From the sequence record DRR723986_647: DNA of 43,531 bases; one strand, given 5' to 3'. The translations under genes were made by a program, and so were the position numbers. The notes below the pieces were generated by a model that was not told the DNA's origin, did not search any database, and saw only the letters and a list, made by a program, of their open reading frames with translations. Numbering within the stretch: the stretch's first letter is position 1; each line of letters begins with the position of its first letter. This document shows, in pieces, positions 1 to 43,531 of this stretch.

Positions 1-335
1 GTATCAGCCTTTGCACCAGGCAACCCGGCTGCAAACAACAAATAGCGAAAGGGTGGTAATGAAATTGGGTCACCGAACAAAATAGAATCAGACACAAGCC
101 GAACGGCATCGCCAGCTACGCTCACAGACACCCCTGTTAGCGGCTTTGGATTATAATCAAGCCCCACTATTTCCGCAGCATTGACATCTGAAAATACTGT
201 ATCATTCGCGGCATCAGAGGTGAAAGCCGGGCTCATAAGATGGGCGGATATGCCCTGATGGATATAGCCAGGCAACACTCCGCTAACGACATTTTTGAGT
301 GTCTGCTTGTAAGCAATCATCTCGCCGATCAACAT
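1..335 (-). CDS. Putative phage/GTA virion structural protein (partial, runs off left edge)
   Basis: My translation from ATG at 335 (RBS GGAG upstream) is MLIGEMIAYKQTLKNVVSG...HLMSPAFTSDAANDTVFSDVNAAEIVGLDYNPKPLTGVSVSVAGDAVRLVSDSILFGDPISLPPFRYLLF..., open to the edge. It resembles small phage virion/tail proteins with a D..F.DV.A.E..G..Y motif, and is co-oriented with the fibre and capsid genes. Confidence 0.6.
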   Translation of the reverse strand, partial: MLIGEMIAYKQTLKNVVSGVLPGYIHQGISAHLMSPAFTSDAANDTVFSDVNAAEIVGLDYNPKPLTGVSVSVAGDAVRLVSDSILFGDPISLPPFRYLLFAAGLPGAKAD

Positions 336-385
336 GGCACAGCTCCATTTTTCAAAAAATAATAAGGCAAAAAAGCAAAAGTACT

Positions 386-616
386 TTAAACGCCGGTTAG
401 CTTTCGACGGCCTGACCTGGACCTCACAGCTCGAGACCTGACTTGCGGAGCTACACCCTGTTTTCGCCCGGCCACAAAAGCAGGCGTATCGTCAGCAAAC
501 ATGGTCAGGGCAGACGAAGAAACTGTGATAATGCCAAAATTAAGCGAGAGCATTTCACTGCGTATTCTGATTGCAGCCATTGGTGCGGCCGCAATAGTTG
601 ATCCTAAAAGGGTCAT
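386..616 (-). CDS. Small hypothetical phage-type protein
   Basis: ORF MTLLGSTIAAAPMAA...; this N-terminus resembles small virion proteins that follow fibre genes. Start may be the GTG at 628. Confidence 0.45.
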   Translation of the reverse strand: MTLLGSTIAAAPMAAIRIRSEMLSLNFGIITVSSSALTMFADDTPAFVAGRKQGVAPQVRSRAVRSRSGRRKLTGV

Positions 617-686
617 GAGAATATCCACATATTGCTGTAGTATTGGAATGCGAGACAGACAGATAGCCTATCTCACAGTTTTTCCG

Positions 687-890
687 CTATTGGGCCAGTG
701 ATTTGACATCATCGTTTGCTACCGCTGCACTTTTTGGTGCCTCTTCAGAAATAATAGCGGAAAGACAATTGAAAATATCCACATAAACCGGCATTTCTGC
801 GCCTTGCATTTGTGTGCGTTGCAGAAACTGCAAGATGGCTTTTGCTTGCTCAACTGAGATCATGTTTGGTTGATTTTGGGTGTTTGTCAT
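687..890 (-). CDS. Small hypothetical phage protein (possible fibre chaperone)
   Basis: 67-aa ORF with strong RBS (AAGGAG) directly downstream of the fibre gene; helical character. Confidence 0.6.
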   Translation of the reverse strand: MTNTQNQPNMISVEQAKAILQFLQRTQMQGAEMPVYVDIFNCLSAIISEEAPKSAAVANDDVKSLAQ

Positions 891-1063
891 TGGGTAAACT
901 CCTTCTATAGGCAGTTGGGTCGCCGCCTCACCATGAGCACGACATTTGAATATTAGGACACAATTAGATGGCCCTAATCAGGTTACAGATTGTGGAAAGC
1001 TTAAAGCGTACGGCGCCGATTTACGACGAACCACACCGACTAAAAAACTGCAGCTTGGTTGTT

Positions 1064-4000
1064 TTATCCGTTGTTGGAACGTGACAGCTCAACCCACAAC
1101 CCGCTATCATGGATAAGCACAAGCATGTCGGTGGACAGGTCCATTGTGAAATCACCGTTCAAGGCAATCGTAGCGCTATCCTTAACAACAACAGTATTGC
1201 TATCCGTTGCTGCTCTGAGCACTAAAATATCTCCGTTGTTGCCGCCATTTATGGTGGTTAAGTCGTCCGTGCTGCCGCTTTCAACGGCGATACGGTGAAA
1301 GCTTTTAGAAACAGTTACAGCCCCACTAGATATAGTGAGCGTTTCAACGCCTCCTAAAGATAACTTACCTTCAAGGTTTAATGACTTGTCTTCCTTGATC
1401 TCCGCAGCAAGTGCAAGACCCTCTGAGACATTCCGCACCCAAAACTGCATATCTGCATCACTGGTGGAAGAGCCGTTAAGTACGTTGATACGGGCCATTA
1501 CGCTATCGGCATTGTTAGCAAATTCTACGTTCCCTAGACCACTTCCAGCGGAACCGGCGTTGTTACGCCTTATAGTTATCTTGGCTGCGTTGCTGGCCGC
1601 AGATACCTGTAGGTCAGATATGCGGATGGCGGATGTATTGTTAAAGTCCCAATAGTCCGCACTGTGGTCCCAATGCAACCTATCGGTGGAGCCTGTTCTT
1701 ATTAATATATCATTAGCTTGAATGCTGTGCGTACTTCCGTAGAGGATTATATTTGCCCCGGTGGTGTCAGTACCTGAGTAGATATCAAGAGCGCTAGAGT
1801 TACTATCCCCGTGTATGGCTGGGACTGTTGTGGTGCCACTGAACTCTACATTTCCGCTGTTATCGACACCAATAGCGGTCGTTGATCCTATCTTTAGGTT
1901 AAATAATCCATCGCCAGCGCTCTCGCTATTTGATGTGAACTCGATAGCCGCTGCAAGAGAGCTATTTTGATAATACCCTATTTTGAATAGATCGGGGTCT
2001 CCCTCTTCAATCCCGGCAGCAACATAATCACCCGTTGACCCGCCAAAAAATATGTTCTTAGTTTCAGCTACATGTAAATCACCACTGACGGTCAGATCGC
2101 CGTTGACAGTCGCGTCGGTTTCTAATGTTGCTAAACTGGAAGTGAACGCCCCAACCACGTTGTTGCCGTTTGCGGCAAGATACAAAGTACCCTCAGAGCG
2201 CAAGGCGAGATCATCGGCCGTCTTGCCAGATATTGCAGCACCCGCGCCGCCACCAATATAGCCGAAAGGTGTGCCATTAGCCTTTAAAAACGTACCTACT
2301 GCGCCGGTATCAGCGCCCGATTTCATTTTAAACCAAACCCCACTAGTAACGTCTATGTCTAGTCTTGTTTTTAAAGTTGTTAGGCCAACCCCAAACTCGG
2401 CGAGATTAACCTCATCATATCGGATAAATGTTTGATCAGCGTAAGTGGTATGCGACTGTCCGTGTATTCTGATATTAGCACCCACAGTTGGGGACGTACC
2501 CCCCGATAACGTCATCTGCGTGGTAGAAGACGATTGGAATACAGAATTTAATTCAGAAATACTAGATACAACAAGGCGGCCAGCCATGGTCCACACTGAA
2601 CCGCTATCATCCCATCTCAGCCTTTGCGTAGTGCCTGACCTGAACAATATATCATTAGCTGTGGTGGCGTGGTTTTCTCCATAAAGTACTAAATTACCAC
2701 CGCTATCACCGTCCGTGCCGCCAGCTAGGATAAGCTGCACGGCATTGTTACCTCTAACTATAGAGGGTACACCGCTAATAGCGTTAGAATTGTAATTCCA
2801 TATAGACAGGCTAGCATCCCAAAGCAGCTTGGTATCAGACCCTTCTCGGAAGTTAATGTCTCCAGCGGTACCGGCGTACGCACTCCCACTAAATATAACA
2901 TTGCCGCCATCATTAGTGGCATCACCCCCGGCTAGCTGTATCTGAGCATTCGAACTGTTTCGAATCATCCCTGCACCGCTGGTCTTTATAAGCCCCGTGA
3001 CTGTCATGTTTCCAGTAGCGCCGTCAATTGCCCATTTATCGACAAAGGCAATGTCCGTGTCGACTGCGCCGCTCGTTGCATATTTATAAGCTATGCCTGT
3101 CGTAGTTTGACTTAGCGTTGTTGCCGTTCCAGTAGACTGTCTTTTCCACGTGCTGCCCGTAGAGAAATAAGCATTTACATTAGACCACCTGTCCACTCCT
3201 GTAGCGTTAAACATATCTGAATGTAGAGAGCAATACTGTACCGCGCGGTAACTATTGTGCCATGTTTCTGCGCCAGCATTGAATAACAACACTCTTCCTG
3301 TGCTGTCGAAGTCCAAGTCGCTGGAACCTGTTATATTTAGTCTGCCAGACATAGATAAGGAAGTAATACCTTCAACAGCGAGTGTGGTGAAACTCCATGA
3401 ACCGCCTGAATGGTTATAAAACAACTTGTTCGTTGAACCTGCCCTCAAAGCAATATCAGAAGCCTGTGTAGCATGAGCGCTAGGATAGAGAACTATGTTT
3501 GCACCAGCACCGACACTTGTATCTGACCCTAAGACAATACCGCCTGTACTATTGTTACTAAGAATGCTTCCGGCGACTGCTATATTACCGGCAGTTTCGA
3601 TATTCCCAAGCGCATCAAGGGTGAGATTCTCAACCGCACCGCTACCACGCAACACAAGATTATCAGCATTACCGTTAGCCTTGATAATAGCCTTGTTTGT
3701 GTCCCATGAAAGTTCACCACCTGCTGCAGAAGGGTTCCATGCAACAACACCGTCATCATTAACATAAAACCGCCGCGCACCGGCGCCGTGAACCTCAAAC
3801 TGTTTGTCATTTAACGAACTGCCTATACTCATCCCTGCGTCCACCGTAACACCGGCCCCCGGCGCAACCTCAGAGATCACATCGGCCTTAATATTGGGGT
3901 CCAGCAGAAAGTCCGCCGTCGCCGCACAAAACACCAATGCATTGCCAGACAAATCGATAGCACCAGGGCTGATTTTGTCATAAACCCCGTCCACCAAGGT

Positions 4001-4213
4001 TTCACCAACAGATGTTCGTTCCAGCGTATCTGTCGCCACTAACGTGCCATTGCCAATTTCATAATTATCACCGTCCTCAATCACATAGGTAACGGTGTCT
4101 CCCACGGAAAAGGCATCCGCAAATGTAACGTGGGCAGCAACAGCACCTACCAGGGTAATGTCGCCAGTGCCGGTCGTCAGCGTTACTTCTCGCACTCTGT
4201 TTGCAAGCGTCAT
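1064..4213 (-). CDS. Phage fibre/spike protein with about five internal repeats
   Basis: N-terminal LANRVREVTLTTGTGDITL.GA virion-attachment-type motif; Gly/Ser/Thr-rich beta composition; repeated GxN(I/V/L)x(L/I/F)xG/P..H...AxD(I)xxRxGxxx(K/R)LxW units; fibre-tip-like C-terminus (WVELSRSNN). Likely start ATG 4213 (RBS AAGGA); the track starts at 4228. Confidence 0.75.
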   Translation of the reverse strand: MTLANRVREVTLTTGTGDITLVGAVAAHVTFADAFSVGDTVTYVIEDGDNYEIGNGTLVATDTLERTSVGETLVDGVYDKISPGAIDLSGNALVFCAATADFLLDPNIKADVISEVAPGAGVTVDAGMSIGSSLNDKQFEVHGAGARRFYVNDDGVVAWNPSAAGGELSWDTNKAIIKANGNADNLVLRGSGAVENLTLDALGNIETAGNIAVAGSILSNNSTGGIVLGSDTSVGAGANIVLYPSAHATQASDIALRAGSTNKLFYNHSGGSWSFTTLAVEGITSLSMSGRLNITGSSDLDFDSTGRVLLFNAGAETWHNSYRAVQYCSLHSDMFNATGVDRWSNVNAYFSTGSTWKRQSTGTATTLSQTTTGIAYKYATSGAVDTDIAFVDKWAIDGATGNMTVTGLIKTSGAGMIRNSSNAQIQLAGGDATNDGGNVIFSGSAYAGTAGDINFREGSDTKLLWDASLSIWNYNSNAISGVPSIVRGNNAVQLILAGGTDGDSGGNLVLYGENHATTANDILFRSGTTQRLRWDDSGSVWTMAGRLVVSSISELNSVFQSSSTTQMTLSGGTSPTVGANIRIHGQSHTTYADQTFIRYDEVNLAEFGVGLTTLKTRLDIDVTSGVWFKMKSGADTGAVGTFLKANGTPFGYIGGGAGAAISGKTADDLALRSEGTLYLAANGNNVVGAFTSSLATLETDATVNGDLTVSGDLHVAETKNIFFGGSTGDYVAAGIEEGDPDLFKIGYYQNSSLAAAIEFTSNSESAGDGLFNLKIGSTTAIGVDNSGNVEFSGTTTVPAIHGDSNSSALDIYSGTDTTGANIILYGSTHSIQANDILIRTGSTDRLHWDHSADYWDFNNTSAIRISDLQVSAASNAAKITIRRNNAGSAGSGLGNVEFANNADSVMARINVLNGSSTSDADMQFWVRNVSEGLALAAEIKEDKSLNLEGKLSLGGVETLTISSGAVTVSKSFHRIAVESGSTDDLTTINGGNNGDILVLRAATDSNTVVVKDSATIALNGDFTMDLSTDMLVLIHDSGLWVELSRSNNG

Positions 4214-4253
4214 CCAGCAATCCTTCATGAAATCAAAATGGCAAATTTGGGCA

Positions 4254-4279
4254 TAAAAAAAGCGGGGCTTGCCCCGCTT
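4254..4279 (-). terminator. Intrinsic terminator after the major capsid gene
   Basis: Minus strand AAGCGGGGCAAGCCCCGCTTTTTTTA: GC-rich hairpin plus U-tract. Confidence 0.8.
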
Positions 4280-4308
4280 CTGGTATTGTTAGGTATCCGC
4301 CACAGTGG

Positions 4309-5397
4309 TTACGCTGCAAACTCCAACAGCTTAATCGCGTCTGCATTTACAACGGCGCCGCCCACCCGCTTAGTGGCATAGAACAACACATTTGGTTTGT
4401 TGGTGTATGGGTCGCGCAGCACGCGCGTGCCGGTGCGCTCTACAATGGTGTAACCACGCTCGAAGTTACCGAAAGCAACCGAAAGCGAACCTGCCGCCAT
4501 ATCGGGCATATCTTCCGCTTCCACGACCGGGTAACCCAGCAACATGTCAGGCTGACCTTCAATCAAGCCTGGGCGCCAGATGAAATTGCCGTCTGTGTCT
4601 TTCATCTTGCGAATTTCAGCCAACGTCGCGCTGTTCATCACGAACTTTGCACCCTGCCGGTACCGGCTACCTAGTGCATGCACCAAGTCGACCAGAATGT
4701 CGGAAGGGTCAGAGCCGGGAAAACCACCATCAACGCCCGTTGTTACCTTGCCAATCGCAGCTTCAGTCAAAAAGCCTTTGGGCTTATTCACACCGTCACC
4801 GTCAATTACCGCTGCGCCTTCCTGGGCGGCAAACTCTTCTGCCACTTCTTCGGTCAGCCATGCTTCGGCGTCAAACTGCATGTCGTCCAGTGCGCGCTGG
4901 GTTGCAGCAGCGTTGGCGTAAATTTCGCCGGGTGTGATCGCAACTTCGATTAGCGACGGCGTTGCGGTATCACCGCGCGCATCTTCCTCGCCCACCCAGC
5001 CAGAAGCCGTACCGCCTGTGTTCACCAACCTCGTATATTTTGACGTCTCAATGGTTTTAACTTTACAAATTGAGCGCATGGGCGACAGATCACGCAGTTG
5101 CTTTTCAATCTCGCTGTCAATCACTGTGGGCACAGCAAAGCCGCCGTCACCGCCAGTTGCGGTTGAAAGACCTTTGGCCTCCAGGTCTTTCAACAGGCTG
5201 TCATCACCTTTGGTGATAAAGCCGTTTAGAAATGCGTGCTTATGCTCAAGCGCATCGGCGCATATGGCACTGCCGGCGTCGCCCGGGCGGGCCATTTTTG
5301 TTTCCATTGCATCCAGTCTGTCTTTCAGGCCCAGGATGCCACTTTCTGCCGCGTCGGTGTAATCATCGATCGCAGTCTTTAGGTCAGTCATTTCCAT
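4309..5397 (-). CDS. HK97-family major capsid protein (RcGTA-like)
   Basis: Motifs LEAKGLSTATGGDGGFAVP, ASGWVGE, GDGVNKPKGFL, LLGYPVVEAEDMPD, FGNFERGY and RDPYTNKPNVLFYATKRVGG are typical of alphaproteobacterial GTA/HK97 capsids. Confidence 0.95.
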   Translation of the reverse strand: MEMTDLKTAIDDYTDAAESGILGLKDRLDAMETKMARPGDAGSAICADALEHKHAFLNGFITKGDDSLLKDLEAKGLSTATGGDGGFAVPTVIDSEIEKQLRDLSPMRSICKVKTIETSKYTRLVNTGGTASGWVGEEDARGDTATPSLIEVAITPGEIYANAAATQRALDDMQFDAEAWLTEEVAEEFAAQEGAAVIDGDGVNKPKGFLTEAAIGKVTTGVDGGFPGSDPSDILVDLVHALGSRYRQGAKFVMNSATLAEIRKMKDTDGNFIWRPGLIEGQPDMLLGYPVVEAEDMPDMAAGSLSVAFGNFERGYTIVERTGTRVLRDPYTNKPNVLFYATKRVGGAVVNADAIKLLEFAA

Positions 5398-5549
5398 GAC
5401 ATTTGTCCTTCTCTAAATTGTTAAGGGGTGCTGGCAAACGCCAGCGATCAAAAAGGCCAAATGCCTGCCTCGCGCAGACCAAGTGGACCGTGGGTCAGGC
5501 CGCAAACCCCGGCATCACGCCGGATGGATTGGACCAAAGTTAAATAATA

Positions 5550-5582
5550 GAAAACCCGACCACCATTTCTGGTGTCGGGCTT
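5550..5582 (-). terminator. Intrinsic terminator after the ubiquitin-like gene
   Basis: Minus strand AAGCCCGACACCAGAAATGGTGGTCGGGTTTTC: hairpin plus short U-tract. Confidence 0.6.
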
Positions 5583-5631
5583 GCAATGTTTAGTCGAATA
5601 ATTTTTTACCCTATTTACAAAAAACTACCTA

Positions 5632-5940
5632 CTACCTGCATTGATTTGAAGACGGCACCTCTTTTATCCGCAAAACCGACCCCCGGCCTAAATATAACTC
5701 AGAAAGTGTTTTGTCATCATCCAGGGGACCACCGCCCTGTGTTAAGTGAAACTTTCGTATTTCAAGACCAAGCTTGGCAGATACCTGTTGCTTTAAAGCG
5801 CAAATCATCATCGTATCGAGATCAATATTCTTGAATTGAAACTGCTCACCGTTATACCGAACGTGTACATAATCCGTCGCCGCCAGCGCTGGGACAAATC
5901 CCACGCACAACAAAACTATCGCTAAAATCAACCGTTTCAT
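5632..5940 (-). CDS. Secreted ubiquitin-like (beta-grasp) protein
   Basis: Sec signal MKRLILAIVLLCVGFVPALA. The mature segment LKQQVSAKLGLEIRKFHLTQGGGPLDDDKTLSELYLGRGSVLRI aligns by eye with ubiquitin [44 protein letters not shown]. No C-terminal GG. RBS GGGAG. Confidence 0.8.
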   Translation of the reverse strand: MKRLILAIVLLCVGFVPALAATDYVHVRYNGEQFQFKNIDLDTMMICALKQQVSAKLGLEIRKFHLTQGGGPLDDDKTLSELYLGRGSVLRIKEVPSSNQCR

Positions 5941-6035
5941 ATCGCACGCTCCCCTTGTTCATTCGTGTAGGGGTTATACTATGGCAGGCAAAATGAATTG
6001 TAAATAAACGCTTTATTAGTTAAACACTAAGGCAT

Positions 6036-6050
6036 GTTCTGTTTATGTTC
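6036..6050. promoter_or_regulatory. Alphaproteobacterial LexA (SOS) box GTTC-N7-GTTC
   Basis: GTTC-TGTTTAT-GTTC is an exact consensus match in the AT-rich divergent promoter region, about 40 bp upstream of ORF 6091. Confidence 0.7.
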
Positions 6051-6090
6051 TTTGTAGCGGAGCTACGTTGTCCAAACACGGGGTACCATT

Positions 6091-6795
6091 ATGACAAATC
6101 GTAAAATATTCATTACTGGCATGCTCGCTGGCATTATATTAACGGTAGTGATAGGCTCAATTGGCGAAGACACACCCTACAGCCAAACATACCTACGGCT
6201 GAGTAATGATGACCCTTCGCTTGCGTTGCCAACGTTTGCAAAAAACATCGAAGTTATCGCACCTGTTTTTAGTCAAGAGAAAGCCGCTAATACAGCCTAT
6301 ATTTCAATATACACCGCTCGGCCCTTGCTTGATATCACGCCGACCGAAGTTGAGAGCGTTTGCATCCGAAACGCCTTACTCGATTTTGACGGTGCTGAAA
6401 AATGGGAAGCCGAAGTTAATCTCACAGACCCAGACGCAATCGCCAAAGCCCACGTCGATGCGGGTACATTCCACAACAACGAACGTCAGCCAATCGGAGT
6501 TGTTCGATTTGGCCAACTCAATGACTACGAACAAAATGTCAAAATTGGTTCTTTCTTTGAGCGGACTAACCCCTCTATTGAAGAAGCACAAAATCAGCGT
6601 GACAAAATCAGCGTTTTTTTCAACGAGATGGATGTCCCAAACATGTCTCTTATTTTATTGCAGCTTGACGGTACCGGCGTCATCAAGCCTTGTGATTCCT
6701 CAATGGACATGACCGTCTACGACCGATGGCGTCATCAATGGACCAGTGGCCAAGGCTACAACGGAGTTGCGCTAGCGCCCGGGTATAAATACTGA
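6091..6795 (+). CDS. Hypothetical N-terminally anchored/exported protein
   Basis: 234-aa ORF with N-terminal hydrophobic helix and two Cys; GGGG upstream of ATG. No family recognised. Confidence 0.75.
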   Translation: MTNRKIFITGMLAGIILTVVIGSIGEDTPYSQTYLRLSNDDPSLALPTFAKNIEVIAPVFSQEKAANTAYISIYTARPLLDITPTEVESVCIRNALLDFDGAEKWEAEVNLTDPDAIAKAHVDAGTFHNNERQPIGVVRFGQLNDYEQNVKIGSFFERTNPSIEEAQNQRDKISVFFNEMDVPNMSLILLQLDGTGVIKPCDSSMDMTVYDRWRHQWTSGQGYNGVALAPGYKY

Positions 6796-6801
6796 GAAAA
6801 A

Positions 6802-6915
6802 ATGGCACAAGTAAACAAAGAAAAATACGAAAGTCGCTACAAGTGGAACAACCATATGCGTGGCATTGTGATGGGTATACTCCTCACCGTTATCTACTAT
6901 GAGTTTATCGCGTAG
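6802..6915 (+). CDS. Small single-TM protein (37 aa)
   Basis: My translation: MAQVNKEKYESRYKWNNHMRGIVMGILLTVIYYEFIA. It begins 6 nt after the upstream stop and is below the ORF-track length cut-off. Confidence 0.45.
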   Translation: MAQVNKEKYESRYKWNNHMRGIVMGILLTVIYYEFIA

Positions 6916-6943
6916 GGATCCCTGTACTGTTGTTGGTGATAAA

Positions 6944-8047
6944 CTAACGTACGGAAACAGTAAATCGGCCAGCACGCTGCTTCAGATTAGCAATTGAAGG
7001 GTCTTCATGTTCATGATGAACCAACGTTGCGCTTGTACTATCCAGAACTAATTGCTCGGGAAATTGCTCTATCCAGTCTCTTGGGTTTAAAGGATTAAAT
7101 TCGGGAGGTCGTCCTCGATCAACGGAACGAGATGTATTTTGATCGGTCAATTTGATCTGATGCCGTATAGGACGTCGACCCGAAAAATCATAATAGTTAA
7201 TGAAACAAATGAACCGTGCCCAAGACGGTGCATCTATTTGAAATGTTACACGCCCCAATCTAACAGGCCCTATAGTAAAGTTTTTTTCTTTTCCCGGAAA
7301 AACAGTCACGCTCCTAAAGGGGGTTCTGACAGACTCAAATAAGTTAAGCAGAGACTCAATGCTTCGTTTTGCTTCCAGTCTGCCTTGACGGTGTTGCACC
7401 GATGTAATCAAATCAGCTATTTCTACACGATCAAAATTGCTCTTAAACCCTTTGGCCGTAATCGCCTTGGCGCGGCTGCGGGAAAAGCCCTGCTCGCGCA
7501 GGAAACGCTCGAAGGTTCGAGGGTCGTTAATGTCTCTGGTCTCGAAATTCGTGTCCATGCTTTCCGTCCTTTGTTTCACTGTCTGCACACGCGCTAACTC
7601 GTTGGCCGGGAAGGTCACCAGGGACACTTCCATCAAATCTGCGCGCTTAATAGTTCGGGTGCCCGCGGCGCTGTTGCGCATTGCCTCTTTGGTTACAAAA
7701 CCAATCGAAAGCCCGTTAAGGGCACCCATTTTTAAAAGTTCATAGGCCTCCGCGCCCCGTCCAGACTGTGCCAGCCGCCCTTTGACAAACAGGCCGCGCT
7801 CGTCTTCGCGCACCACATCAAACCGGCCAATGGGCTCTTTGGCATTGTGCTGCCACAACAGGGCAGGCAGGCGGGCTTTTAGGCTTTCCATGAACGCGCC
7901 CTTGGCCACTACATCACCGTCGCGGTCGGTGTTGCCGAACACCGCGCCGTAACCTTCAAACTCGCCGGGTAAGCCGCCCGCTTTCACCTCAAGCGGAAGG
8001 TCAATAACCGATCGTTCACTAGTGTTCAGCACGTTTTGCATCGGCAT
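6944..8047 (-). CDS. HK97-family prohead protease (peptidase S78) with an extra 140-aa C-terminal domain
   Basis: FEGYGAVFGNTDRDGDVVAKGAF, LLWQH, PIGRF, GLSIGF and LMEVSLVTFPAN identify the protease. After RLEAK (aa 227) comes an unrelated AT-rich domain. Confidence 0.9.
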   Translation of the reverse strand: MPMQNVLNTSERSVIDLPLEVKAGGLPGEFEGYGAVFGNTDRDGDVVAKGAFMESLKARLPALLWQHNAKEPIGRFDVVREDERGLFVKGRLAQSGRGAEAYELLKMGALNGLSIGFVTKEAMRNSAAGTRTIKRADLMEVSLVTFPANELARVQTVKQRTESMDTNFETRDINDPRTFERFLREQGFSRSRAKAITAKGFKSNFDRVEIADLITSVQHRQGRLEAKRSIESLLNLFESVRTPFRSVTVFPGKEKNFTIGPVRLGRVTFQIDAPSWARFICFINYYDFSGRRPIRHQIKLTDQNTSRSVDRGRPPEFNPLNPRDWIEQFPEQLVLDSTSATLVHHEHEDPSIANLKQRAGRFTVSVR

Positions 8048-8088
8048 TGTCTTTCTGTTGTTAAGAGGTAGCAGCGAAATTCAGGCAA

Positions 8089-8117
8089 TAAAAAAGGCCG
8101 GTGAAACACCAGCCTTT
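8089..8117 (-). terminator. Intrinsic terminator after cspA
   Basis: Minus strand AAAGGCTGGTGTTTCACCGGCCTTTTTTA. Confidence 0.7.
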
Positions 8118-8139
8118 AAAAACAATATTTGTAGTGAGT

Positions 8140-8346
8140 TTAGAGCAGTTTAAGTTCACCCGCGCTCATGCGGCCCCTGCGGTCTTCAACCAGCTCGTAT
8201 GAAATTGCCTGATCGTCGTCCAAGCCCCGAAGGCCTGCTTCTTCTAGTGCTGAGATATGAACAAAAACATCATCGCCGCCTGCTTCAGGCTTAATGAAGC
8301 CAAAACCCTTTGTCGCGTTAAACCATTTTACCGTACCGTTCGCCAT
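8140..8346 (-). CDS. cspA: Cold-shock protein
   Basis: GTVKWFNATKGFGFI and DVFVHISAL (RNP1/RNP2 motifs). Confidence 0.95.
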   Translation of the reverse strand: MANGTVKWFNATKGFGFIKPEAGGDDVFVHISALEEAGLRGLDDDQAISYELVEDRRGRMSAGELKLL

Positions 8347-8574
8347 TGTAGTAAACCCCTATCGTGCATATTAAAGTTATCATCAGAAGGCGAAACCGTA
8401 AGGCCGCTTTTGTCGAATTTCAAGAGCAAGTCCGGGTAAGCAAACCCCCAAAAGATTGTTTTTCCGCGCGCATCGTTGTAATGATGCCGCAAGGGGCACA
8501 AATCTATAAAAACCCTATAAAGAGCCTATGAAGGCCTTTACGGCCATAAAGTCGACCGCGACAGGATCGAACCA

Positions 8575-8826
8575 ATGAACGAACAACTAGAGCAGAAATC
8601 ACCCAAATACCGCTTTTGGTTAACGGTAATTGCGATGGTGATGTCAGGTGTATTTGCCCTTATGGGCCTTGGCAGTTTTTCGTTGGGTCAAGGCCTTGCA
8701 TCGGCCCCGGAAAACATCGACCCCGATGCCACTATCCTGACCTTCAATTTCATCGGTTCAGTCTTGCTTTTGATGGTACCCGCCTGCCTGTTGCTCGCCT
8801 ATATGGTGCGCCCTGACGGGAAATAG
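8575..8826 (+). CDS. Small 2-TM hypothetical membrane protein
   Basis: 83 aa with two hydrophobic helices; RBS AGGA. Confidence 0.65.
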   Translation: MNEQLEQKSPKYRFWLTVIAMVMSGVFALMGLGSFSLGQGLASAPENIDPDATILTFNFIGSVLLLMVPACLLLAYMVRPDGK

Positions 8827-8839
8827 AAAGTCTTAAATT

Positions 8840-9265
8840 TTACCTACTAGATATCTTGCTTTCACGCTTAATAATAGCAAGTTGGTTGCTTCGTCTTCTC
8901 CAAAAATAGGCGCCGAGCCCCCAAGTGATAACAACAAGACCAATACTTGCCAATTTCATCCAGAGAATTAGAGAATGAGCTACCTCACTTAATGTGGCGG
9001 TGCCCACGAACTCAATATTAAGAGCAATAAAAATTGAAAGAAAGAAAGAGCCTACGGAAAAACTTACATTGGAGATAAAGTTCCAAGCCGTTAAATTCTC
9101 GAGCTCAGATTCCATTACTCCATACACAGTCGGAGTCCTTTCAACATAAAGTGGTTTTACAGTTGAGCCATCTATACTCGGTGAAAAAGAATGAACTAGT
9201 TCCGAATCTTCTACCTGTTCAACGGAACCATCATGATCATCACTATTACTTTCCCCATCATCCAT
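8840..9265 (-). CDS. Hypothetical 2-TM membrane protein with acidic N-terminus
   Basis: 141 aa with two C-terminal TM segments; AT-rich; start overlaps the upstream stop (TAATG). Confidence 0.7.
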   Translation of the reverse strand: MDDGESNSDDHDGSVEQVEDSELVHSFSPSIDGSTVKPLYVERTPTVYGVMESELENLTAWNFISNVSFSVGSFFLSIFIALNIEFVGTATLSEVAHSLILWMKLASIGLVVITWGLGAYFWRRRSNQLAIIKRESKISSR

Positions 9266-9522
9266 TACTTGGACTCCTCTTTTAGAAGGCCCATTACAAC
9301 TGTATTAAAATACCTAGTTGCGCCACAATTAGTGCACACGACCATCACTTGCGGGTATGAAGGCCCACCTATTTGTAGCGCCCCGTCAGAAGCCACAGTT
9401 GGTTGCACAATATGGTCAGCAATGGTGTGACTTGAAGAGCCACATTCTCTACAGGCACCTGCTCGCGGTGCGCGCTTTTGCAAGAAGTCAGCTATTTTAT
9501 CTTTATCGGCCTTACTCAACAT
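9265..9522 (-). CDS. Small Zn-ribbon protein (CxxC...CxxC)
   Basis: CRECG and CTNCG motifs; RBS GGAG; translationally coupled to the downstream membrane gene. Confidence 0.75.
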   Translation of the reverse strand: MLSKADKDKIADFLQKRAPRAGACRECGSSSHTIADHIVQPTVASDGALQIGGPSYPQVMVVCTNCGATRYFNTVVMGLLKEESK

Positions 9523-9581
9523 AATCTATTCTCCAATGTATGGAGAGCACTTTATGTCACAGTAGATGAATATTCAAACTG

Positions 9582-10793
9582 CTACTTCTTATCAAACCCA
9601 AGAGCCTTGCGTTTTTCTTCGTCGCTGAGGAAGCCTGCACTTGCTATGCGGGCAAACCGCGCGGCGCGTTTGGCGGCCAAGGCCGGTACATCTTCCAGGT
9701 CTATCGCCAGTGAAAGCCGGTCACGACCATTCGCGGGTGCTTCAAAGTCTGGCACCAGCCAATTGGTCAGCTCGGCGGCAATGTCCTGCGCCAACGGAAT
9801 CACCGTGTCTTCCCACAGGCTTTGCCGCGCTTCTGCGTAATTTGAATATGTCTGCGCGTCCGGCACACCCATCATTTGCGGCGGCACACCGAAAGCAGTA
9901 GCAATCTCGCGTGCGGTCATGTTTTTAGCGCTGGCCCAGTCCATATCTTTGGGGCTCATGCCCATTTCCTGCCACTTAAGGCCGCCTTCAAGCAGCAAGG
10001 GCCGTCCGGCGTTTAGTGCACCAGTATATTGTTGCTCAACCTGTTCCTTAAGCTTATCAAACTGCGTGTCGGTCAGCGGCGCATCCGCATCTTCCTGGTA
10101 CAGCACACCCGAGGGGGTGCCGCCGTTTTGAATAAGCGCCAAGTTCCAGCGGCTGCCTTCATTGTGAGCATCCACCGCCATGGCTGCGGCCTCAAGCGGC
10201 GCAAGGCCGTACCAGTCAGACAGGGGATTAAAGCTTTTCAGGTGCAACACAGCCTCTGCGCTGTAGCGTTGTTTTTTGCCCAGCACATGCTGCTCGAACC
10301 CGGCAGCAAGACCGTCTGCGCCTTCAACCACCTTCATGGTGTCCGGGCGCATTAACCACAACTCTTTCGGCTCGCCGCCCTCCGGCCCCACCTTCAGGGC
10401 GTAAGAGTTGCCCGCAATCATATAATAGCCAACGAAGTTATAGAGGAAGTTTTCGCCCTTCAGGCGCGGGTTGGGGCGCGCCAGCAAGTTCAGCAACGGG
10501 TGTTCGCTTACCCGCTCGTTGCCCCGCATTAACACCAAGGGAATGCTGGCCACCGCTTTGGCAACCAGATTAACCGCCCGGTAAGCCACCACATTCTGGC
10601 GGTAGCCCTCATCGGCCAGCCGGTCATAGCGGCGCGGGGTTGAAACCGCGTTGCCGGGGCCTACACGCGCCCACACAGGGCGCTTGGCTTGTTTATGGGC
10701 CAGCTTGTGAGACAGTTTTGGCCCGCCCGACTGCGGCGGGGCTTTGCCGGCCACGTTGCTGCGCGCACCAAACAGTCTGTCAAATATCGCCAT
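9582..10793 (-). CDS. HK97-family phage portal protein (GTA-like)
   Basis: GYRQNVVAYRAV, HPLLNLLARPNP, GLAPLEAAA, NAGRPLLLEGGLKWQEMGMSPKDMD, AREIATAFGVPPQ and TYSNYAEAR. ATG overlaps the terL stop (TGATG). Confidence 0.95.
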   Translation of the reverse strand: MAIFDRLFGARSNVAGKAPPQSGGPKLSHKLAHKQAKRPVWARVGPGNAVSTPRRYDRLADEGYRQNVVAYRAVNLVAKAVASIPLVLMRGNERVSEHPLLNLLARPNPRLKGENFLYNFVGYYMIAGNSYALKVGPEGGEPKELWLMRPDTMKVVEGADGLAAGFEQHVLGKKQRYSAEAVLHLKSFNPLSDWYGLAPLEAAAMAVDAHNEGSRWNLALIQNGGTPSGVLYQEDADAPLTDTQFDKLKEQVEQQYTGALNAGRPLLLEGGLKWQEMGMSPKDMDWASAKNMTAREIATAFGVPPQMMGVPDAQTYSNYAEARQSLWEDTVIPLAQDIAAELTNWLVPDFEAPANGRDRLSLAIDLEDVPALAAKRAARFARIASAGFLSDEEKRKALGFDKK

Positions 10794-12106
10794 CAAAATG
10801 TCCTCAGGTTCGGAAGGGATTTACGGCCAAGCATCAAATCGGTCAGCGCCCACACCGCTGCATCCAGCCGGTCAGGGCTTTCGCCCGCAGCCTTGTGCGC
10901 GCCAGTAAGATTACCAGTGAAATTACACATTTGGTCTTCCAGTGCTGGCAATGCGCCCCAGTGGGACACCCTGCCTTGCTCATACAGGGCGGCAACCGGT
11001 TCCGCGCGGGCGATTTTTGCCCGGGTTGCGTGCACAGCCCTGTAGGCCACGCCTGCGTCCACCTCACGGATGATGGCTTCCACCATGGCACCGCCCATGT
11101 TGACTTCAGCAACGATGCGGTCGGCCTGTAACTCGTGGTACAGCGCCACCGCACGGCTGGCCCAACCGTGAGGGCTGAGGCCACGTTCGCTGGCGTCTTT
11201 GATAATAACGCCCTGCCCGTCGTGGGTAATGCCTGCAGCAACGATGCCGCATTCGTCTGCTTTCTCGCCCATGCTGGCAGGCGGGTCCACCGCCACAACA
11301 AGGCGGGCAAAGTCGGGTAAGTTGTGAATTCGGTTTGCTTCAATCAGGCTACGGGTCCACAGCGCGCCAGGGGTGTCCTCGAGAATTTCTGCGTTCAGTT
11401 CCTGACGCCCCAGCCGCGTGCCGCGGTAACGCGCGACAATATCGCGGGCAAAACCGGGGGCCAAATTCTTCAAATTGTCAAAGGTGGTGCCTTTGGTAAT
11501 GCGTGTCTTTGAGTTGCCAACCAACCGCTTCAAAATAGGGATCGGCTTCGGTGTTGTCGTAATCAGCGCCTTCGGCGCACGGCCAAGCCGCAGGCCAAAC
11601 AGCATCATGTCAAATGTGGTCTCTGCCTGTTTCCAGGCACATAGTTCGTCGCACCAAACCGCATCATGTTGCGGGCCGCGCAGGCGTTCGGGCTCCTCGG
11701 CACCAAATAAGGTAGCAACCGCGCCGTTAGGCCATGTAAGCGTGCGCTTGGACGGCTCATAAACCGGCTTGAACCAAGGCGGCGAAACGGCAAGCAAACC
11801 GCTGTCACCTTCCACCATAACCGCTCGGGCATCATGCAGCGTGGGCGCAATCAAGGCGATGCGCTTGGCACCACCAGTTTCCGCAAGCCCGCGCACCCAT
11901 TCGGCCCCGGCCCGGGTTTTGCCGAACCCCCGCCCCGCCAGCATAAGCCAGTATGTCCAGCGACCAGAGGGTGGCCGCTGGTTAGGGCGCGCCCAAAAGT
12001 CCCAGTCGTAATAGAGGCTGGCCGCTTCTGTGGCGGTAAGGCTATTCAGAAATTTGCGACGTTTTCCCTTTGGCAGCGACCGCACCGAACTTGCTGATAA
12101 GCGCAT
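10793..12106 (-). CDS. terL: Terminase large subunit (RcGTA-like)
   Basis: Walker A AGRGFGKTRAGAEW, LRGPQ, Walker B WCDE, ITTTPKP; nuclease motifs VAVDPP and SPDRLDAAVWA. Confidence 0.95.
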   Translation of the reverse strand: MRLSASSVRSLPKGKRRKFLNSLTATEAASLYYDWDFWARPNQRPPSGRWTYWLMLAGRGFGKTRAGAEWVRGLAETGGAKRIALIAPTLHDARAVMVEGDSGLLAVSPPWFKPVYEPSKRTLTWPNGAVATLFGAEEPERLRGPQHDAVWCDELCAWKQAETTFDMMLFGLRLGRAPKALITTTPKPIPILKRLVGNSKTRITKGTTFDNLKNLAPGFARDIVARYRGTRLGRQELNAEILEDTPGALWTRSLIEANRIHNLPDFARLVVAVDPPASMGEKADECGIVAAGITHDGQGVIIKDASERGLSPHGWASRAVALYHELQADRIVAEVNMGGAMVEAIIREVDAGVAYRAVHATRAKIARAEPVAALYEQGRVSHWGALPALEDQMCNFTGNLTGAHKAAGESPDRLDAAVWALTDLMLGRKSLPNLRTF

Positions 12107-12566
12107 CGCGGGCCCCTTCCAAATTCAAGTCATCGGCAGTTTTGCCGCTGCCGTCTTTTGTCATACTTTTGCCGGTCGTGCCGTAGCGTTCCGGCCTGCG
12201 TGATTTCAACAGAAACATCAGCATGGCGTCAGAATAGTCGGCCACATGGCCCACAACTTCACCGCCCCGGTACACAGGTTTTTCAACGCCCGTGACCGCA
12301 CGCCGGAAAGCTTCTTCTTCGATAATATCAGTGCCAGCCTCTTCCGCCGCTGCCCACTCAGCCGCAAAGCCCGCATCATCCTTACGCCAGCAATAGGGCG
12401 CGCTTGCTTTCACACCAGCCGCAACCGTCGCCGCCCGAACACTTTGCCCCGCAGCAATATGATCGAGAAATGTGGTTTTAGCTGGCTCCAACTTATGCAA
12501 GCTGTTATCGCCTTGCCCGCATACTGACCCACCCAAAGAGACAAGCTCGTCGTCCTTAGCGGTCAT
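12042..12566 (-). CDS. terS: Terminase small subunit
   Basis: HTH (FLDHIAAGQSVRAA...WRKDDAGFAAEW), EEEAFRRAVTG and YSDAMLMFLLKSRRPERY; overlaps the terL start. Likely start ATG 12566 (RBS GGAG) rather than the track start at 12665. Confidence 0.85.
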   Translation of the reverse strand: MTAKDDELVSLGGSVCGQGDNSLHKLEPAKTTFLDHIAAGQSVRAATVAAGVKASAPYCWRKDDAGFAAEWAAAEEAGTDIIEEEAFRRAVTGVEKPVYRGGEVVGHVADYSDAMLMFLLKSRRPERYGTTGKSMTKDGSGKTADDLNLEGARDALISKFGAVAAKGKTSQISE

Positions 12567-12583
12567 AGACACATCTCCGGTGC

Positions 12584-12623
12584 AAAAAATAAAAAACGCC
12601 GCCAGACAGATGTCTGCGACGTC
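12584..12623 (-). terminator. Leader terminator immediately upstream of terS
   Basis: Minus strand GACGTCGCAGACATCTGTCTGGCGGCGTTTTTTATTTTTT: hairpin plus long U-tract, lying between the operator at 12690 and the terS RBS. Confidence 0.65.
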
Positions 12624-12689
12624 GATGCATAGCTTCTCAATTTGACTGTCCCTATGGTGCATCAATATGCTTTAGGGTGCAAGTTATTT

Positions 12690-12704
12690 TTACGTTTTTC
12701 GTAA
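12690..12704. promoter_or_regulatory. Palindromic operator TTACG-N5-CGTAA upstream of the packaging operon
   Basis: Perfect TTACG-TTTTT-CGTAA; near-identical copies at 16385, 16440, 17660 and 17691. Confidence 0.65.
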
Positions 12705-12745
12705 ATTAATTTATTAAGCCAATGGAATCAGGTGATTAAGACAAA

Positions 12746-12785
12746 GAAAAAGCCCGCTCCGAAACATTGTCCCGAGAGCGAGCTA
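12746..12785 (-). terminator. Intrinsic terminator (minus direction)
   Basis: Minus strand AGCTCGCTCTCGGGACAATGTTTCGGAGCGGGCTTTTTC. Confidence 0.55.
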
Positions 12786-13103
12786 ATTCAGTCACTATGG
12801 CTATTGTTAGACTGCAATAAAACAGGGGTTCACGCAAGTGTTTTTTTCATCCTAGCCCGCATCAATCTTGGCCTTCTGGTCAGGAATGACGCCTAAATAT
12901 TGCTTAAGGTCTTGGTCTTTAACACACAGTTGGCGGCCTGTGTGGCCCGCAATGGCTAAAATTAATCTGGAAATAGAAACAAATTGACGCTAATGCTGTC
13001 TCCGTTTGGGGAAACGCGGCACGTAAGTTTCAGAGATTGTGGGGATCTCTGGTGTTTTGGTAACGACTGCGTTTTAAATGTTTTGATTAAGGGGGACGTC
13101 AAC

Positions 13104-13223
13104 ATGCAGCGAGATAGAACCAACACAAGAATGCGCCATGGTATGGCCTGTTGGGCCGCAATGGTTAGCTTTTTCGGCGTGATTGGCGGCGTGCTGTACT
13201 ACAGCCTGTCTGCCTCTGTGTAA
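13104..13223 (+). CDS. Small single-TM protein (39 aa)
   Basis: MQRDRTNTRMRHGMACWAAMVSFFGVIGGVLYYSLSASV with strong RBS AAGGGGGA. Confidence 0.5.
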   Translation: MQRDRTNTRMRHGMACWAAMVSFFGVIGGVLYYSLSASV

Positions 13224-13250
13224 CACCGAACCCGGCCATTGCTTGTGGCA

Positions 13251-13817
13251 TCAAGCCAGAGCGGATCTGATGGCCTCATGTTCTCCTGCTTGCTTCTCAG
13301 GCACACCAAACCCAATATCAATATAGGACAAACTGCGCAGAACCGAACTGGCTACGCCGCCATTGTTGCTGTCGTCTAAATCAAATTGCCGACTGGGCAA
13401 CATCAACCCAATGGTGTTCTGGGGTTTGCCGTCAGGATTATCGACCGGAAAACCCAAGCTGGAAAGCGTATAGCTTTTGCCGCTTTCAAACAGCACATCG
13501 CGCACCACCATGCTGGCGCAGGGCAATGCAAAAACATTTTTGGTAATTTCCATATAAATCGGCGCGTCTTGCGGCGGGCATACATCGAGGTAGTTCATGC
13601 CCGTAATGGCATTGCCCGAGATTTCATCCAGCGACGTACCTACCAGCCGCACAAGCATGTCCGTAGGCGACCGATGCTCCAGAATATACACATAAGGCAA
13701 CAATGTGGGAATTTGGCATGGGTCAAACTGCGAACGCATAGGCAAGCCCCCACCAGCATCAGCCTGCAAGGACTTCCAATATTTTGTAAATTGCTCGAAT
13801 TGGGCCGAAACTATCAT
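13251..13817 (-). CDS. PAS-domain protein (PAS_5/DUF1457 type)
   Basis: YWKSL...LPMRSQFDPCQIPTLLPYVYILE...VRLVGT signature; paralogue of the adjacent gene. Confidence 0.8.
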   Translation of the reverse strand: MIVSAQFEQFTKYWKSLQADAGGGLPMRSQFDPCQIPTLLPYVYILEHRSPTDMLVRLVGTSLDEISGNAITGMNYLDVCPPQDAPIYMEITKNVFALPCASMVVRDVLFESGKSYTLSSLGFPVDNPDGKPQNTIGLMLPSRQFDLDDSNNGGVASSVLRSLSYIDIGFGVPEKQAGEHEAIRSALA

Positions 13818-14024
13818 CTGCGCAAGCCCCTGTTCTAACCCGGTTAGCAAAAAAAGCTTAAATACACTACTACCACATACCGTTCAGCCCACAGGGCCAA
13901 TATGCGGCACATTATCACACACTATTACTGCAAATATAGCATCAAAATCGCAGAAGCAATAACCTTACTATCGCTAAAAATGCAGCGGCAATGGCGGGTA
14001 GAGAATGCCTTCATTTTGGTGTTT

Positions 14025-14606
14025 TTATTGGTTCGGTATTTTGTGCAGCCCCGGTGAAACATGCGGTGCTGATATTTCGGACACCTCCGGCACACCGAAC
14101 CCGATATCAATATATTCCAGGCTGCGCAGCACAGAGCGCGTGACGCCGCCGTTATCCATTTCATCCGCTGCAAAATGTCTGTGGGGTATCATCACACCAA
14201 TACTGTAGGTCAGCGCGCCGTCTTGGTCGGCCATGGGGTAGCCAAGGCTGGAAAGAGTATAATTTTTACCACTTTCAAAGGTTAGGTCCCGTATCACCTT
14301 AGTGGCGCAGGGTAAAAGGCTGCGGTATTTATTAACTTCCTTGTAAAGGGGCACATCTTGAGGGGGACAGAAGTCAAAGAAATTACGCCCCGTATAAGCG
14401 TGAGACGCTATTTCATCCAACGACGTGCCGACAAGGCGCATAATCATTTCATCATCAGATTTATGCTCTAGCAAGTAGACATAGGGCAGCAGGCTGGCAA
14501 TTTGAGCGGGGTTGAGCTGCGACTTTGCCGGAATTGGCCCCTCGGCCGCGGCCTGAAGCCTTTCCCAGTAATCAGTGAATTGTTTGAATTGCGCCGAGAC
14601 AGGCAT
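14025..14606 (-). CDS. PAS-domain protein (PAS_5/DUF1457 type)
   Basis: YWERL...IPAKSQLNPAQIASLLPYVYLLE...MRLVGT; RBS GGGGAG before ATG 14606. Confidence 0.8.
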   Translation of the reverse strand: MPVSAQFKQFTDYWERLQAAAEGPIPAKSQLNPAQIASLLPYVYLLEHKSDDEMIMRLVGTSLDEIASHAYTGRNFFDFCPPQDVPLYKEVNKYRSLLPCATKVIRDLTFESGKNYTLSSLGYPMADQDGALTYSIGVMIPHRHFAADEMDNGGVTRSVLRSLEYIDIGFGVPEVSEISAPHVSPGLHKIPNQ

Positions 14607-14657
14607 AGATGCCAGCTCCCCCTTACGAACCACCCTGCCAGCGAACCCTATCATAAA

Positions 14658-15209
14658 CTAAGCTTGAGCCAAAATAATGCTGGCCAACCAGCGCAGGCCG
14701 TTGTTGTAGCGGCGCTTCATGGTCCAGCGCGACTGCACGCTGTCCAAACTGCGCCGCACTTTCGCCCACGGTATTTTCACCTGCACTTCGCCGTCCTGGT
14801 GCCAACAGGCCCAAAACAACAGCTTTCTATCGCCGGGGTCGGGTAACAGCTGAAGCAAATCAAGTACGGGCTGCATCTGATCAATTTCCTGCGGCGAAAG
14901 CCGCACACTCCGGCGCGCTTGCAGGGCTGTCATAGCGGGCGGCGCATAGGTGCCAGCGTCTGCTGCTGTGTCTGGCCACATCATGGTACGCATGTGCAAA
15001 TACCCTTTTTCGCGGTCTGGCATACGCCTAAGTGTCCATGCCGCCGCCACCAAGCGCGCCTCAATACGTTCAACCATTTTATCAACGGCCTGCGCGTGCT
15101 CGCCTTTTTCACATCGGCTTTCTTTCAATAGCTTTGCTGCGGCGGCCGTGGCTGGCTTGTGGGCTTTATGAGGGTGGTTTTTCTTCGTCAGGGGAATTGA
15201 TTGATGCAT
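14658..15209 (-). CDS. DUF6362-like phage transcriptional regulator (putative late activator/antiterminator)
   Basis: IEARLVAAAWTLRRMPD...WP...SPQEIDQM...LL...IPWAKV...SRWTMKRRY..GL pattern with a C-terminal HTH. Start 15209 inferred from RBS AAAGGA. Confidence 0.65.
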   Translation of the reverse strand: MHQSIPLTKKNHPHKAHKPATAAAAKLLKESRCEKGEHAQAVDKMVERIEARLVAAAWTLRRMPDREKGYLHMRTMMWPDTAADAGTYAPPAMTALQARRSVRLSPQEIDQMQPVLDLLQLLPDPGDRKLLFWACWHQDGEVQVKIPWAKVRRSLDSVQSRWTMKRRYNNGLRWLASIILAQA

Positions 15210-15294
15210 GAAGTAAGCGTCCTTTCTTCGAGTGTGATCGTTTTTTTGGGGAGGGGGTAGTTTGTCGTTGAACCAGTGCTGCTGTTTAACGCCG

Positions 15295-16347
15295 TCATAG
15301 CCAGCCCCATGCTGGCCCGTAACGGTCACGTACTTTTCTTGGGATGTGGCGGGTGGCGGTCAGGCGCGGGTTTGCCCCCAACCCTCGTTCGCGGAACGTT
15401 GGATGGTCAGTGGGGATGAACCAATGACGCGCCAGATACTCTCCGCGAAACCTGTTGGTAGGGTCACCCAACAAACTTTGCCAATGCGCTGTGTCGGTGG
15501 GGTCAAAATCTTTTTTGCTGGCCTGGAGTTTTTTGCGCGCAGGTTTTCGCTCGCGGCCTGCCTGCTCTGCTTTTTGCCGGTTAACGGAAGCCTCCAGCAC
15601 AGCTTCGCGAAAATAGCCCAAACTGTGCGGTGCGCGGCCGGTGCGGCCAATTTCGCGCGCCGCAACCGCCGTAATGGTTGGAATGGCATCCAACGATAGG
15701 TCAACGCCTGCCGCCCACCATAAATGCAGCACCGTATCATCCAATAGCGTTCCTTCGGGGCACACATCGCTCATGCTAGTGCGCCACTGGCTTTGCTGGT
15801 CAACCGAGAGAGGTTGATCCGCTAAGGCGGGCCGATCAGCTATAGCGGGCTGGCCACTGCCCGACTTTTTCACCAATAGGGTATCAACGGCAGGCGGCTG
15901 CTTTTGTTTGGATTTGGTTTTGGTTGCTTGTCCACTTGTGGGGTTGGTCGCTGGCGTTTTGCTACCTGTTTCGCTAAATGAGAATTCTGATCCATTTGCC
16001 GTTTTACTTTTAGCGGCCTTTGCCCTGCCCCCACGCGCACCGTTAGCCTTGTTGCGGGCAACTCTGGCCGCCACGTCGCTGTAGACTGCCTGCAATTTCT
16101 TCTGCCGCCACACACCGTCTTCCAGGTTGAAAAACTGTGCCAATACCGGCCTCAAACGTCGCCATTTGGTGGGGCTTAACCCCGCGATACGGGCAAGGGT
16201 TTTGTCATTGTCTTCCAAAGCGCATCCGGTACTGCGCCACGCACACATCAATAGCAGCAGATAAGCCCCGTGCTCTTCCGTGGTTAGGTGCCGGGTGTCT
16301 GCCAAATAAGCGTCAGTGAAAAGTGGCAAGGCCGGATAAAGCGCCAT
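15295..16347 (-). CDS. YdaU/DUF1376-family phage replication-initiator-like protein
   Basis: LPLFTDAYLADTRHLTTEEHGAYLLLLM..W and NGARGGRAK signatures; RBS AGGAG. Confidence 0.8.
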   Translation of the reverse strand: MALYPALPLFTDAYLADTRHLTTEEHGAYLLLLMCAWRSTGCALEDNDKTLARIAGLSPTKWRRLRPVLAQFFNLEDGVWRQKKLQAVYSDVAARVARNKANGARGGRAKAAKSKTANGSEFSFSETGSKTPATNPTSGQATKTKSKQKQPPAVDTLLVKKSGSGQPAIADRPALADQPLSVDQQSQWRTSMSDVCPEGTLLDDTVLHLWWAAGVDLSLDAIPTITAVAAREIGRTGRAPHSLGYFREAVLEASVNRQKAEQAGRERKPARKKLQASKKDFDPTDTAHWQSLLGDPTNRFRGEYLARHWFIPTDHPTFRERGLGANPRLTATRHIPRKVRDRYGPAWGWL

Positions 16348-16384
16348 AGTGTCTCCTGTGAATTACGAATTGATTTTCATTTTA

Positions 16385-16454
16385 TTTCGTTTTTCGTAAT
16401 TTATGAAGCGAAATAATTTTTAAAATATCTTGCAATTAATTACTAAATTCGTAA
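16385..16454. promoter_or_regulatory. Divergent promoter region with two operators
   Basis: TTTCG-TTTTT-CGTAA (16385-16399) and TTACT-AAATT-CGTAA (16440-16454). TTGCAA at 16430-16435 is -35-like and the repressor ATG lacks an RBS, consistent with a leaderless mRNA. Confidence 0.6.
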
Positions 16455-16464
16455 TAGTAGCTTT

Positions 16465-17229
16465 ATGCCAGCGCAAACTTGGATACGAGCCACCTTGAAA
16501 GAGAGAGGCTTAAAGCTGAAGGATGCCGCGGCGGCGCTTAACATAACGCCGCCGCGCGTGACCGATATTCTCAAGGGTATGCGCGAAGTTCAGGCCGATG
16601 AAATTTTGCCGCTCGCAACCCTCTTGGGCATGACATCAAAGTCATTGCTTGCCAGCCTTGCGAAGGGTGAAAAAACCAATGCCGGACGAGAGCTGGACGG
16701 CCCATCGCTGCAGGTGCTTGGTTCACTCACCGGCACCGGCGATCTGATACCCCTAAGCCCGGACGCCAAGATTAGCAGCGTGCCTGTGCCGCCTGATGCG
16801 GAAAGCAGCGAAGGCCTTTATTGTTACCTGATGGGGGATGACAGCCTTGAGCAGGAAATTCGTCAAGGCTCGTTGATTATTGCCGGTGACCCCCGGGTGC
16901 ATTTCTTCCCGATGGTGCCAGGCGCCATTTTCATTATTGATATGGGCCCAAATAAAGGGGGTAGCTCAAATAAAGAGAGCAGAAAAATAACCGCCCGGCA
17001 ATATTTCAAAAGCCCGAACGGGGAAGACTGGCTGGTGCCTCTGCCCGCCAACCACAACCCGCACTATGAAAGCTGGCGTTTCTCCATGCTACCGGCTGAA
17101 CTGGAAGGCGCCAATGTGGCGGCTATGCCAGGAAGCGGCACGGAAACGCCGGCTCATAAAGTCGTACGCACGACTGACATTGTCGCGGTTGTGATGTGGG
17201 TACATCGGCGCTACACACCTGAAACATAG
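16465..17229 (+). CDS. XRE/CI-like phage repressor (HTH plus degenerate S24-like domain)
   Basis: HTH WIRATLKERGLKLKDAAAALNITPPRVTDILKGMREVQADEI; C-terminal YCYLMGDDSLEQEIRQGSLII resembles S24. Confidence 0.8.
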   Translation: MPAQTWIRATLKERGLKLKDAAAALNITPPRVTDILKGMREVQADEILPLATLLGMTSKSLLASLAKGEKTNAGRELDGPSLQVLGSLTGTGDLIPLSPDAKISSVPVPPDAESSEGLYCYLMGDDSLEQEIRQGSLIIAGDPRVHFFPMVPGAIFIIDMGPNKGGSSNKESRKITARQYFKSPNGEDWLVPLPANHNPHYESWRFSMLPAELEGANVAAMPGSGTETPAHKVVRTTDIVAVVMWVHRRYTPET

Positions 17230-17659
17230 CTTGAAACTGAGGGGCCTCGGCGGGCTTTGTTGGCCTGTGGCCTTGCGCTAGTTTGGCCTGAACCGGTGCT
17301 ATGCGCCCCGGATATATTGCCGCTTTGTCTGCCTGCGCTCTGCCCTTTTGGCCTTGGCTGCCCCGCGACAATGACTTCCAGCGATCTTTGGTGGTGGGTC
17401 GGTTTTCTACTTGGGGTTTATCTTTCGCCGTTGACGGCTTGGTTTCCAATTCACGTGCAATTTTATCAGCACCGACATGCGTCATTCTCTCCCCAATCTT
17501 CACCTTAAAGTATCTTCATTCAGTTTTCTCACATGCCGCGCGCCAAACAGTGTACCCACCCGGCACACTCTATGCTGGTATTTTAAACTGCTCTTTGCGG
17601 CAAGAATTTGACGATAGTGTATATAAGGTACCATCTTCGTAAGGTGTTGTCGTAAATTT

Positions 17660-17705
17660 TTACGTTTTTCGTTATTTTATTGGACAGCACTTACTTTTTA
17701 CGTAA
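17660..17705. promoter_or_regulatory. Two further TTACG-N5-CGTAA-like operators
   Basis: TTACG-TTTTT-CGTTA (17660-17674) and TTACT-TTTTA-CGTAA (17691-17705); a weaker copy at 17628-17642. Confidence 0.6.
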
Positions 17706-17925
17706 TAATTACCCAGCACCGACAGACAGGTTCACCTGCACTTTGGTTTTGCCAACCGGCATTCCCCGCCATCGTGCCAAGCCCCCGCCTTAACCGGCGC
17801 GGCCATCTGAAAGAAATTTTCTTTCCATGATGGGTTTTCTTATTTGCCCGGCAGCAACCCAAAGCACCGCGCGCAACAGCCGGAGCGGGACAGCACACAG
17901 TGCTGATACATAACAGGAGAGCTGA

Positions 17926-18333
17926 TTGTCTCTTCGTCGATTGCCCAAAGACCTGTGCATCTTATCGCACCGGCACGCCCCATGCCCTCCCCGCCTTGCC
18001 GGGGCGACGGGCACAGGTAACAAGCCTGATCTTTCAGGCGTGATTGCAATCGCACAAAGGCACATTGCTCAGAAGAGGCGCTTACGCCATTGGCGACATG
18101 CGCGTCAGCTCTCCTTATCTATCAGCGATACAGAGATAACCGCCATGATCGGGCGGTTTGTTGACCAGCAGAAACAGCCCTGCAAAAGGTCACTCATCAG
18201 CGCCATGGCACATTTAGTGGCTGTCAGGTCTGAGTATTGCCAAGCAAATGACCCGCTTGGTGTTTTGCAAACAAGCGCCCACCTGCTTTGCGTTAATGCT
18301 TTAATTCAGCACAGCAAAGCAGCTACTAGATAA
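17926..18333 (+). CDS. Hypothetical protein
   Basis: 135-aa ORF with TTG start and AGGAGAG RBS, downstream of the operator cluster. No family recognised. Confidence 0.4.
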   Translation: MSLRRLPKDLCILSHRHAPCPPRLAGATGTGNKPDLSGVIAIAQRHIAQKRRLRHWRHARQLSLSISDTEITAMIGRFVDQQKQPCKRSLISAMAHLVAVRSEYCQANDPLGVLQTSAHLLCVNALIQHSKAATR

Positions 18334-18593
18334 ATTTGTGAACTTATGGGGAAGTAACGGGATTGCAAACCGGCCTTCCGGGGAAGAGGAGAATTTTTGT
18401 GGCCGCGCGCCTGTGCTTTATCAAGTATGGGGCGTAGATTTTTCGCACAAGCTCTTGTTTCGCAATCCCGTTGAGTGTTGTTACGCCGCTTGCTCTAAAC
18501 TGGATCATTCAAGCCTTAATTTTATTTCGATCCTGATAAGTCCCAAGACACCATGTGCGTCCAGGCAAACACTTTGCCTGCATTGCCTGGATT

Positions 18594-18698
18594 AAAAAAG
18601 GCTGCCAAAAATGGCAGCCTTTTAAGCCCTGACGGGAATGTGAAGGGGGATGTCAGGGCGAAGGGGAGGTGTTTCCATCTATGGGAGGGGAGATGGCA
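18594..18698 (-). ncRNA. Candidate 3'UTR sRNA with C-rich (anti-SD) loops, ending in a terminator
   Basis: Minus strand hairpins CCATCT-CCCCTCCCAT-AGATGG and GCCCTGAC-ATCCCCCTTCACATTCCC-GTCAGGGC, linker ACCTCCCCTT, then terminator AAGGCTGCCA-TTTT-TGGCAGCCTT-TTTT. Confidence 0.45.
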
Positions 18699-19130
18699 TT
18701 ATGTTATGTCACCTGCAGCCCAAAATTTAGAATATTGCTGGCAGTGAATAACGAATGACTTAAAGCTGGACAGGTCTATACCTGCTGGCAATTTATAAGC
18801 CTGCGCGCCTTTATGGCTTTTTAACTCGGCAACAAAAACACCGTCTGTGGCATTGTCGCCGTCAACGTTTGCCGCTGGCAATTTAGACAAAAAGATTTTC
18901 AGGTCTGGTGCTTTGCGCGCCTTAAAGTTAGCGGCCAAAACCGCATAAACACCGTCAGCGCGCTGCTCCAACGACCATGTGCCAGATGTGCGCATGTCTA
19001 CATTGGTGAAACCACCGGTGGCCACCGTTTCTGCAGCGGGAGTAGATTGCGCTGTAGCGGCCTCTGCTGCTGCAACACCAAGAATGAGGCCGAGCATTAC
19101 GGCGAAAGATTTAAAAATAGTCATTATCAA
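18699..19130 (-). CDS. DM13 domain-containing exported protein
   Basis: Signal peptide; APDLKIFLS, LKSHKGAQAYKLPAGIDLS and VIHCQQYS DM13 motifs. Confidence 0.85.
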   Translation of the reverse strand: MIMTIFKSFAVMLGLILGVAAAEAATAQSTPAAETVATGGFTNVDMRTSGTWSLEQRADGVYAVLAANFKARKAPDLKIFLSKLPAANVDGDNATDGVFVAELKSHKGAQAYKLPAGIDLSSFKSFVIHCQQYSKFWAAGDIT

Positions 19131-19298
19131 GCCCTCTTAAATAAATTTACTGCACATACTAAAAACAGATGGCCGTGTTCTCTTGGCCTGTGAAGCATAT
19201 GAGAGCGAGGGGAAATATTACCAATAAACTCAAAGTCACGTGTGAGTGAGGCGGACGTGAAGCCTATTGAAAGTTGCAACCTTCACTAGGTTTATAAC

Positions 19299-19323
19299 AA
19301 AAAAGAGCGCCCTAAAGCGCTCT
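19299..19323 (-). terminator. Intrinsic terminator
   Basis: Minus strand AGAGCGC-TTTAGG-GCGCTCT-TTTTT after ORF 19356-19895. Confidence 0.65.
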
Positions 19324-19355
19324 GATCATTTTGTTTTGACTTCTGGGGCAGTTCT

Positions 19356-19895
19356 TTAAGCAGCCCGGTAAAAACTTTTACCCGGTGCGAAGTTAAGCGC
19401 GTCACGTTCGCCGAAACGAAACAGCATGAACATATCATCTTCGCTGTCATAATCGAAAAAGTCAGGGTCAAGATGCAACCGGTATCCACCAGAGAAACTG
19501 AACACGAAACAATCATCCGCGGCATCATGCTCCACCGCCGTTAGCAGTTCACCGTTCAGCATTTCCAGAACAGCCCCAGCCAGCGCATTGTCACTTTCGC
19601 GCCGCCACAAAATCCGGCTGTCATCCTTAAACAGGTCCCAGTCGCACATATACACCCACAGGTGCCAATCATATTGTGGTTGCCCGGTGATGGCATCGCG
19701 GCCTTTCTCGTCGCCCAAATCAAGAGTGACATAGCCGCCAAAGCCCCGGCGTGCGCTCACAACCTTCAACGGCAAAGCGGCCCTGAAGTCTTCAAATTTG
19801 TCTTGTCCCGACCCTCTGGTCGGCAAATAAACAACTGCACTCATCATCTCGTCCTTATAGCGCGTCTCAGAATCAGCGCCTGTATATGGTACCAT
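19356..19895 (-). CDS. Hypothetical protein
   Basis: Long ORF with natural composition (GFGGYVTLDLG...WHLWVYMCDWDL). Start could be the MMSA codon. Confidence 0.7.
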   Translation of the reverse strand: MVPYTGADSETRYKDEMMSAVVYLPTRGSGQDKFEDFRAALPLKVVSARRGFGGYVTLDLGDEKGRDAITGQPQYDWHLWVYMCDWDLFKDDSRILWRRESDNALAGAVLEMLNGELLTAVEHDAADDCFVFSFSGGYRLHLDPDFFDYDSEDDMFMLFRFGERDALNFAPGKSFYRAA

Positions 19896-19975
19896 ATAGT
19901 CACTTTTTATGACAGAGGGCCGAGGTGGGGGCCAAATATAGAGCTTTGCCCCCTACCAATCCTCTGTCGTTACCC

Positions 19976-20368
19976 TCAATCAAACAAATTGCTGCGCCTT
20001 GCTTCCGCGTGGCGGGCACCCATCTGGTCCAACACAGCAAACAAAGCCTGCTGGGACTGAACGCGCGGTGCCCGCCGCCCTGCGGGGCGTTGCGGCAAAA
20101 GGGGAGATGCCGCACGCTGGGGGTTCAAATTATTGTTTGATTGCACCAAACCAGAGGGCACACTTTGCTTCTGGTTTTGGTGTCGGCGTTTCCACCATTG
20201 CGCCAAACGTTTTTTGGAATGAGACAACAGCTTTGAATGGTTGAACAACTTCTGTTTATTCACCGGACGCACAGCCGCCATCATCGCAAACATGGTTTGC
20301 AATTCATTGCGGTTAGCGCCGCCGTTGCAGGCGCTGTCGTAGTCGGTATCAAAAACAGTGTGTCTCAT
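19976..20368 (-). CDS. Hypothetical basic protein downstream of the putative attenuator
   Basis: ORF from MRHTVFD with RBS GAAAGG. No family recognised. Confidence 0.45.
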   Translation of the reverse strand: MRHTVFDTDYDSACNGGANRNELQTMFAMMAAVRPVNKQKLFNHSKLLSHSKKRLAQWWKRRHQNQKQSVPSGLVQSNNNLNPQRAASPLLPQRPAGRRAPRVQSQQALFAVLDQMGARHAEARRSNLFD

Positions 20369-20401
20369 CTTTTTGCCTTTCGTATGGACAGGTTTCAAAC
20401 A

Positions 20402-20583
20402 CAAAAAAACCTCCGGGACTTGGGTCCGGGAGGGGGAAAATTCGATAATCAATGGGTAGATTATGAAACTTAGTGCCTATCCTCCGGGACCATAAACATG
20501 GCGACACAAATCGCGACCGCACGGCGCATGTTATGCTGCGCTGCAGTTGCTGTTTGAGGTTTATTTGTCCAAAGGTTGGTCAT
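20402..20583 (-). promoter_or_regulatory. Putative attenuator: leader peptide plus alternative antiterminator/terminator
   Basis: Leader ORF 20583-20470 (MTNLWTNKPQTATAAQHNMRRAVAICVAMFMVPEDRH). Terminator CCTCCCGGAC-CCAA-GTCCCGGAGG-T7. A second GGTCCCGGAGG lies inside the leader ORF. Confidence 0.55.
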
Positions 20584-20932
20584 TAATGTCTCGTGCTAAT
20601 CTTGCTTCATTATCATGCTTGACGGGCCGAATCATAATAGCGCGTCAATTGGGTGAATCTATTGCAATGAATGGGAAAAGTGTCAACCGGCTATTCAAAA
20701 AAACCAAAAAACACATAAATGGTAAGGGGAAGGTGGCCAGATTATCCCCCTGTGAGCATTGGTAATGCAAAGAACCGGTTGATCTTACTCTCTCACATGC
20801 TATGGAGTGTGCGGCGCGCATGATCCAGGCTGGGATTGCCGCCAGTGAAGGAATTGTCACAGGAAAAATATCATCGAATTTCCGCTCTTAGCAGAGGGAA
20901 CAGGCTCAGTCACAATAGGCCTTGGGGGACTT

Positions 20933-23140
20933 ATGCGGCATCGCAACGGGCAAAAAATAGCGGACAGTTATCAAGGCAAAAGTGCGGACAAAACTGTGTC
21001 CCGCTTGCGCGCCTCGGCTGCTGTGTGCGCGCTTTGCTTTGGCGTTATGCCCTCATCAACCGCCTATGCGGCAGGCACAACGTATATTATTCAAGAGGTT
21101 GACGTTGCCGACAAAGCAGCGCCGGTAAACACTGCCCAAAATGACCAAAGTGAAACAGCGCTCGGCGTAACCACCGATGGTGGCAACTCATCCTACGACG
21201 CCACATTTTTTGACCAGTTCGCGCCGCAAAACGCCCTGGAAATGGTGCGCCGTCTGCCGGGCTTTACCTTGCAAGGTGGTAGCGACGCTCGCGGCTTTGG
21301 CGGTACAGCCGGAAATGTGTTGCTGGACGGAGCACGCCCCACATCCAAGAACGGCCTTGAAGATGTCCTGCGCCGCATTCCGGCAACGCAAGTGGACCGC
21401 ATCGAAGTTCTACGCGGCGGCGTGGGCGCATCTGCTACCGCAGGTCAAACTGTTGTTGCAAATGTGGTTCGCATTGAAGGGGCCAGCACCGGCACCGCGC
21501 GCTATGCCATGGAACTCGGCGCCAACGGCACGCTCAGGCCGCGCCTTGAACTAACCTATTCAACAACTTTGGATGGCTGGGAGACCAGTTCTCGCCTATC
21601 AACAGGCACATTCAGCAACCCGCGCTCTGCCATATTTCAGGACTTTGACACCAGTGGCGCCTTAACCTCAAGCACCACAGAACAGCGTGACAATCGCGGC
21701 CAATGGGCATGGTACACCGGCGAGGCTGGCAAAGACCTGTTTGGCGGCAAGCTTATTATCAACACCCGCTTTGGCGGCGGCAGGCCCGGCAATTTCACCA
21801 CGCGGGAAATTTTTGACAATCGTCAGCCTGACGCCATGCCGGATGAGTTTACCGTTATTGACCAGCCCAACAGCGACCATGCTTTCGAGTTGGGCGCAAA
21901 CTGGACTCGCACATCAGCAAAAGACTGGCAACTAAGTCTCATTGGCCTTTCCGCTTTCGAAAGCCGCTCCAACCCCAGCTTACTGACAGAGGAAAACAGC
22001 CGGCGCGAACAAGTTTTTCTGTCAGACTCGCAGGCCGAAAGCGATACTATTGAAACAATATTGCGCTCAACTATTGGCAAAGTGGGCGACAGCAAACTCA
22101 AGCCCGAATTCGGTGCAGAGGTTGCCTACAACCAACTCATCAGCACGCTTGATTTGTTCGAGGAAGACGAAGACGGCGTTGTTGACATCGATGTACCTTC
22201 AGCCAATGCCAAGGTTGCCGAAATCAGGGCCGAAGCTTTCACAAACCTGGTGTGGCAAGCCAACAAAAAACTGGTTATTGATGGCGGCCTAACTTGGGAA
22301 ATTTCGCGGCTGCGCGTAACCGGCGATGCCAACTCAACCCAAACCTTTAAGTTCTTCAAACCCACGCTGACCGCCACGTATAACTTCACCGATAGCCTGC
22401 AGTTGCAACTGCGCGGCGTGCGCCAAATTGGTCAACTAGACTTTGATGATTTTGCCGCCTCAAACGACGTGGGCGTTGACCGCGTGCTGGCCGGAAACCC
22501 TGAACTGCGCCCCGAAAAAACATGGCGCGCGTCAACCCGGCTGGACTGGCGTTTCAGCGACCGTGGCTCGCTTAATGTACGGACGTTTGTTTTGCACCGC
22601 GACGATGTGCTGGAGCAAATTGTGTTGCCGTCCGGTGGCTCAGGGCGCGGCAACGCTGGCTCAGCCAACTTCACAGGCCTCGACATTGAACTGGTCCTCC
22701 CGCTTGGCTTTATGCTGCCCGGCGCGCAAATTGAAACCAACTATCGTCGGCGCTGGACCAGCTTTTTCGACGAAATAATTGGTGAAGAGCGTAATATAAG
22801 TGACAGAAACCTCCGCAAGCTTGACTTCCGGTTCCGCCAAGATTTTGTCAAGGAGAGGTTTGCCTGGGGCGTGAACCTCGATGGCCATTTCGAAGAGCCA
22901 AATTTTTTCGTTGATGAAGTGAATTTCTTTCGCGGCAACGACCGCTTCACTGCATTCATTGAAACCACACGGTATTTCGATGTAAAAATTCGACTGGAGT
23001 TTGAAGATATTAACGGTGCTCGTTTTGAAAGTGACCGCTTCTTCTTCAGCCCCACCCGCGCAGACGCGCCAGACGGGACACAGTTTCGGCGTTTTGCACC
23101 CGGCTCTGCGGTGCAATTATCTGTTACGAGCCAATTTTAA
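20933..23140 (+). CDS. TonB-dependent receptor
   Basis: Plug motifs FAPQNALEMVRRLPGF and GNVLLDGARP; GNPELRPEK; C-terminal Phe. Confidence 0.9.
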   Translation: MRHRNGQKIADSYQGKSADKTVSRLRASAAVCALCFGVMPSSTAYAAGTTYIIQEVDVADKAAPVNTAQNDQSETALGVTTDGGNSSYDATFFDQFAPQNALEMVRRLPGFTLQGGSDARGFGGTAGNVLLDGARPTSKNGLEDVLRRIPATQVDRIEVLRGGVGASATAGQTVVANVVRIEGASTGTARYAMELGANGTLRPRLELTYSTTLDGWETSSRLSTGTFSNPRSAIFQDFDTSGALTSSTTEQRDNRGQWAWYTGEAGKDLFGGKLIINTRFGGGRPGNFTTREIFDNRQPDAMPDEFTVIDQPNSDHAFELGANWTRTSAKDWQLSLIGLSAFESRSNPSLLTEENSRREQVFLSDSQAESDTIETILRSTIGKVGDSKLKPEFGAEVAYNQLISTLDLFEEDEDGVVDIDVPSANAKVAEIRAEAFTNLVWQANKKLVIDGGLTWEISRLRVTGDANSTQTFKFFKPTLTATYNFTDSLQLQLRGVRQIGQLDFDDFAASNDVGVDRVLAGNPELRPEKTWRASTRLDWRFSDRGSLNVRTFVLHRDDVLEQIVLPSGGSGRGNAGSANFTGLDIELVLPLGFMLPGAQIETNYRRRWTSFFDEIIGEERNISDRNLRKLDFRFRQDFVKERFAWGVNLDGHFEEPNFFVDEVNFFRGNDRFTAFIETTRYFDVKIRLEFEDINGARFESDRFFFSPTRADAPDGTQFRRFAPGSAVQLSVTSQF

Positions 23141-23508
23141 CGCCTAAACGCAGGTTCAATTTTCCCTAAACTTAGGTTCTAGGGCACGCATGTTGACTAT
23201 CTCCCGGTGCACAGTTTCAACCTCACGAATTTGTGATCAGCCCAGCCGAACCCGCATCTTGCGCTCAAAAGAACGTTTCAACCTGTGCGTTGAACGGTTC
23301 ATCGAATAAGCCCTCATTTCTGGCGGCAATAATGCCAATCAATGTAATGTGATTTTATAACATAAATAAACAAGCGATTGACCCACGGGGGGTAGCTGTC
23401 TATTCACAGCGCAGGTTTTGCAGCCCAAAAATTTCAGGCGCAAAAACACAGCAATCGTTCAAAAAAATCTCGGCCTTTCAATGGCATGAGGATAACGGCA
23501 GGTGGGGA

Positions 23509-25647
23509 ATGCAACAGCATACTAATTTTTTGAATGGTGGTAATCAAACGGCCGGGCGCGGCACGCTTGCTTGGTTGATTTCAACAACCGCGCTAACAAT
23601 TGGCCTGATTTCGCTGCCCGCCAGCGGCGATGAAATCCTTGGCGAGGAAGCCCAAGCGCAGACCGAAACTGTTGCGTCTGGCGCATCTGCCCGTTCGTCC
23701 TTCGATGCGGCTTTCTTTCAACAGTTCGCGCCGCAAAATGCCTTTGAAATGGTCCAGCGACTGCCCGGCTTTTCCTTTGATGGTGGCAGCGATGCGCGCG
23801 GCTTTGGCGGCACTGCCGGTAACGTGCTGATAGACGGCGCACGCCCAGGCTCCAAGAACGGCCTTCGTAATGTGCTTCAGCGCATTCCAGCAGCCCAAGT
23901 AGAGCGTATTGATGTTATCCGCGGCGGCGTTGGCGCGAGCGATTCTGCCGGTCAAACTGTGGTTGCCAATGTTATCCGCATTGCGGGGGCCAGCACGGGC
24001 ACGTCTATTGTGCGGCTGGTCCGGACTGCGGACGGGGCCATTCGCCCGCAGACGGAAACTTCCTATTCCACAACAATTGATGGCTGGGAAACCAGCTCAA
24101 AGCTTGATGTTGCGCTGAGGCGCCAGCCCAGGACCACAAGCTTCAGGCGCTTTGACGCTGCGGGCGCGCTGACATCCAGTTCCGAACAAGGGCGCGGCGA
24201 AAACTTCAAATGGCTTTGGTACAACGGAGAAGCCGGTAAAGACCTGTTTGGTGGACGCCTTGTGATTAACACTACCATCGGCGGGGATACTTTTGATGCT
24301 TTCACACCACGTGAAACATTTGACGGTCGCCTGCCCAATAATACGCCAGACAGCTTGCTCACAATCGATTTCAGCCGTGACTATAAAGAGTTTCAATTTG
24401 GCGCTGATTGGACCAGAACAAACGCCAACAAATGGAAAACCCGTTTGCTGGGCTTTACCCAGCTTAGCTCAAGAGATCAAACCAGTGTATTGGTCGATCA
24501 AGACCCCATTGGCACTCAAGTGTTTTTGTCTGACTTTGAAACTACGCAGGACCGGATCGAGTCCATCTTTCGCGGCACATATGGCAAGGTGGGAAGCGGG
24601 CGGTTAAAGCCCGAGTTCGGCGCGGAAGTGGCTTTCAACCAACTGAAAAGCACCTTTAACCTGTTCGAGGAAGACGAAGACGGCGCCATTGAACTGGATG
24701 TGCCATCTGCCAACGTGAAAGTGGCTGAAATTCGCGCTGAAACTTTCGTGAATATGGTGTGGCAAACCAGCGATAAAATTACCATTGATGGCGGACTGAC
24801 GTTTGAGTTTTCTCGCATCAATGTCACCGGCGACGCGGACAACACACAAACCTTCAAGTTCCTGAAGCCCACGCTGAATTTTACCTACAACGCCAACGAC
24901 AATTTGCAATTTCAGTTACGCACCAGCCGCAGTGTTGGGCAACTGGATTTTAGCGATTTTGCCGCGTCTAATAACCCCGGAGATGACCGTGTTCTGGCGG
25001 GCAACCCGGCGCTTAGTCCCGACCAGACATGGCGCGTGGAGGGGTCGGTTGATTGGCGCTTCAACTCCAAAGGCTCGCTGGTGATCACGCCTTTCCATGA
25101 ATGGCGCAACGATGTGCTTGAACAGATTATTTTGCCCTCCGGCGGTGCCGGGCTTGGTAACGCCGGGTCAGCCACATTTTACGGCGTGGAAACTGACCTG
25201 ATTTTACCGCTTGATTTTATTGTGCCCGGCGCGCGGCTTGAGGCTTTTTATGCATGGCGCAGAAGTAACCTGTTTGACCCAATCATTGGACGCGACAGAC
25301 CGTTAAGCAATATCAACAACTCCTTTGCCAGCTTTGAATTTCGTCATGACCTGGTTAAGCAAAAATTCTCCTGGGGCGTTCAAATGGACGGCGGCTTTTC
25401 AGAGGGCAACTTTTTTGCCAATGAGCGGCTGGATTTCACCGGCCCCTACCGGTTTAACGTTTATGCGGAAACCATCCGATACTTTGGCGTGAAAATGCGC
25501 CTTGAGGTCAACCGTTTCTCCGGCAACACCTTTAAACGCGATCGGTTCTTTTTTGACCCGGACCGCGGCGGCACTTTCACCGGGTCAGAGCTTCAACGGC
25601 GCGACTTTGGCTCAACAGTCAGGTTTGAGGTCACAACCCAGTTTTAG
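23509..25647 (+). CDS. TonB-dependent receptor (tandem paralogue)
   Basis: Same plug motifs, GNPALSPD, C-terminal Phe; colinear similarity to the upstream receptor. Confidence 0.9.
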   Translation: MQQHTNFLNGGNQTAGRGTLAWLISTTALTIGLISLPASGDEILGEEAQAQTETVASGASARSSFDAAFFQQFAPQNAFEMVQRLPGFSFDGGSDARGFGGTAGNVLIDGARPGSKNGLRNVLQRIPAAQVERIDVIRGGVGASDSAGQTVVANVIRIAGASTGTSIVRLVRTADGAIRPQTETSYSTTIDGWETSSKLDVALRRQPRTTSFRRFDAAGALTSSSEQGRGENFKWLWYNGEAGKDLFGGRLVINTTIGGDTFDAFTPRETFDGRLPNNTPDSLLTIDFSRDYKEFQFGADWTRTNANKWKTRLLGFTQLSSRDQTSVLVDQDPIGTQVFLSDFETTQDRIESIFRGTYGKVGSGRLKPEFGAEVAFNQLKSTFNLFEEDEDGAIELDVPSANVKVAEIRAETFVNMVWQTSDKITIDGGLTFEFSRINVTGDADNTQTFKFLKPTLNFTYNANDNLQFQLRTSRSVGQLDFSDFAASNNPGDDRVLAGNPALSPDQTWRVEGSVDWRFNSKGSLVITPFHEWRNDVLEQIILPSGGAGLGNAGSATFYGVETDLILPLDFIVPGARLEAFYAWRRSNLFDPIIGRDRPLSNINNSFASFEFRHDLVKQKFSWGVQMDGGFSEGNFFANERLDFTGPYRFNVYAETIRYFGVKMRLEVNRFSGNTFKRDRFFFDPDRGGTFTGSELQRRDFGSTVRFEVTTQF

Positions 25648-25673
25648 GGCCAATTTTAGGGCCAGTTTTAGGA
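25638..25673. repeat. Three 12-bp tandem repeats CCA(G/A)TTTTAGG(G/A)
   Basis: CCAGTTTTAGGG CCAATTTTAGGG CCAGTTTTAGGA spanning the receptor stop codon. Confidence 0.7.
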
Positions 25674-25781
25674 CATCTGCCAGCGCTTATGCTGGCGCTC
25701 GAACACGTTTTATTTTTAACTTTAGTGTAAGCATGCCCAAATCTCTTCAATCTGGCTTTACTCATTCTTCGTAGACGTAGT

Positions 25782-26882
25782 ATGAGGAAAAATATGGACA
25801 GGTTATCAATACTTATGACGCCCCGGAAAATCATTCTCCTGCTGTTAGGCATGGCGTTGCTTGCTTCCTGTACCATAACGCCTAAAGACCTGCCGATTGA
25901 AGGCGCGCCCGCACACCATACAACCCGGGGCTTCAAAAACCTCTATATTGAAGACCCGCAGAAATCATTTTTCTCGTTCCTGCGCCTTCGCATGTTCGGC
26001 GATGATAAATGGGCTGATCATGAGAAAACCGCAGGCGATGTACCCTTTCAACAGCTTGACCTTGACCGGGTGGAGAACCCGCCTGAAGAACTACAGATAA
26101 GCTGGCTTGGCCACTCCACTTTTCTCATTCAATATCAGGGCATTAACATTTTAACTGACCCTATTTTCAGCAACCGTGCTTCGCCTATGTCGTTTGCCGG
26201 GCCAAAGCGCTATGTCCCCCATGTGGTGAATTATGCCCTGCTGCCGCCCATTGACTATGTGGTTATCAGCCATAACCACTATGACCATCTGGACGACACA
26301 GCGGTTAAACTTTTGGGTAACGCCCCACACTATTTTGTCCCACTGGGATTGAAAGACTGGTTTCTCGACCAAGGCATTAACGGCAACAAAGTGCAGGAAC
26401 TGGACTGGTGGCAAATTGCCGACCCGGTGCGCACCGGCACGAACCTGAAAATTGAAGCCCAACCCTCGCAGCATTGGTCTGCGCGCGGGCTATATGACCG
26501 GCGCAAAACCCTGTGGGCCAGTTGGCATATCACGCTGGGCGAGAAAAAAATCTGGTTTGCAGGCGACACGGGCTACAACGACATTCTGTTTAAGGAAATT
26601 GGGGCCAAAAACGGCCCGGTTGACCTTGCGCTCATACCCATCGGGGCCTACGACCCACGTTCTTTCATGAAAACATACCACGTGGATCCGGACGAAGCGG
26701 TGATGATTCACCAAGACATCGGTGCGGTACAATCCATCGGCATGCATTGGGGCACCTATCCACTAACGGCGGAAGAACCCATGGACCCACCTCGGCGGTT
26801 AGCAGCAGCGCGCCTGCGTGAAGGCATTGCACCGCTAACCTTTCGCGCCCTGGATTTGGGCCAGACCGTCACAATACCCTAA
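25782..26882 (+). CDS. MBL-fold metallo-hydrolase, NAPE-PLD/RomA family lipoprotein
   Basis: Lipobox LASC; WLGHSTFL, TDPIFS, ISHNHYDHLD, FAGDTGY, PIGAYDPR and MHWGT. Confidence 0.9.
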   Translation: MRKNMDRLSILMTPRKIILLLLGMALLASCTITPKDLPIEGAPAHHTTRGFKNLYIEDPQKSFFSFLRLRMFGDDKWADHEKTAGDVPFQQLDLDRVENPPEELQISWLGHSTFLIQYQGINILTDPIFSNRASPMSFAGPKRYVPHVVNYALLPPIDYVVISHNHYDHLDDTAVKLLGNAPHYFVPLGLKDWFLDQGINGNKVQELDWWQIADPVRTGTNLKIEAQPSQHWSARGLYDRRKTLWASWHITLGEKKIWFAGDTGYNDILFKEIGAKNGPVDLALIPIGAYDPRSFMKTYHVDPDEAVMIHQDIGAVQSIGMHWGTYPLTAEEPMDPPRRLAAARLREGIAPLTFRALDLGQTVTIP

Positions 26883-26935
26883 ATGCCTTAGGGGCAGACT
26901 TTGTTTATACCTGCCATACCTATTATTTGGCATGT

Positions 26936-27619
26936 CTATAAAGCGACAAACAACCCAAATGAAAAGACATGGTTGGTGATGTTCGACGGACCAGCGCTAT
27001 TGATATGGTTCAGCAAATAGCCACCTTCAAACCGCAGGTTTTTTGCCATTTGCCAGCCAGCTCCAACAAAGGTACGGTTCTGGCCGTAGCCGGCACGAGG
27101 TCCCCAATCGGCATCGTTCAGGTCAACAAATAGTTCGTTCCAGGCAATGAAGGAATATTTCCCGTCCTCAAAAGGCCGGGCAAACCGCACAAGCTGGCGA
27201 ATACGCCAGCCGGTGTCACTCCCAAGGTCTGCAAAGCGCTGTTCAAGGCGTGTACGCCCAGACAGGCCGCCGCCTAAAACCTGCCCCATTGGGTAGGTTG
27301 CCTGTTGCCAGATGCGGTTTTCGCGCAGGTTGGGACCGTTCTCCCGGCGCGCGATAACACTGGCATAGCCTGCCCACAGCGAAAGCTTGTTGCTTACTTT
27401 CCAGCCCAATGCCGGGCGAATGATAGACACGCCAAGGTCGCTAACATTATCGCGCGAGCGGGCGTGGCCATCAAACCAAAGCAGCAGCTTGCTATCGTCC
27501 TTAACCGGGCCATTGATCGCAATAGACCCCCACAGTTGCGTGTCGCTTGCACCAGTTGAAACCAAAGGCACAGCTGCAATGAATGTTGCCGCAAGGGCGT
27601 GTTTTACTATTTTAAACAT
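26936..27619 (-). CDS. DUF2490-family outer-membrane protein
   Basis: Signal peptide; ENRIWQQ, RTRLEQRF, WNELF and QNRTFVG motifs. Confidence 0.8.
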   Translation of the reverse strand: MFKIVKHALAATFIAAVPLVSTGASDTQLWGSIAINGPVKDDSKLLLWFDGHARSRDNVSDLGVSIIRPALGWKVSNKLSLWAGYASVIARRENGPNLRENRIWQQATYPMGQVLGGGLSGRTRLEQRFADLGSDTGWRIRQLVRFARPFEDGKYSFIAWNELFVDLNDADWGPRAGYGQNRTFVGAGWQMAKNLRFEGGYLLNHINSAGPSNITNHVFSFGLFVAL

Positions 27620-27647
27620 AACGCTTCCCCCTCAGCCGTGCTTCAGC

Positions 27648-28451
27648 CTATTCCCAGCTTAATTCTGGATAGCTCGGGAACACAAGCGGCTCGTTAATGC
27701 CTTCTGCAGCCAGTTCTTCCGCCTGCGCACGCAGCGCCAGCAGGTCGTCTGTTAGCTTAAAGCGAAAACCACGCACTTCGCCCCAAAGCGCTTCAAACCC
27801 TTCCGGGTATTTGCCGGGGCCAAGCGCCAACTGCGGCCCGATAAGGTCGTAGCCTTCAACCAGCCGCGCCGCCTGTGCATTTTCAAAGGCATCAATGGCC
27901 ATGTAATAGCTTTCCAAAATTGCGCCAACTTTGGGCGCTGGCGCTCGGGCTTTCACCGCTTCAGTGGCGAAATACTCTTTAGTGACATCATGGCTGATGC
28001 TGTCGGCGTTACGCCACAAATGCATGGTTTTGCTGTTTTTAAGCACGCCGGTTTCCGGGTCAACAATCATCACCGTTGGCGTGGCGTAAATGGACGGCAT
28101 CCCAAACCGTTTGTTGACCGCACGGGCTTGGTCCAGGTGGCCAACGTCCACATACAGTGTTTCATAATCTGCCTCGATAATCGGCGAGATATTCTCATCG
28201 CGGAACTTTTTCACCAAGCCGCGGCTGTCGTGGCACCAAGTGGCCCCCATAACAATAAGCGCCAGCTTGCCGTCAGCCTTTGCGGTTGCCAGCGTTTTGT
28301 CCACATCAGCCATAACATTGGCGGTGGGCAGGAAGGGTGTTTCAAAGCCTTCTTCTTCGCTGGCCATTGCCACGGAAACATAGGCAAACACAGTCAGCGC
28401 AATCGCAGAGACAAGAGACATGAATGTTTTTTGGATAGCCGTATTGAACAC
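27648..28451 (-). CDS. Exported thioredoxin-fold protein
   Basis: Signal peptide; GATWCHDS (CxxS) motif and ATPT cis-Pro loop. Confidence 0.8.
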   Translation of the reverse strand: MFNTAIQKTFMSLVSAIALTVFAYVSVAMASEEEGFETPFLPTANVMADVDKTLATAKADGKLALIVMGATWCHDSRGLVKKFRDENISPIIEADYETLYVDVGHLDQARAVNKRFGMPSIYATPTVMIVDPETGVLKNSKTMHLWRNADSISHDVTKEYFATEAVKARAPAPKVGAILESYYMAIDAFENAQAARLVEGYDLIGPQLALGPGKYPEGFEALWGEVRGFRFKLTDDLLALRAQAEELAAEGINEPLVFPSYPELSWE

Positions 28452-28551
28452 AAAAGTTCCCCTTCAAATAGGTACCCGTTGTTAATAGAGCTACAAGCCG
28501 CGCGGCGCAATAGCTACAATCTGTCCCAAACGTAAGTTTAAGCGAGAAAAC

Positions 28552-29967
28552 TCAGGCGGCTTGCTGGTTAATTTCCGCGATGAATTGCTGCAGTTTCATC
28601 ATGGCCGGTGCGCCGTTATTTTTCATGGTCATGAGAATATCCATGGTTTCAGGTTCGCTGGTGTCCGCGTCCTGCACAAGGCGGGTGAAACCATCCAGCC
28701 GGTTATTCTTGATCCAGGCCCGCAGGGTCTTATCCTGTGACCAGCGCATCTGGTTCATCATCAAACCAGCAGTGCAAATAATCCAGTCCGTGTTGTGGTT
28801 TGGCAGCGGCACAACCGTGCACAGGTCGTTTTTCTCGCGCTCAGTGTCATAGTGGGCCTCTACATAAGCAACAAAAGCGCCAGAGAATACGGGCTGAATG
28901 GTACGCACGGTTTGGATGGTAATGGTGTCGCCGTCAAACACGGGGTACGTTTCCGTTACCGGCACAGCGCGGGCTGAACAATCCACATACAGAGCGTCTT
29001 TGTCCGTGGGCATAGTTCCCTTCTCGAACTGGATTTCAGTGTCGGTGATGTGGGATACCCGGCCAAGACGGATGATATTCTTAATGCGGCGCAATTGCTC
29101 CATTTCAAGCTGGCTGATGGTGGCACCGTGATACATCTCTGGCTTTACGCTTTCGTCAATGCGCACAAGGCAGTTTGCCGCCTCTAGTCGATCAAACAAA
29201 TTATCTATCGAGTCTGCATTGGCGATACATTCCATTTGGCGCGCCTGCGCCCCAATAGTGGACTTGAAAAACTCTTTGGCAGGCTGCGTATTCTCACGCG
29301 GGATTAGCCAGCCATCACGCGGCATGATCCATTTTATCATGTCCGGGTCCACGCCCTTCTCGAGCAGCCATAAGCAGGCATCAATGCCGGTTTTACCGCC
29401 ACCCACCACAACATAAGCTGACGGTATTTCATTAATGCTTGGCAGGGCGTTCAAAGGCACACGGGTTAAGCCTTCGTCAATGGTGTAGCTGGGTGTGTGG
29501 GTGGATGGCACCGAGGTTTTGAAGTAAGTTGCATCAACAATCTTTTTCTTCACGTCCACTTCAAAGGTATCGCCAGAGCTGATGCCACGGAATTTGCCGT
29601 CGCCCTCATAGTCGCACATGGGGAAATATTGCACGCGGCCCGTTGGCAAAAACGTGTGTTTCATCACCTGATCGAAGTAAGCGCTAACCTCCGGGCCAGA
29701 CGCCAGCTCCATCAAGCCCTTGTTCAGACCCACTTCATCCTTAAGGCCCGTGCCAAGCGGTTTTGAGCTTACGCCGTAAAAAGCAGACGGCTGATGCAGG
29801 TTCACAAAACTATAGGCGTCATTCCAGTGGCCGCCGGGCATATGGTGCCGGTCGACCATGATGATGGAGGCCTCCTTGTTTTCCGATAGCATCACGTCGG
29901 CAAACGCCATACCAACCGCACCGGTGCCAATGATCAGATAGTCTGCTTCCAACTTATGATGCGCCAT
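28552..29967 (-). CDS. NAD(P)/FAD-dependent oxidoreductase
   Basis: Rossmann motifs IIGTGAVG and VVGGGKTG; PGGHWNDAY. Start 29967 from RBS GGAG. Confidence 0.85.
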   Translation of the reverse strand: MAHHKLEADYLIIGTGAVGMAFADVMLSENKEASIIMVDRHHMPGGHWNDAYSFVNLHQPSAFYGVSSKPLGTGLKDEVGLNKGLMELASGPEVSAYFDQVMKHTFLPTGRVQYFPMCDYEGDGKFRGISSGDTFEVDVKKKIVDATYFKTSVPSTHTPSYTIDEGLTRVPLNALPSINEIPSAYVVVGGGKTGIDACLWLLEKGVDPDMIKWIMPRDGWLIPRENTQPAKEFFKSTIGAQARQMECIANADSIDNLFDRLEAANCLVRIDESVKPEMYHGATISQLEMEQLRRIKNIIRLGRVSHITDTEIQFEKGTMPTDKDALYVDCSARAVPVTETYPVFDGDTITIQTVRTIQPVFSGAFVAYVEAHYDTEREKNDLCTVVPLPNHNTDWIICTAGLMMNQMRWSQDKTLRAWIKNNRLDGFTRLVQDADTSEPETMDILMTMKNNGAPAMMKLQQFIAEINQQAA

Positions 29968-30048
29968 GATCGTTTCTCCAAAACTGCTTTTGCTTTGTCC
30001 TCTGCCGTCAGTCACCTCACGAAAGCTGGACAAAGCTCTATTAAAAAT

Positions 30049-30086
30049 ATAACACTGTTATGGCGAGGTATATAACACTGTTATAT
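30049..30086. promoter_or_regulatory. Two palindromic TetR operators ATAACACTGTTAT
   Basis: Identical palindromes at 30049-30061 and 30072-30084, between the divergent oxidoreductase and TetR genes. Confidence 0.8.
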
Positions 30087-30137
30087 TTTGTCAACCCCTG
30101 TTATAGTCGCCTGGCAAAAAGCCACAAGAGCAACCAG

Positions 30138-30710
30138 ATGAACGATACAAAACAGAAAATACTTGATGCAGCCTCAGCCCTGTTCCTTGAGGGCGGTGCA
30201 GCGGCACTAAGTGTGCGGGCTATTGCAGGCCGGGCGGCCATTTCTACCATTGGCATTTATAGCCATTTCAAAGGCAAGCAGGGCATTCTGGATGCGCTGT
30301 ATACTGAAGCGGCTGAGCTGGCGTCAGCCGCGATGGACGTACCATTTGAGACAATGACACCACGCGCGGCATTTCTGCAGGCCGCGAATAATTATGTCTC
30401 ACTATCGGAAACCCACGAAGCGCACTATCGGCTGTTTTTCGGCGAAAGCGACCCCGGCTACACCCCCTCAGAGAAGGCACAAGCGGCAGGTGCAAGCGCC
30501 TTTGGCAAACTGCTACGCCTCACCGCCTATATCATGCCCGAAGGCACAAGCGAAGACGCATGCCGGGAAACTGCGCTGGGCACCTGGGCGCTCATGCACG
30601 GGTTTTTCGGCTTGCGCCACCATGCAGGTGCTGACCAAATGCAGGTGAGCGACTGGCGCGCCCTCATTTTAAAGACCGTGGCGGGCCAAATGGACCATAT
30701 TATTGGCTAG
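30138..30710 (+). CDS. TetR/AcrR-family regulator (WHG C-terminal domain)
   Basis: ILDAASALFLEGGAAALSVRAIA...IYSHFKGKQ; WALMHG. Confidence 0.9.
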   Translation: MNDTKQKILDAASALFLEGGAAALSVRAIAGRAAISTIGIYSHFKGKQGILDALYTEAAELASAAMDVPFETMTPRAAFLQAANNYVSLSETHEAHYRLFFGESDPGYTPSEKAQAAGASAFGKLLRLTAYIMPEGTSEDACRETALGTWALMHGFFGLRHHAGADQMQVSDWRALILKTVAGQMDHIIG

Positions 30711-30711
30711 G

Positions 30712-31629
30712 CTAGCGGTACGTTACCCGCTTAATTTCTTGTGCCTCATCCAGCGCCATTACCACATCAGCGCGGGCGGGCATTTCAGTGAGCATGTGGC
30801 GGGTTAGCCGCTCATAATGCATGATGAACCGACCGATAGCAGCTTCGTCCATCAGACCAATCGCTTTCTCAGAATTTGCGTCGCCCTTCGCACGCAGTTT
30901 GCTTTCCTGTAATGACCTGAACGCAGCGACGCATTCAAAGTTTGGTACTTTCAGCATGATCAAATAATCAAGCCTGGCAAAAAAGGCCGTGTAGGGGCCA
31001 GCAAGTTGGTCATTGACGAAGGTGCGCCATACACCGTCAGGGTCTTCGTTTTGCTCAAGCGCATTCACCGGCGCAAGCATATCCGCCGCGGCCTGCGGGC
31101 GCGCACCAACGCACCAGCCCTCAAGCAAAATAATATCAACCGGTGTTGAAACCGCAGTCCAATCGGAGAGCGGCGCCCTATCATCCTGCGCTTTATCAAA
31201 ATGGGGAATGCTAACAGTCTCCGCACCCGCTCCTGCCAACCTGTCCAACAGCCGCATACCCAGCGCAACCTCGTGGGTTCCCGGCACACCGCGCGTCACC
31301 AACAACGGGTGACGTTCCTTCGCCAAGGCAGCGCGCTCATCGCGAGTTAAATATAAATCATCCAGCGACAGCACCGCCGTTTTCAGGATATGCCCTTCTT
31401 CCAACAACAGCTTCAGGAAAAGCGCGAGGGTTGACTTGCCGCTGCCCTGCCCGCCGTTAATGCCAACCACAAGCGGGCCAGCCTTAGACTGCTCTCGTTC
31501 TACCTTGGCCAAATGATCAGCGAGCGGCCTATAAAAGCGGTCAATGGTCTGGCCGAAATCCGCTGGCAGGCGTTCAGCCTGAATGGTGCTTTCCAGTAAT
31601 ACGGACAGGTTTTCATTTTTGGTCGTCAT
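30712..31629 (-). CDS. P-loop kinase, D-glycerate 3-kinase (GLYK)-like
   Basis: GINGGQGSGKST, LSLDDLYL, TRGVPGTH, EGWCVG and HYERLT. Confidence 0.8.
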   Translation of the reverse strand: MTTKNENLSVLLESTIQAERLPADFGQTIDRFYRPLADHLAKVEREQSKAGPLVVGINGGQGSGKSTLALFLKLLLEEGHILKTAVLSLDDLYLTRDERAALAKERHPLLVTRGVPGTHEVALGMRLLDRLAGAGAETVSIPHFDKAQDDRAPLSDWTAVSTPVDIILLEGWCVGARPQAAADMLAPVNALEQNEDPDGVWRTFVNDQLAGPYTAFFARLDYLIMLKVPNFECVAAFRSLQESKLRAKGDANSEKAIGLMDEAAIGRFIMHYERLTRHMLTEMPARADVVMALDEAQEIKRVTYR

Positions 31630-31645
31630 GTTAATCCGGCCCAAT

Positions 31646-32842
31646 TTATTCTGGTATGGGCGAGCAGGCCCACTCTGTTGTTTCAGCCCCAATCAAACGA
31701 CCAAAGCGCGCCAACTCAGCACCCAGTTTCGCACGACGCGCGTCTGTCCATTTAACCCTGTCTTCGCGCCATAAGCCTGTAACCGTAACCACACCTTTTT
31801 TTCGGTCTGCTTTGGCTTCCATACGACCCACGAACCGGTCGCCTTCAAGTAGCGGATAAACATAATAGCCCCAGCGCCGGTCTTTTGCCGGCACGAACAT
31901 TTCATTTTTATACTCAAAGCCAAACAGGCGGGCTAACCTCATCCTGTCGCGCACAGCGGGGTCAAACGGGTTGATGATGCGCAGCCTGCTTGAGGGCGCG
32001 GCGACGCTATCCAGTCGCGCGGCAATGTCCGGGGCGGCAAATGCAGTGCTCCAGCTGCCGTCCGCACCTTGCAATTCTATCGGTACCAAATGGTCAGTGG
32101 CTGTGGCGGCCCATGTCTTCACTTCAGGCGCGCTGGTCGCATCCCAAAACCGCTGAATTTCACCCAGTGTGCCAAACCCCATCCGCCACAGCGCCTGTCG
32201 GCACAACCAGTTAATTTGGTCTTGGTTGCTGTGGTCTGTCTCGTAATGTTCTGGCGCAATCACCCGTTCGGCCAAATCGTAAAACTTAACGAAATTCTCC
32301 CGGTGGGACGTGGCCAGCTCGCCCGAATACCACATGGCGTCCAGCGCTTTTTTGTGCGGCGGCCGCGCCCACATTTCCTTTTTGCCTTTCACGCGTGTGT
32401 CAAAGTCGCGGGTGCTGAGCGGCCCTTCGTTCTTGATGCGGTCTTTAATGGCCTGCAAATCAGCGCGTTTCAGGCTGGAGCCATACCATTTGGAGCTACG
32501 CACTTTCGCGTCCATGCGCGCAAGCTGGCGCTTCCAGTAAGGGTAAAACTCCACCGGCAACACCGAGGCATCATGGGTGAAATGCTCAAACACTTGCCGG
32601 TGTTCACCCAGAAGCTGATCGAACATCGGCTCGCGGTAATTTTGGTTCCGGCTCCAGAGAATATGGTGGTGCGCCCGGGTAACATTCTGGATCGTGTCAA
32701 GCTGCACAAACCCAAGTGCCCGAATGATGGGCATGAGGCCCAAAGCACCTTTAAGCGCACCAGTGGGGGCAGCGCCTAGCCCCTGCCCGGCAAGCCAAAG
32801 CCCGCGCGCTTGCTTATTAGGTATTTTCACCGCTACCACCAC
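31646..32842 (-). CDS. ycaQ: YcaQ/AlkZ-family crosslink-repair DNA glycosylase (winged helix)
   Basis: QLDTI (QxD), NPFDPAVRDR, FGFEY..E and RRWGYYVYPLL. Confidence 0.85.
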   Translation of the reverse strand: MVVAVKIPNKQARGLWLAGQGLGAAPTGALKGALGLMPIIRALGFVQLDTIQNVTRAHHHILWSRNQNYREPMFDQLLGEHRQVFEHFTHDASVLPVEFYPYWKRQLARMDAKVRSSKWYGSSLKRADLQAIKDRIKNEGPLSTRDFDTRVKGKKEMWARPPHKKALDAMWYSGELATSHRENFVKFYDLAERVIAPEHYETDHSNQDQINWLCRQALWRMGFGTLGEIQRFWDATSAPEVKTWAATATDHLVPIELQGADGSWSTAFAAPDIAARLDSVAAPSSRLRIINPFDPAVRDRMRLARLFGFEYKNEMFVPAKDRRWGYYVYPLLEGDRFVGRMEAKADRKKGVVTVTGLWREDRVKWTDARRAKLGAELARFGRLIGAETTEWACSPIPE

Positions 32843-32905
32843 CTATCATACCTGCTTGGCGTATAGCCTTCTATGGCTGTTGCAGGATAGAGAATTTTAA
32901 ACGTA

Positions 32906-33418
32906 TCAAGCGGCCGGTTGCCATAGCTGAATCCCGTTTCCTTCGGGGTCCAGAAGGTCAGCGAAACGACCATGAGGATAATCAGCAATGTCGGAAACGG
33001 TGTTGCCATTAGCCCTGAGCTGCTCAACCATTCTCGCAAGGTCGTTCACCCGAAAGTTTATCATCCAGCTTTTGCCTTCAGGGATCATATCATTTTGCAT
33101 TTCAAACGGATCAAATACCGTGAAGCCTGCTTCTTGCTGCCACGGTGCACCGCCAGATTTTTGCGGCGCAAGATCAACACCAAGGTTGTCGTTATACCAT
33201 GTACCTAACGCATCAGGGTCTTTTGCACGAAAAAAGAACCCACCAATACCTGTAACTTTTTGCATAGAATCTCCTTTTGCTTCTGATGATCTGACTGCGC
33301 CGTAACCGGAAAGCGCAACTGTTATTCCGGCTGTTATTGCCAACTTGGAAGCGTTTCTGCGCGTGATGCCCGAAGCCTTCTCCGGCGACTTTTTTTGTCT
33401 AGCTTGCTTTGATGTCAA
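32906..33418 (-). CDS. VOC (glyoxalase/bleomycin-resistance) family protein
   Basis: KVTGIGGFFFRAKDP and GRFADLLDPEGNGIQLWQP; N-terminal extension with TRR; alternative internal ATG at MQKV. Confidence 0.85.
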   Translation of the reverse strand: MTSKQARQKKSPEKASGITRRNASKLAITAGITVALSGYGAVRSSEAKGDSMQKVTGIGGFFFRAKDPDALGTWYNDNLGVDLAPQKSGGAPWQQEAGFTVFDPFEMQNDMIPEGKSWMINFRVNDLARMVEQLRANGNTVSDIADYPHGRFADLLDPEGNGIQLWQPAA

Positions 33419-33538
33419 AGGTCCCTCCCATAGGCTTTAGTCTTCCATAATCTAGCGGCGGTATTATAGCGGCGCTTCTGCTTCGCTCGTTATATTTTTA
33501 TTTGTCAGTTTAGACCTGTTCGTTGCCAAAGCTGGCGA

Positions 33539-33928
33539 CTAAAAGTGCAATTCAATCAACTGAATTAGATTACCGCATGTGTCATCAAAAATTGCAGTTG
33601 TTGCTTCTCCCGCTTTCATTGGCTCCTGAGTGAAGTCAACACCCGCCGCCTTCAGCCTTTTCACTTCGGCATTTATGTCCTCAACACTGAAGGCTGTCCA
33701 AGGAATGCCTTCTGCCATTAGCGAAGCCTGGAAGGTACGAGACGCAGGGTGCTGGTTAGGCTCCAGCGCCAGTTCTACGCCGTCAGGCTCCTCCGATGAA
33801 ACAAGGGTAATCCAGCTAAATTCTCCCATGGGAATGTTGTGCTTAACCACAAACCCGAGCTTACTGGTATAGAAATCCAGCGCTTTAGCCTGATCATCAA
33901 CAATCAGGCTTTTAATATACATCTTCAT
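33539..33928 (-). CDS. VOC family protein
   Basis: VDDQAKALDFYT and AIFDDTCGNLIQL. Confidence 0.9.
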   Translation of the reverse strand: MKMYIKSLIVDDQAKALDFYTSKLGFVVKHNIPMGEFSWITLVSSEEPDGVELALEPNQHPASRTFQASLMAEGIPWTAFSVEDINAEVKRLKAAGVDFTQEPMKAGEATTAIFDDTCGNLIQLIELHF

Positions 33929-34005
33929 GTTCTAGTCCTCAATTTCTCGCTTGGTAGCAAAGCCCAGATGCTCTCAATACCACGGCCTGAGCCAAACACA
34001 CATAT

Positions 34006-34225
34006 TTACCGCACACAGGCTTTCATTTTGAAAGTAATCTTGTTTTTATCTTCCAGATCAGAAATTGTCGCCACCAATCCATCGTCAGACTTTGCATACA
34101 CAACGCGCTGCGGAAAGTCATTGTCCGCATTTTCAAATGAAATGGACGTTACCGTATGTTTGGTTGAAACAAACTCTGTGGGGGGAACACCGTTAGGCGA
34201 GGCAGAAAAGATAAAATGCAGCGCC
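34006..34225 (-). pseudogene. N-terminally truncated DUF6265-like fragment
   Basis: Contains FENADNDFPQRVVY, the C-terminal motif of that family, but lacks a credible start, signal peptide and N-terminal half. Confidence 0.4.
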
Positions 34226-34283
34226 ACCTTAATGTAACGGCGGCGCTGCACGGGTCATCAAAGCGGTGCTGGTAATCAAACAG

Positions 34284-35021
34284 TCAGTTCTTCGGTGCGG
34301 GCGGCGTGAGGTACATTTGGTGCACATGCTTTATGCCGCTGTGGTCCATGGCTAAATTCTTCTGCAAAAACGCATCAAACGCCGCCTGATTATCCCACTC
34401 TGTGATGGTGACATGCTCGGGCGTATAGTCATACCCGAAAGGAGAGCGCGGGTTGGTCAGCTCCAGTTTCACAGCACCGCCGCTGGCTTTGGCCGTTTGC
34501 ATAAACTCTTTGATGAAAGCATTAAATTGGCGACTATCCTGTTTCCAGTAAGCGGTAAACACCTGAATTTTATCCCGGCGCACAGTGAAGGACTTATCTT
34601 CCTTCAGTTCATAGTTGATCATGTCAAACCGGGACCAGATATCGAGCCTGCGATCATTCAGGTCAGGCACCGCCGCTTTCAGTTGCCGCAGCCCTTCTGC
34701 GCGGTCATCAAAGTCGCCGGGCCATGCACCAAAAATCAACAAATCAGGGTAGGAATTACCCTGTGTTGGTTTGCGGGTAATGTTGAAACCACCAATGCCC
34801 TTATAGTCTAGCGCCCGCGCCTCTGACACGGCATCACGAGCGTAGGCTCTAAACGCCTCTTGTGTGCCGGGGCGCTGGGTTAAAAATAGAAAATCAATCA
34901 CCTGCCCTGCCTCAAAATTATAAGTTCGCTCAGAAGCATCGGTTTGAGCATTCACCCCACAAGAGATGCCTGCTGCCATAAGAGCCAAGCCCACAAGAGG
35001 CCGCTTGAGATATTTTATCAT
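34284..35021 (-). CDS. Exported DUF1330-like dimeric alpha-beta barrel protein
   Basis: Start MIKYLKRP (RBS GAAGGA) with signal peptide; two ferredoxin-like repeats (ITEWDNQAAFDAF). Confidence 0.65.
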   Translation of the reverse strand: MIKYLKRPLVGLALMAAGISCGVNAQTDASERTYNFEAGQVIDFLFLTQRPGTQEAFRAYARDAVSEARALDYKGIGGFNITRKPTQGNSYPDLLIFGAWPGDFDDRAEGLRQLKAAVPDLNDRRLDIWSRFDMINYELKEDKSFTVRRDKIQVFTAYWKQDSRQFNAFIKEFMQTAKASGGAVKLELTNPRSPFGYDYTPEHVTITEWDNQAAFDAFLQKNLAMDHSGIKHVHQMYLTPPAPKN

Positions 35022-35130
35022 TATCGTTCCTTCGCTGATAAGGGCGAACACAGCCGTTCGCCGTTTTGTTTGCCCTGCTTCCATAAAACGCCTTCGCTCG
35101 GCAAAAGAAGACCTGACAACACACATCCTC

Positions 35131-35146
35131 TGTGCAAATATGCACA
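35131..35146. promoter_or_regulatory. LysR-type operator palindrome TGTGCA-AATA-TGCACA
   Basis: Dyad at the LysR start within the divergent promoter. Confidence 0.55.
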
Positions 35147-35148
35147 GC

Positions 35149-36054
35149 ATGAACTGGGATGACCTGCGAATATTGGAATGCTGTGCGAGAACTGGCTCTT
35201 TTGCTGGGGCTTCAGCTGAATTGAAGTTAAGCCACAGCTCCATCTCGCGGCGAATGACAGCCCTTGAAAGCGATCTCAACATTACGTTACTACGCCGCAG
35301 TGCCACTGGCGTTACGCTTACAGAGACAGGCCTGTCCATTATTGCACATACAGGCGATATGGCGGCGGCGGCCTTGGCGGTTCAAAACACCACCGAAAAA
35401 ACAGAACAGCTTTCAGGCCGCATTATTTTTGAAACCATCGATGCCACTGCCTTCAGCATTATGCCCTATCTGCGCGAATTCAGTGACCGCCACCCGGACA
35501 TTGAGATTGACCTGCGCTTAAGGCAAACCATGGTTGACCTGAGCTTGGGCCAAGCAGACGTTGTGCTGCGCGCCACCAATGAACCCACGCCGGACTATGT
35601 GGGTTATCATGTGGCAAACCATGCGTTCGGTGTGTTCGGTGCTTTGAGCCTTGTGAACAGTTATCCGCCCGGCACACCGCTCAGTGAAATGCCGTGGGTA
35701 CTGTGGGGCAACGGCTGGACCGACACATGGATGGAAGAGCTGTGCCTGAACCCCCGTGTGGCCATGCGGGTAGACACGGCATACGGCATGGCACAGGCAA
35801 TGCGCAGCGGCATTGGCATTGGGCATATGGCCTGCAACGCCGTTGCGCACGATGAGCAGTTTTTATGCCTGCGAAAGCCCGAGCAGAAGCAAAACCTGCA
35901 AATATGGCTGCTGGCCCATGAAAGCACACGCCGCAACCAGCGCGTAACCACCTTCATGAAGTTTTTGCGGCAAAAAATAGCGGATCAACGCCCCCATATA
36001 GAAGGCAAGCGCGGCAGCCCAACCCGGTCACTGGAAGTACCGCTGTTCAGATGA
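35149..36054 (+). CDS. LysR-family transcriptional regulator
   Basis: MNWDDLRIL...GSFAGASAELKLSHSSISRRMTALE HTH and substrate-binding domain. Confidence 0.95.
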   Translation: MNWDDLRILECCARTGSFAGASAELKLSHSSISRRMTALESDLNITLLRRSATGVTLTETGLSIIAHTGDMAAAALAVQNTTEKTEQLSGRIIFETIDATAFSIMPYLREFSDRHPDIEIDLRLRQTMVDLSLGQADVVLRATNEPTPDYVGYHVANHAFGVFGALSLVNSYPPGTPLSEMPWVLWGNGWTDTWMEELCLNPRVAMRVDTAYGMAQAMRSGIGIGHMACNAVAHDEQFLCLRKPEQKQNLQIWLLAHESTRRNQRVTTFMKFLRQKIADQRPHIEGKRGSPTRSLEVPLFR

Positions 36055-36085
36055 CGTGCAACCAGCAATAACAAATCAACAGAAA

Positions 36086-37180
36086 TTACACGGTGATCTC
36101 TTCCAGTGGTACAAAGTCCATGTCGAAGCCGAAGGCGCGGGGCGCGACGGCTTTTAGCGCGTGGGGCGTGCGGAAAAAGTCGGGGCAGCCCACTGCAAAC
36201 ACCGCAACCCGCTGGCCGTAGCGCAGGCGCTCTGCGTTGATCGGTGTGCCGGTTTCATAGTCCACAATCACGATCAGGTCTGGCACAGTGGCCACAACGC
36301 GGCCATCCAGCTTGGCCACCAAATATTCATTTTTGATGTTAATCACCAGTGATGACCCTTCATCGCCGAACGGCGTCAGTGTTGCCTCGCCGATGTCATA
36401 GCCGCCAATGATGCGCGTGGCCTTGTCACTCACCTTACCGGCAAACAGCATGCGGCATTCGCCGTAAACCGACGCCGCGAACAACTCCTGCAGCGCTGGC
36501 AGCATAAGGTCTGCTCGGCCCCGGTTTTCACGCAAGCATTTGCCCAGCGCCACCGAAAAGCTAACCGTGCCCGGAATGATCGCAGGCTTTAGCTGCGCCC
36601 CGGTCATGGGGTGCTCCGCCGTTGTGAGCATGCCGCCAGACGCCATGGCCAGCGCCCTAATATGACGCTCATAGCTCGGGGTATCTTTGGTGGTAAAAGT
36701 GGTGCTGTTACCGGCATAATCATATGCCACCGCAGGCGACGGGCACACACCCGCGATGGCGTAGGTCATCATTTGTGCCTCGGGCAGCGCGCGGCCCATG
36801 CCGTCCCCGTCCACAACGGGCAGCCCGCGACCAGCCGCCGCCATTATCGGTATCAGCGAATTACCGCCGCCAATTTCAAAGGACACAACCGCGTCCACCT
36901 TGCGGCCCACATGGTTCTCGTATGCGTCCAGTGTGCGCGCTGCCTCGCCCAGCGACGGCAGCATCTCCAGGCTGACAGTGGGAGCGCCCACGCCGCCGAT
37001 AGACACCACATGCGCATCGTCAGGCAGATCATTCACATCGATCAATTCAGCCGGGCCGTATTTTTTGAGAGCCTGTTCGGTAAGCAACTGCGGCACATGC
37101 GGGTCACCGCCGCCGCCGGTTGCCAGAAACACCGCGCCCAAAGACAGATCGTCCAGGTCTTCAACATTAATCTGCATCAA
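36086..37180 (-). CDS. DUF917-family protein
   Basis: ATGGGGDP, EIGGGNS, VDGDGMGRALPE, KNEYL and VPDLI. Confidence 0.9.
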   Translation of the reverse strand: MMQINVEDLDDLSLGAVFLATGGGGDPHVPQLLTEQALKKYGPAELIDVNDLPDDAHVVSIGGVGAPTVSLEMLPSLGEAARTLDAYENHVGRKVDAVVSFEIGGGNSLIPIMAAAGRGLPVVDGDGMGRALPEAQMMTYAIAGVCPSPAVAYDYAGNSTTFTTKDTPSYERHIRALAMASGGMLTTAEHPMTGAQLKPAIIPGTVSFSVALGKCLRENRGRADLMLPALQELFAASVYGECRMLFAGKVSDKATRIIGGYDIGEATLTPFGDEGSSLVINIKNEYLVAKLDGRVVATVPDLIVIVDYETGTPINAERLRYGQRVAVFAVGCPDFFRTPHALKAVAPRAFGFDMDFVPLEEITV

Positions 37181-38748
37181 TTTTGCTCCTGACTAGAGGC
37201 TGAGCTCCCGAGAATGGCAATGTCACCAATCACCTTCACCCGCACTCGGGTATTGCCCTCGTCCATATAGGGAATGGCGGTTTCATCTATTTCGGCAACG
37301 CGGATGGTGCTGGCATCTGCGCCCGCGGTAACGGCGCGCTCAGTTGCTTCTTGTGTCACGGCCCTAATCGCCTCATCGCGCGGCAAGCTGCTGTAGGAAA
37401 CCAGCCGTTCGCTTTCACCGCCAATTTGGGCAATGGCCGCGCCGATGGCGTTGGCCACCCCTGCGTTTTCAGGCCGGTGCAGCACACTGGCGGCTTTCAG
37501 GCCGCCGGTTACCAAAACCGCACCGCCGCCTACGAGGATAACCGGCACAGGGTCGCTGTTAGGTTTCATCATATCAATGGCGTTATCGAGCATTTGGTGG
37601 ATGGTGTTGATGCCGTTTTCAATTGTCTCCGCGCTCACGCCGCTCAATGCCGTTTTGTCGCCAATGTCTTCAGCACCCGAGCCGACCACCAGATCAGTTG
37701 CCGTGAGCGTGCTGCCGCCGAACACAAGCCCTTCGGTCACCAGCCGGTGCCCCACTGACTGTGGGCCGATGGTTTTGCCGTCTGCAGCAACGATACTGCC
37801 GCCGCCGAGCCCCACGGCCATAATGTCAGGCATGCGGAAATTGGTACGCACACCGCCAACCGAGATCACCACATTGCTTTCGCGCGGGAAGCCGCCCTCC
37901 AGCACGCCGATGTCTGATGTGGTGCCGCCGATATCAACAACGATGGCATCGGTAAGCCCGGTTAGCTTGCAGGCCCCGCGCAACGAGTTGGTTGGCCCGG
38001 AGGCAAAAGTGAGGGCAGGAAACTGCTTCACAAACGACGAATTCATCAGGGTGCCGTCATTTTGGCTAACAAACATGGGGCACGTGAGGCCGCGTGTTGT
38101 CATGGCATCATCAAACGCATCCACAACCCGCTCCGCAAACGCCAAAAGCGCGGTATTGAGGAGCGCGGCATTTTCCCGCTCCATCAAGCCCAAGCGGCCC
38201 ATACTGTGAGACAGCGTGATGCGCACACCGGGGATAGCGGCACGCACCTTGGCAGCCACATATTCTTCCGGGTCGGCATTCATGGGCGAGAAAACGCTGG
38301 AGATGGCCACATTGGTGATGCCCTGCTTCACCAGGTCAGCGATCATGGCATCAATTTCGTCGTCTACCAGCTCGGCCATTGGCCAGCCGTCATACTGCAT
38401 GCCGCCAGTGAGCATATAGGTGTGCCTCCCCAGCGCATCGGCTATATCATCGGGCCAATCCACCATGGGCGGCAGTCCCGCACTAGACGGCAGGCAAATG
38501 CGCACGGCGGCAACGCGGGAAAGCTCGCGCCGTTCCACCACCGCATTGGTAAATTGGGTGGTACCAATCATCATGGCCTCAACCTGATCTTCGCGCACAC
38601 CAGTGTCGGCCATGATGGTATCAAGCGCATTGGTGATACCGGTGAGCACATCAGCGGTGGTGAGCGCCTTGGTGGAGGCAACCACCTCATTGTTAGCCAG
38701 CAAAACAGCATCCGTATGCGTGCCACCAACATCAATTCCTATGCGCAT
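37177..38748 (-). CDS. Hydantoinase/oxoprolinase family protein
   Basis: IGIDVGGTHTDAV, IGTTQFTNA, SGPTNS and DIGGTTSD. Confidence 0.92.
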   Translation of the reverse strand: MRIGIDVGGTHTDAVLLANNEVVASTKALTTADVLTGITNALDTIMADTGVREDQVEAMMIGTTQFTNAVVERRELSRVAAVRICLPSSAGLPPMVDWPDDIADALGRHTYMLTGGMQYDGWPMAELVDDEIDAMIADLVKQGITNVAISSVFSPMNADPEEYVAAKVRAAIPGVRITLSHSMGRLGLMERENAALLNTALLAFAERVVDAFDDAMTTRGLTCPMFVSQNDGTLMNSSFVKQFPALTFASGPTNSLRGACKLTGLTDAIVVDIGGTTSDIGVLEGGFPRESNVVISVGGVRTNFRMPDIMAVGLGGGSIVAADGKTIGPQSVGHRLVTEGLVFGGSTLTATDLVVGSGAEDIGDKTALSGVSAETIENGINTIHQMLDNAIDMMKPNSDPVPVILVGGGAVLVTGGLKAASVLHRPENAGVANAIGAAIAQIGGESERLVSYSSLPRDEAIRAVTQEATERAVTAGADASTIRVAEIDETAIPYMDEGNTRVRVKVIGDIAILGSSASSQEQN

Positions 38749-38751
38749 GGC

Positions 38752-40047
38752 TTACTCCTGAACGTCTTTGGTTGAATTTGAATTTTGAGTGCGGCCTTTC
38801 CAGGAAAGTGCGCCGTACATCAAGGCAGCGACAAAAACAGAATCCAGCACACCAACACCAAGCAGCGACCCGATCATGCCTTCGTTAATAAGCGCAGCCA
38901 CCGCTGCCCCCACACCCCAAGAGACGAAAGCCATAGGCGACAAAGCGCGGTTATTAGCCAGCCGCTCTTCGCAGTAAGCGTCGCGGCTGATGAACAGATA
39001 ATCGGTGATAATAACGCCTGCCACCGGCACAAATATGACCGCAAGAAACGCAAGGAACGCGAGGAAACTGTCTAGAATATTGAGGAAAGCCGCCCCCACA
39101 CCCAGCGCGCCCAGAACCGCTGTGACCATCGCGCCTTTCAGCTTTGGGAAGGTGGCTTCAACGCTGAGCACCGTGCTGTATAAGTTCAGCGAATTTAGCA
39201 CCCAGCTGCCGGCGATAACGATGGCAAAGGCCCCAAGCCCAAGACCGAAATGCAGCATAACATCCAGCACTTCGGTTTTCCCCGAGGCCGCACCGGCCAT
39301 GCCAGCCACCGCAAACACCACAAGCTCCACCACCATATAGGCCCAGAAAGCCACCTGAATGGCCCCCTTCCAGTGGCGGATGAAACGGGTGATGTCGGGC
39401 AGGATAATCGCACCGATGATGATGCCGCCCACCACGGCAGAAACGCCGTCGCTGATGGTGGCCGTTGCCACGCGCTCGATGGCCATAAGGTCATTCAAAC
39501 TGTGGCTCTCGAACGTGCCGTAGAGCAGCATGGCGGTCACAATTGCCAGCACAGGCGCAAGCCATGAGGCCAGCACATTGATGGCGCGGAAACCGAAAAT
39601 GGTGGTGGTTGTCATGAGGATACCAGCACCAATTTCAATGGGCCATGCGGGTACGGTAAGCCCGAAAACATCAGCGGCCAAGCGCACCGCCGCGCCTGAA
39701 AAAAGGTCAATGTTAACGCCGAACCAGCCCACCAGTGACACCGCGAAAGCGATATTAACCAGGGCTGCGCCTTTGTCGCCAAATGCAATGCGCACCAACA
39801 GGTAAGAGCTAAGACGGGTGCGTGCACCGATAGAGCCCATGGTGGCACCAATGACGGTGAGGATGGCGGAGCCAACAAACAGGGCGATCATCATGTCAAT
39901 AAAAGTGAGCTGGGAATACATCTCCAGCCCGGTGACAAATACCGGCAGCGCAAAAGCGACCATAACGGCGATGGCTGCGACCCTCGGCCAGGCTACAAGC
40001 TGGTCATCGGTTATGGGTGCTGCTGAAAATTCGCTGTTATCAGTCAT
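38752..40047 (-). CDS. Cytosine/purine (NCS1, CodB-like) permease
   Basis: About 12 TM segments; GWFGVN, PDITRF and NLYS. Start MTDNSEF. Confidence 0.85.
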   Translation of the reverse strand: MTDNSEFSAAPITDDQLVAWPRVAAIAVMVAFALPVFVTGLEMYSQLTFIDMMIALFVGSAILTVIGATMGSIGARTRLSSYLLVRIAFGDKGAALVNIAFAVSLVGWFGVNIDLFSGAAVRLAADVFGLTVPAWPIEIGAGILMTTTTIFGFRAINVLASWLAPVLAIVTAMLLYGTFESHSLNDLMAIERVATATISDGVSAVVGGIIIGAIILPDITRFIRHWKGAIQVAFWAYMVVELVVFAVAGMAGAASGKTEVLDVMLHFGLGLGAFAIVIAGSWVLNSLNLYSTVLSVEATFPKLKGAMVTAVLGALGVGAAFLNILDSFLAFLAFLAVIFVPVAGVIITDYLFISRDAYCEERLANNRALSPMAFVSWGVGAAVAALINEGMIGSLLGVGVLDSVFVAALMYGALSWKGRTQNSNSTKDVQE

Positions 40048-40174
40048 GGCTTCTGTCCCCTTCTCTGGCCTTGTATTGCCGAGAAACCGTAGCATGACAC
40101 ACTGAATACAAAATAGGCTTTTGAAGTGAGGCGGGAAAACCGTAGGATATTTTGTGAGGGTGGAGGAAACAAAC

Positions 40175-40678
40175 ATGGCTGATAAACCAACCATTAAGCT
40201 GGATGCGATTAACAAGAAAATTTTGGCGACGATCCATTTGCACGCGGACTTGTCGAACCAGGAACTGGCGGAACAGGTTGGGCTTTCACCCAGCGCCTGT
40301 TTTCAGCGCACCAAAGCACTTAAAGAAGCCGGCTATTTCTTCAACTTCCACACCGAGATGGACCTAGACCGTATCTGCGAGCATGTGCTGGCCTATGTGG
40401 AATTCACATTAGAAAGCAACAGCGCCGTGCACCGAAAGGCGTTTGAAGCGGCGGTAAACGACATTCCGGAATTTATGGATTGTCTGCGCCTGAACGACGG
40501 CACTGACTATATCAGCTTTACCTGCTCGCCTAATGTGCAGGCACTGAACGCCCTGTGCGATACGCTTAGCGGCGACCCAGCACTGGGGGTGAAAAGCATT
40601 AAAACCCGGATGATTATGGAGCGTACCAAGTGGTATTTGGGCTATCCGCTCGAGAAACTGCGGTGGTTGGATGAGTGA
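40175..40678 (+). CDS. Lrp/AsnC-family regulator
   Basis: LDAINKKILA...SNQELAEQVGLSPSACFQRTKALKEAG; RBS GGAGG. Confidence 0.92.
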   Translation: MADKPTIKLDAINKKILATIHLHADLSNQELAEQVGLSPSACFQRTKALKEAGYFFNFHTEMDLDRICEHVLAYVEFTLESNSAVHRKAFEAAVNDIPEFMDCLRLNDGTDYISFTCSPNVQALNALCDTLSGDPALGVKSIKTRMIMERTKWYLGYPLEKLRWLDE

Positions 40679-41678
40679 GGCGGCATTGCATTTACCCACA
40701 AAGGCGGAAATTGACGCCGCGCGCAGGAACCTTGAAGGCATTACCGTGCGCACGCCCTTGGTGCCCTTTTTCGGGCATGGTGGTACGAACGCCGAAAACA
40801 CCGATCAAATATACCTGAAGCTGGAAAATATTCAGCGGTTTGGCTCGTTCAAATTGCGTGCCGCGGCCAATGCAATCAAATCAATTCCGGCAAACCAGTT
40901 GAAACACGGCATCGTTACGGCCAGTGCTGGCAATTTTGGCCAAGGCCTGTGTGCGGCGGCAGACTTGCTGGACGTAAAATGCACCGTGATTGTACCCGAC
41001 ACCGCCGCGCGCACAAAGGTGGCGACCATGCGCGCGCTGGGCGCAGACATCATTGAAGTGCCTTACGCGGATTGGTGGCGGGTGCTGGAAACCCGCGAAC
41101 CGGGCATCGCAGGGCAGTCTTGGGGGCAGTTTATTCACCCGGTATGCGAACAGGCGGTAATGGCAGGCAACGCCACCGTTGGCGCTGAAATTCTGGAAGA
41201 CCTGCCGGACGCTGACATTATAACCGTGCCGGTTGGCGGCGGCGGACTAGCGTGCGGTATCGGCGCGGCGGTTAAGGCCGCAGGCGGCAGGGCTAAATTG
41301 ATCGCGGCAGAGTCTGAAACATCCATGCCGGTTGCGGCCGCGCTGAAACAGGGCAAACCGGTAGAAGTGGATCACACCATTAGCTTCATTGACGGCATGG
41401 GCGGCAAGATTGTGCTGGATGCCATGTGGCCGCTGCTTCAGGATGTGTTAAGCGGCGCGGTAAGCAGCACCCACGCGCAAATCGCAGACGCAATACGACA
41501 ACTGGCAACCTACCACCGGGTGATTGCCGAAGGCGCAGGCGCGGCATCGCTGGCCGCAGCACTAAACCTGACGACAACCCCGGAAAACCAAGCCCGGAAA
41601 ATCGTGTGCGTGATTTCGGGCGGCAACATCGACACCGCCGTGCTAAAAACCATTATGAACGGTCACACACCGACGTAA
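40671..41678 (+). CDS. PLP-dependent threonine/serine dehydratase family enzyme
   Basis: KLENIQRFGSFKLR, SAGNFGQG, PVGGGGL and VISGGNID. Confidence 0.9.
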   Translation: MSEAALHLPTKAEIDAARRNLEGITVRTPLVPFFGHGGTNAENTDQIYLKLENIQRFGSFKLRAAANAIKSIPANQLKHGIVTASAGNFGQGLCAAADLLDVKCTVIVPDTAARTKVATMRALGADIIEVPYADWWRVLETREPGIAGQSWGQFIHPVCEQAVMAGNATVGAEILEDLPDADIITVPVGGGGLACGIGAAVKAAGGRAKLIAAESETSMPVAAALKQGKPVEVDHTISFIDGMGGKIVLDAMWPLLQDVLSGAVSSTHAQIADAIRQLATYHRVIAEGAGAASLAAALNLTTTPENQARKIVCVISGGNIDTAVLKTIMNGHTPT

Positions 41679-41742
41679 ACGGCAACATTACCTAGGCCAT
41701 ATTTCTTACTTGCGACGAAGTATTACGGACGCCTGAATGCCG

Positions 41743-42294
41743 TCAGCCTTTTGGCCCTAACAGCTCATGGATAAGAATATTCTCGACAATTATCGGGCTG
41801 TCAGGAAAAAGCTTTAGAGTATCAGCCGCCACTTTTTCCATGAAGGCGCTTTCAGCGTATGCGAGTAGTTCCTCTGCTGGGTAATTTCCCAATATCCGGC
41901 GCATGGTTGAGGCAATTTCGGGCACAACAACTGTTTCGGCATAACCCGGCCCAATGTTATTGTGCAAATCTGGCAATTTTGCAGAAAGGGGGCGGAAGCG
42001 ACCGGACCACTGCACGCTCATCTCCACGCCATCTTTGGATATAAAACTGGTTGTTTCTTCCGTGGTTAAAGAACGCATATCGTAGATATAGATTTCATCC
42101 CACGGGAGCTTGTAACTTGTTCCTCCCTGTAAAATTTGGTCGGTTGTGCCACCAAAAAAGCGGCTCCAGTACACGCCTTGCTGATCAGGGCCATAAGATA
42201 CAACGACCGTATTCCAAAGAAAAGCCAGGGTGAATGCCAGCACTACACCCAACAAAACAAAACCAATTCGAAGTTTGCGCATGGTTTGTATCAC
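41743..42294 (-). CDS. SPFH/prohibitin-family membrane protein
   Basis: N-terminal TM; GVYWSRFFGGT, KLPWD and LHNNIGPGY..TVVVPEI; short C-terminus. Confidence 0.75.
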   Translation of the reverse strand: MIQTMRKLRIGFVLLGVVLAFTLAFLWNTVVVSYGPDQQGVYWSRFFGGTTDQILQGGTSYKLPWDEIYIYDMRSLTTEETTSFISKDGVEMSVQWSGRFRPLSAKLPDLHNNIGPGYAETVVVPEIASTMRRILGNYPAEELLAYAESAFMEKVAADTLKLFPDSPIIVENILIHELLGPKG

Positions 42295-42485
42295 TCAATA
42301 TCGTGAAGGTTAGATGTTCGCCCAGGCCAACTTATTTGGCCAAGCAAAGCCAAGATAATGAACATAAGCAGCGGCGTAAACAGCACGCTAGCAAGCGATA
42401 CGCCCCAAAACCCGATACGGCTGTTGCGGCCAAGATATCCGACAAAAACAGAAGCAATTAGAAACAGCGGCATTAGAATTATCAT
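42291..42485 (-). CDS. Small 2-TM membrane protein
   Basis: VGYLGRNSRIGFWG..LASVLFTPL; RBS GGGAG; coupled to the SPFH gene. Confidence 0.65.
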   Translation of the reverse strand: MIILMPLFLIASVFVGYLGRNSRIGFWGVSLASVLFTPLLMFIILALLGQISWPGRTSNLHDIE

Positions 42486-42549
42486 GGAGGTAAGCTCCCT
42501 TTAAACGCATTCTGCACACTAGGTAGCTGCGCCAACCAACTCAGAGCAA

Positions 42550-43531
42550 TCACCCACCGTATTGACTGGACTGAGCGGCCTTTCTACAGCGATGCGCCAC
42601 AGCAACACTGGCAGCAATGATCGCCACCCATATGTAGGACACGCCGGGCTTTTGCAGGGAAAAATCCACCAAGGAATGAAGGCCGAGCTGGATCATGACG
42701 GTGATGCCAAGGGCAATGAAGGGCCGGTATTGATTGCCGTATTTTAGCGAGCCGATGAGGAAGATAAAAAGACTTAATAGTGAGGCAATCAAGAGCACTG
42801 AAGCGGGAATACCCGCAGTGAAGGCAATTTCCAGATAGTCATTGTGGGCCCGGTCAAAATATAGCTTTACGGTTTCATCTTGATAAAGGCGGAAAGTATC
42901 ATCGAATGAACCCAAACCAAAACCTGTTATTGGCCGATCAAGAATTCCATCTACAACAAGCGGATAGACATCAAACCTGGAATCTAAACTGACATCACTT
43001 TGCAAACGCTGCTCCAGTCTATCTCCGCTAAGTGAGAATAAACCGACACCAATCGCGAAAACGACACCGATTCCACCAAGAAAGCGCCAACCTATTCGCT
43101 TTTCACCGTACCGGTTGGGACTTAGCATAAATAGCAGGAAAGCAGCGGCCACAACCGTCGCAACTCCAGCGCGGGAATTGGACAATAATAAAGACACTGC
43201 AATTACCAGAATAGCCAACGGCAACCACCATGCTTTGGTCAGCATAGTCTCTAAAACATGGCGGTAAAGCTCTTTACCCTTGCGGCCTTCCGCCAACTCG
43301 TCCTGTGCCCAGAAGAGAGCATAAGCAATCAAACACTGAAGCCCTATACCCGCAAAAGCAGCAAAACTATTACGGTTTAGGAAAGTACTGGTTAGAGAAT
43401 AGTAATTGGTCCATTTCTCGTACCAGAGAATTGTTTCATTCCCAGAGACGTAAACTATAAAACCATATGCGGCGTATAATGCGCCTACCAAGCCGCAAAA
43501 CCGAATTAGGTTAATCGCTTTCTGTCGCCGC
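42550..43531 (-). CDS. O-antigen ligase (Wzy_C) family protein, 5'-partial
   Basis: FLNRNSFA, SNSRAG, GFGLGSF, AHNDYLE and HSLVDFSLQ; the frame probably continues beyond the right edge. Confidence 0.85.
   Translation of the reverse strand, partial: RRQKAINLIRFCGLVGALYAAYGFIVYVSGNETILWYEKWTNYYSLTSTFLNRNSFAAFAGIGLQCLIAYALFWAQDELAEGRKGKELYRHVLETMLTKAWWLPLAILVIAVSLLLSNSRAGVATVVAAAFLLFMLSPNRYGEKRIGWRFLGGIGVVFAIGVGLFSLSGDRLEQRLQSDVSLDSRFDVYPLVVDGILDRPITGFGLGSFDDTFRLYQDETVKLYFDRAHNDYLEIAFTAGIPASVLLIASLLSLFIFLIGSLKYGNQYRPFIALGITVMIQLGLHSLVDFSLQKPGVSYIWVAIIAASVAVAHRCRKAAQSSQYGG

What the first reader, a model, noticed from the sequence alone, without database searches (positions are those of the whole stretch)
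1..17705. GTA-like head cluster still linked to a minimal prophage control module, with head genes broken up by inserted genes
Seen: terL, portal and capsid are intact and carry RcGTA-like motifs. They are linked to repressor <> YdaU-like rep > DUF6362-like gene, with only 117 bp between repressor and rep (no cro). No integrase, helicase/loader or recombination genes are in view. Inserted genes separate regulator from terS, portal from protease, and protease from capsid. The capsid is followed directly by a fibre rather than head-tail connectors. Known: canonical RcGTA clusters are compact, and GTA control in Rhodobacter (GafA) and Caulobacter (RogA, GafY, GafZ) uses phage-like regulators. Inference: this is a domesticated particle-forming system, either a distinct GTA architecture or a prophage-to-GTA intermediate, possibly with a reduced or relocated tail.
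Basis: partly seen in the sequence, partly recalled or inferred. Interest (0 to 1): 0.75.

Follow-up and report, generated by a model that had tools for sequence, protein, structure and literature searches.

The report
Conserved phage-derived particle cluster in Kordiimonas
This is the control, DNA-packaging, head and fibre part of a phage-derived particle gene cluster that marine Kordiimonas-type bacteria have kept, together with its own repressor switch, across many species, so it may be a phage caught partway to becoming a gene transfer agent.

Summary
On the minus strand of window 1-17705 lie a CI-type repressor divergent from a DUF1376/YdaU-like gene, a DUF6362-like gene, two PAS_5 genes, terS, terL, portal, an S78 protease, an HK97 capsid and a 1054-aa fibre. 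Lineage-specific genes sit at the three places named.

Nine related loci from Kordiimonadaceae show the same order. Repressor and TerL co-diverge over 29 elements (r=0.87). No integrase lies on the repressor side in 5 of 5 elements. Core genes are intact, under purifying selection, and have host-like GC3.

After the fibre module, relatives carry a Gp77-like fibre adaptor, head-tail adaptor, head closure and tail terminator. This neck module lies just left of the window edge. Tube and distal tail genes were seen only in Pseudokordiimonas.

A 15-bp motif marks three regulatory regions. The late operon starts behind a conserved intrinsic terminator, which suggests antitermination control.

It is not a canonical RcGTA-family member: the g3.5, g12 and g13 families were not matched. 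Best reading (about 0.45): a long-resident, probably domesticated, GTA-like element with a cis-encoded immunity switch. The main rival is a functional temperate phage family whose far end was not visible.

The parts
3..335 (-). orfA, first 111 of about 150 codons (cut by the window edge). Last gene of the fibre module before the Gp77-like adaptor in relatives.
   Evidence: Conserved in L002, L004, L005, L007, L009 and L010 (30-55% id). Only a weak phrog_644 hit for the L009 copy.
386..628 (-). orfB, 80 aa, poorly conserved
   Evidence: Weak matches in L002 and L004 only. No family hit.
687..890 (-). orfC, 67 aa, always found just after the fibre gene
   Evidence: Matches in 7 loci (37-76% id). 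No family hit.
1064..4228 (-). Fibre: 1054-aa beta-strand-repeat protein with a conserved N-terminal domain of about 130 aa and a variable remainder
   Evidence: No Pfam, PHROG, NCBIfam or PDB sequence hit. N-terminus is 55-86% identical among relatives while the rest diverges. N-terminus resembles phage 'tail fiber' N-termini at 32-40%. GC3 0.45.
4309..5397 (-). HK97-type major capsid protein
   Evidence: PF05065 5e-87, TIGR01554 2.5e-112. 63-94% id in relatives. dN/dS 0.02-0.10.
5632..5940 (-). 102-aa protein with an N-terminal signal-like segment and a sub-threshold ubiquitin-family hit
   Evidence: PF00240 E 3.5e-5, below the cut-off. Conserved upstream of the capsid gene in L002, L003, L005, L006 and L007. 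Sequence.
6091..6795 (+). Opposite-strand 234-aa membrane-anchored protein (lineage-variable insert)
   Evidence: No hit in four libraries. Homologue in L003; analogous opposite-strand genes in 7 loci.
6944..8047 (-). S78 prohead protease (residues about 28-165) with a 200-aa C-terminal extension of scaffold-like type
   Evidence: PF04586 2.5e-32, TIGR01543 1e-35. The C-terminal region has stand-alone paralogues in L002, L003, L006 and L010.
8093..8117 (-). Strong intrinsic terminator after csp, inside the head operon
   Evidence: 11-bp stem, 6 GC pairs, T-run.
8140..8346 (-). Cold-shock-domain gene (insert, shared with L004)
   Evidence: PF00313 2.9e-21. 91% id in L004 only.
8575..8826 (+). 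Opposite-strand 83-aa ORF conserved between portal and protease
   Evidence: 44-76% id in L003, L004 and L006. No family hit.
8840..9522 (-). orf141 and orf85, window-specific inserts
   Evidence: No match in any of the 8 loci compared. GC3 0.32 and 0.42.
9582..10796 (-). HK97-type portal
   Evidence: PF04860 1e-83, TIGR01537 5.6e-59. 67-92% id in relatives.
10793..12106 (-). Large terminase
   Evidence: Terminase_6N and 6C. Falls in a 64-row clade that holds all named Kordiimonadales rows.
12042..12565 (-). Small terminase, with corrected start
   Evidence: phrog_4044 6.5e-29. ATG at 12565 with a GGAG ribosome-binding site after the leader terminator.
12584..12612 (-). Leader hairpin plus T-run between the late promoter and terS
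   Evidence: A hairpin plus T-run at the same place in 6 of 6 elements, with different stem sequences in L007 and L009.
12645..12704 (-). Late promoter region: 15-bp motif (12690-12704) and a nearly invariant block of about 45 nt
   Evidence: Alignment of 6 elements. Motif statistics. No sigma-70 consensus hit on this strand.
12745..12800 (-). Conserved strong hairpin plus T-run, probably the end of the early operon (or a small RNA)
   Evidence: -25.1 kcal/mol, z -5.07, 0 of 200 shuffles as good. Conserved with compensatory changes in L003, L005, L006 and L009.
13104..13223 (+). 39-codon hydrophobic ORF on the opposite strand
   Evidence: 64-72% id over 39-45 aa in L003, L005 and L006. Sequence context.
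13251..14654 (-). Two PAS_5 (MopJ-like) genes, 13251-13850 and 14025-14654
   Evidence: PF07310 2.4e-15 and 1e-10. NCBIfam MopJ match below cut-off. One copy in L003, L005 and L006, three in L007, none in L009.
14658..15209 (-). DUF6362-like protein, the candidate late activator or antiterminator
   Evidence: Present in all 6 elements that show this region, including the minimal L009. All-helical model, pLDDT 69.7. No PDB fold match.
15295..16347 (-). DUF1376/YdaU-like protein (N-terminal 86 aa) with a lineage-specific C-terminal domain
   Evidence: PF07120 5e-19; PHROG 'primosomal protein' families. Only residues 1-90 match phage proteins. Absent in L009.
16348..16464 (.). 117-bp divergent control region with an early promoter and two motif copies (16385-16399, 16440-16454)
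   Evidence: Promoter-like TTCATA-17-TAAAAT on the minus strand. Blocks conserved in L003, L005, L006 and L009.
16465..17229 (+). CI-type repressor: XRE helix-turn-helix plus a C-terminal domain
   Evidence: HTH_3 1.2e-6, phrog_4 over residues 7-206. 92 homologues; every row carrying an organism name is Kordiimonadales or an unclassified alphaproteobacterial MAG. 8 of 92 carry a precomputed Peptidase_S24 hit.
17660..17705 (.). Outer pair of motif copies just beyond the repressor's 3' end, marking the right limit of the element
   Evidence: The same arrangement occurs in L003, L005 and L006.

Best explanation
Window 1-17705 is the regulatory, packaging, head and fibre part of a phage-derived head-neck(-tail) gene cluster. 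The cluster is a long-term resident of Kordiimonadales chromosomes and is probably domesticated: GTA-like in life style, but not a member of the RcGTA family.

Proposed working:
1. A CI-type repressor, made from the 117-bp divergent region, holds the system off by binding a 15-bp motif (TTACG-N5-CGTAA, also readable as two ACGAAAA repeats). The motif sits at three places: in the early promoter, at the late promoter, and just beyond the repressor gene.
2. On release, the early operon is transcribed (DUF1376/YdaU-like, DUF6362-like, PAS_5 proteins) and ends at a strong hairpin.
3. The late operon starts at a non-consensus promoter. It must pass an intrinsic terminator in its leader and another terminator after the inserted csp gene. 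The DUF6362-like protein is the only early protein kept in every relative, and is proposed to activate or antiterminate this operon, in the manner of lambda Q or Caulobacter GafZ.
4. The late genes build an HK97-type head (TerS, TerL, portal, protease with scaffold-like tail, capsid) and a variable fibre anchored by a Gp77-like adaptor. The neck, and where seen the tail, are encoded just left of the window.

Shown: gene content, synteny, co-divergence, conserved motifs and terminators.
Inferred: who binds the motif, antitermination, particle production, and what DNA is packaged.
For: - Synteny of the whole architecture in 9 related loci.
- In a tree of 114 TerL rows, all 11 named Kordiimonadales rows and my 6 Kordiimonadaceae rows fall in one clade of 64 (SH-aLRT 97). 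The 4 phages, the canonical RcGTA-type L001 and 4 named non-Kordiimonadales rows fall outside.
- The repressor family has 92 members; every row carrying an organism name is Kordiimonadales or an unclassified MAG.
- 25 repressor rows share a longest-contig length with a TerL row.
- Repressor and TerL distances correlate over 29 elements: r 0.87, with 0 of 2000 permutations as high.
- 55 of 73 gene-pair comparisons gave a finite dN/dS, all at or below 0.42 with dS at or above 0.77. The other 18 were too saturated.
- Core genes have GC3 0.56-0.67, like host genes. Variable genes have 0.32-0.49.
- Repressor-side neighbours are cellular genes with no integrase in 5 of 5 elements. W and L003 share DM13 and a 179-aa neighbour.
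- L007 has LysR and two other genes inserted inside the element.
- L009 has no DUF1376 gene and no PAS genes.
- Motif: 5 copies with at most 1 mismatch in the window, all in the three regulatory regions; 1.16 expected, and 1 of 100 shuffles reaches 5. L005 has 6 copies in the same three regions, against 0.81 expected.
- A leader hairpin plus T-run lies before terS in 6 of 6 elements. An internal terminator lies at 8093-8117.
Against: - A repressor and a DUF1376 replication-type gene kept under purifying selection are what a working temperate phage would show.
- The fibre has a conserved anchor and a fast-changing remainder, as in phages under host-range selection.
- The tail-distal end of the element was never seen, so an integrase, att site and lysis genes could lie there.
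- Repressor-side neighbours differ between W/L003 and L005, L006 and L009, so a fixed chromosomal site is not shown.
- The families that mark RcGTA-type clusters (DUF6107, DUF2460, Gp84_N/BR0599) were not matched.
- The DUF6362 model has no significant fold match to sigma region 4 or Q proteins; the best E-value was 0.65.
- Purifying selection does not separate a GTA from a phage.
- No expression, particle or packaging data exist.
Confidence: 0.45

Rival explanations
1. A family of functional temperate siphophages of Kordiimonadales. The window shows the immunity region, early genes and head genes of an ordinary prophage. Its integrase, att site, lysis genes and rest of the tail lie beyond the left edge.
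For: - Complete CI-type switch, DUF1376 gene and intact packaging and head genes.
- A variable receptor-type fibre.
- True phages and prophages with this kind of head-tail module exist: MW202777 at 45 kb, and the inducible prophage vB_MseS-P1 (PMC11409702: abstract and sections 9, 10 and 12 read).
- Repressor-side flanks differ among species.
Against: - No integrase next to the repressor in 5 of 5 elements.
- No helicase, loader or other replication gene. L009 lacks even the DUF1376 gene.
- Cellular genes are inserted inside the element in L007.
- The same operator motif is kept across species. That is unusual for phage immunity regions (inference from general knowledge).
- Control and packaging modules co-diverge without mosaicism.
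- Core GC3 is host-like.
Confidence: 0.3
2. A true member of the RcGTA lineage: vertical descent from the RcGTA ancestor, here extended to Kordiimonadales, that has secondarily gained a regulatory module and inserts.
For: - Homologues of g2-g5 in the window, and of g6-g10 (plus g10.1 by Pfam) in relatives, in RcGTA order.
- Only short ORFs (268 and 245 aa) at the tape-measure position in L009.
- A GTA-gp10 chaperone family hit in L009.
Against: - No DUF6107 (g3.5) in the window.
- The L009 proteins at the g12 and g13 positions do not hit DUF2460 or Gp84_N/BR0599, while L001's do, at 1e-83 and 1e-49.
- terS is unrelated to L001 g1.
- The TerL clade is separate from L001 and as close to phages.
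- Kordiimonas pumila N18 was among 1,642 genomes screened with GTA-Hunter, but the name does not recur in the held supplement text of that study, that is, in the list of 293 genomes with complete GTA regions (PMC10883770: section 10 and a supplement search).
Confidence: 0.12
3. A decaying cryptic prophage remnant with no present function.
For: Many insertions, opposite-strand genes inside operons, and loss of the DUF1376 and PAS genes in L009.
Against: - All core ORFs are intact in every relative.
- dN/dS is 0.02-0.2 at saturated dS.
- Promoters, operators and terminators are conserved across species.
Confidence: 0.08
4. A capsid-forming phage satellite (cf-PICI-like) that makes its own heads and steals tails.
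For: Head and packaging genes with a small control module, and no tail gene within the window itself.
Against: - Relatives encode a head-tail adaptor, head closure and tail terminator. L009 also encodes a tube protein, chaperones and distal tail proteins.
- No integrase or primase was seen.
Confidence: 0.03

Closest known systems
RcGTA-type gene transfer agents (Rhodobacter capsulatus RcGTA, Caulobacter crescentus CcGTA), here represented by locus L001 (MW091529.1)
   Same: - HK97-type module in the same order: terS, terL, portal, protease, capsid, adaptor, head closure, tail terminator, tube, chaperones.
- No integrase in view.
- Residence across a whole bacterial order.
- Late operon gated by terminators, as in CcGTA (PMC11150451: passages read).
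   Different: - No g3.5 (DUF6107) family match, and no g12 or g13 family match in the one relative that reaches those positions.
- Only 44-52% identity, no closer than to phages.
- A repressor and early operon are encoded next to the cluster. By contrast, gafYZ in Caulobacter is a separate operon with its own promoter, distinct from the main GTA cluster (PMC9632790, PMC11150451: passages read); that RcGTA's GafA is also encoded away from its cluster is recalled, not read.
- A fibre module is inserted between capsid and adaptor.
- Many inserts.
Prophages with RcGTA-like head-tail modules (vB_MseS-P1, Methylobacterium nodulans LC1-LC5, Rhizobium phage 16-3; PMC11409702)
   Same: - Phage regulatory genes linked to a head-tail module of RcGTA architecture.
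- Extra structural genes, including capsid fibre genes inside the structural region (section 12 read).
   Different: Those are inducible, or are flanked by typical prophage genes. Here no integrase or lysis gene was seen, and the element is shared by many species of one order and co-diverges as a unit.
Lambdoid immunity switch with Q-type late antitermination
   Same: - Divergent repressor and early promoters.
- Repeated operators, including a distant set on the other side of the repressor gene.
- A late promoter followed closely by a terminator.
- The candidate late regulator is encoded just upstream of the late promoter.
   Different: - No cro-like gene in the 117-bp gap.
- The same motif also sits at the late promoter.
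- The candidate regulator (DUF6362) shows no detectable similarity to Q proteins.
- S24 catalytic residues are unverified.
Bartonella BaGTA
   Same: A phage-derived particle system in which antitermination ties loci together, and in which a phage replication function is retained (bioRxiv 10.1101/2024.11.20.624540: abstract and passages read).
   Different: Unrelated structural genes (recalled, not tested here). No evidence here of run-off replication; that role for the DUF1376 gene is only a speculation.

Membership tests
RcGTA-type 'large cluster' (Shakya et al. 2017, PMC5721377) | At least nine homologues of the 17 RcGTA head-tail genes in one region | tested here: inconclusive
   Tested against L001, a canonical RcGTA-type cluster, not RcGTA itself. 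The window holds g2, g3, g4 and g5. Relatives add g6, g7, g8, g9 and g10 by BLAST, and g10.1 by Pfam. So relatives have 9-10, but only 4 are visible in the window.
RcGTA-type 'large cluster' | Distal tail genes g12-g15 (DUF2460; Gp84_N plus BR0599; NlpC/P60; GTA_TIM plus Rcc01698_C) | tested here: not met
   L001's proteins hit these families at 1e-83 to 1e-134. The L009 proteins at the g12 and g13 positions hit none at E<=0.1 and do not match L001 by BLAST. The g14 and g15 positions were not in any locus.
RcGTA-type 'large cluster' | g3.5 (DUF6107) between portal and protease | tested here: not met
   orf85, orf141 and the plus-strand 83-aa ORF have no DUF6107 hit. L001's g3.5 hits it at 2e-30. 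The GTA surveys themselves call g3.5 hard to detect (PMC10883770, section 10).
Gene transfer agent (functional definition) | No integrase or self-replication genes; not excisable | tested here: inconclusive
   No integrase on the repressor side in 5 of 5 elements. A DUF1376 gene is present except in L009. The tail-distal boundary was not seen.
Gene transfer agent (functional definition) | Particles package mainly random host DNA, too little to carry the cluster | not testable with these tools
   Needs induction, electron microscopy and sequencing of DNase-protected DNA.
Gene transfer agent (evolutionary criteria) | Vertical inheritance with the host, purifying selection, one copy | tested here: inconclusive
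   - One TerL clade holds every row that carries a Kordiimonadales name.
- Modules co-diverge.
- dN/dS is low.
- Clusters mostly sit on one contig each.
- No host species tree could be built, and flanks are shared only between W and L003.
Temperate tailed prophage | Integrase with att sites at a boundary | tested here: inconclusive
   Absent at the visible boundary, and no tRNA. The other boundary is outside all sequence held.
Temperate tailed prophage | Repressor-controlled early operon with replication genes, plus lysis genes | tested here: inconclusive
   The repressor and a DUF1376 gene are present. No helicase, loader or primase, and no lysis gene in view. L009 lacks the DUF1376 gene.
Capsid-forming PICI / satellite | Own head genes but no tail genes; integrase and primase-type replication | tested here: not met
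   Neck genes in 4 of 4 relatives that reach them, and tail genes in L009. No integrase or primase.
Q/GafZ-type antitermination-controlled late operon | Terminator(s) downstream of the late promoter that must be read through | tested here: met
   A leader hairpin plus T-run in 6 of 6 elements. A strong terminator inside the operon at 8093-8117. Read-through itself is inferred.
Q/GafZ-type antitermination-controlled late operon | A dedicated antiterminator protein related to Q, GafZ or GafA | tested here: inconclusive
   The DUF6362 model (pLDDT 69.7) has no PDB match with E<=0.001. No GafZ or GafA sequence was available to compare. 'DUF6362' occurs in no paper of the library.

The most novel reading that the evidence does not exclude
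Kordiimonadales carry their own order-wide gene transfer agent, which arose independently of (or as a deep sister to) RcGTA. It still keeps in cis the ancestral phage immunity switch: one repressor whose operator sits on the early promoter, the late promoter and a third outer site, plus terminator-gated late transcription driven by a DUF6362 protein. That would make it a living intermediate between prophage and GTA, with DUF6362 a new class of late-gene activator or antiterminator.
Probability: 0.3. Interest if true: 0.75.

Novelty: new variant of a known kind. Interest (0 to 1): 0.55.

Why it matters
[quoted passage not shown] In Caulobacter the GTA regulators form their own operon apart from the cluster, and intermediate stages are rare.

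This element is a phage-derived particle cluster that a whole bacterial order has kept, together with its own repressor, operators and terminator-gated late operon. It would let the steps of domestication be studied directly: loss of integrase and replication genes, capture of host signalling genes such as PAS_5, and insertion of cellular genes.

It also gives a testable role to DUF6362, a family found in bacterial and viral sequences and absent from the searchable literature. It also gives a defined operator motif for experiments.

If it turns out to be an ordinary temperate phage family, the value is modest: a first description of Kordiimonas prophages and their control region.

Tried and rejected
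- Fold search of the DUF6362 model against the PDB: nothing significant. Best E was 0.65; an ECF sigma factor hit at rank 6 had probability 0.23.
- Repressor structure model: too poor to use (pLDDT 51.6). Sequence and profile searches of the PDB matched only the helix-turn-helix part. The S24 nature of the C-terminal domain therefore rests on a phrog_4 match and on precomputed PF00717 hits in 8 of 92 homologues. My by-eye reading is that a GDDS serine is kept but the usual lysine is not; it uses a recalled motif and is only a lead.
- Complex prediction of the fibre N-terminal domain with the Gp77-like protein of L004: no verdict. This is not evidence either way.
- tblastn of the DUF6362-like protein against phage genomes: no match.
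- PDB sequence search with the fibre: nothing.
- PADLOC and Pfam on the inserted and opposite-strand genes: nothing beyond a generic cold-shock domain.
- Rfam on 1-20000: only sub-threshold matches.
- Tube-protein search of representative proteins with the L009 tube protein: 1399 hits, four with E<=1e-30. The look-up meant to show whether Kordiimonas genomes hold them could not be made.
- Whether DUF6362 equals GafZ or GafA: the GTA papers read name no Pfam family.
- dN/dS as a GTA-versus-phage test: rejected as non-discriminating, and dS is saturated.
- A CtrA-box reading of the control regions by eye found no TTAA-N7-TTAA site. No tool was run for this.

Full report
**What is in the window**

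Reading the minus strand from right to left:
- A helix-turn-helix repressor lies on the plus strand at 16465-17229.
- A 117-bp gap separates it from a gene with an N-terminal DUF1376/YdaU domain (15295-16347).
- Next come a DUF6362-like gene (14658-15209) and two PAS_5 genes.
- Then follow terS, terL (Terminase_6N/6C) and an HK97-type portal.
- Four small genes follow, including a cold-shock gene.
- An S78 prohead protease with a 200-aa C-terminal extension comes next.
- A plus-strand 234-aa gene and a 102-aa gene with a signal-like N-terminus follow.
- The HK97-type capsid gene is followed by a 1054-aa repeat protein with no family hit.
- Three small ORFs complete the series; the last (orfA) is cut by the window edge.

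No integrase, helicase, recombinase or tRNA was found anywhere in the window. From about 17.8 kb rightwards the genes are cellular: DM13, two TonB-dependent receptors, hydantoinase and others.

The DUF6362 assignment rests on three things: a sub-threshold Pfam hit, phrog_6836 at 1.3e-10, and 15 of the 30 best feature-based ESM Atlas hits belonging to DUF6362 sets.

**Host and relatives**

The fibre's homologues are 'beta strand repeat-containing proteins' of Kordiimonas. About 130 N-terminal residues are conserved and the rest is variable.

One scan of species-representative genomes with the protease returned 11 loci. Nine are real relatives (L002-L010: Kordiimonas, Pseudokordiimonas and MAGs). 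Two are weak Butyrivibrio matches that I ignored. The window's own genome was not among them; the best protease identity was 86%.

A tblastn map and an ORF-level table show the whole order conserved wherever the loci reach: repressor, DUF1376, DUF6362, PAS_5, terS, terL, portal, protease, capsid, fibre, orfC, orfA. This holds in L003, L005, L006 and L007.

L009 (Pseudokordiimonas) has a shorter form: repressor, DUF6362 gene, terS and onwards. It has no DUF1376 gene and no PAS genes.

Identities to the window rank the same way for all core genes:
- Capsid: 89-94% in the close loci, 70% in L007, 63% in L009.
- TerL: 77-79%, 66% and 65% respectively.

**What lies left of the window**

In 6 of 6 relatives with sequence beyond orfA (L002, L004, L005, L007, L009, L010), the next genes are a Gp77-like protein and a head-tail adaptor. 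The Gp77-like protein hits PF23148, the fibre-tail adaptor of podophage GP4, at E 1e-24 to 6e-24 in the three copies scanned.

In the 4 relatives that reach further, a head-closure gene and a tail-terminator gene follow. The connectors are therefore not missing. They follow a fibre module of fibre, orfC, orfB, orfA and Gp77-like.

Only three loci extend past the tail terminator:
- In L009, a Phage_tail_2 tube protein, GTA-gp10-type and TAC_6 chaperones, two ORFs of 268 and 245 aa at the tape-measure position, a distal tail protein (phrog_1302) and a tail protein (phrog_2048) follow directly.
- In L005 (0.5 kb more) and L010 (1.06 kb more), the next ORFs are on the opposite strand and look non-phage.

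Whether the tail genes of Kordiimonas proper resume after such an insert or lie elsewhere stayed open. The look-up that would have named them could not be made.

**Is it RcGTA-like?**

The phage-database record MW091529.1 (L001) turned out to be a compact canonical RcGTA-type cluster. It hits DUF6107, DUF2460, Gp84_N plus BR0599, NlpC/P60, and GTA_TIM plus Rcc01698_C.

Against L001, the window and its relatives have homologues of g2-g10, plus g10.1 by Pfam. There is no DUF6107 gene. The L009 proteins at the g12 and g13 positions hit none of the RcGTA families. terS is unrelated to L001's g1.

Identity to L001 (TerL 50-52%, portal 44%, capsid 46%) is no higher than to true phages. TerL is 55% identical to the 45-kb MW202777, which has a DNA polymerase and a 700-aa tape measure. 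Capsid is 50% identical to SfII and ST64B.

[quoted passage not shown] Kordiimonas does not occur in that paper's two held supplement files.

Kordiimonas pumila N18 is listed among the 1,642 genomes screened in PMC10883770. The name does not recur in the held supplement text, which should include the 293 genomes with complete GTA regions. Held files may be cut.

Three literature searches found no paper: 'gene transfer agent' with 'Kordiimonas', 'RcGTA' with 'Kordiimonadales', and 'DUF6362'. One paper holds 'Kordiimonas' with 'prophage'. By its title and abstract start (listing only) it concerns a Shewanella phage.

**Evidence for long residence as one unit**

TerL search and tree:
- The TerL search listed its 120 best rows.
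- I built a tree from the 103 rows of at least 400 aa, leaving out the 17 shorter ones, plus 11 sequences of my own: the window, five Kordiimonadaceae loci, L001 and four phages.
- All 11 rows named as Kordiimonadales fall in one clade of 64 rows (SH-aLRT 97). These are K. marina, K. laminariae, K. pumila, K. sediminis, K. sp. SCSIO 12603, K. sp. SCSIO 12610, a Kordiimonas sp., Gimibacter soli, Yunchengibacter salinarum and two MAGs. My six Kordiimonadaceae rows fall there too.
- The four phages, L001, two Firmicutes rows and two Stellaceae rows lie outside.
- Most rows in the clade are unnamed.

Repressor family:
- It has 92 members at E<=1e-10.
- The named ones are K. lipolytica, K. lacus, K. 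pumila, K. sediminis, K. marina, K. sp. SCSIO 12610, Yunchengibacter, Pseudokordiimonas, Eilatimonas, one Kordiimonas MAG and two unclassified alphaproteobacterial MAGs.
- Twenty-five repressor rows have exactly the same longest-contig length as a TerL row, and 14 of those contigs are under 100 kb. I take this as the same contig; that is an inference.

Co-divergence and selection:
- Over these 25 pairs plus four pairs taken directly from DNA, repressor and TerL distances correlate (r 0.87 over 406 pairs; 0 of 2000 permutations as high). One mild outlier is the contig of 855,888 bases.
- dN/dS by NG86 was finite in 55 of 73 comparisons and never above 0.42. Capsid was 0.02-0.10, TerL 0.09-0.18, repressor 0.14-0.27 and DUF1376 0.10-0.20. 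The other 18 comparisons were too saturated, and dS was at least 0.77 throughout, so the ratios are rough.

Composition and flanks:
- Conserved core genes have GC3 0.56-0.67 (protease 0.51), like the 22 host genes in the window (0.44-0.70).
- The fibre, orfA-C, orf85, orf141, csp and the plus-strand 234-aa gene have 0.32-0.49.
- On the repressor side, the neighbours are cellular genes in all five elements that show the boundary: DM13 in W; LysE and DM13 in L003; a 280-aa ORF with only a sub-threshold NMT1 hit in L005; TetR in L006; glycosyltransferase, phosphoesterase and RTX in L009.
- W and L003 share DM13 and a 179-aa neighbour. The others do not.
- In L007, a LysR gene and two unknown genes sit between the PAS genes and the late promoter.

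**The control region**

The 117-bp gap holds a promoter-like site on the minus strand (TTCATA-17-TAAAAT). A 15-bp motif lies in its spacer. The motif can be read as the palindrome TTACG-N5-CGTAA or as two ACGAAAA repeats.

With at most one mismatch, the palindrome occurs five times in the 43.5-kb window: at 12690, 16385, 16440, 17660 and 17691. All five lie in three regulatory regions. The chance expectation is 1.16, and 1 of 100 shuffles reaches five. The fuller 15-mer with up to two mismatches gives 4 matches against 0.21 expected, and 0 of 100 shuffles reach four.

L005 shows the same three clusters with 3, 2 and 1 copies. That is 6 matches against 0.81 expected, and 0 of 100 shuffles reach six. 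L003, L006 and L007 carry exact copies at corresponding places.

Upstream of terS, an alignment of six elements shows three things in order:
- The motif.
- A nearly invariant block of about 45 nt.
- A GC-rich hairpin with a T-run just before the ribosome-binding site and ATG of terS. The stem sequences differ in L007 and L009, so it is the structure that is kept.

This moves the terS start to 12565.

No sigma-70 consensus hit lies on this strand at the late promoter. A second strong terminator (11-bp stem) follows the inserted csp gene, inside the operon and ahead of the protease gene. A conserved hairpin at 12745-12800 (z -5.07) closes the early operon. In L009 it directly follows the DUF6362 gene.

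From this I infer a lambda-like circuit:
- A repressor binds shared operators. The outer set perhaps serves looping, or a convergent promoter.
- Late transcription needs activation and terminator read-through.
- The DUF6362 protein is the candidate regulator, because it is the only early protein present in all six elements and is encoded just upstream of the late promoter.

The comparison with Caulobacter GafZ, and with the site it binds between the -35 and -10 elements, comes from PMC11150451 (passages read). Nothing here shows which protein binds the motif. An alternative is that the motif loads the DUF6362 protein.

**Weighing**

Points in favour of a resident, probably domesticated element:
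- Order-wide conservation as one co-diverging unit.
- A conserved operator.
- Host-like composition of the core genes.
- Cellular genes inserted inside the element.
- No integrase beside the repressor.
- A relative with no replication gene at all.

Points that keep an ordinary temperate phage family in play:
- The retained switch and DUF1376 gene.
- The fast-changing fibre.
- Non-conserved flanks in three relatives.
- The unseen tail-distal end.

Failing the RcGTA membership features lowers 'it is an RcGTA-type GTA'. It does not lower 'it works like a GTA'.

Confidences: 0.45 for a domesticated GTA-like element, 0.30 for a functional temperate phage, 0.12 for a true RcGTA-lineage member, 0.08 for a functionless remnant and 0.03 for a satellite.

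**Limits**

- Only one relative shows tube and distal tail genes.
- bioRxiv supplements were closed and PMC supplements may be cut.
- The taxonomic reach rests on the minority of database rows that carry names.

Noticed in passing
window 6091-6795 (+); L003 11130-15273; L006 11272-15524; also L002, L005, L007, L010: Between protease and capsid, relatives carry lineage-specific tandem units. Each unit has an opposite-strand gene for a 215-295 aa membrane-anchored protein with two conserved cysteines. In L002, L003, L006 and L010 it also has a same-strand paralogue of the protease's C-terminal (scaffold-like) region. No Pfam or PADLOC hit. It looks like a variable-gene hot spot inside the head operon.
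   Followed up: partly
window 13104-13223 (+): A 39-codon hydrophobic ORF on the opposite strand between the PAS genes and the late promoter. It is conserved at 64-72% in L003, L005 and L006. Its function is unknown; it could be a small membrane peptide or a toxin-like gene.
   Followed up: no
window 17660-17705; L003 about 2650-2720; L005 2495-2575; L006 about 2470-2560: A third cluster of two or three operator-like motifs with promoter-like hexamers lies just beyond the repressor's 3' end, pointing back into the repressor gene. It could be an antisense promoter or a looping partner of the main operators.
   Followed up: partly
window 8093-8346 (-): A cold-shock-domain gene with its own strong terminator sits inside the head operon. 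It is shared only with L004 (91% id). There is a sub-threshold Rfam cspA thermoregulator match (23 bits against a threshold of 78).
   Followed up: partly
window 12745-12800 (-): A very stable conserved hairpin plus T-run (z -5.07). The sequence before it resembles the late promoter block. It could be a short regulatory RNA rather than only a terminator.
   Followed up: partly
L001 (MW091529.1, 1-18183): A record filed as 'Bacteriophage sp., partial genome' is a compact canonical RcGTA-type cluster (g1-g15 families) followed by efflux-pump genes. It is therefore probably a bacterial GTA locus and not a phage.
   Followed up: partly
L004 (JAALKD010000106.1): This contig is labelled as a Sphingomonadales MAG, yet its capsid is 94% and its portal 92% identical to the window's Kordiimonas-type element. 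The taxonomic label of the bin may be off.
   Followed up: no
L007 3222-6931: In Kordiimonas marina, a LysR regulator and two unknown genes (370 and 440 aa) lie between three PAS_5 genes and the late promoter, inside the element.
   Followed up: partly
window 16465-17229 (+): Eight of 92 homologues of the repressor carry a precomputed Peptidase_S24 hit, while the window's copy does not reach it. By eye, a GDDS serine is invariant but no lysine is invariant in the C-terminal domain. This may be a non-cleaving LexA/CI-like domain.
   Followed up: partly
window 17230-18600: Several ORFs between the repressor and DM13 have no hit in any library and no counterpart in relatives (113 aa +, 126 aa -, 91 aa -, 135 aa +, 85 aa +). 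L003 has a LysE exporter at the corresponding place.
   Followed up: no

Follow-up and report, generated by a model that had tools for sequence, protein, structure and literature searches.

A predicted exported ubiquitin-fold protein encoded between the protease and capsid genes of an RcGTA-like cluster in Kordiimonas-like alphaproteobacteria

What might a ubiquitin-like protein with an export signal do when its gene lies between the prohead protease and capsid genes of a phage-derived cluster? The question is posed by an open reading frame, here called Ubl, in a 43,531-nucleotide stretch of DNA from sequence record DRR723986_647 (the window). An earlier note on this DNA had read the frame as a secreted, eukaryote-like ubiquitin that lacks the C-terminal Gly-Gly and is carried in the manner of a moron, and had named as a parallel the secreted ubiquitin homologue BfUbb of Bacteroides fragilis. 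In the main texts of the papers that our literature search covered, secreted bacterial ubiquitin homologues come only from Bacteroides (BfUbb and BoUbb).

The Ubl gene and its signals

Ubl is located between the protease and capsid genes, as the note had it, and a second gene, which we call TM230, diverges from it in the same gap (Table 1). The N-terminus of the Ubl precursor has the makings of a Sec signal peptide, in which a basic n-region (K2, R3) leads into a hydrophobic core of 15 residues and A-L-A precedes the predicted cut; from this layout we infer that the protein is exported. Its C-terminus is SSNQCR rather than GG, and the mature chain contains two cysteines, C47 and C101; a third, C12, is inside the signal peptide. 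We considered the possibility that Ubl is a lipoprotein and rejected it, because the sequence lacks a lipobox and Cys12 is not kept in the family.

Table 1. Coordinates of Ubl, its signals and its neighbors in the window
Feature	Coordinates	Strand	Remarks
HK97-type major capsid protein gene	4309..5397	(-)	downstream border of cargo slot
Intrinsic-terminator-like hairpin and U-tract	5542..5581	(-)	~50 nt past the Ubl stop codon, ahead of the capsid gene
Ubl gene	5632..5940	(-)	102-aa precursor plus stop codon; family profile against the window, E = 7e-38
Mature ubiquitin-fold domain	5635..5880	(-)	residues 21-102; Cys47, C-terminal S-x-Q-Cys101
Predicted Sec signal peptide	5881..5940	(-)	residues 1-20, cut after A-L-A; read from sequence; layout common to 36/36 aligned family members
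Putative ribosome-binding site AAGGGGAG	5949..5956	(-)	8 nt upstream of the Ubl ATG; from sequence
Sigma-70-like promoter candidate TTTACA-17-TAGTAT	5976..6004	(-)	9/12 matches; in the 150-bp divergent intergenic region
TM230 gene	6091..6795	(+)	234 aa; divergent from Ubl; N-terminal membrane anchor and ~200-aa extracytoplasmic domain
Prohead protease gene (Peptidase_S78, residues 29-165; long C-terminal extension)	6944..8047	(-)	upstream border of cargo slot

The ribosome-binding site and terminator attributed to the gene by the earlier note were both located; the terminator hairpin carries a 1-nt bulge and was hence overlooked by a simple terminator scan. We regard the promoter candidate as weak, because the number of promoter-like sites in the divergent intergenic region is equal to that expected from shuffled sequence. 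The G+C content of the Ubl insert is about 43%, versus 52-62% in the core genes of the cluster.

Resemblance to ubiquitin and conservation in the Ubl family

Ubl matches the Pfam ubiquitin family PF00240 with an E-value of 3.5e-5 and a score of 23.9 bits, which is 1.5 bits below the gathering cut-off of 25.4 bits, and a PF00240 search of the genomes of three relatives gave 22.3-22.6 bits in two of them. Phmmer searches of the PDB with the single Ubl sequence hit ISG15 (E = 1.3e-4) and ubiquitin (E = 9e-4), and the profile of the Ubl family hit single-domain ISG15 with an E-value of 2.3e-7. When the family alignment was supplied, AlphaFold2 produced a model of Ubl with a mean pLDDT of 88.3 (94-98 in the mature domain), superseding one made from the single sequence with no alignment (pLDDT 50.8). 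A Foldseek search of the PDB with the alignment-based model gave at least 494 matches at E <= 1e-3; the best among those listed was the C-domain of ISG15 (6ffa_B; TM 0.85, rmsd 1.2 Å, 32% identity), after which came ubiquitin, NEDD8 and SUMO. Superposition on ISG15, ubiquitin and NEDD8 gave TM scores of 0.82-0.86 and rmsd values of 1.2-1.5 Å, and sequence identity to ubiquitin/ISG15-type proteins is 20-32%. The resemblance of Ubl to ubiquitin exceeds chance by far. In a protein atlas all leads for Ubl scored below 0.9, the top one being a Bacteroidota cluster labeled 'putative Ubiquitin' (0.82), and neither Ubl nor TM230 had a match in PHROGs, NCBIfam or PADLOC.

Pfam, phmmer, AlphaFold2 and Foldseek agree with the earlier reading of a ubiquitin-type domain behind the signal peptide, and the comparison with ubiquitin that the note had proposed returned a beta-grasp fold. 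We consider it highly probable that Ubl is an exported ubiquitin-family beta-grasp domain with a tail that lacks Gly-Gly and ends in cysteine. The description 'eukaryote-like' is borne out for the fold but not for the sequence, which is no close copy of ubiquitin at 20-32% identity and in which the position matching Ile44 is variable.

The proteins related to Ubl comprise a small family, with members of about 100 amino acids and an overall identity of 27-59%. They were found by an exhaustive homologue search; a word-based search gave one relative only. In an alignment of 36 members, Cys47 and Cys101 are each kept in all 36, and the tail motif S-x-Q-C is nearly as constant (S98 in 34/36, Q100 in 35/36). 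The C-terminal Cys closes the chain in 13 members, and one to three residues come after it in the other 23; no member has Gly at its C-terminus and none ends in Gly-Gly, in agreement with what the note had said of the tail and of the two cysteines in the mature chain. Core positions matching ubiquitin Lys27, Leu43, Leu50, Thr55 and Leu56 are kept in 35, 34, 33, 27 and 30 of the 36, respectively. The position matching Ile44 is mostly polar (K, R, T or H in 25/36), and those matching Lys48, Lys63 and Arg72 are not conserved in the family; we take the Ile44 patch and these three residues to be functional residues of ubiquitin.

As it has no C-terminal Gly, Ubl is predicted to be incapable of conjugation. 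For the same reason, and on account of its export signal, we rejected its assignment to the ThiS/MoaD proteins or to the conjugatable Ubls of defense systems. No E1, E2, DUB or JAB Pfam domain was found among the 29 open reading frames of the window that were scanned, and PADLOC was likewise empty. In the alignment-based model the tail has a pLDDT of 96 over residues 91-100 and of 89 over residues 101-102, as would be expected if Cys101 pins it, and a Cys47-Cys101 disulfide, formed in the periplasm, probably holds the tail against the helix at its first turn.

An RcGTA-like cluster with a cargo slot

The genes around Ubl form an RcGTA-like head-tail cluster that Kordiimonas-like alphaproteobacteria inherit vertically and carry at a conserved position in the chromosome. 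Their order is terS, terL, portal, protease, capsid, adaptor, head closure, tail terminator and a TP901-1-type tail tube. In our sample of 201 genomes from the order, 131 have one copy of the capsid gene, and the genes flanking the cluster are syntenic between genomes; we therefore regard it as an RcGTA-like cluster and not a mobile prophage. The part of Kogay et al. 2019 (PMC6821227) that we drew on reports an RcGTA-like cluster in 110 of 169 Sphingomonadales genomes, and our cluster is like these 'ancient prophage' clusters in gene order, near-equal prevalence, syntenic flanks and G+C-richer core genes. It is unlike the canonical arrangement, in which the protease gene is next to the capsid gene (as in our loci L053, L055 and L056), in that cargo of up to 12 kb separates the two genes here. 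The literature that our search covered, seen in part, contained no report of exported ubiquitin-like cargo in RcGTA-like clusters.

Ubl is an accessory cargo of this cluster. Its profile matched 21 of the 201 genomes, one of these matches being weak and probably spurious. In 32 genomes of the sample the capsid is 60% or more identical to that of the window; Ubl is present in 20 of these and absent in 12, and there was no match in genomes of the sample with a capsid below 60%. In the nearest relative (94% capsid identity) the gap between protease and capsid genes is 570 bp and contains neither Ubl nor TM230. Ubl is thus dispensable for the cluster, since it is missing from 12 of 32 close clusters, including the nearest, and from all those with more distant capsids. 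Where it occurs its position is regular: it is directly upstream of the capsid gene on the same strand in 16 of 22 loci, and inside the cluster in 19 of 22. Identities of Ubl and capsid between loci are correlated (Spearman 0.56, n = 18). Outside the order, 400 other genomes sampled across the Alphaproteobacteria yielded weak matches in two, with no Cys pair and not near GTA genes. A search of genome contigs found nothing with the single protein and two loci with a narrower family alignment.

Ubl is not alone in its slot. TM230 is a periplasm-facing domain with two cysteines (Cys91 and Cys201, both invariant) and an N-terminal anchor in the inner membrane; it has no Pfam match, and the protein atlas gave nothing usable for it. 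A diverging TM230 gene is present beside each of the 20 cluster-embedded Ubl genes (the window and 19 other loci), at an estimated start-to-start spacing of 70-136 bp in 15 and 197-544 bp in five; the two genes form an accessory cassette in the protease-capsid gap. There are one to four TM230 paralogues per locus, and TM230 also occurs in five loci without Ubl. The pairing is not obligate, because two orphan copies of Ubl, which sit at ordinary places in the chromosome, lack a TM230 gene within 9 kb. Across 16 loci the mean pairwise distance is 0.63 for Ubl, 0.82 for TM230 and 0.29 for the capsid. The partial Mantel correlation between Ubl and TM230 distances, given those of the capsid, is 0.36 at these 16 loci, a value reached in 10 of 2000 permutations and to which near-identical pairs of loci (L026/L029) contribute; physical linkage alone may explain it. 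A complex prediction for the periplasmic domain of TM230 with mature Ubl, made without alignments, scored 0.00 and speaks neither for nor against an interaction.

In lambdoid and HK97-like phages, a moron is an extra gene with its own promoter and terminator inside the late operon. Ubl is like a moron in lying between head genes, in having its own ribosome-binding site, weak promoter candidate and terminator, and in its lower G+C content and variable presence. It is unlike one in that its carrier is fixed in the chromosome and the insert is a conserved pair of divergently oriented genes whose sequences have changed together with those of the cluster. The comparison with a moron made in the earlier note therefore holds for the accessory status, signals and composition of the gene, but not for its carrier, which is RcGTA-like rather than mobile, nor for a gene standing by itself, Ubl being paired with TM230.

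Relation to BfUbb and possible functions

BfUbb kills related strains by binding a PPIase after import by a TonB-dependent route. In the portions of the published reports that we drew on, BfUbb begins with a signal sequence, has Cys in place of the C-terminal Gly, and shares 63% identity with human ubiquitin, as if acquired by recent transfer (PMC3352274); its target is a periplasmic PPIase, its action is antibacterial, and its intramolecular disulfide is essential for both target binding and killing (PMC11901371, PMC11467351). The traits for which the earlier note had invoked it are all found in these sources. As far as they go, Ubl has in common with BfUbb and BoUbb (of B. fragilis and B. 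ovatus) a signal sequence, a ubiquitin fold and a small single domain. It is also like BfUbb in having no Gly-Gly, in combining a Cys that lies at the C-terminus, or just before it, with a second Cys (the disulfide being established in BfUbb and predicted here), and in being an accessory gene found only in some strains. Unlike BfUbb, with its 63% identity to human ubiquitin, the Ubl family has 20-32% identity to any ubiquitin-like protein; the Ubl tail is two residues longer, with the S-x-Q-C motif; and Ubl comes from Alphaproteobacteria, in a GTA-like cluster with TM230 as its neighbor. The 'Putative ubiquitin' chains of PDB entries 8hm1-3, which we take to be BfUbb, had an E-value of about 0.7 in the phmmer search with the single Ubl sequence, and they were absent from the 60 matches to the Ubl profile at E <= 0.01. 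By sequence comparison, then, Ubl has no specific kinship to BfUbb, which points to a separate origin.

Our leading interpretation, tentative and less likely than not, is by analogy with BfUbb: Ubl may be a secreted toxin or binding protein, stapled by a disulfide, that has TM230 as a partner or as an immunity protein. Mature Ubl would act by non-covalent binding beyond the cytoplasm, possibly as an antibacterial protein that diffuses to related cells and inactivates a target in their periplasm, and TM230 would be a membrane-tethered protector or partner in the producer; we infer the disulfide, the binding of TM230 and the toxicity alike. For a toxin-immunity pair speak the immunity-like features of TM230 (its paralogues and its presence in loci without Ubl) and the fast divergence of both proteins. 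Against it are the orphan copies of Ubl without TM230, the divergent orientation, which is unusual in toxin-immunity pairs, and the fact that no homologue has a studied function. Searches of PADLOC, of sequenced phages and plasmids (tblastn), and of the viral contigs of IMG/VR (with the single protein or the narrower family alignment) gave no match for Ubl, which also counts against such a pair. The confinement of the cassette to one slot of one cluster, with which it diverges, is a pattern that a role bound to the GTA-like particles, and not a mobile weapon, would explain as well.

The pair might instead protect the envelope: Ubl and TM230, sitting in the envelope of the carrier, would block the entry of phage or GTA DNA or tail proteins, or mask a receptor, as periplasmic and membrane superinfection-exclusion proteins of phages do. 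Both proteins are predicted to face the periplasm, and a phage-derived cluster, fast evolution, expansion of paralogues and variation in presence are typical traits of an arms race; yet neither protein is like a known exclusion or defense protein (none in PADLOC, none in PHROGs), and exclusion genes are usually on mobile phages, whereas the cluster of Ubl is fixed in the chromosome. We judge this explanation unlikely, if still worth serious attention. Rather less credence goes to a role as an accessory of the GTA particle, in which the pair, expressed with the head genes, would aid particle release, stability or reception from the periplasmic side. The conserved position by the capsid gene (directly upstream in 16/22 loci, within the cluster in 19/22) and the co-divergence with the capsid favor such a role, but Ubl is missing from 12 of 32 close clusters, the nearest among them, and wherever the capsid is below 60%; a terminator stands between it and the capsid gene; two copies are outside any cluster; and virion parts assemble in the cytoplasm, whereas Ubl has an export signal. 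As a virion decoration protein we rejected it, being exported and dispensable.

An effector directed at eukaryotes, a secreted ubiquitin look-alike that disturbs ubiquitin pathways in a host, a grazer or an alga, is more improbable again. PF00240, to which Ubl belongs, is a eukaryote-dominated family; BfUbb binds human E1 in vitro through its C-terminal Cys, according to the part of the report that we drew on (PMC3352274); and one exported relative, the Cys-less L061, is in an AT-rich, symbiont-like genome. But identity to ubiquitin and ISG15 is low (20-32%) and the Ile44, Lys48, Lys63 and Arg72 positions are not kept; because of this low identity and the variable, mostly polar Ile44 equivalent, interference with E1 or DUBs and mimicry of host ubiquitin are unlikely. 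Moreover, a Sec signal alone gives no delivery into eukaryotic cytosol, and the relatives that bear a name belong to uncultured marine Kordiimonas, for which nothing suggests life with a host. The carriers of Ubl are free-living marine bacteria, and some relatives of these carriers have been cultured. That Ubl is a decaying or functionless remnant merely resembling ubiquitin is scarcely credible: one relative (L002) has its frame disrupted in the signal-peptide region, but 20 of 21 solid genomic matches have an intact frame, the invariant features of the family, at an identity of 27-59%, include the Cys pair, core residues and the signal peptide, and the fold is predicted with confidence.

A narrower version of the stapled-toxin interpretation, which we consider speculative and unlikely, is that the RcGTA-like cluster carries a weapon for kin discrimination, in which stapled Ubl, freed by lysis of GTA-producing cells or continually by secretion, would poison a periplasmic target in neighbors that lack a matching TM230. 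If so, gene transfer and survival would be restricted to kin, ubiquitin-fold toxins ending in Cys would have arisen independently in Bacteroides and in marine Alphaproteobacteria, and this would be the first cargo function tied to a gene transfer agent.

Ubl represents a second, independent family of ubiquitin homologues that are predicted to be secreted, in a different phylum from that of Bacteroides. It departs from ubiquitin in the same three ways as BfUbb: it carries an export signal, lacks Gly-Gly, and has a partner Cys for the one at its C-terminus. The occurrence of these departures in two independent families suggests a general route by which the ubiquitin fold is made into an extracytoplasmic binder. 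RcGTA-like clusters, usually deemed compact and conserved, hold a cargo slot for fast-evolving exported proteins, and this slot bears on the roles that GTA-like particles and their producers have in populations.

The Ubl gene and its protein family

Each checkable point in the earlier note's description of Ubl, the exported ubiquitin-fold protein, was borne out: the ORF, the signal peptide, the SSNQCR end, the two cysteines of the mature chain, the RBS, the terminator and the flanking genes. The sequence of residues 1-20 suggests a Sec signal peptide: K2 and R3 are basic, the hydrophobic core spans 15 residues, and A-L-A precedes the predicted cut. C12 lies within this peptide, and C47 and C101 are in the mature chain. 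The hairpin 3' of the gene was overlooked by a simple terminator scan because it has a one-base bulge. Promoter-like sites in the region around the weak site 5' of the gene are no more numerous than in shuffled sequence.

Features of the Ubl gene and its surroundings in the window
Feature	Position	Strand	Remarks
Ubl ORF	5632-5940	-	102 codons, ATG start; read from sequence
AAGGGGAG	8 nt 5' of Ubl ATG	-	sequence
Weak promoter-like site TTTACA-17-TAGTAT	6004..5976	-	consensus match
G+C-rich hairpin, then U-tract	5581-5542	-	~50 nt 3' of Ubl stop, ahead of capsid gene
TM230, window copy	6091-6795	+	C91 and C201
Peptidase_S78 prohead protease	6944-8047	-	Pfam; 367 aa; neighbour of Ubl
HK97-type capsid protein	4309-5397	-	Pfam; neighbour of Ubl
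Gly/Ser/Thr-rich protein	1064-4228	-	1054 aa; between capsid gene and head-tail adaptor (adaptor off window)
Second cargo slot	8140-9522		between portal and protease genes
Cold-shock-domain protein	8140-8346		in second cargo slot
Genes 5' of small terminase	13251-17229		two PAS_5 proteins, 223-aa protein, DUF1376, HTH_3 protein

Ubl is ubiquitin-like by several independent measures. The Pfam ubiquitin family PF00240 matches residues 27-90 (E = 3.5e-5; 23.9 bits, just below the 25.4-bit cut-off). In a phmmer search of all PDB sequences the top matches are all ubiquitin-like (ISG15, E = 1.3e-4; ubiquitin, 9e-4; then NEDD8, UBL4A and BAG6), and with the family profile as query, single-domain ISG15 improves to 2.3e-7. 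AlphaFold2 gave a poor model without an alignment (pLDDT 50.8), and a model of pLDDT 88.3 with the 36-member family alignment (mature domain 94-98; tail 89-96). A Foldseek search with the Ubl model returned at least 494 PDB matches at E ≤ 1e-3, the first 50 listed all being ubiquitin-like folds and the best being the ISG15 C-terminal domain (6ffa_B; TM 0.85, rmsd 1.2 Å, 32% identity). Among viral models the matches are ubiquitins of eukaryotic viruses, with two uncultured phage proteins among the first 50 listed.

A word-based search found a single relative of Ubl, with 59% identity. An exhaustive search of 1.84 billion representatives (E ≤ 1e-3) matched 102 proteins: 35 full-length matches of about 100 aa, one 72-aa protein (P0016) covering Ubl residues 1-70, and 66 proteins of 159-2629 aa. 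All eight long matches scanned are arrays of 3-18 PF00240 domains. We aligned the window Ubl with the 35 short full-length matches. All 36 members have a signal peptide. The positions C47, F64 and C101 do not vary at all, and K50, A54, L66, L73, S98 and Q100 are nearly invariant. The tail motif is S-x-Q-C, its Cys being terminal in 13 members and followed by one residue in 21, by two in one and by three in one; no member ends in Gly. Names were sought for ten clusters of the family, and none is named. In the alignment of the profile to ubiquitin, the positions matching K27, L43, L50, T55 and L56 are kept in 35, 34, 33, 27 and 30 of the 36 members, respectively. Cys47 aligns with ubiquitin residue 24, in the first turn of the helix, and Cys101 falls two residues past the position of Gly76.

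A GTA-like carrier with cargo slots

No match to Ubl was found among sequenced phages, plasmids and IMG/VR contigs. A narrower family alignment gave two loci, both in uncultured Kordiimonas sp. genomes, and wider searches were centred on one of these two genomes, with samples of 201 genomes from its order and 400 from its class. The Ubl profile matches 21 of the 201, one match (genome G155; E = 4.8e-4, signal-peptide region only) probably being spurious. In the class sample just two other genomes have weak matches, without the Cys pair and without GTA (gene transfer agent) genes nearby.

We fetched about 9 kb on either side of the matches and mapped 13 window proteins onto the 22 loci. At 16 of them the Ubl and capsid genes share a strand, Ubl lying directly 5'; at two others (L030, L031) the capsid gene follows only after 6.6-8.5 kb, and at L043 the contig runs out before it. 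Two loci (L033, L035) hold orphan Ubl copies in ordinary chromosomal surroundings without head genes, and the remaining locus is the probably spurious match. Compared with its window counterpart, the capsid is 61-89% identical, the portal 62-79% and the terminase 55-79%, but Ubl just 27-59%.

The window capsid has a homologue in 131 of the 201 genomes, a single one in 122 of these, with 50-94% identity in nearly all. Downstream genes in a relative encode a head-tail adaptor, a head closure protein, a tail terminator and a TP901-1-type tube protein. Gene order and distribution match RcGTA-like head-tail clusters; Ubl is carried by such a GTA-like cluster rather than by a mobile prophage. Kogay et al. 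2019 (PMC6821227) report that 110 of 169 Sphingomonadales genomes have RcGTA-like clusters, and they reinterpret a Sphingomonadales 'conserved prophage' as RcGTA-like; we infer that the order sampled here is Sphingomonadales.

In 32 genomes the capsid shares at least 60% identity with that of the window; 20 of them have Ubl, and the 201-genome sample holds no Ubl match outside these 32. A profile search of the fetched loci of the 12 others found no Ubl. At the closest relative of all (L047; capsid 94%) the protease-capsid gap is 570 bp, and at L053, L055 and L056 the two genes are adjacent, as in canonical clusters. Since Ubl is present in some related clusters and absent from others, it was rightly described as inserted. 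The protease-capsid slot is a hot spot for cargo, ranging from <100 bp to ~12 kb. Core genes have a G+C content of 52-62%, and cargo stretches (5601-6400 included) 40-49%.

Several other features of these loci were recorded. The second cargo slot also encodes 83-aa and 141-aa membrane proteins and an 85-aa zinc-ribbon protein, and each of its genes is found in only some related clusters. In the prohead protease the S78 domain ends near residue 165 and is followed by a 200-residue C-terminal extension, only partly conserved in relatives and lower in G+C (42-48%, 6801-7600) than the protease domain (59%, 7601-8000). Same-strand cargo-slot ORFs at L001 (7020-7541, 8370-9089), L002 (6988-7518, 8371-9078) and L039 (1400-1972) start with a motif found after the S78 domain (window protease residues ~150-225) and alternate with genes for TM230, a membrane-anchored protein; this arrangement suggests that a 'protease 3-prime part plus TM230' unit was duplicated in tandem, and the common motif may be a segment that targets the capsid or is scaffold-like. 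The 1054-aa protein has no match in Pfam, PHROG or PADLOC. Across loci its first ~130 residues share 57-76% identity; beyond them sequence and length vary greatly (846-1415 aa in relatives). The protein is possibly a head fibre or spike whose anchor is conserved. The genes 5' of the small terminase are syntenic in many loci and may be part of cluster regulation rather than host backbone. Both orphan Ubl copies lie 1-2 kb from a PF00144 serine-hydrolase (beta-lactamase-family) gene (L033, 6301-9312; L035, 6690-9309), which could be coincidence or a second recurrent context. One uncultured Kordiimonas genome has a Ubl gene (L002, 9954-10303) whose reading frame is broken in the signal-peptide region, with one TGA in the match: either a pseudogene or an assembly error. 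Finally, L061 (8998-9297), and likewise L062, encodes a 99-aa ubiquitin-like protein with a signal peptide and without the Cys pair; at L061 this gene and one for a 589-aa exported protein are flanked by nuoI on one side and by a duplicated piece of nuoI on the other, and the alphaproteobacterial genome is AT-rich and 2.5 Mb in size. This is a different kind of exported Ubl, in what is apparently a symbiont.

The divergent partner gene TM230

By clustering every ORF between the protease and capsid genes at 28 loci we found the TM230 family, proteins of 210-300 aa encoded on the opposite strand, with an N-terminal membrane anchor and an extracytoplasmic domain containing exactly two invariant cysteines. 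Its two BLAST clusters are homologous (hhalign probability 98.8%), and it has no match in Pfam, PHROGs, PADLOC or the protein atlas. A divergent TM230 gene stands beside all 20 cluster-embedded Ubl genes (the window and 19 loci), at an estimated start-to-start spacing of 70-136 bp in 15 and 197-544 bp in five. There are one to four TM230 copies per locus. TM230 occurs without Ubl at five loci (L048-L051, L058), seven loci have neither gene, and no TM230 lies within 9 kb of either orphan Ubl copy. Across 16 loci the mean pairwise distance is 0.63 for Ubl, 0.82 for TM230 and 0.29 for the capsid. With the capsid signal removed, Ubl and TM230 distances remain correlated (partial Mantel r = 0.36, reached by 10 of 2000 permutations), a value that physical linkage alone could produce and to which two near-identical loci contribute.

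Possible roles and known relatives

Ubl is an exported-looking, non-conjugatable protein of the ubiquitin family with a family-wide Cys pair; it is accessory, fast-evolving and paired with a periplasm-facing membrane protein. A Cys47-Cys101 disulfide would form, and Ubl would act outside the cytoplasm through non-covalent binding. The reading we rank first, tentatively and by analogy (probability roughly 0.35-0.4), is that Ubl is a secreted antibacterial binder and TM230 its tethered protector. Such an antagonism-immunity module fits because of the TM230 paralogue arrays, the TM230 loci without Ubl, the pattern of presence and absence, and the rapid divergence. For colicin M, a periplasmic immunity protein that is anchored in the membrane and bears a disulfide is known. 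Counting against a toxin and protector are the orphan Ubl copies without TM230, the divergent gene orientation and the lack of specific kinship to BfUbb, the ubiquitin homologue of Bacteroides fragilis. The long residence of the cassette in one slot of one cluster would suit two other roles for the pair, envelope exclusion, which we consider doubtful, and a part in the GTA particle cycle, which seems less likely still.

Ubiquitin interacts mainly through I44 and the lysines K48 and K63. In 25 of the 36 members of the Ubl family the I44 position holds K, R, T or H, and the positions of K48, K63 and R72 are unconserved, which makes mimicry of host ubiquitin very improbable. The observation in the earlier note is confirmed and its interpretation, a non-conjugatable ubiquitin mimic acting on competitors or a eukaryotic host, partly supported: non-conjugatable holds, with no Gly-terminated member, and host mimicry is disfavoured.

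BfUbb is the one studied precedent for Ubl. It carries a signal sequence and ends in Cys in place of Gly (PMC3352274); both killing and the binding of its target, a periplasmic PPIase, depend on an intramolecular disulfide, and a SusCD transporter serves for import (PMC11467351, PMC11901371). These papers agree with the earlier account of BfUbb as secreted, GG-less, disulfide-containing and antibacterial. Ubl may resemble the BfUbb group in its manner of working, but it is not a member: it does not have the high identity to ubiquitin that defines the group, and does not match BfUbb preferentially. Within the PF00240 superfamily it is a divergent member that does not qualify as conjugatable. 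The likeness to a phage moron holds for its anatomy (an inserted gene with its own RBS and terminator) but not for its carrier, a GTA-like cluster rather than a mobile prophage. In the literature searched, which included PMC10883770 and PMC6821227, we found no report of exported ubiquitin-like cargo in GTA clusters or of GTA clusters in Kordiimonas. With the Ubl family there is a second, independent family of ubiquitin-fold proteins that are exported and Cys-terminated; it has a conserved partner, and its setting in a GTA-like cluster is both unexpected and experimentally tractable.

What the first reader, a model, noticed from the sequence alone, without database searches (positions are those of the whole stretch)
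6944..8047. Prohead protease fused to a foreign 140-aa domain behind a capsid-type cleavage motif (LEAK): candidate capsid-delivered cargo
Seen: the S78 protease and its helical linker end at ...RQGRLEAK (K227, nt 7367-7378). A 140-aa domain follows (6944-7366) that is visibly more AT-rich and has no phage motif I recognise. The same tetrapeptide LEAK lies in the capsid protein at aa 72-75 (nt 5173-5184), immediately before GLSTATGGDGG. Related motifs are LEVK at the protease N-terminus and METK in the capsid N-terminal region. Known: HK97-type proteases co-assemble inside the prohead and remove the capsid delta domain by cutting after a Lys at the equivalent position; MuF proteins are a precedent for head proteins carrying variable C-terminal toxins. 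Inference: the protease frees this domain inside the maturing head, so the particles would carry a swappable protein cargo (effector or toxin). The convergent genes next door (6091-6915) could be partner or immunity genes.
Basis: partly seen in the sequence, partly recalled or inferred. Interest (0 to 1): 0.85.

Follow-up and report, generated by a model that had tools for sequence, protein, structure and literature searches.

The report
Swappable cargo domains on head protease
A phage-like head gene cluster of a marine alphaproteobacterium hangs interchangeable small protein domains on the tail of its capsid-maturation protease, each usually paired with a membrane protein gene, which looks like an undescribed way of loading variable protein cargo into virus-like particles.

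Summary
The 367-aa ORF (6944-8047, minus strand) is an HK97-family prohead protease (Pfam S78, TIGR01543). After ...LEAK (K227) comes a real, conserved 140-aa beta-sandwich domain, not read-through. LEAK also sits at the predicted maturation boundary of the capsid protein.

- **Swapping:** of the 120 best database homologues plus the query (121), 89 carry at least 40 aa after this junction. These extensions fall into 13 sequence families, and 68 of 89 have Lys at the junction.
- **Uncoupled from protease phylogeny:** a protease 96.7% identical in the constant part carries an unrelated extension.
- **Free-standing copies (new):** related Kordiimonas-type loci also encode proteins made of the protease's C-terminal tail as an N-terminal leader, then h-E-x-K, then a variable domain.
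- **Partner genes:** most modules are followed by a convergent gene of one divergent superfamily, N-terminally anchored with two invariant Cys. The window's 6091-6795 belongs to it.
- **Setting:** the cluster lies at a conserved chromosomal site, so it is GTA-like or domesticated.

Best reading: capsid-targeted, protease-released cargo. A toxin role is unsupported: no known toxin or enzyme fold was found, and cargo-partner matching holds only at family level. Packaging and cleavage are untested.

The scan noted T4-type leader-cargo systems and a Kordiimonadales GTA-like cluster on other DNA, but not this system.

The parts
7553..7963 (-). S78 / HK97-family prohead protease domain (aa 29-165). 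H67 and S114 are invariant across homologues.
   Evidence: Pfam PF04586 E 2.5e-32. TIGR01543 122.8 bits, cut-off 59. Invariant columns in A3.
7445..7546 (-). Constant part of the protease tail, or 'leader' (aa 168-201, R-x-F-E-R-x-L-R-x-x-G-F-S-R-x-R-A-K-A-I-T-A-K-G-F). It is the C-terminal end of canonical short S78 proteases, and the N-terminus of the free-standing cargo genes in relatives.
   Evidence: Invariant or near-invariant columns up to F201 in A3. The linker HMM hits lie 3-38 aa from the C-terminus in distant proteases, and at residues 5-22 of the stand-alone ORFs. Also.
7367..7444 (-). Variable spacer helix (aa 202-227) ending in the junction motif LEAK (nt 7367-7378). Proposed cleavage site after K227.
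   Evidence: Junction statistics. The same motif type lies at the capsid maturation boundary. Cleavage itself is not shown.
6947..7366 (-). Family-A extension (aa 228-367): a short helix followed by a beta-sandwich. Proposed capsid-internal cargo.
   Evidence: Conserved family (A1, A2). AlphaFold2 pLDDT 85.2, pTM 0.76. Purifying selection against L001: pN 0.13, pS 0.75. Only 12 representative clusters in 1.84 billion proteins.
6091..6795 (+). Convergent partner gene (234 aa). It has an N-terminal hydrophobic anchor preceded by R/K and two invariant Cys, and is probably periplasmic. It belongs to a divergent superfamily that accompanies the cargo modules.
   Evidence: Alignment A4, with invariant C91, D171 and C201. 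28.6% identical to the gene after L002's family-A protease. The partner HMM hits only loci with extensions. Model pLDDT 62; best fold match is the SecDF P1 domain, Z 5.9, which is weak.
5632..5940 (-). Conserved 102-aa gene just upstream of the capsid gene. It has a signal-peptide-like N-terminus and a ubiquitin-like fold hint. It lies next to the cassette region; its role is unknown.
   Evidence: Pfam ubiquitin E 3.5e-5, below the cut-off. Homologues in L001, L002, L003, L005, L006 and L090.
4309..5397 (-). HK97-type major capsid protein. LEAK (nt 5173-5184) lies at the predicted propeptide/mature boundary.
   Evidence: Pfam Phage_capsid E 5.2e-87. h-E-x-K followed by G/A-L-S/T is conserved in all 12 close sources.
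9582..12665 (-). Portal (9582-10796), large terminase (10793-12106) and small-terminase-like gene (12042-12665) of the same cluster.
   Evidence: Pfam and PHROG hits. Same gene order in L002, L003, L005, L006 and L009.

Best explanation
The gene encodes a prohead protease whose own C-terminal tail (aa about 168-227) doubles as an address tag for an attached, exchangeable domain.

**Inferred mechanism.**
1. The protease co-assembles inside the procapsid through this tail, as canonical HK97-type proteases do, dragging the 140-aa beta-sandwich in with it.
2. When the protease becomes active it cuts after h-E-x-K, both at the capsid propeptide boundary and at K227 of itself.
3. The folded domain is then left trapped in the head. 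It would leave with the DNA.

In relatives the same tail, detached from the protease, heads separate cargo genes lying between the protease and capsid genes. One particle could therefore carry several cargo types.

The DNA that encodes the tail is repeated at each cassette. This gives homologous recombination a handle for swapping which domain is fused to the protease.

The convergent, membrane-anchored and probably periplasmic partner gene travels with the cassette. It most likely acts in cells that are not producing particles, as an exclusion or immunity factor or as a receiver for incoming cargo.

**Shown here:** the architecture, the conservation pattern, the junction motif, the cassette repeats, the family-level cargo-partner linkage and the conserved chromosomal site.

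**Inferred only:** encapsidation, cleavage, ejection, and what the cargo and partner do.
For: 1. **The extension is a real, selected domain.** It forms a conserved family, gives a confident model (pLDDT 85.2), and shows pN 0.13 against pS 0.75 versus L001.
2. **Polymorphism after a fixed junction.** 89 of 121 sequences carry at least 40 aa after the junction, in 13 families. 68 of 89 have Lys at the junction, against 6 of 32 short forms. Families A and B are unrelated by profile comparison.
3. **Swapping among near-identical proteases.** Over Q20-201, P0005 is 96.7% identical but carries family B. P0012 is 92% identical with no extension. The nearest same-family protein, P0001, is only 82% identical.
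4. **The tail is portable.** There are 8 stand-alone ORFs in 5 loci (L001, L002, L005, L008, L013) made of tail, motif and variable domain. Of the 10 non-protease proteins that match the extension alone, 6 carry the tail motif. The L002 and L005 stand-alone genes have AGGAG-type ribosome-binding sites 5-7 nt before the ATG.
5. **The tail is normally the C-terminus.** In distant S78 proteases the same tail ends 3-38 aa before the C-terminus. Three close homologues stop 2-18 aa after h-E-x-K, so the extension is an accessory.
6. **The capsid boundary carries the same motif type** in all 12 close sources.
7. **Cassette structure.** 15 of 22 cargo modules are followed within 400 nt by a convergent partner-family gene. 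The partner HMM found 19 hits, all in 12 sources that have extensions, and none in the remaining sources with canonical proteases. Across 91 cassette pairs the counts were: both similar 19, cargo only 7, partner only 16, neither 49 (odds ratio 8.3). L002 has three 94-nt direct repeats of the tail-coding DNA.
8. **Precedents read in papers.** T4 capsid-targeting sequences, and the SPN3US protease C-terminal propeptide proposed as a packaging signal (PMC7411985, introduction passages and section 3.5). The first 30 residues of P1 DarB suffice for capsid targeting (PMC9024508, abstract and passages). About 60 protease copies per HK97 prohead and about 90 per D3 prohead (PMC12749128, passages).

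That the C-terminal part of the HK97 protease is its encapsidation signal (Duda et al. 2013) is recalled. I saw only the paper's title, in reference lists.
Against: - No particle proteomics, cleavage data or expression data exist for this system. Every functional step is inference.
- 21 of 89 extended homologues lack Lys at the aligned junction column. Some have it a few residues away. 28 of 89 lack the strict motif in the wider window.
- The extended forms are also the closest relatives, so the extended-versus-short contrast is not phylogenetically independent.
- The fold is a generic beta-sandwich with no match above noise (Foldseek: 0 hits at E <= 1e-3; best Z 7.9). Nothing says what the cargo does.
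- Some stand-alone copies look decayed. L090 10575-10997 has only about 40 aa after the tail. The L008 and L090 copies retain a fragment of the protease's last strand. Part of the array may therefore be displaced, silent remnants and not expressed cargo.
- 7 of 22 modules have no adjacent partner. One of these is cut by a contig end.
- Partner matching breaks down at fine scale. The L002 and L005 '254-aa' partners have dN 0.027, while the neighbouring Cys-rich cargo bodies have dN 0.65. The same partner family also follows family-A-like cargo in L003 and L008.
Confidence: 0.55

Rival explanations
1. Polymorphic toxin-immunity system riding in the head. The variable domains are toxins delivered to other cells, the convergent membrane proteins are cognate immunity proteins, and the stand-alone copies are orphan toxin/immunity cassettes like those behind cdiA or rhs genes.
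For: The locus has the formal hallmarks of such a system:
- a conserved N-terminal part, a demarcating motif and a variable C-terminal domain;
- a small variable gene adjacent to each module;
- arrays of downstream modules that keep a short stretch of homology to the main gene;
- family B cargo paired with one partner subfamily in 7 of 7 cassettes.

MuF- and portal-fused effector domains are a published precedent for head-delivered effectors (PMC5512222, passages). The comparison with cdiA and rhs orphan modules is recalled, not read here.
Against: - None of the 64 extended proteases scanned has any Pfam family beyond S78. Three single hits at E 0.002-0.01 are noise.
- NCBIfam and PADLOC gave nothing for the cargo or partner proteins.
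- Family A is a plain beta-sandwich.
- All partners belong to one superfamily, unlike typical immunity repertoires.
- Partner genes are convergent, not co-directional.
- There is no fine-scale co-variation: partner dN 0.027 beside cargo dN 0.65, and within family B, cargo and partner identities do not track each other.
Confidence: 0.15
2. Assembly role. The extension is a scaffold-like, core or protease-regulating domain needed to build or size the head, as in protease-scaffold fusions (lambda C/Nu3, P2 gpO; both recalled). The neighbouring genes are unrelated morons.
For: Fusions of S78 proteases to other head proteins exist: NCBIfam NF045541, a protease/major-capsid fusion, gives a partial hit. 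The extension sits in a head operon and is under purifying selection. The capsid propeptide here is short, about 75 aa.
Against: - The extension is predicted to be a beta-sandwich, not helical or coiled-coil.
- Close relatives lack it (three stop 2-18 aa after the motif; P0012 is 92% identical and 212 aa long).
- Unrelated families replace it while the capsids stay 89-94% identical.
- Partner genes co-occur with extensions too regularly to be random morons.
Confidence: 0.15
3. Protease-activated intracellular proteins that are not packaged. The tail plus h-E-x-K serves as a substrate or docking module, so the prohead protease releases or activates the domains in the producing cell. Possible uses are timing of lysis or envelope changes together with the membrane partners, or a sensor of competing phages' proteases.
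For: The shared motif with the capsid cleavage site fits any protease-substrate relation. The partners are envelope proteins. A 2026 preprint reports that phage proteases activate CBASS immunity by proteolysis (PMC12991175; I saw only the search listing and the start of the abstract).
Against: - The leader is the whole roughly 60-aa tail that canonical proteases carry at their C-terminus. That is more than a cleavage site would need.
- The genes lie between the protease and capsid genes, in the late orientation.
- No PADLOC family matches.
Confidence: 0.1
4. Artefact. The 140 aa are read-through into AT-rich inserted DNA after loss of the protease stop codon.
For: GC drops at the junction. No known family matches the extension.
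Against: The extension is a conserved family with a confident fold and low pN/pS. It also occurs in independent stand-alone genes.
Confidence: 0.01

Closest known systems
Phage T4 capsid targeting sequence (CTS) on internal proteins IPI-III and Alt, removed by prohead protease gp21
   Same: A shared leader on otherwise unrelated proteins, ending in the head protease's cleavage motif. The genes lie near the head genes, and the cargo bodies are highly variable between relatives (PMC7411985 introduction passages; PMC9024508 passages).
   Different: - Here the leader is a helical tail of about 60 aa, borrowed from the protease itself, not a 10-20-aa peptide.
- The protease is S78/HK97-type, not T4 gp21-type.
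- One cargo is fused to the protease.
- Each cargo has a convergent membrane-protein partner.
- The setting is a chromosomally fixed, GTA-like cluster.
HK97 gp4 protease C-terminal encapsidation signal (Duda, Oh & Hendrix 2013, J Mol Biol 425:2765)
   Same: Same protease family. The tail used here as a leader corresponds to the C-terminal end of canonical proteases.
   Different: In HK97 the tail ends the protein, and only engineered fusions carry cargo. Both points are recalled; I saw only the paper's title, in reference lists. Here nature appears to have placed variable domains after the tail and to have copied it onto separate genes.
MuF- and portal-fused effector domains; polymorphic toxin systems with orphan CT/immunity cassettes (CdiA, Rhs)
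   Same: A head-internal protein with variable C-terminal domains (PMC5512222 passages). A demarcating motif, an adjacent small variable gene, and downstream arrays that keep a short homology to the main gene (the CdiA/Rhs comparison is recalled).
   Different: - The carrier is the maturation protease, not MuF or the portal.
- No recognisable toxin domain was found.
- The partners are a single superfamily, convergently oriented and membrane-anchored.
- There is no fine-scale co-variation.
[quoted passage not shown]
   Same: Terminal propeptides that direct proteins, including the protease itself, into proheads and are then removed (PMC9024508 abstract; PMC7411985 section 3.5).
   Different: Those phages use unrelated sequences and different protease families. 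No cassette polymorphism or partner genes are described in the passages I read.
RcGTA/CcGTA-type gene transfer agents
   Same: Small-terminase-like/TerL/portal/S78 protease/HK97 capsid order, followed by head-tail adaptor genes. A conserved chromosomal position across species. A DUF6362-like gene upstream (weak). Earlier scan note e1-4274517.
   Different: I know of no variable cargo region between protease and capsid in described GTAs (recalled). My searches for 'gene transfer agent' together with Kordiimonas or Kordiimonadales found 0 papers. Random DNA packaging was not tested.

Membership tests
HK97-family prohead protease (Pfam PF04586 Peptidase_S78; TIGR01543) | Profile match above the curated cut-off | tested here: met
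   PF04586 112.7 bits (cut-off 21). TIGR01543 122.8 bits (cut-off 59).
HK97-family prohead protease (Pfam PF04586 Peptidase_S78; TIGR01543) | Conserved His and Ser of the catalytic site | tested here: met
   H67 and S114 are invariant in 37 sequences (A3). That these two are the catalytic residues is recalled from HK97 gp4, not tested.
HK97-family prohead protease (Pfam PF04586 Peptidase_S78; TIGR01543) | Position between the portal and major capsid genes | tested here: met
   Three extra genes separate portal and protease in this window.
Capsid-targeting-leader cargo systems (T4 CTS type) | One leader shared by otherwise unrelated proteins encoded near the head genes | tested here: met
   The leader HMM hits 8 stand-alone ORFs and 14 protease tails in the 14 close sources. 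Families A and B are unrelated.
Capsid-targeting-leader cargo systems (T4 CTS type) | The leader ends in the cleavage motif used on the capsid protein | tested here: inconclusive
   The same h-E-x-K motif type lies at both places. Neither cleavage has been mapped, and 21 of 89 lack Lys at the aligned column.
Capsid-targeting-leader cargo systems (T4 CTS type) | Cargo physically present in particles and processed | not testable with these tools
   Needs particle proteomics.
Capsid-targeting-leader cargo systems (T4 CTS type) | Homology to the T4 CTS or gp21 system | tested here: not met
   The protease is S78/TIGR01543, and the leader is a tail of about 60 aa. The resemblance is in how it works, not in descent.
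Polymorphic toxin-immunity systems | Conserved N-terminal part with variable C-terminal domains after a demarcating motif | tested here: met
Polymorphic toxin-immunity systems | The C-terminal domains are toxins (recognisable toxin or enzyme folds, or shown toxicity) | tested here: inconclusive
   No Pfam family beyond S78 in 64 of 64 extended proteases. No NCBIfam or PADLOC hit. Family A is a beta-sandwich, best Z 7.9. Toxicity not assayed.
Polymorphic toxin-immunity systems | An adjacent immunity gene that co-varies with the toxin domain | tested here: inconclusive
   There is family-level linkage (19/7/16/49; family B 7 of 7). There are also discordant cases and no fine-scale co-variation. 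Binding is untested.
Polymorphic toxin-immunity systems | Downstream orphan cassettes with short homology to the main gene | tested here: met
   L001, L002, L005, L008, L013 and L090. 94-nt repeats in L002.
Protease-scaffold fusions (lambda C/Nu3, P2 gpO type) | The C-terminal part is helical, indispensable and tied to the capsid protein | tested here: not met
   Predicted beta-sandwich. Close relatives lack it. Unrelated families replace it beside capsids that are 89-94% identical.
Gene transfer agent (RcGTA type) | Head-tail cluster fixed at one chromosomal site across species, diverging like its flanking genes | tested here: met
   A Lactamase_B_2 orthologue (74-77% identity) lies about 17-21 kb from the protease in 3 of 5 genomes searched. 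TerL is 77-79% identical in the same genomes. It was not found in the other two genomes with this query.
Gene transfer agent (RcGTA type) | GafA/GafYZ-type regulator; packaging of random host DNA; no autonomous replication | tested here: inconclusive
   DUF6362 hit only at E 0.0055, below the cut-off. A DUF1376 'primosomal' gene and an HTH repressor are present. DNA content of particles is not testable here.

The most novel reading that the evidence does not exclude
A domesticated, GTA-like particle of Kordiimonadales delivers polymorphic protein cargo together with DNA. Each cargo is addressed to the head by a copy of the protease's own tail and cut free after h-E-x-K. In the recipient's periplasm, cognate membrane-anchored partner proteins decide the outcome: immunity to a kin-discriminating effector, exclusion, or licensing of DNA uptake. 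Recombination between the repeated tail-coding segments switches which cargo is fused to the protease, giving a cassette-based 'identity' system for gene-transfer particles.
Probability: 0.15. Interest if true: 0.9.

Novelty: new variant of a known kind. Interest (0 to 1): 0.72.

Why it matters
Loading proteins into phage heads through a removable address tag is known from T4, P1 and giant phages. Engineered HK97 protease tails can carry foreign proteins (recalled). A natural system in which the HK97-type protease tail is the portable tag would extend that principle in three ways:
- it applies to the commonest capsid lineage;
- the tag is fused to exchangeable domains and copied onto separate genes;
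- the genes are organised as recombining cassettes with partner genes.

It would also offer a ready-made, genetically defined tag for packaging proteins into HK97-fold shells.

If the particles are gene transfer agents, they would move variable proteins as well as DNA between cells. That bears on how GTA exchange is restricted to kin.

My literature searches found no description of this. They cover only open-access PMC and bioRxiv, and supplementary files were not seen.

Tried and rejected
- **Whole-genome tools:** no genome is held for this window.
- **Extension, Foldseek against PDB:** 0 matches at E <= 1e-3.
- **Extension, VIA-align wide:** best Z 7.9 (GOLD domain 5azw_B, rmsd 3.3, 87 aligned), within the tool's stated noise range.
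- **Partner structure:** the model is poor (pLDDT 62.1). Its best match is the SecDF P1 domain 3aqo_A (Z 5.9, rmsd 2.8, 99 aligned). This is the only row at Z 5 or above, but it is below the noise mark, so I treat it as a lead only.
- **Complex prediction** (extension plus partner residues 60-234): no verdict (score 0.00; controls not run; the tool did not use my alignments).
- **ESM Atlas:** no usable hit for the extension or the partner.
- **Family searches:** PHROGs, NCBIfam and PADLOC found nothing for cargo, partner, the ubiquitin-like gene or the large variable protein.
- **Partner profile against 5.8 billion proteins:** only 2 hits; the search depends on shared 5-residue words.
- **P0131 lead:** P0131 is 98% identical to the window's partner. 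It lies on a contig of the same length (66,603) as the one holding protease P0014, which has a different extension. Adjacency could not be tested. It was not found in viral contigs.
- **Sequencing runs:** no RNA holder listed; three DNA runs hold 0.08-0.24 of the sampled words.
- **Promoter and terminator scan:** counts are not above shuffles, apart from one strong hairpin at 8093-8117.
- **CCTTAACAA motif** before the protease and capsid starts: 8 matches against 10 expected, so it was dropped.
- **Leader similarity within versus between loci:** stand-alone leaders are not consistently closer to their own locus's protease tail than to other loci's. I make no claim of concerted evolution.
- **Papers not held:** Duda 2013, Veesler 2014 and Huet 2016.
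- **PMC5512222:** its single mention of 'prohead protease' was not among the 12 passages shown.
Full report
**1. The observation**

The minus-strand ORF 6944-8047 encodes 367 aa.
- Residues 29-165 match Pfam Peptidase_S78 (E 2.5e-32).
- The protein passes the NCBIfam equivalog TIGR01543, 'HK97 family phage prohead protease' (122.8 bits, cut-off 59).
- LEAK is residues 224-227 (nt 7367-7378), and 140 residues follow.
- The capsid gene (4309-5397; Pfam Phage_capsid, E 5.2e-87) has LEAK at residues 72-75, directly before GLSTATGGDGG.
- GC falls from 0.50-0.61 in the protease domain to 0.42-0.44 in the extension. It stays low through the two neighbouring genes.

**2. The extension is a real domain**

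A search of 5.8 billion proteins returned 3191 homologues of 201-643 aa, and the best 120 were listed. They are mostly from Kordiimonas and Kordiimonadaceae.

Sixteen of these align with the query to its last residues, with conserved columns throughout the extension (A1).

AlphaFold2 on a 41-row alignment gave pLDDT 85.2 and pTM 0.76. The model is a short, less confident helix followed by a beta-sandwich.

Against the closest locus with the same extension (L001), the extension shows pN 0.13 with pS 0.75. That indicates purifying selection. Read-through after loss of a stop codon is excluded.

The fold has no informative match:
- Foldseek against PDB gave 0 hits at E <= 1e-3.
- The best VIA-align Z was 7.9, to a GOLD domain, within the tool's noise range.

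**3. Polymorphism behind a fixed junction**

Of 121 sequences (120 hits plus the query), 89 have at least 40 residues after the column of K227, and 32 do not. Three of the 32 stop 2-18 residues after h-E-x-K.

The 89 extensions form 13 clusters at E <= 1e-5 with at least 60% coverage. Cluster sizes are 43 (family A, including the query), 25 (family B), 7, 4 (Cys-rich), 2, and eight singletons. Families A and B show no profile-profile similarity (hhalign probability 0.7%).

Strong conservation ends at F201, the end of an R-x-F-E-R-x-L-R-x-x-G-F-S-R-x-R-A-K-A-I-T-A-K-G-F motif. Residues 202-227 are a variable spacer that ends in the motif.

| Measure at the junction | Extended forms | Short forms | Background or control |
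|---|---|---|---|
| Lys at the aligned column | 68 of 89 | 6 of 32 | - |
| h-[EDQ]-x-K at the aligned column | 49 of 89 | 3 of 32 | 0.64% per position |
| Motif in the wider window | 61 of 89 | 5 of 32 | 18% of random windows |

The extension type is uncoupled from protease phylogeny. Over Q20-201:
- P0005 is 96.7% identical but carries family B;
- P0010 (94.5%) and P0009 (92.5%) carry other family-A subtypes;
- P0012 (92%) has no extension;
- the nearest protein with the query's own subtype (P0001) is only 82% identical.

**4. The protease tail is a portable leader**

Searching the extension alone against 1.84 billion representatives found only 12 proteins. Two are proteases. Of the other ten:
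- six begin with the constant tail motif, followed by a spacer ending in x-x-K, then the domain;
- two have only the spacer;
- two start inside the domain (one lies on a 753-base contig).

I fetched related loci from genomes, metagenomes and viral contigs (L001-L169). In these, an HMM of the tail (Q168-227) hits the extreme C-terminus of distant S78 proteases, 3-38 residues from the end. Extensions and stand-alone copies occur only in the Kordiimonadales-type clade.

In 14 close sources there are 22 modules with at least 40 aa after the tail:
- 13 are fused to a full protease;
- 1 protease is cut by a contig end;
- 8 are stand-alone ORFs, in L001, L002, L005, L008 and L013.

The stand-alone genes lie between the protease and capsid genes, in the late orientation. 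In L002 and L005 they have AGGAG-type ribosome-binding sites.

The L008 and L090 copies still carry a fragment of the last protease strand. One L090 copy is truncated. So the copies arose by partial duplication or displacement of the protease 3' end, and some are decaying.

In L002 the 94-nt tail-coding segment is a threefold direct repeat (79-94% identity). The region upstream of the two stand-alone genes is a 103-nt repeat (96% identity). These repeats are obvious substrates for cassette exchange.

**5. Partner genes**

In 15 of 22 modules, a convergent gene of 215-295 aa follows within 400 nt. It has an N-terminal hydrophobic segment, judged by a simple hydrophobicity count and preceded by basic residues.

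Thirteen of these genes align as one very divergent superfamily (10-30% identity). They share two invariant Cys, an invariant Asp and a near-invariant Trp (A4), which suggests a disulfide-bonded periplasmic domain. The window's 6091-6795 is a member. It is 28.6% identical to the gene that follows L002's family-A protease.

An HMM of the superfamily found 19 ORFs. All are in 12 sources that have extensions, and none is in the remaining sources with canonical proteases. Those remaining sources are other lineages, so this is co-occurrence, not proof of coupling.

Across 14 cassettes (91 pairs; one cassette was dropped because its over-long ORF call failed my filter), the counts were:

| Cargo and partner similarity | Pairs |
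|---|---|
| both similar | 19 |
| cargo only | 7 |
| partner only | 16 |
| neither | 49 |

The odds ratio is 8.3. The pairs are not independent. Family B pairs with one partner subfamily in 7 of 7 cassettes, whether the cargo is fused or stand-alone.

Evidence against strict cognate pairing:
- The '254-aa' partner subfamily follows Cys-rich cargo in L002 and L005, but family-A-like cargo in L003 and L008.
- The L002 and L005 copies of that partner have dN 0.027, while the adjacent cargo bodies have dN 0.65.
- Within family B, cargo and partner identities do not track each other.
- Seven modules have no partner.

The partner model is poor (pLDDT 62). Its only match at Z 5 or above is the SecDF P1 domain (Z 5.9), which is a weak lead.

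**6. The capsid boundary**

All 12 close sources have h-E-x-K followed by G/A-L-S/T-T...GGDGG, at the position where Pfam's Phage_capsid model begins (aa 85 in this window). More distant capsids keep E-x-K there.

That HK97-type proteases cut the propeptide at this boundary is established for HK97 and D3 (PMC12749128, passages). The exact site in this lineage has not been mapped.

**7. Setting**

The gene order is:
HTH repressor - DUF1376 - DUF6362-like gene - two PAS_5 genes - small terminase - TerL - portal - protease - cassettes - ubiquitin-like gene - capsid - a large variable protein - head-tail adaptor genes.

This order is shared by Kordiimonas genomes. Host genes (TonB-dependent receptors and others) start near 17.3 kb in the window.

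A flanking Lactamase_B_2 gene has orthologues (74-77% identity) at about 17-21 kb from the protease in 3 of 5 genomes searched. That is as diverged as TerL (77-79%). The cluster is therefore chromosomally fixed and probably inherited vertically, i.e. GTA-like or a domesticated prophage. This agrees with earlier scan note e1-4274517.

Divergence is mosaic. Between L002 and L005, TerL has dS 1.4, capsid 0.32, one partner 0.10, and the cargo bodies are saturated.

**8. Interpretation**

The simplest mechanism that uses all these facts runs as follows:
- The tail addresses whatever follows it to the procapsid interior.
- The protease then cuts after h-E-x-K.
- The freed domains stay in the head. 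If protease copy numbers resemble those of HK97 or D3, that would be roughly 60-90 copies of the fused cargo per head (PMC12749128, passages).

This works like T4 CTS/internal proteins, P1 DarB and SPN3US propeptides (PMC7411985, PMC9024508). It is not homologous to them.

The cassette logic resembles polymorphic toxin loci. However, nothing identifies the domains as toxins, and partner matching is only coarse.

I therefore put capsid-targeted cargo at about 0.55 and the specific toxin-immunity version at about 0.15. The remainder goes to an assembly role (0.15) and to non-packaged protease substrates (0.10).

**9. Limits**

- All functional steps are inferred.
- The HK97 tail-as-signal result is recalled, because the paper was not held.
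- The homologue sets are capped (120 proteins; 80 loci per scan) and phylogenetically clustered.
- There are no expression data (see Tried and rejected).

Noticed in passing
window 8093-9522: Three genes between portal and protease have no counterpart in the related loci: a CspA-like cold-shock gene (8140-8346), a 141-aa membrane protein (8840-9265) and an 85-aa zinc-ribbon protein (9265-9522). A strong terminator-like hairpin (11-bp stem, 8093-8117) sits just upstream of the protease start, so late transcription would need read-through or a new start.
   Followed up: partly
window 1064-4228 (and L001-L008, L090): A large protein (891-1570 aa in relatives) is encoded between the capsid gene and the head-tail adaptor genes. 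Its first ~130 aa are conserved (58-76% identity), and the rest is repetitive, Gly/Ser/Thr-rich and hypervariable. No Pfam, PHROG or NCBIfam hit. It is absent from L009. It may be a head fibre or receptor-binding protein.
   Followed up: partly
window 5632-5940: A 102-aa protein with a signal-peptide-like N-terminus, a weak ubiquitin-family hit (E 3.5e-5, below cut-off) and a C-terminal Cys. It is conserved immediately upstream of the capsid gene in most related loci. A secreted ubiquitin-like protein in a head operon is unexplained.
   Followed up: partly
window 8575-8826: An 83-aa two-TM-like protein on the opposite strand, between portal and protease. It is conserved in L002, L004 and L005 (44-77% identity). 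In L090 a partner-superfamily gene lies at 6824-7558, upstream of the protease.
   Followed up: no
window 12665-17229: The upstream module consists of an HTH repressor (16465-17229), a DUF1376 'primosomal' gene, a DUF6362-like gene (E 0.0055) and two PAS_5 genes. It is conserved in order across Kordiimonas loci. This resembles the GTA regulator layout noted earlier by the scan on other DNA.
   Followed up: partly
L002 10506-13462: The 94-nt tail-coding segment is repeated three times (79-94% identity; spacing 1480 and 1383 nt). A 103-nt repeat (96% identity) lies upstream of both stand-alone cargo genes. This upstream repeat looks like a frame-shifted remnant of the protease's last strand.
   Followed up: partly
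L002 versus L005: Divergence is mosaic within one cluster: TerL and portal dS 1.4-1.6, capsid dS 0.32, the last partner gene dS 0.10. This implies recent exchange of the capsid-proximal block between lineages.
   Followed up: partly
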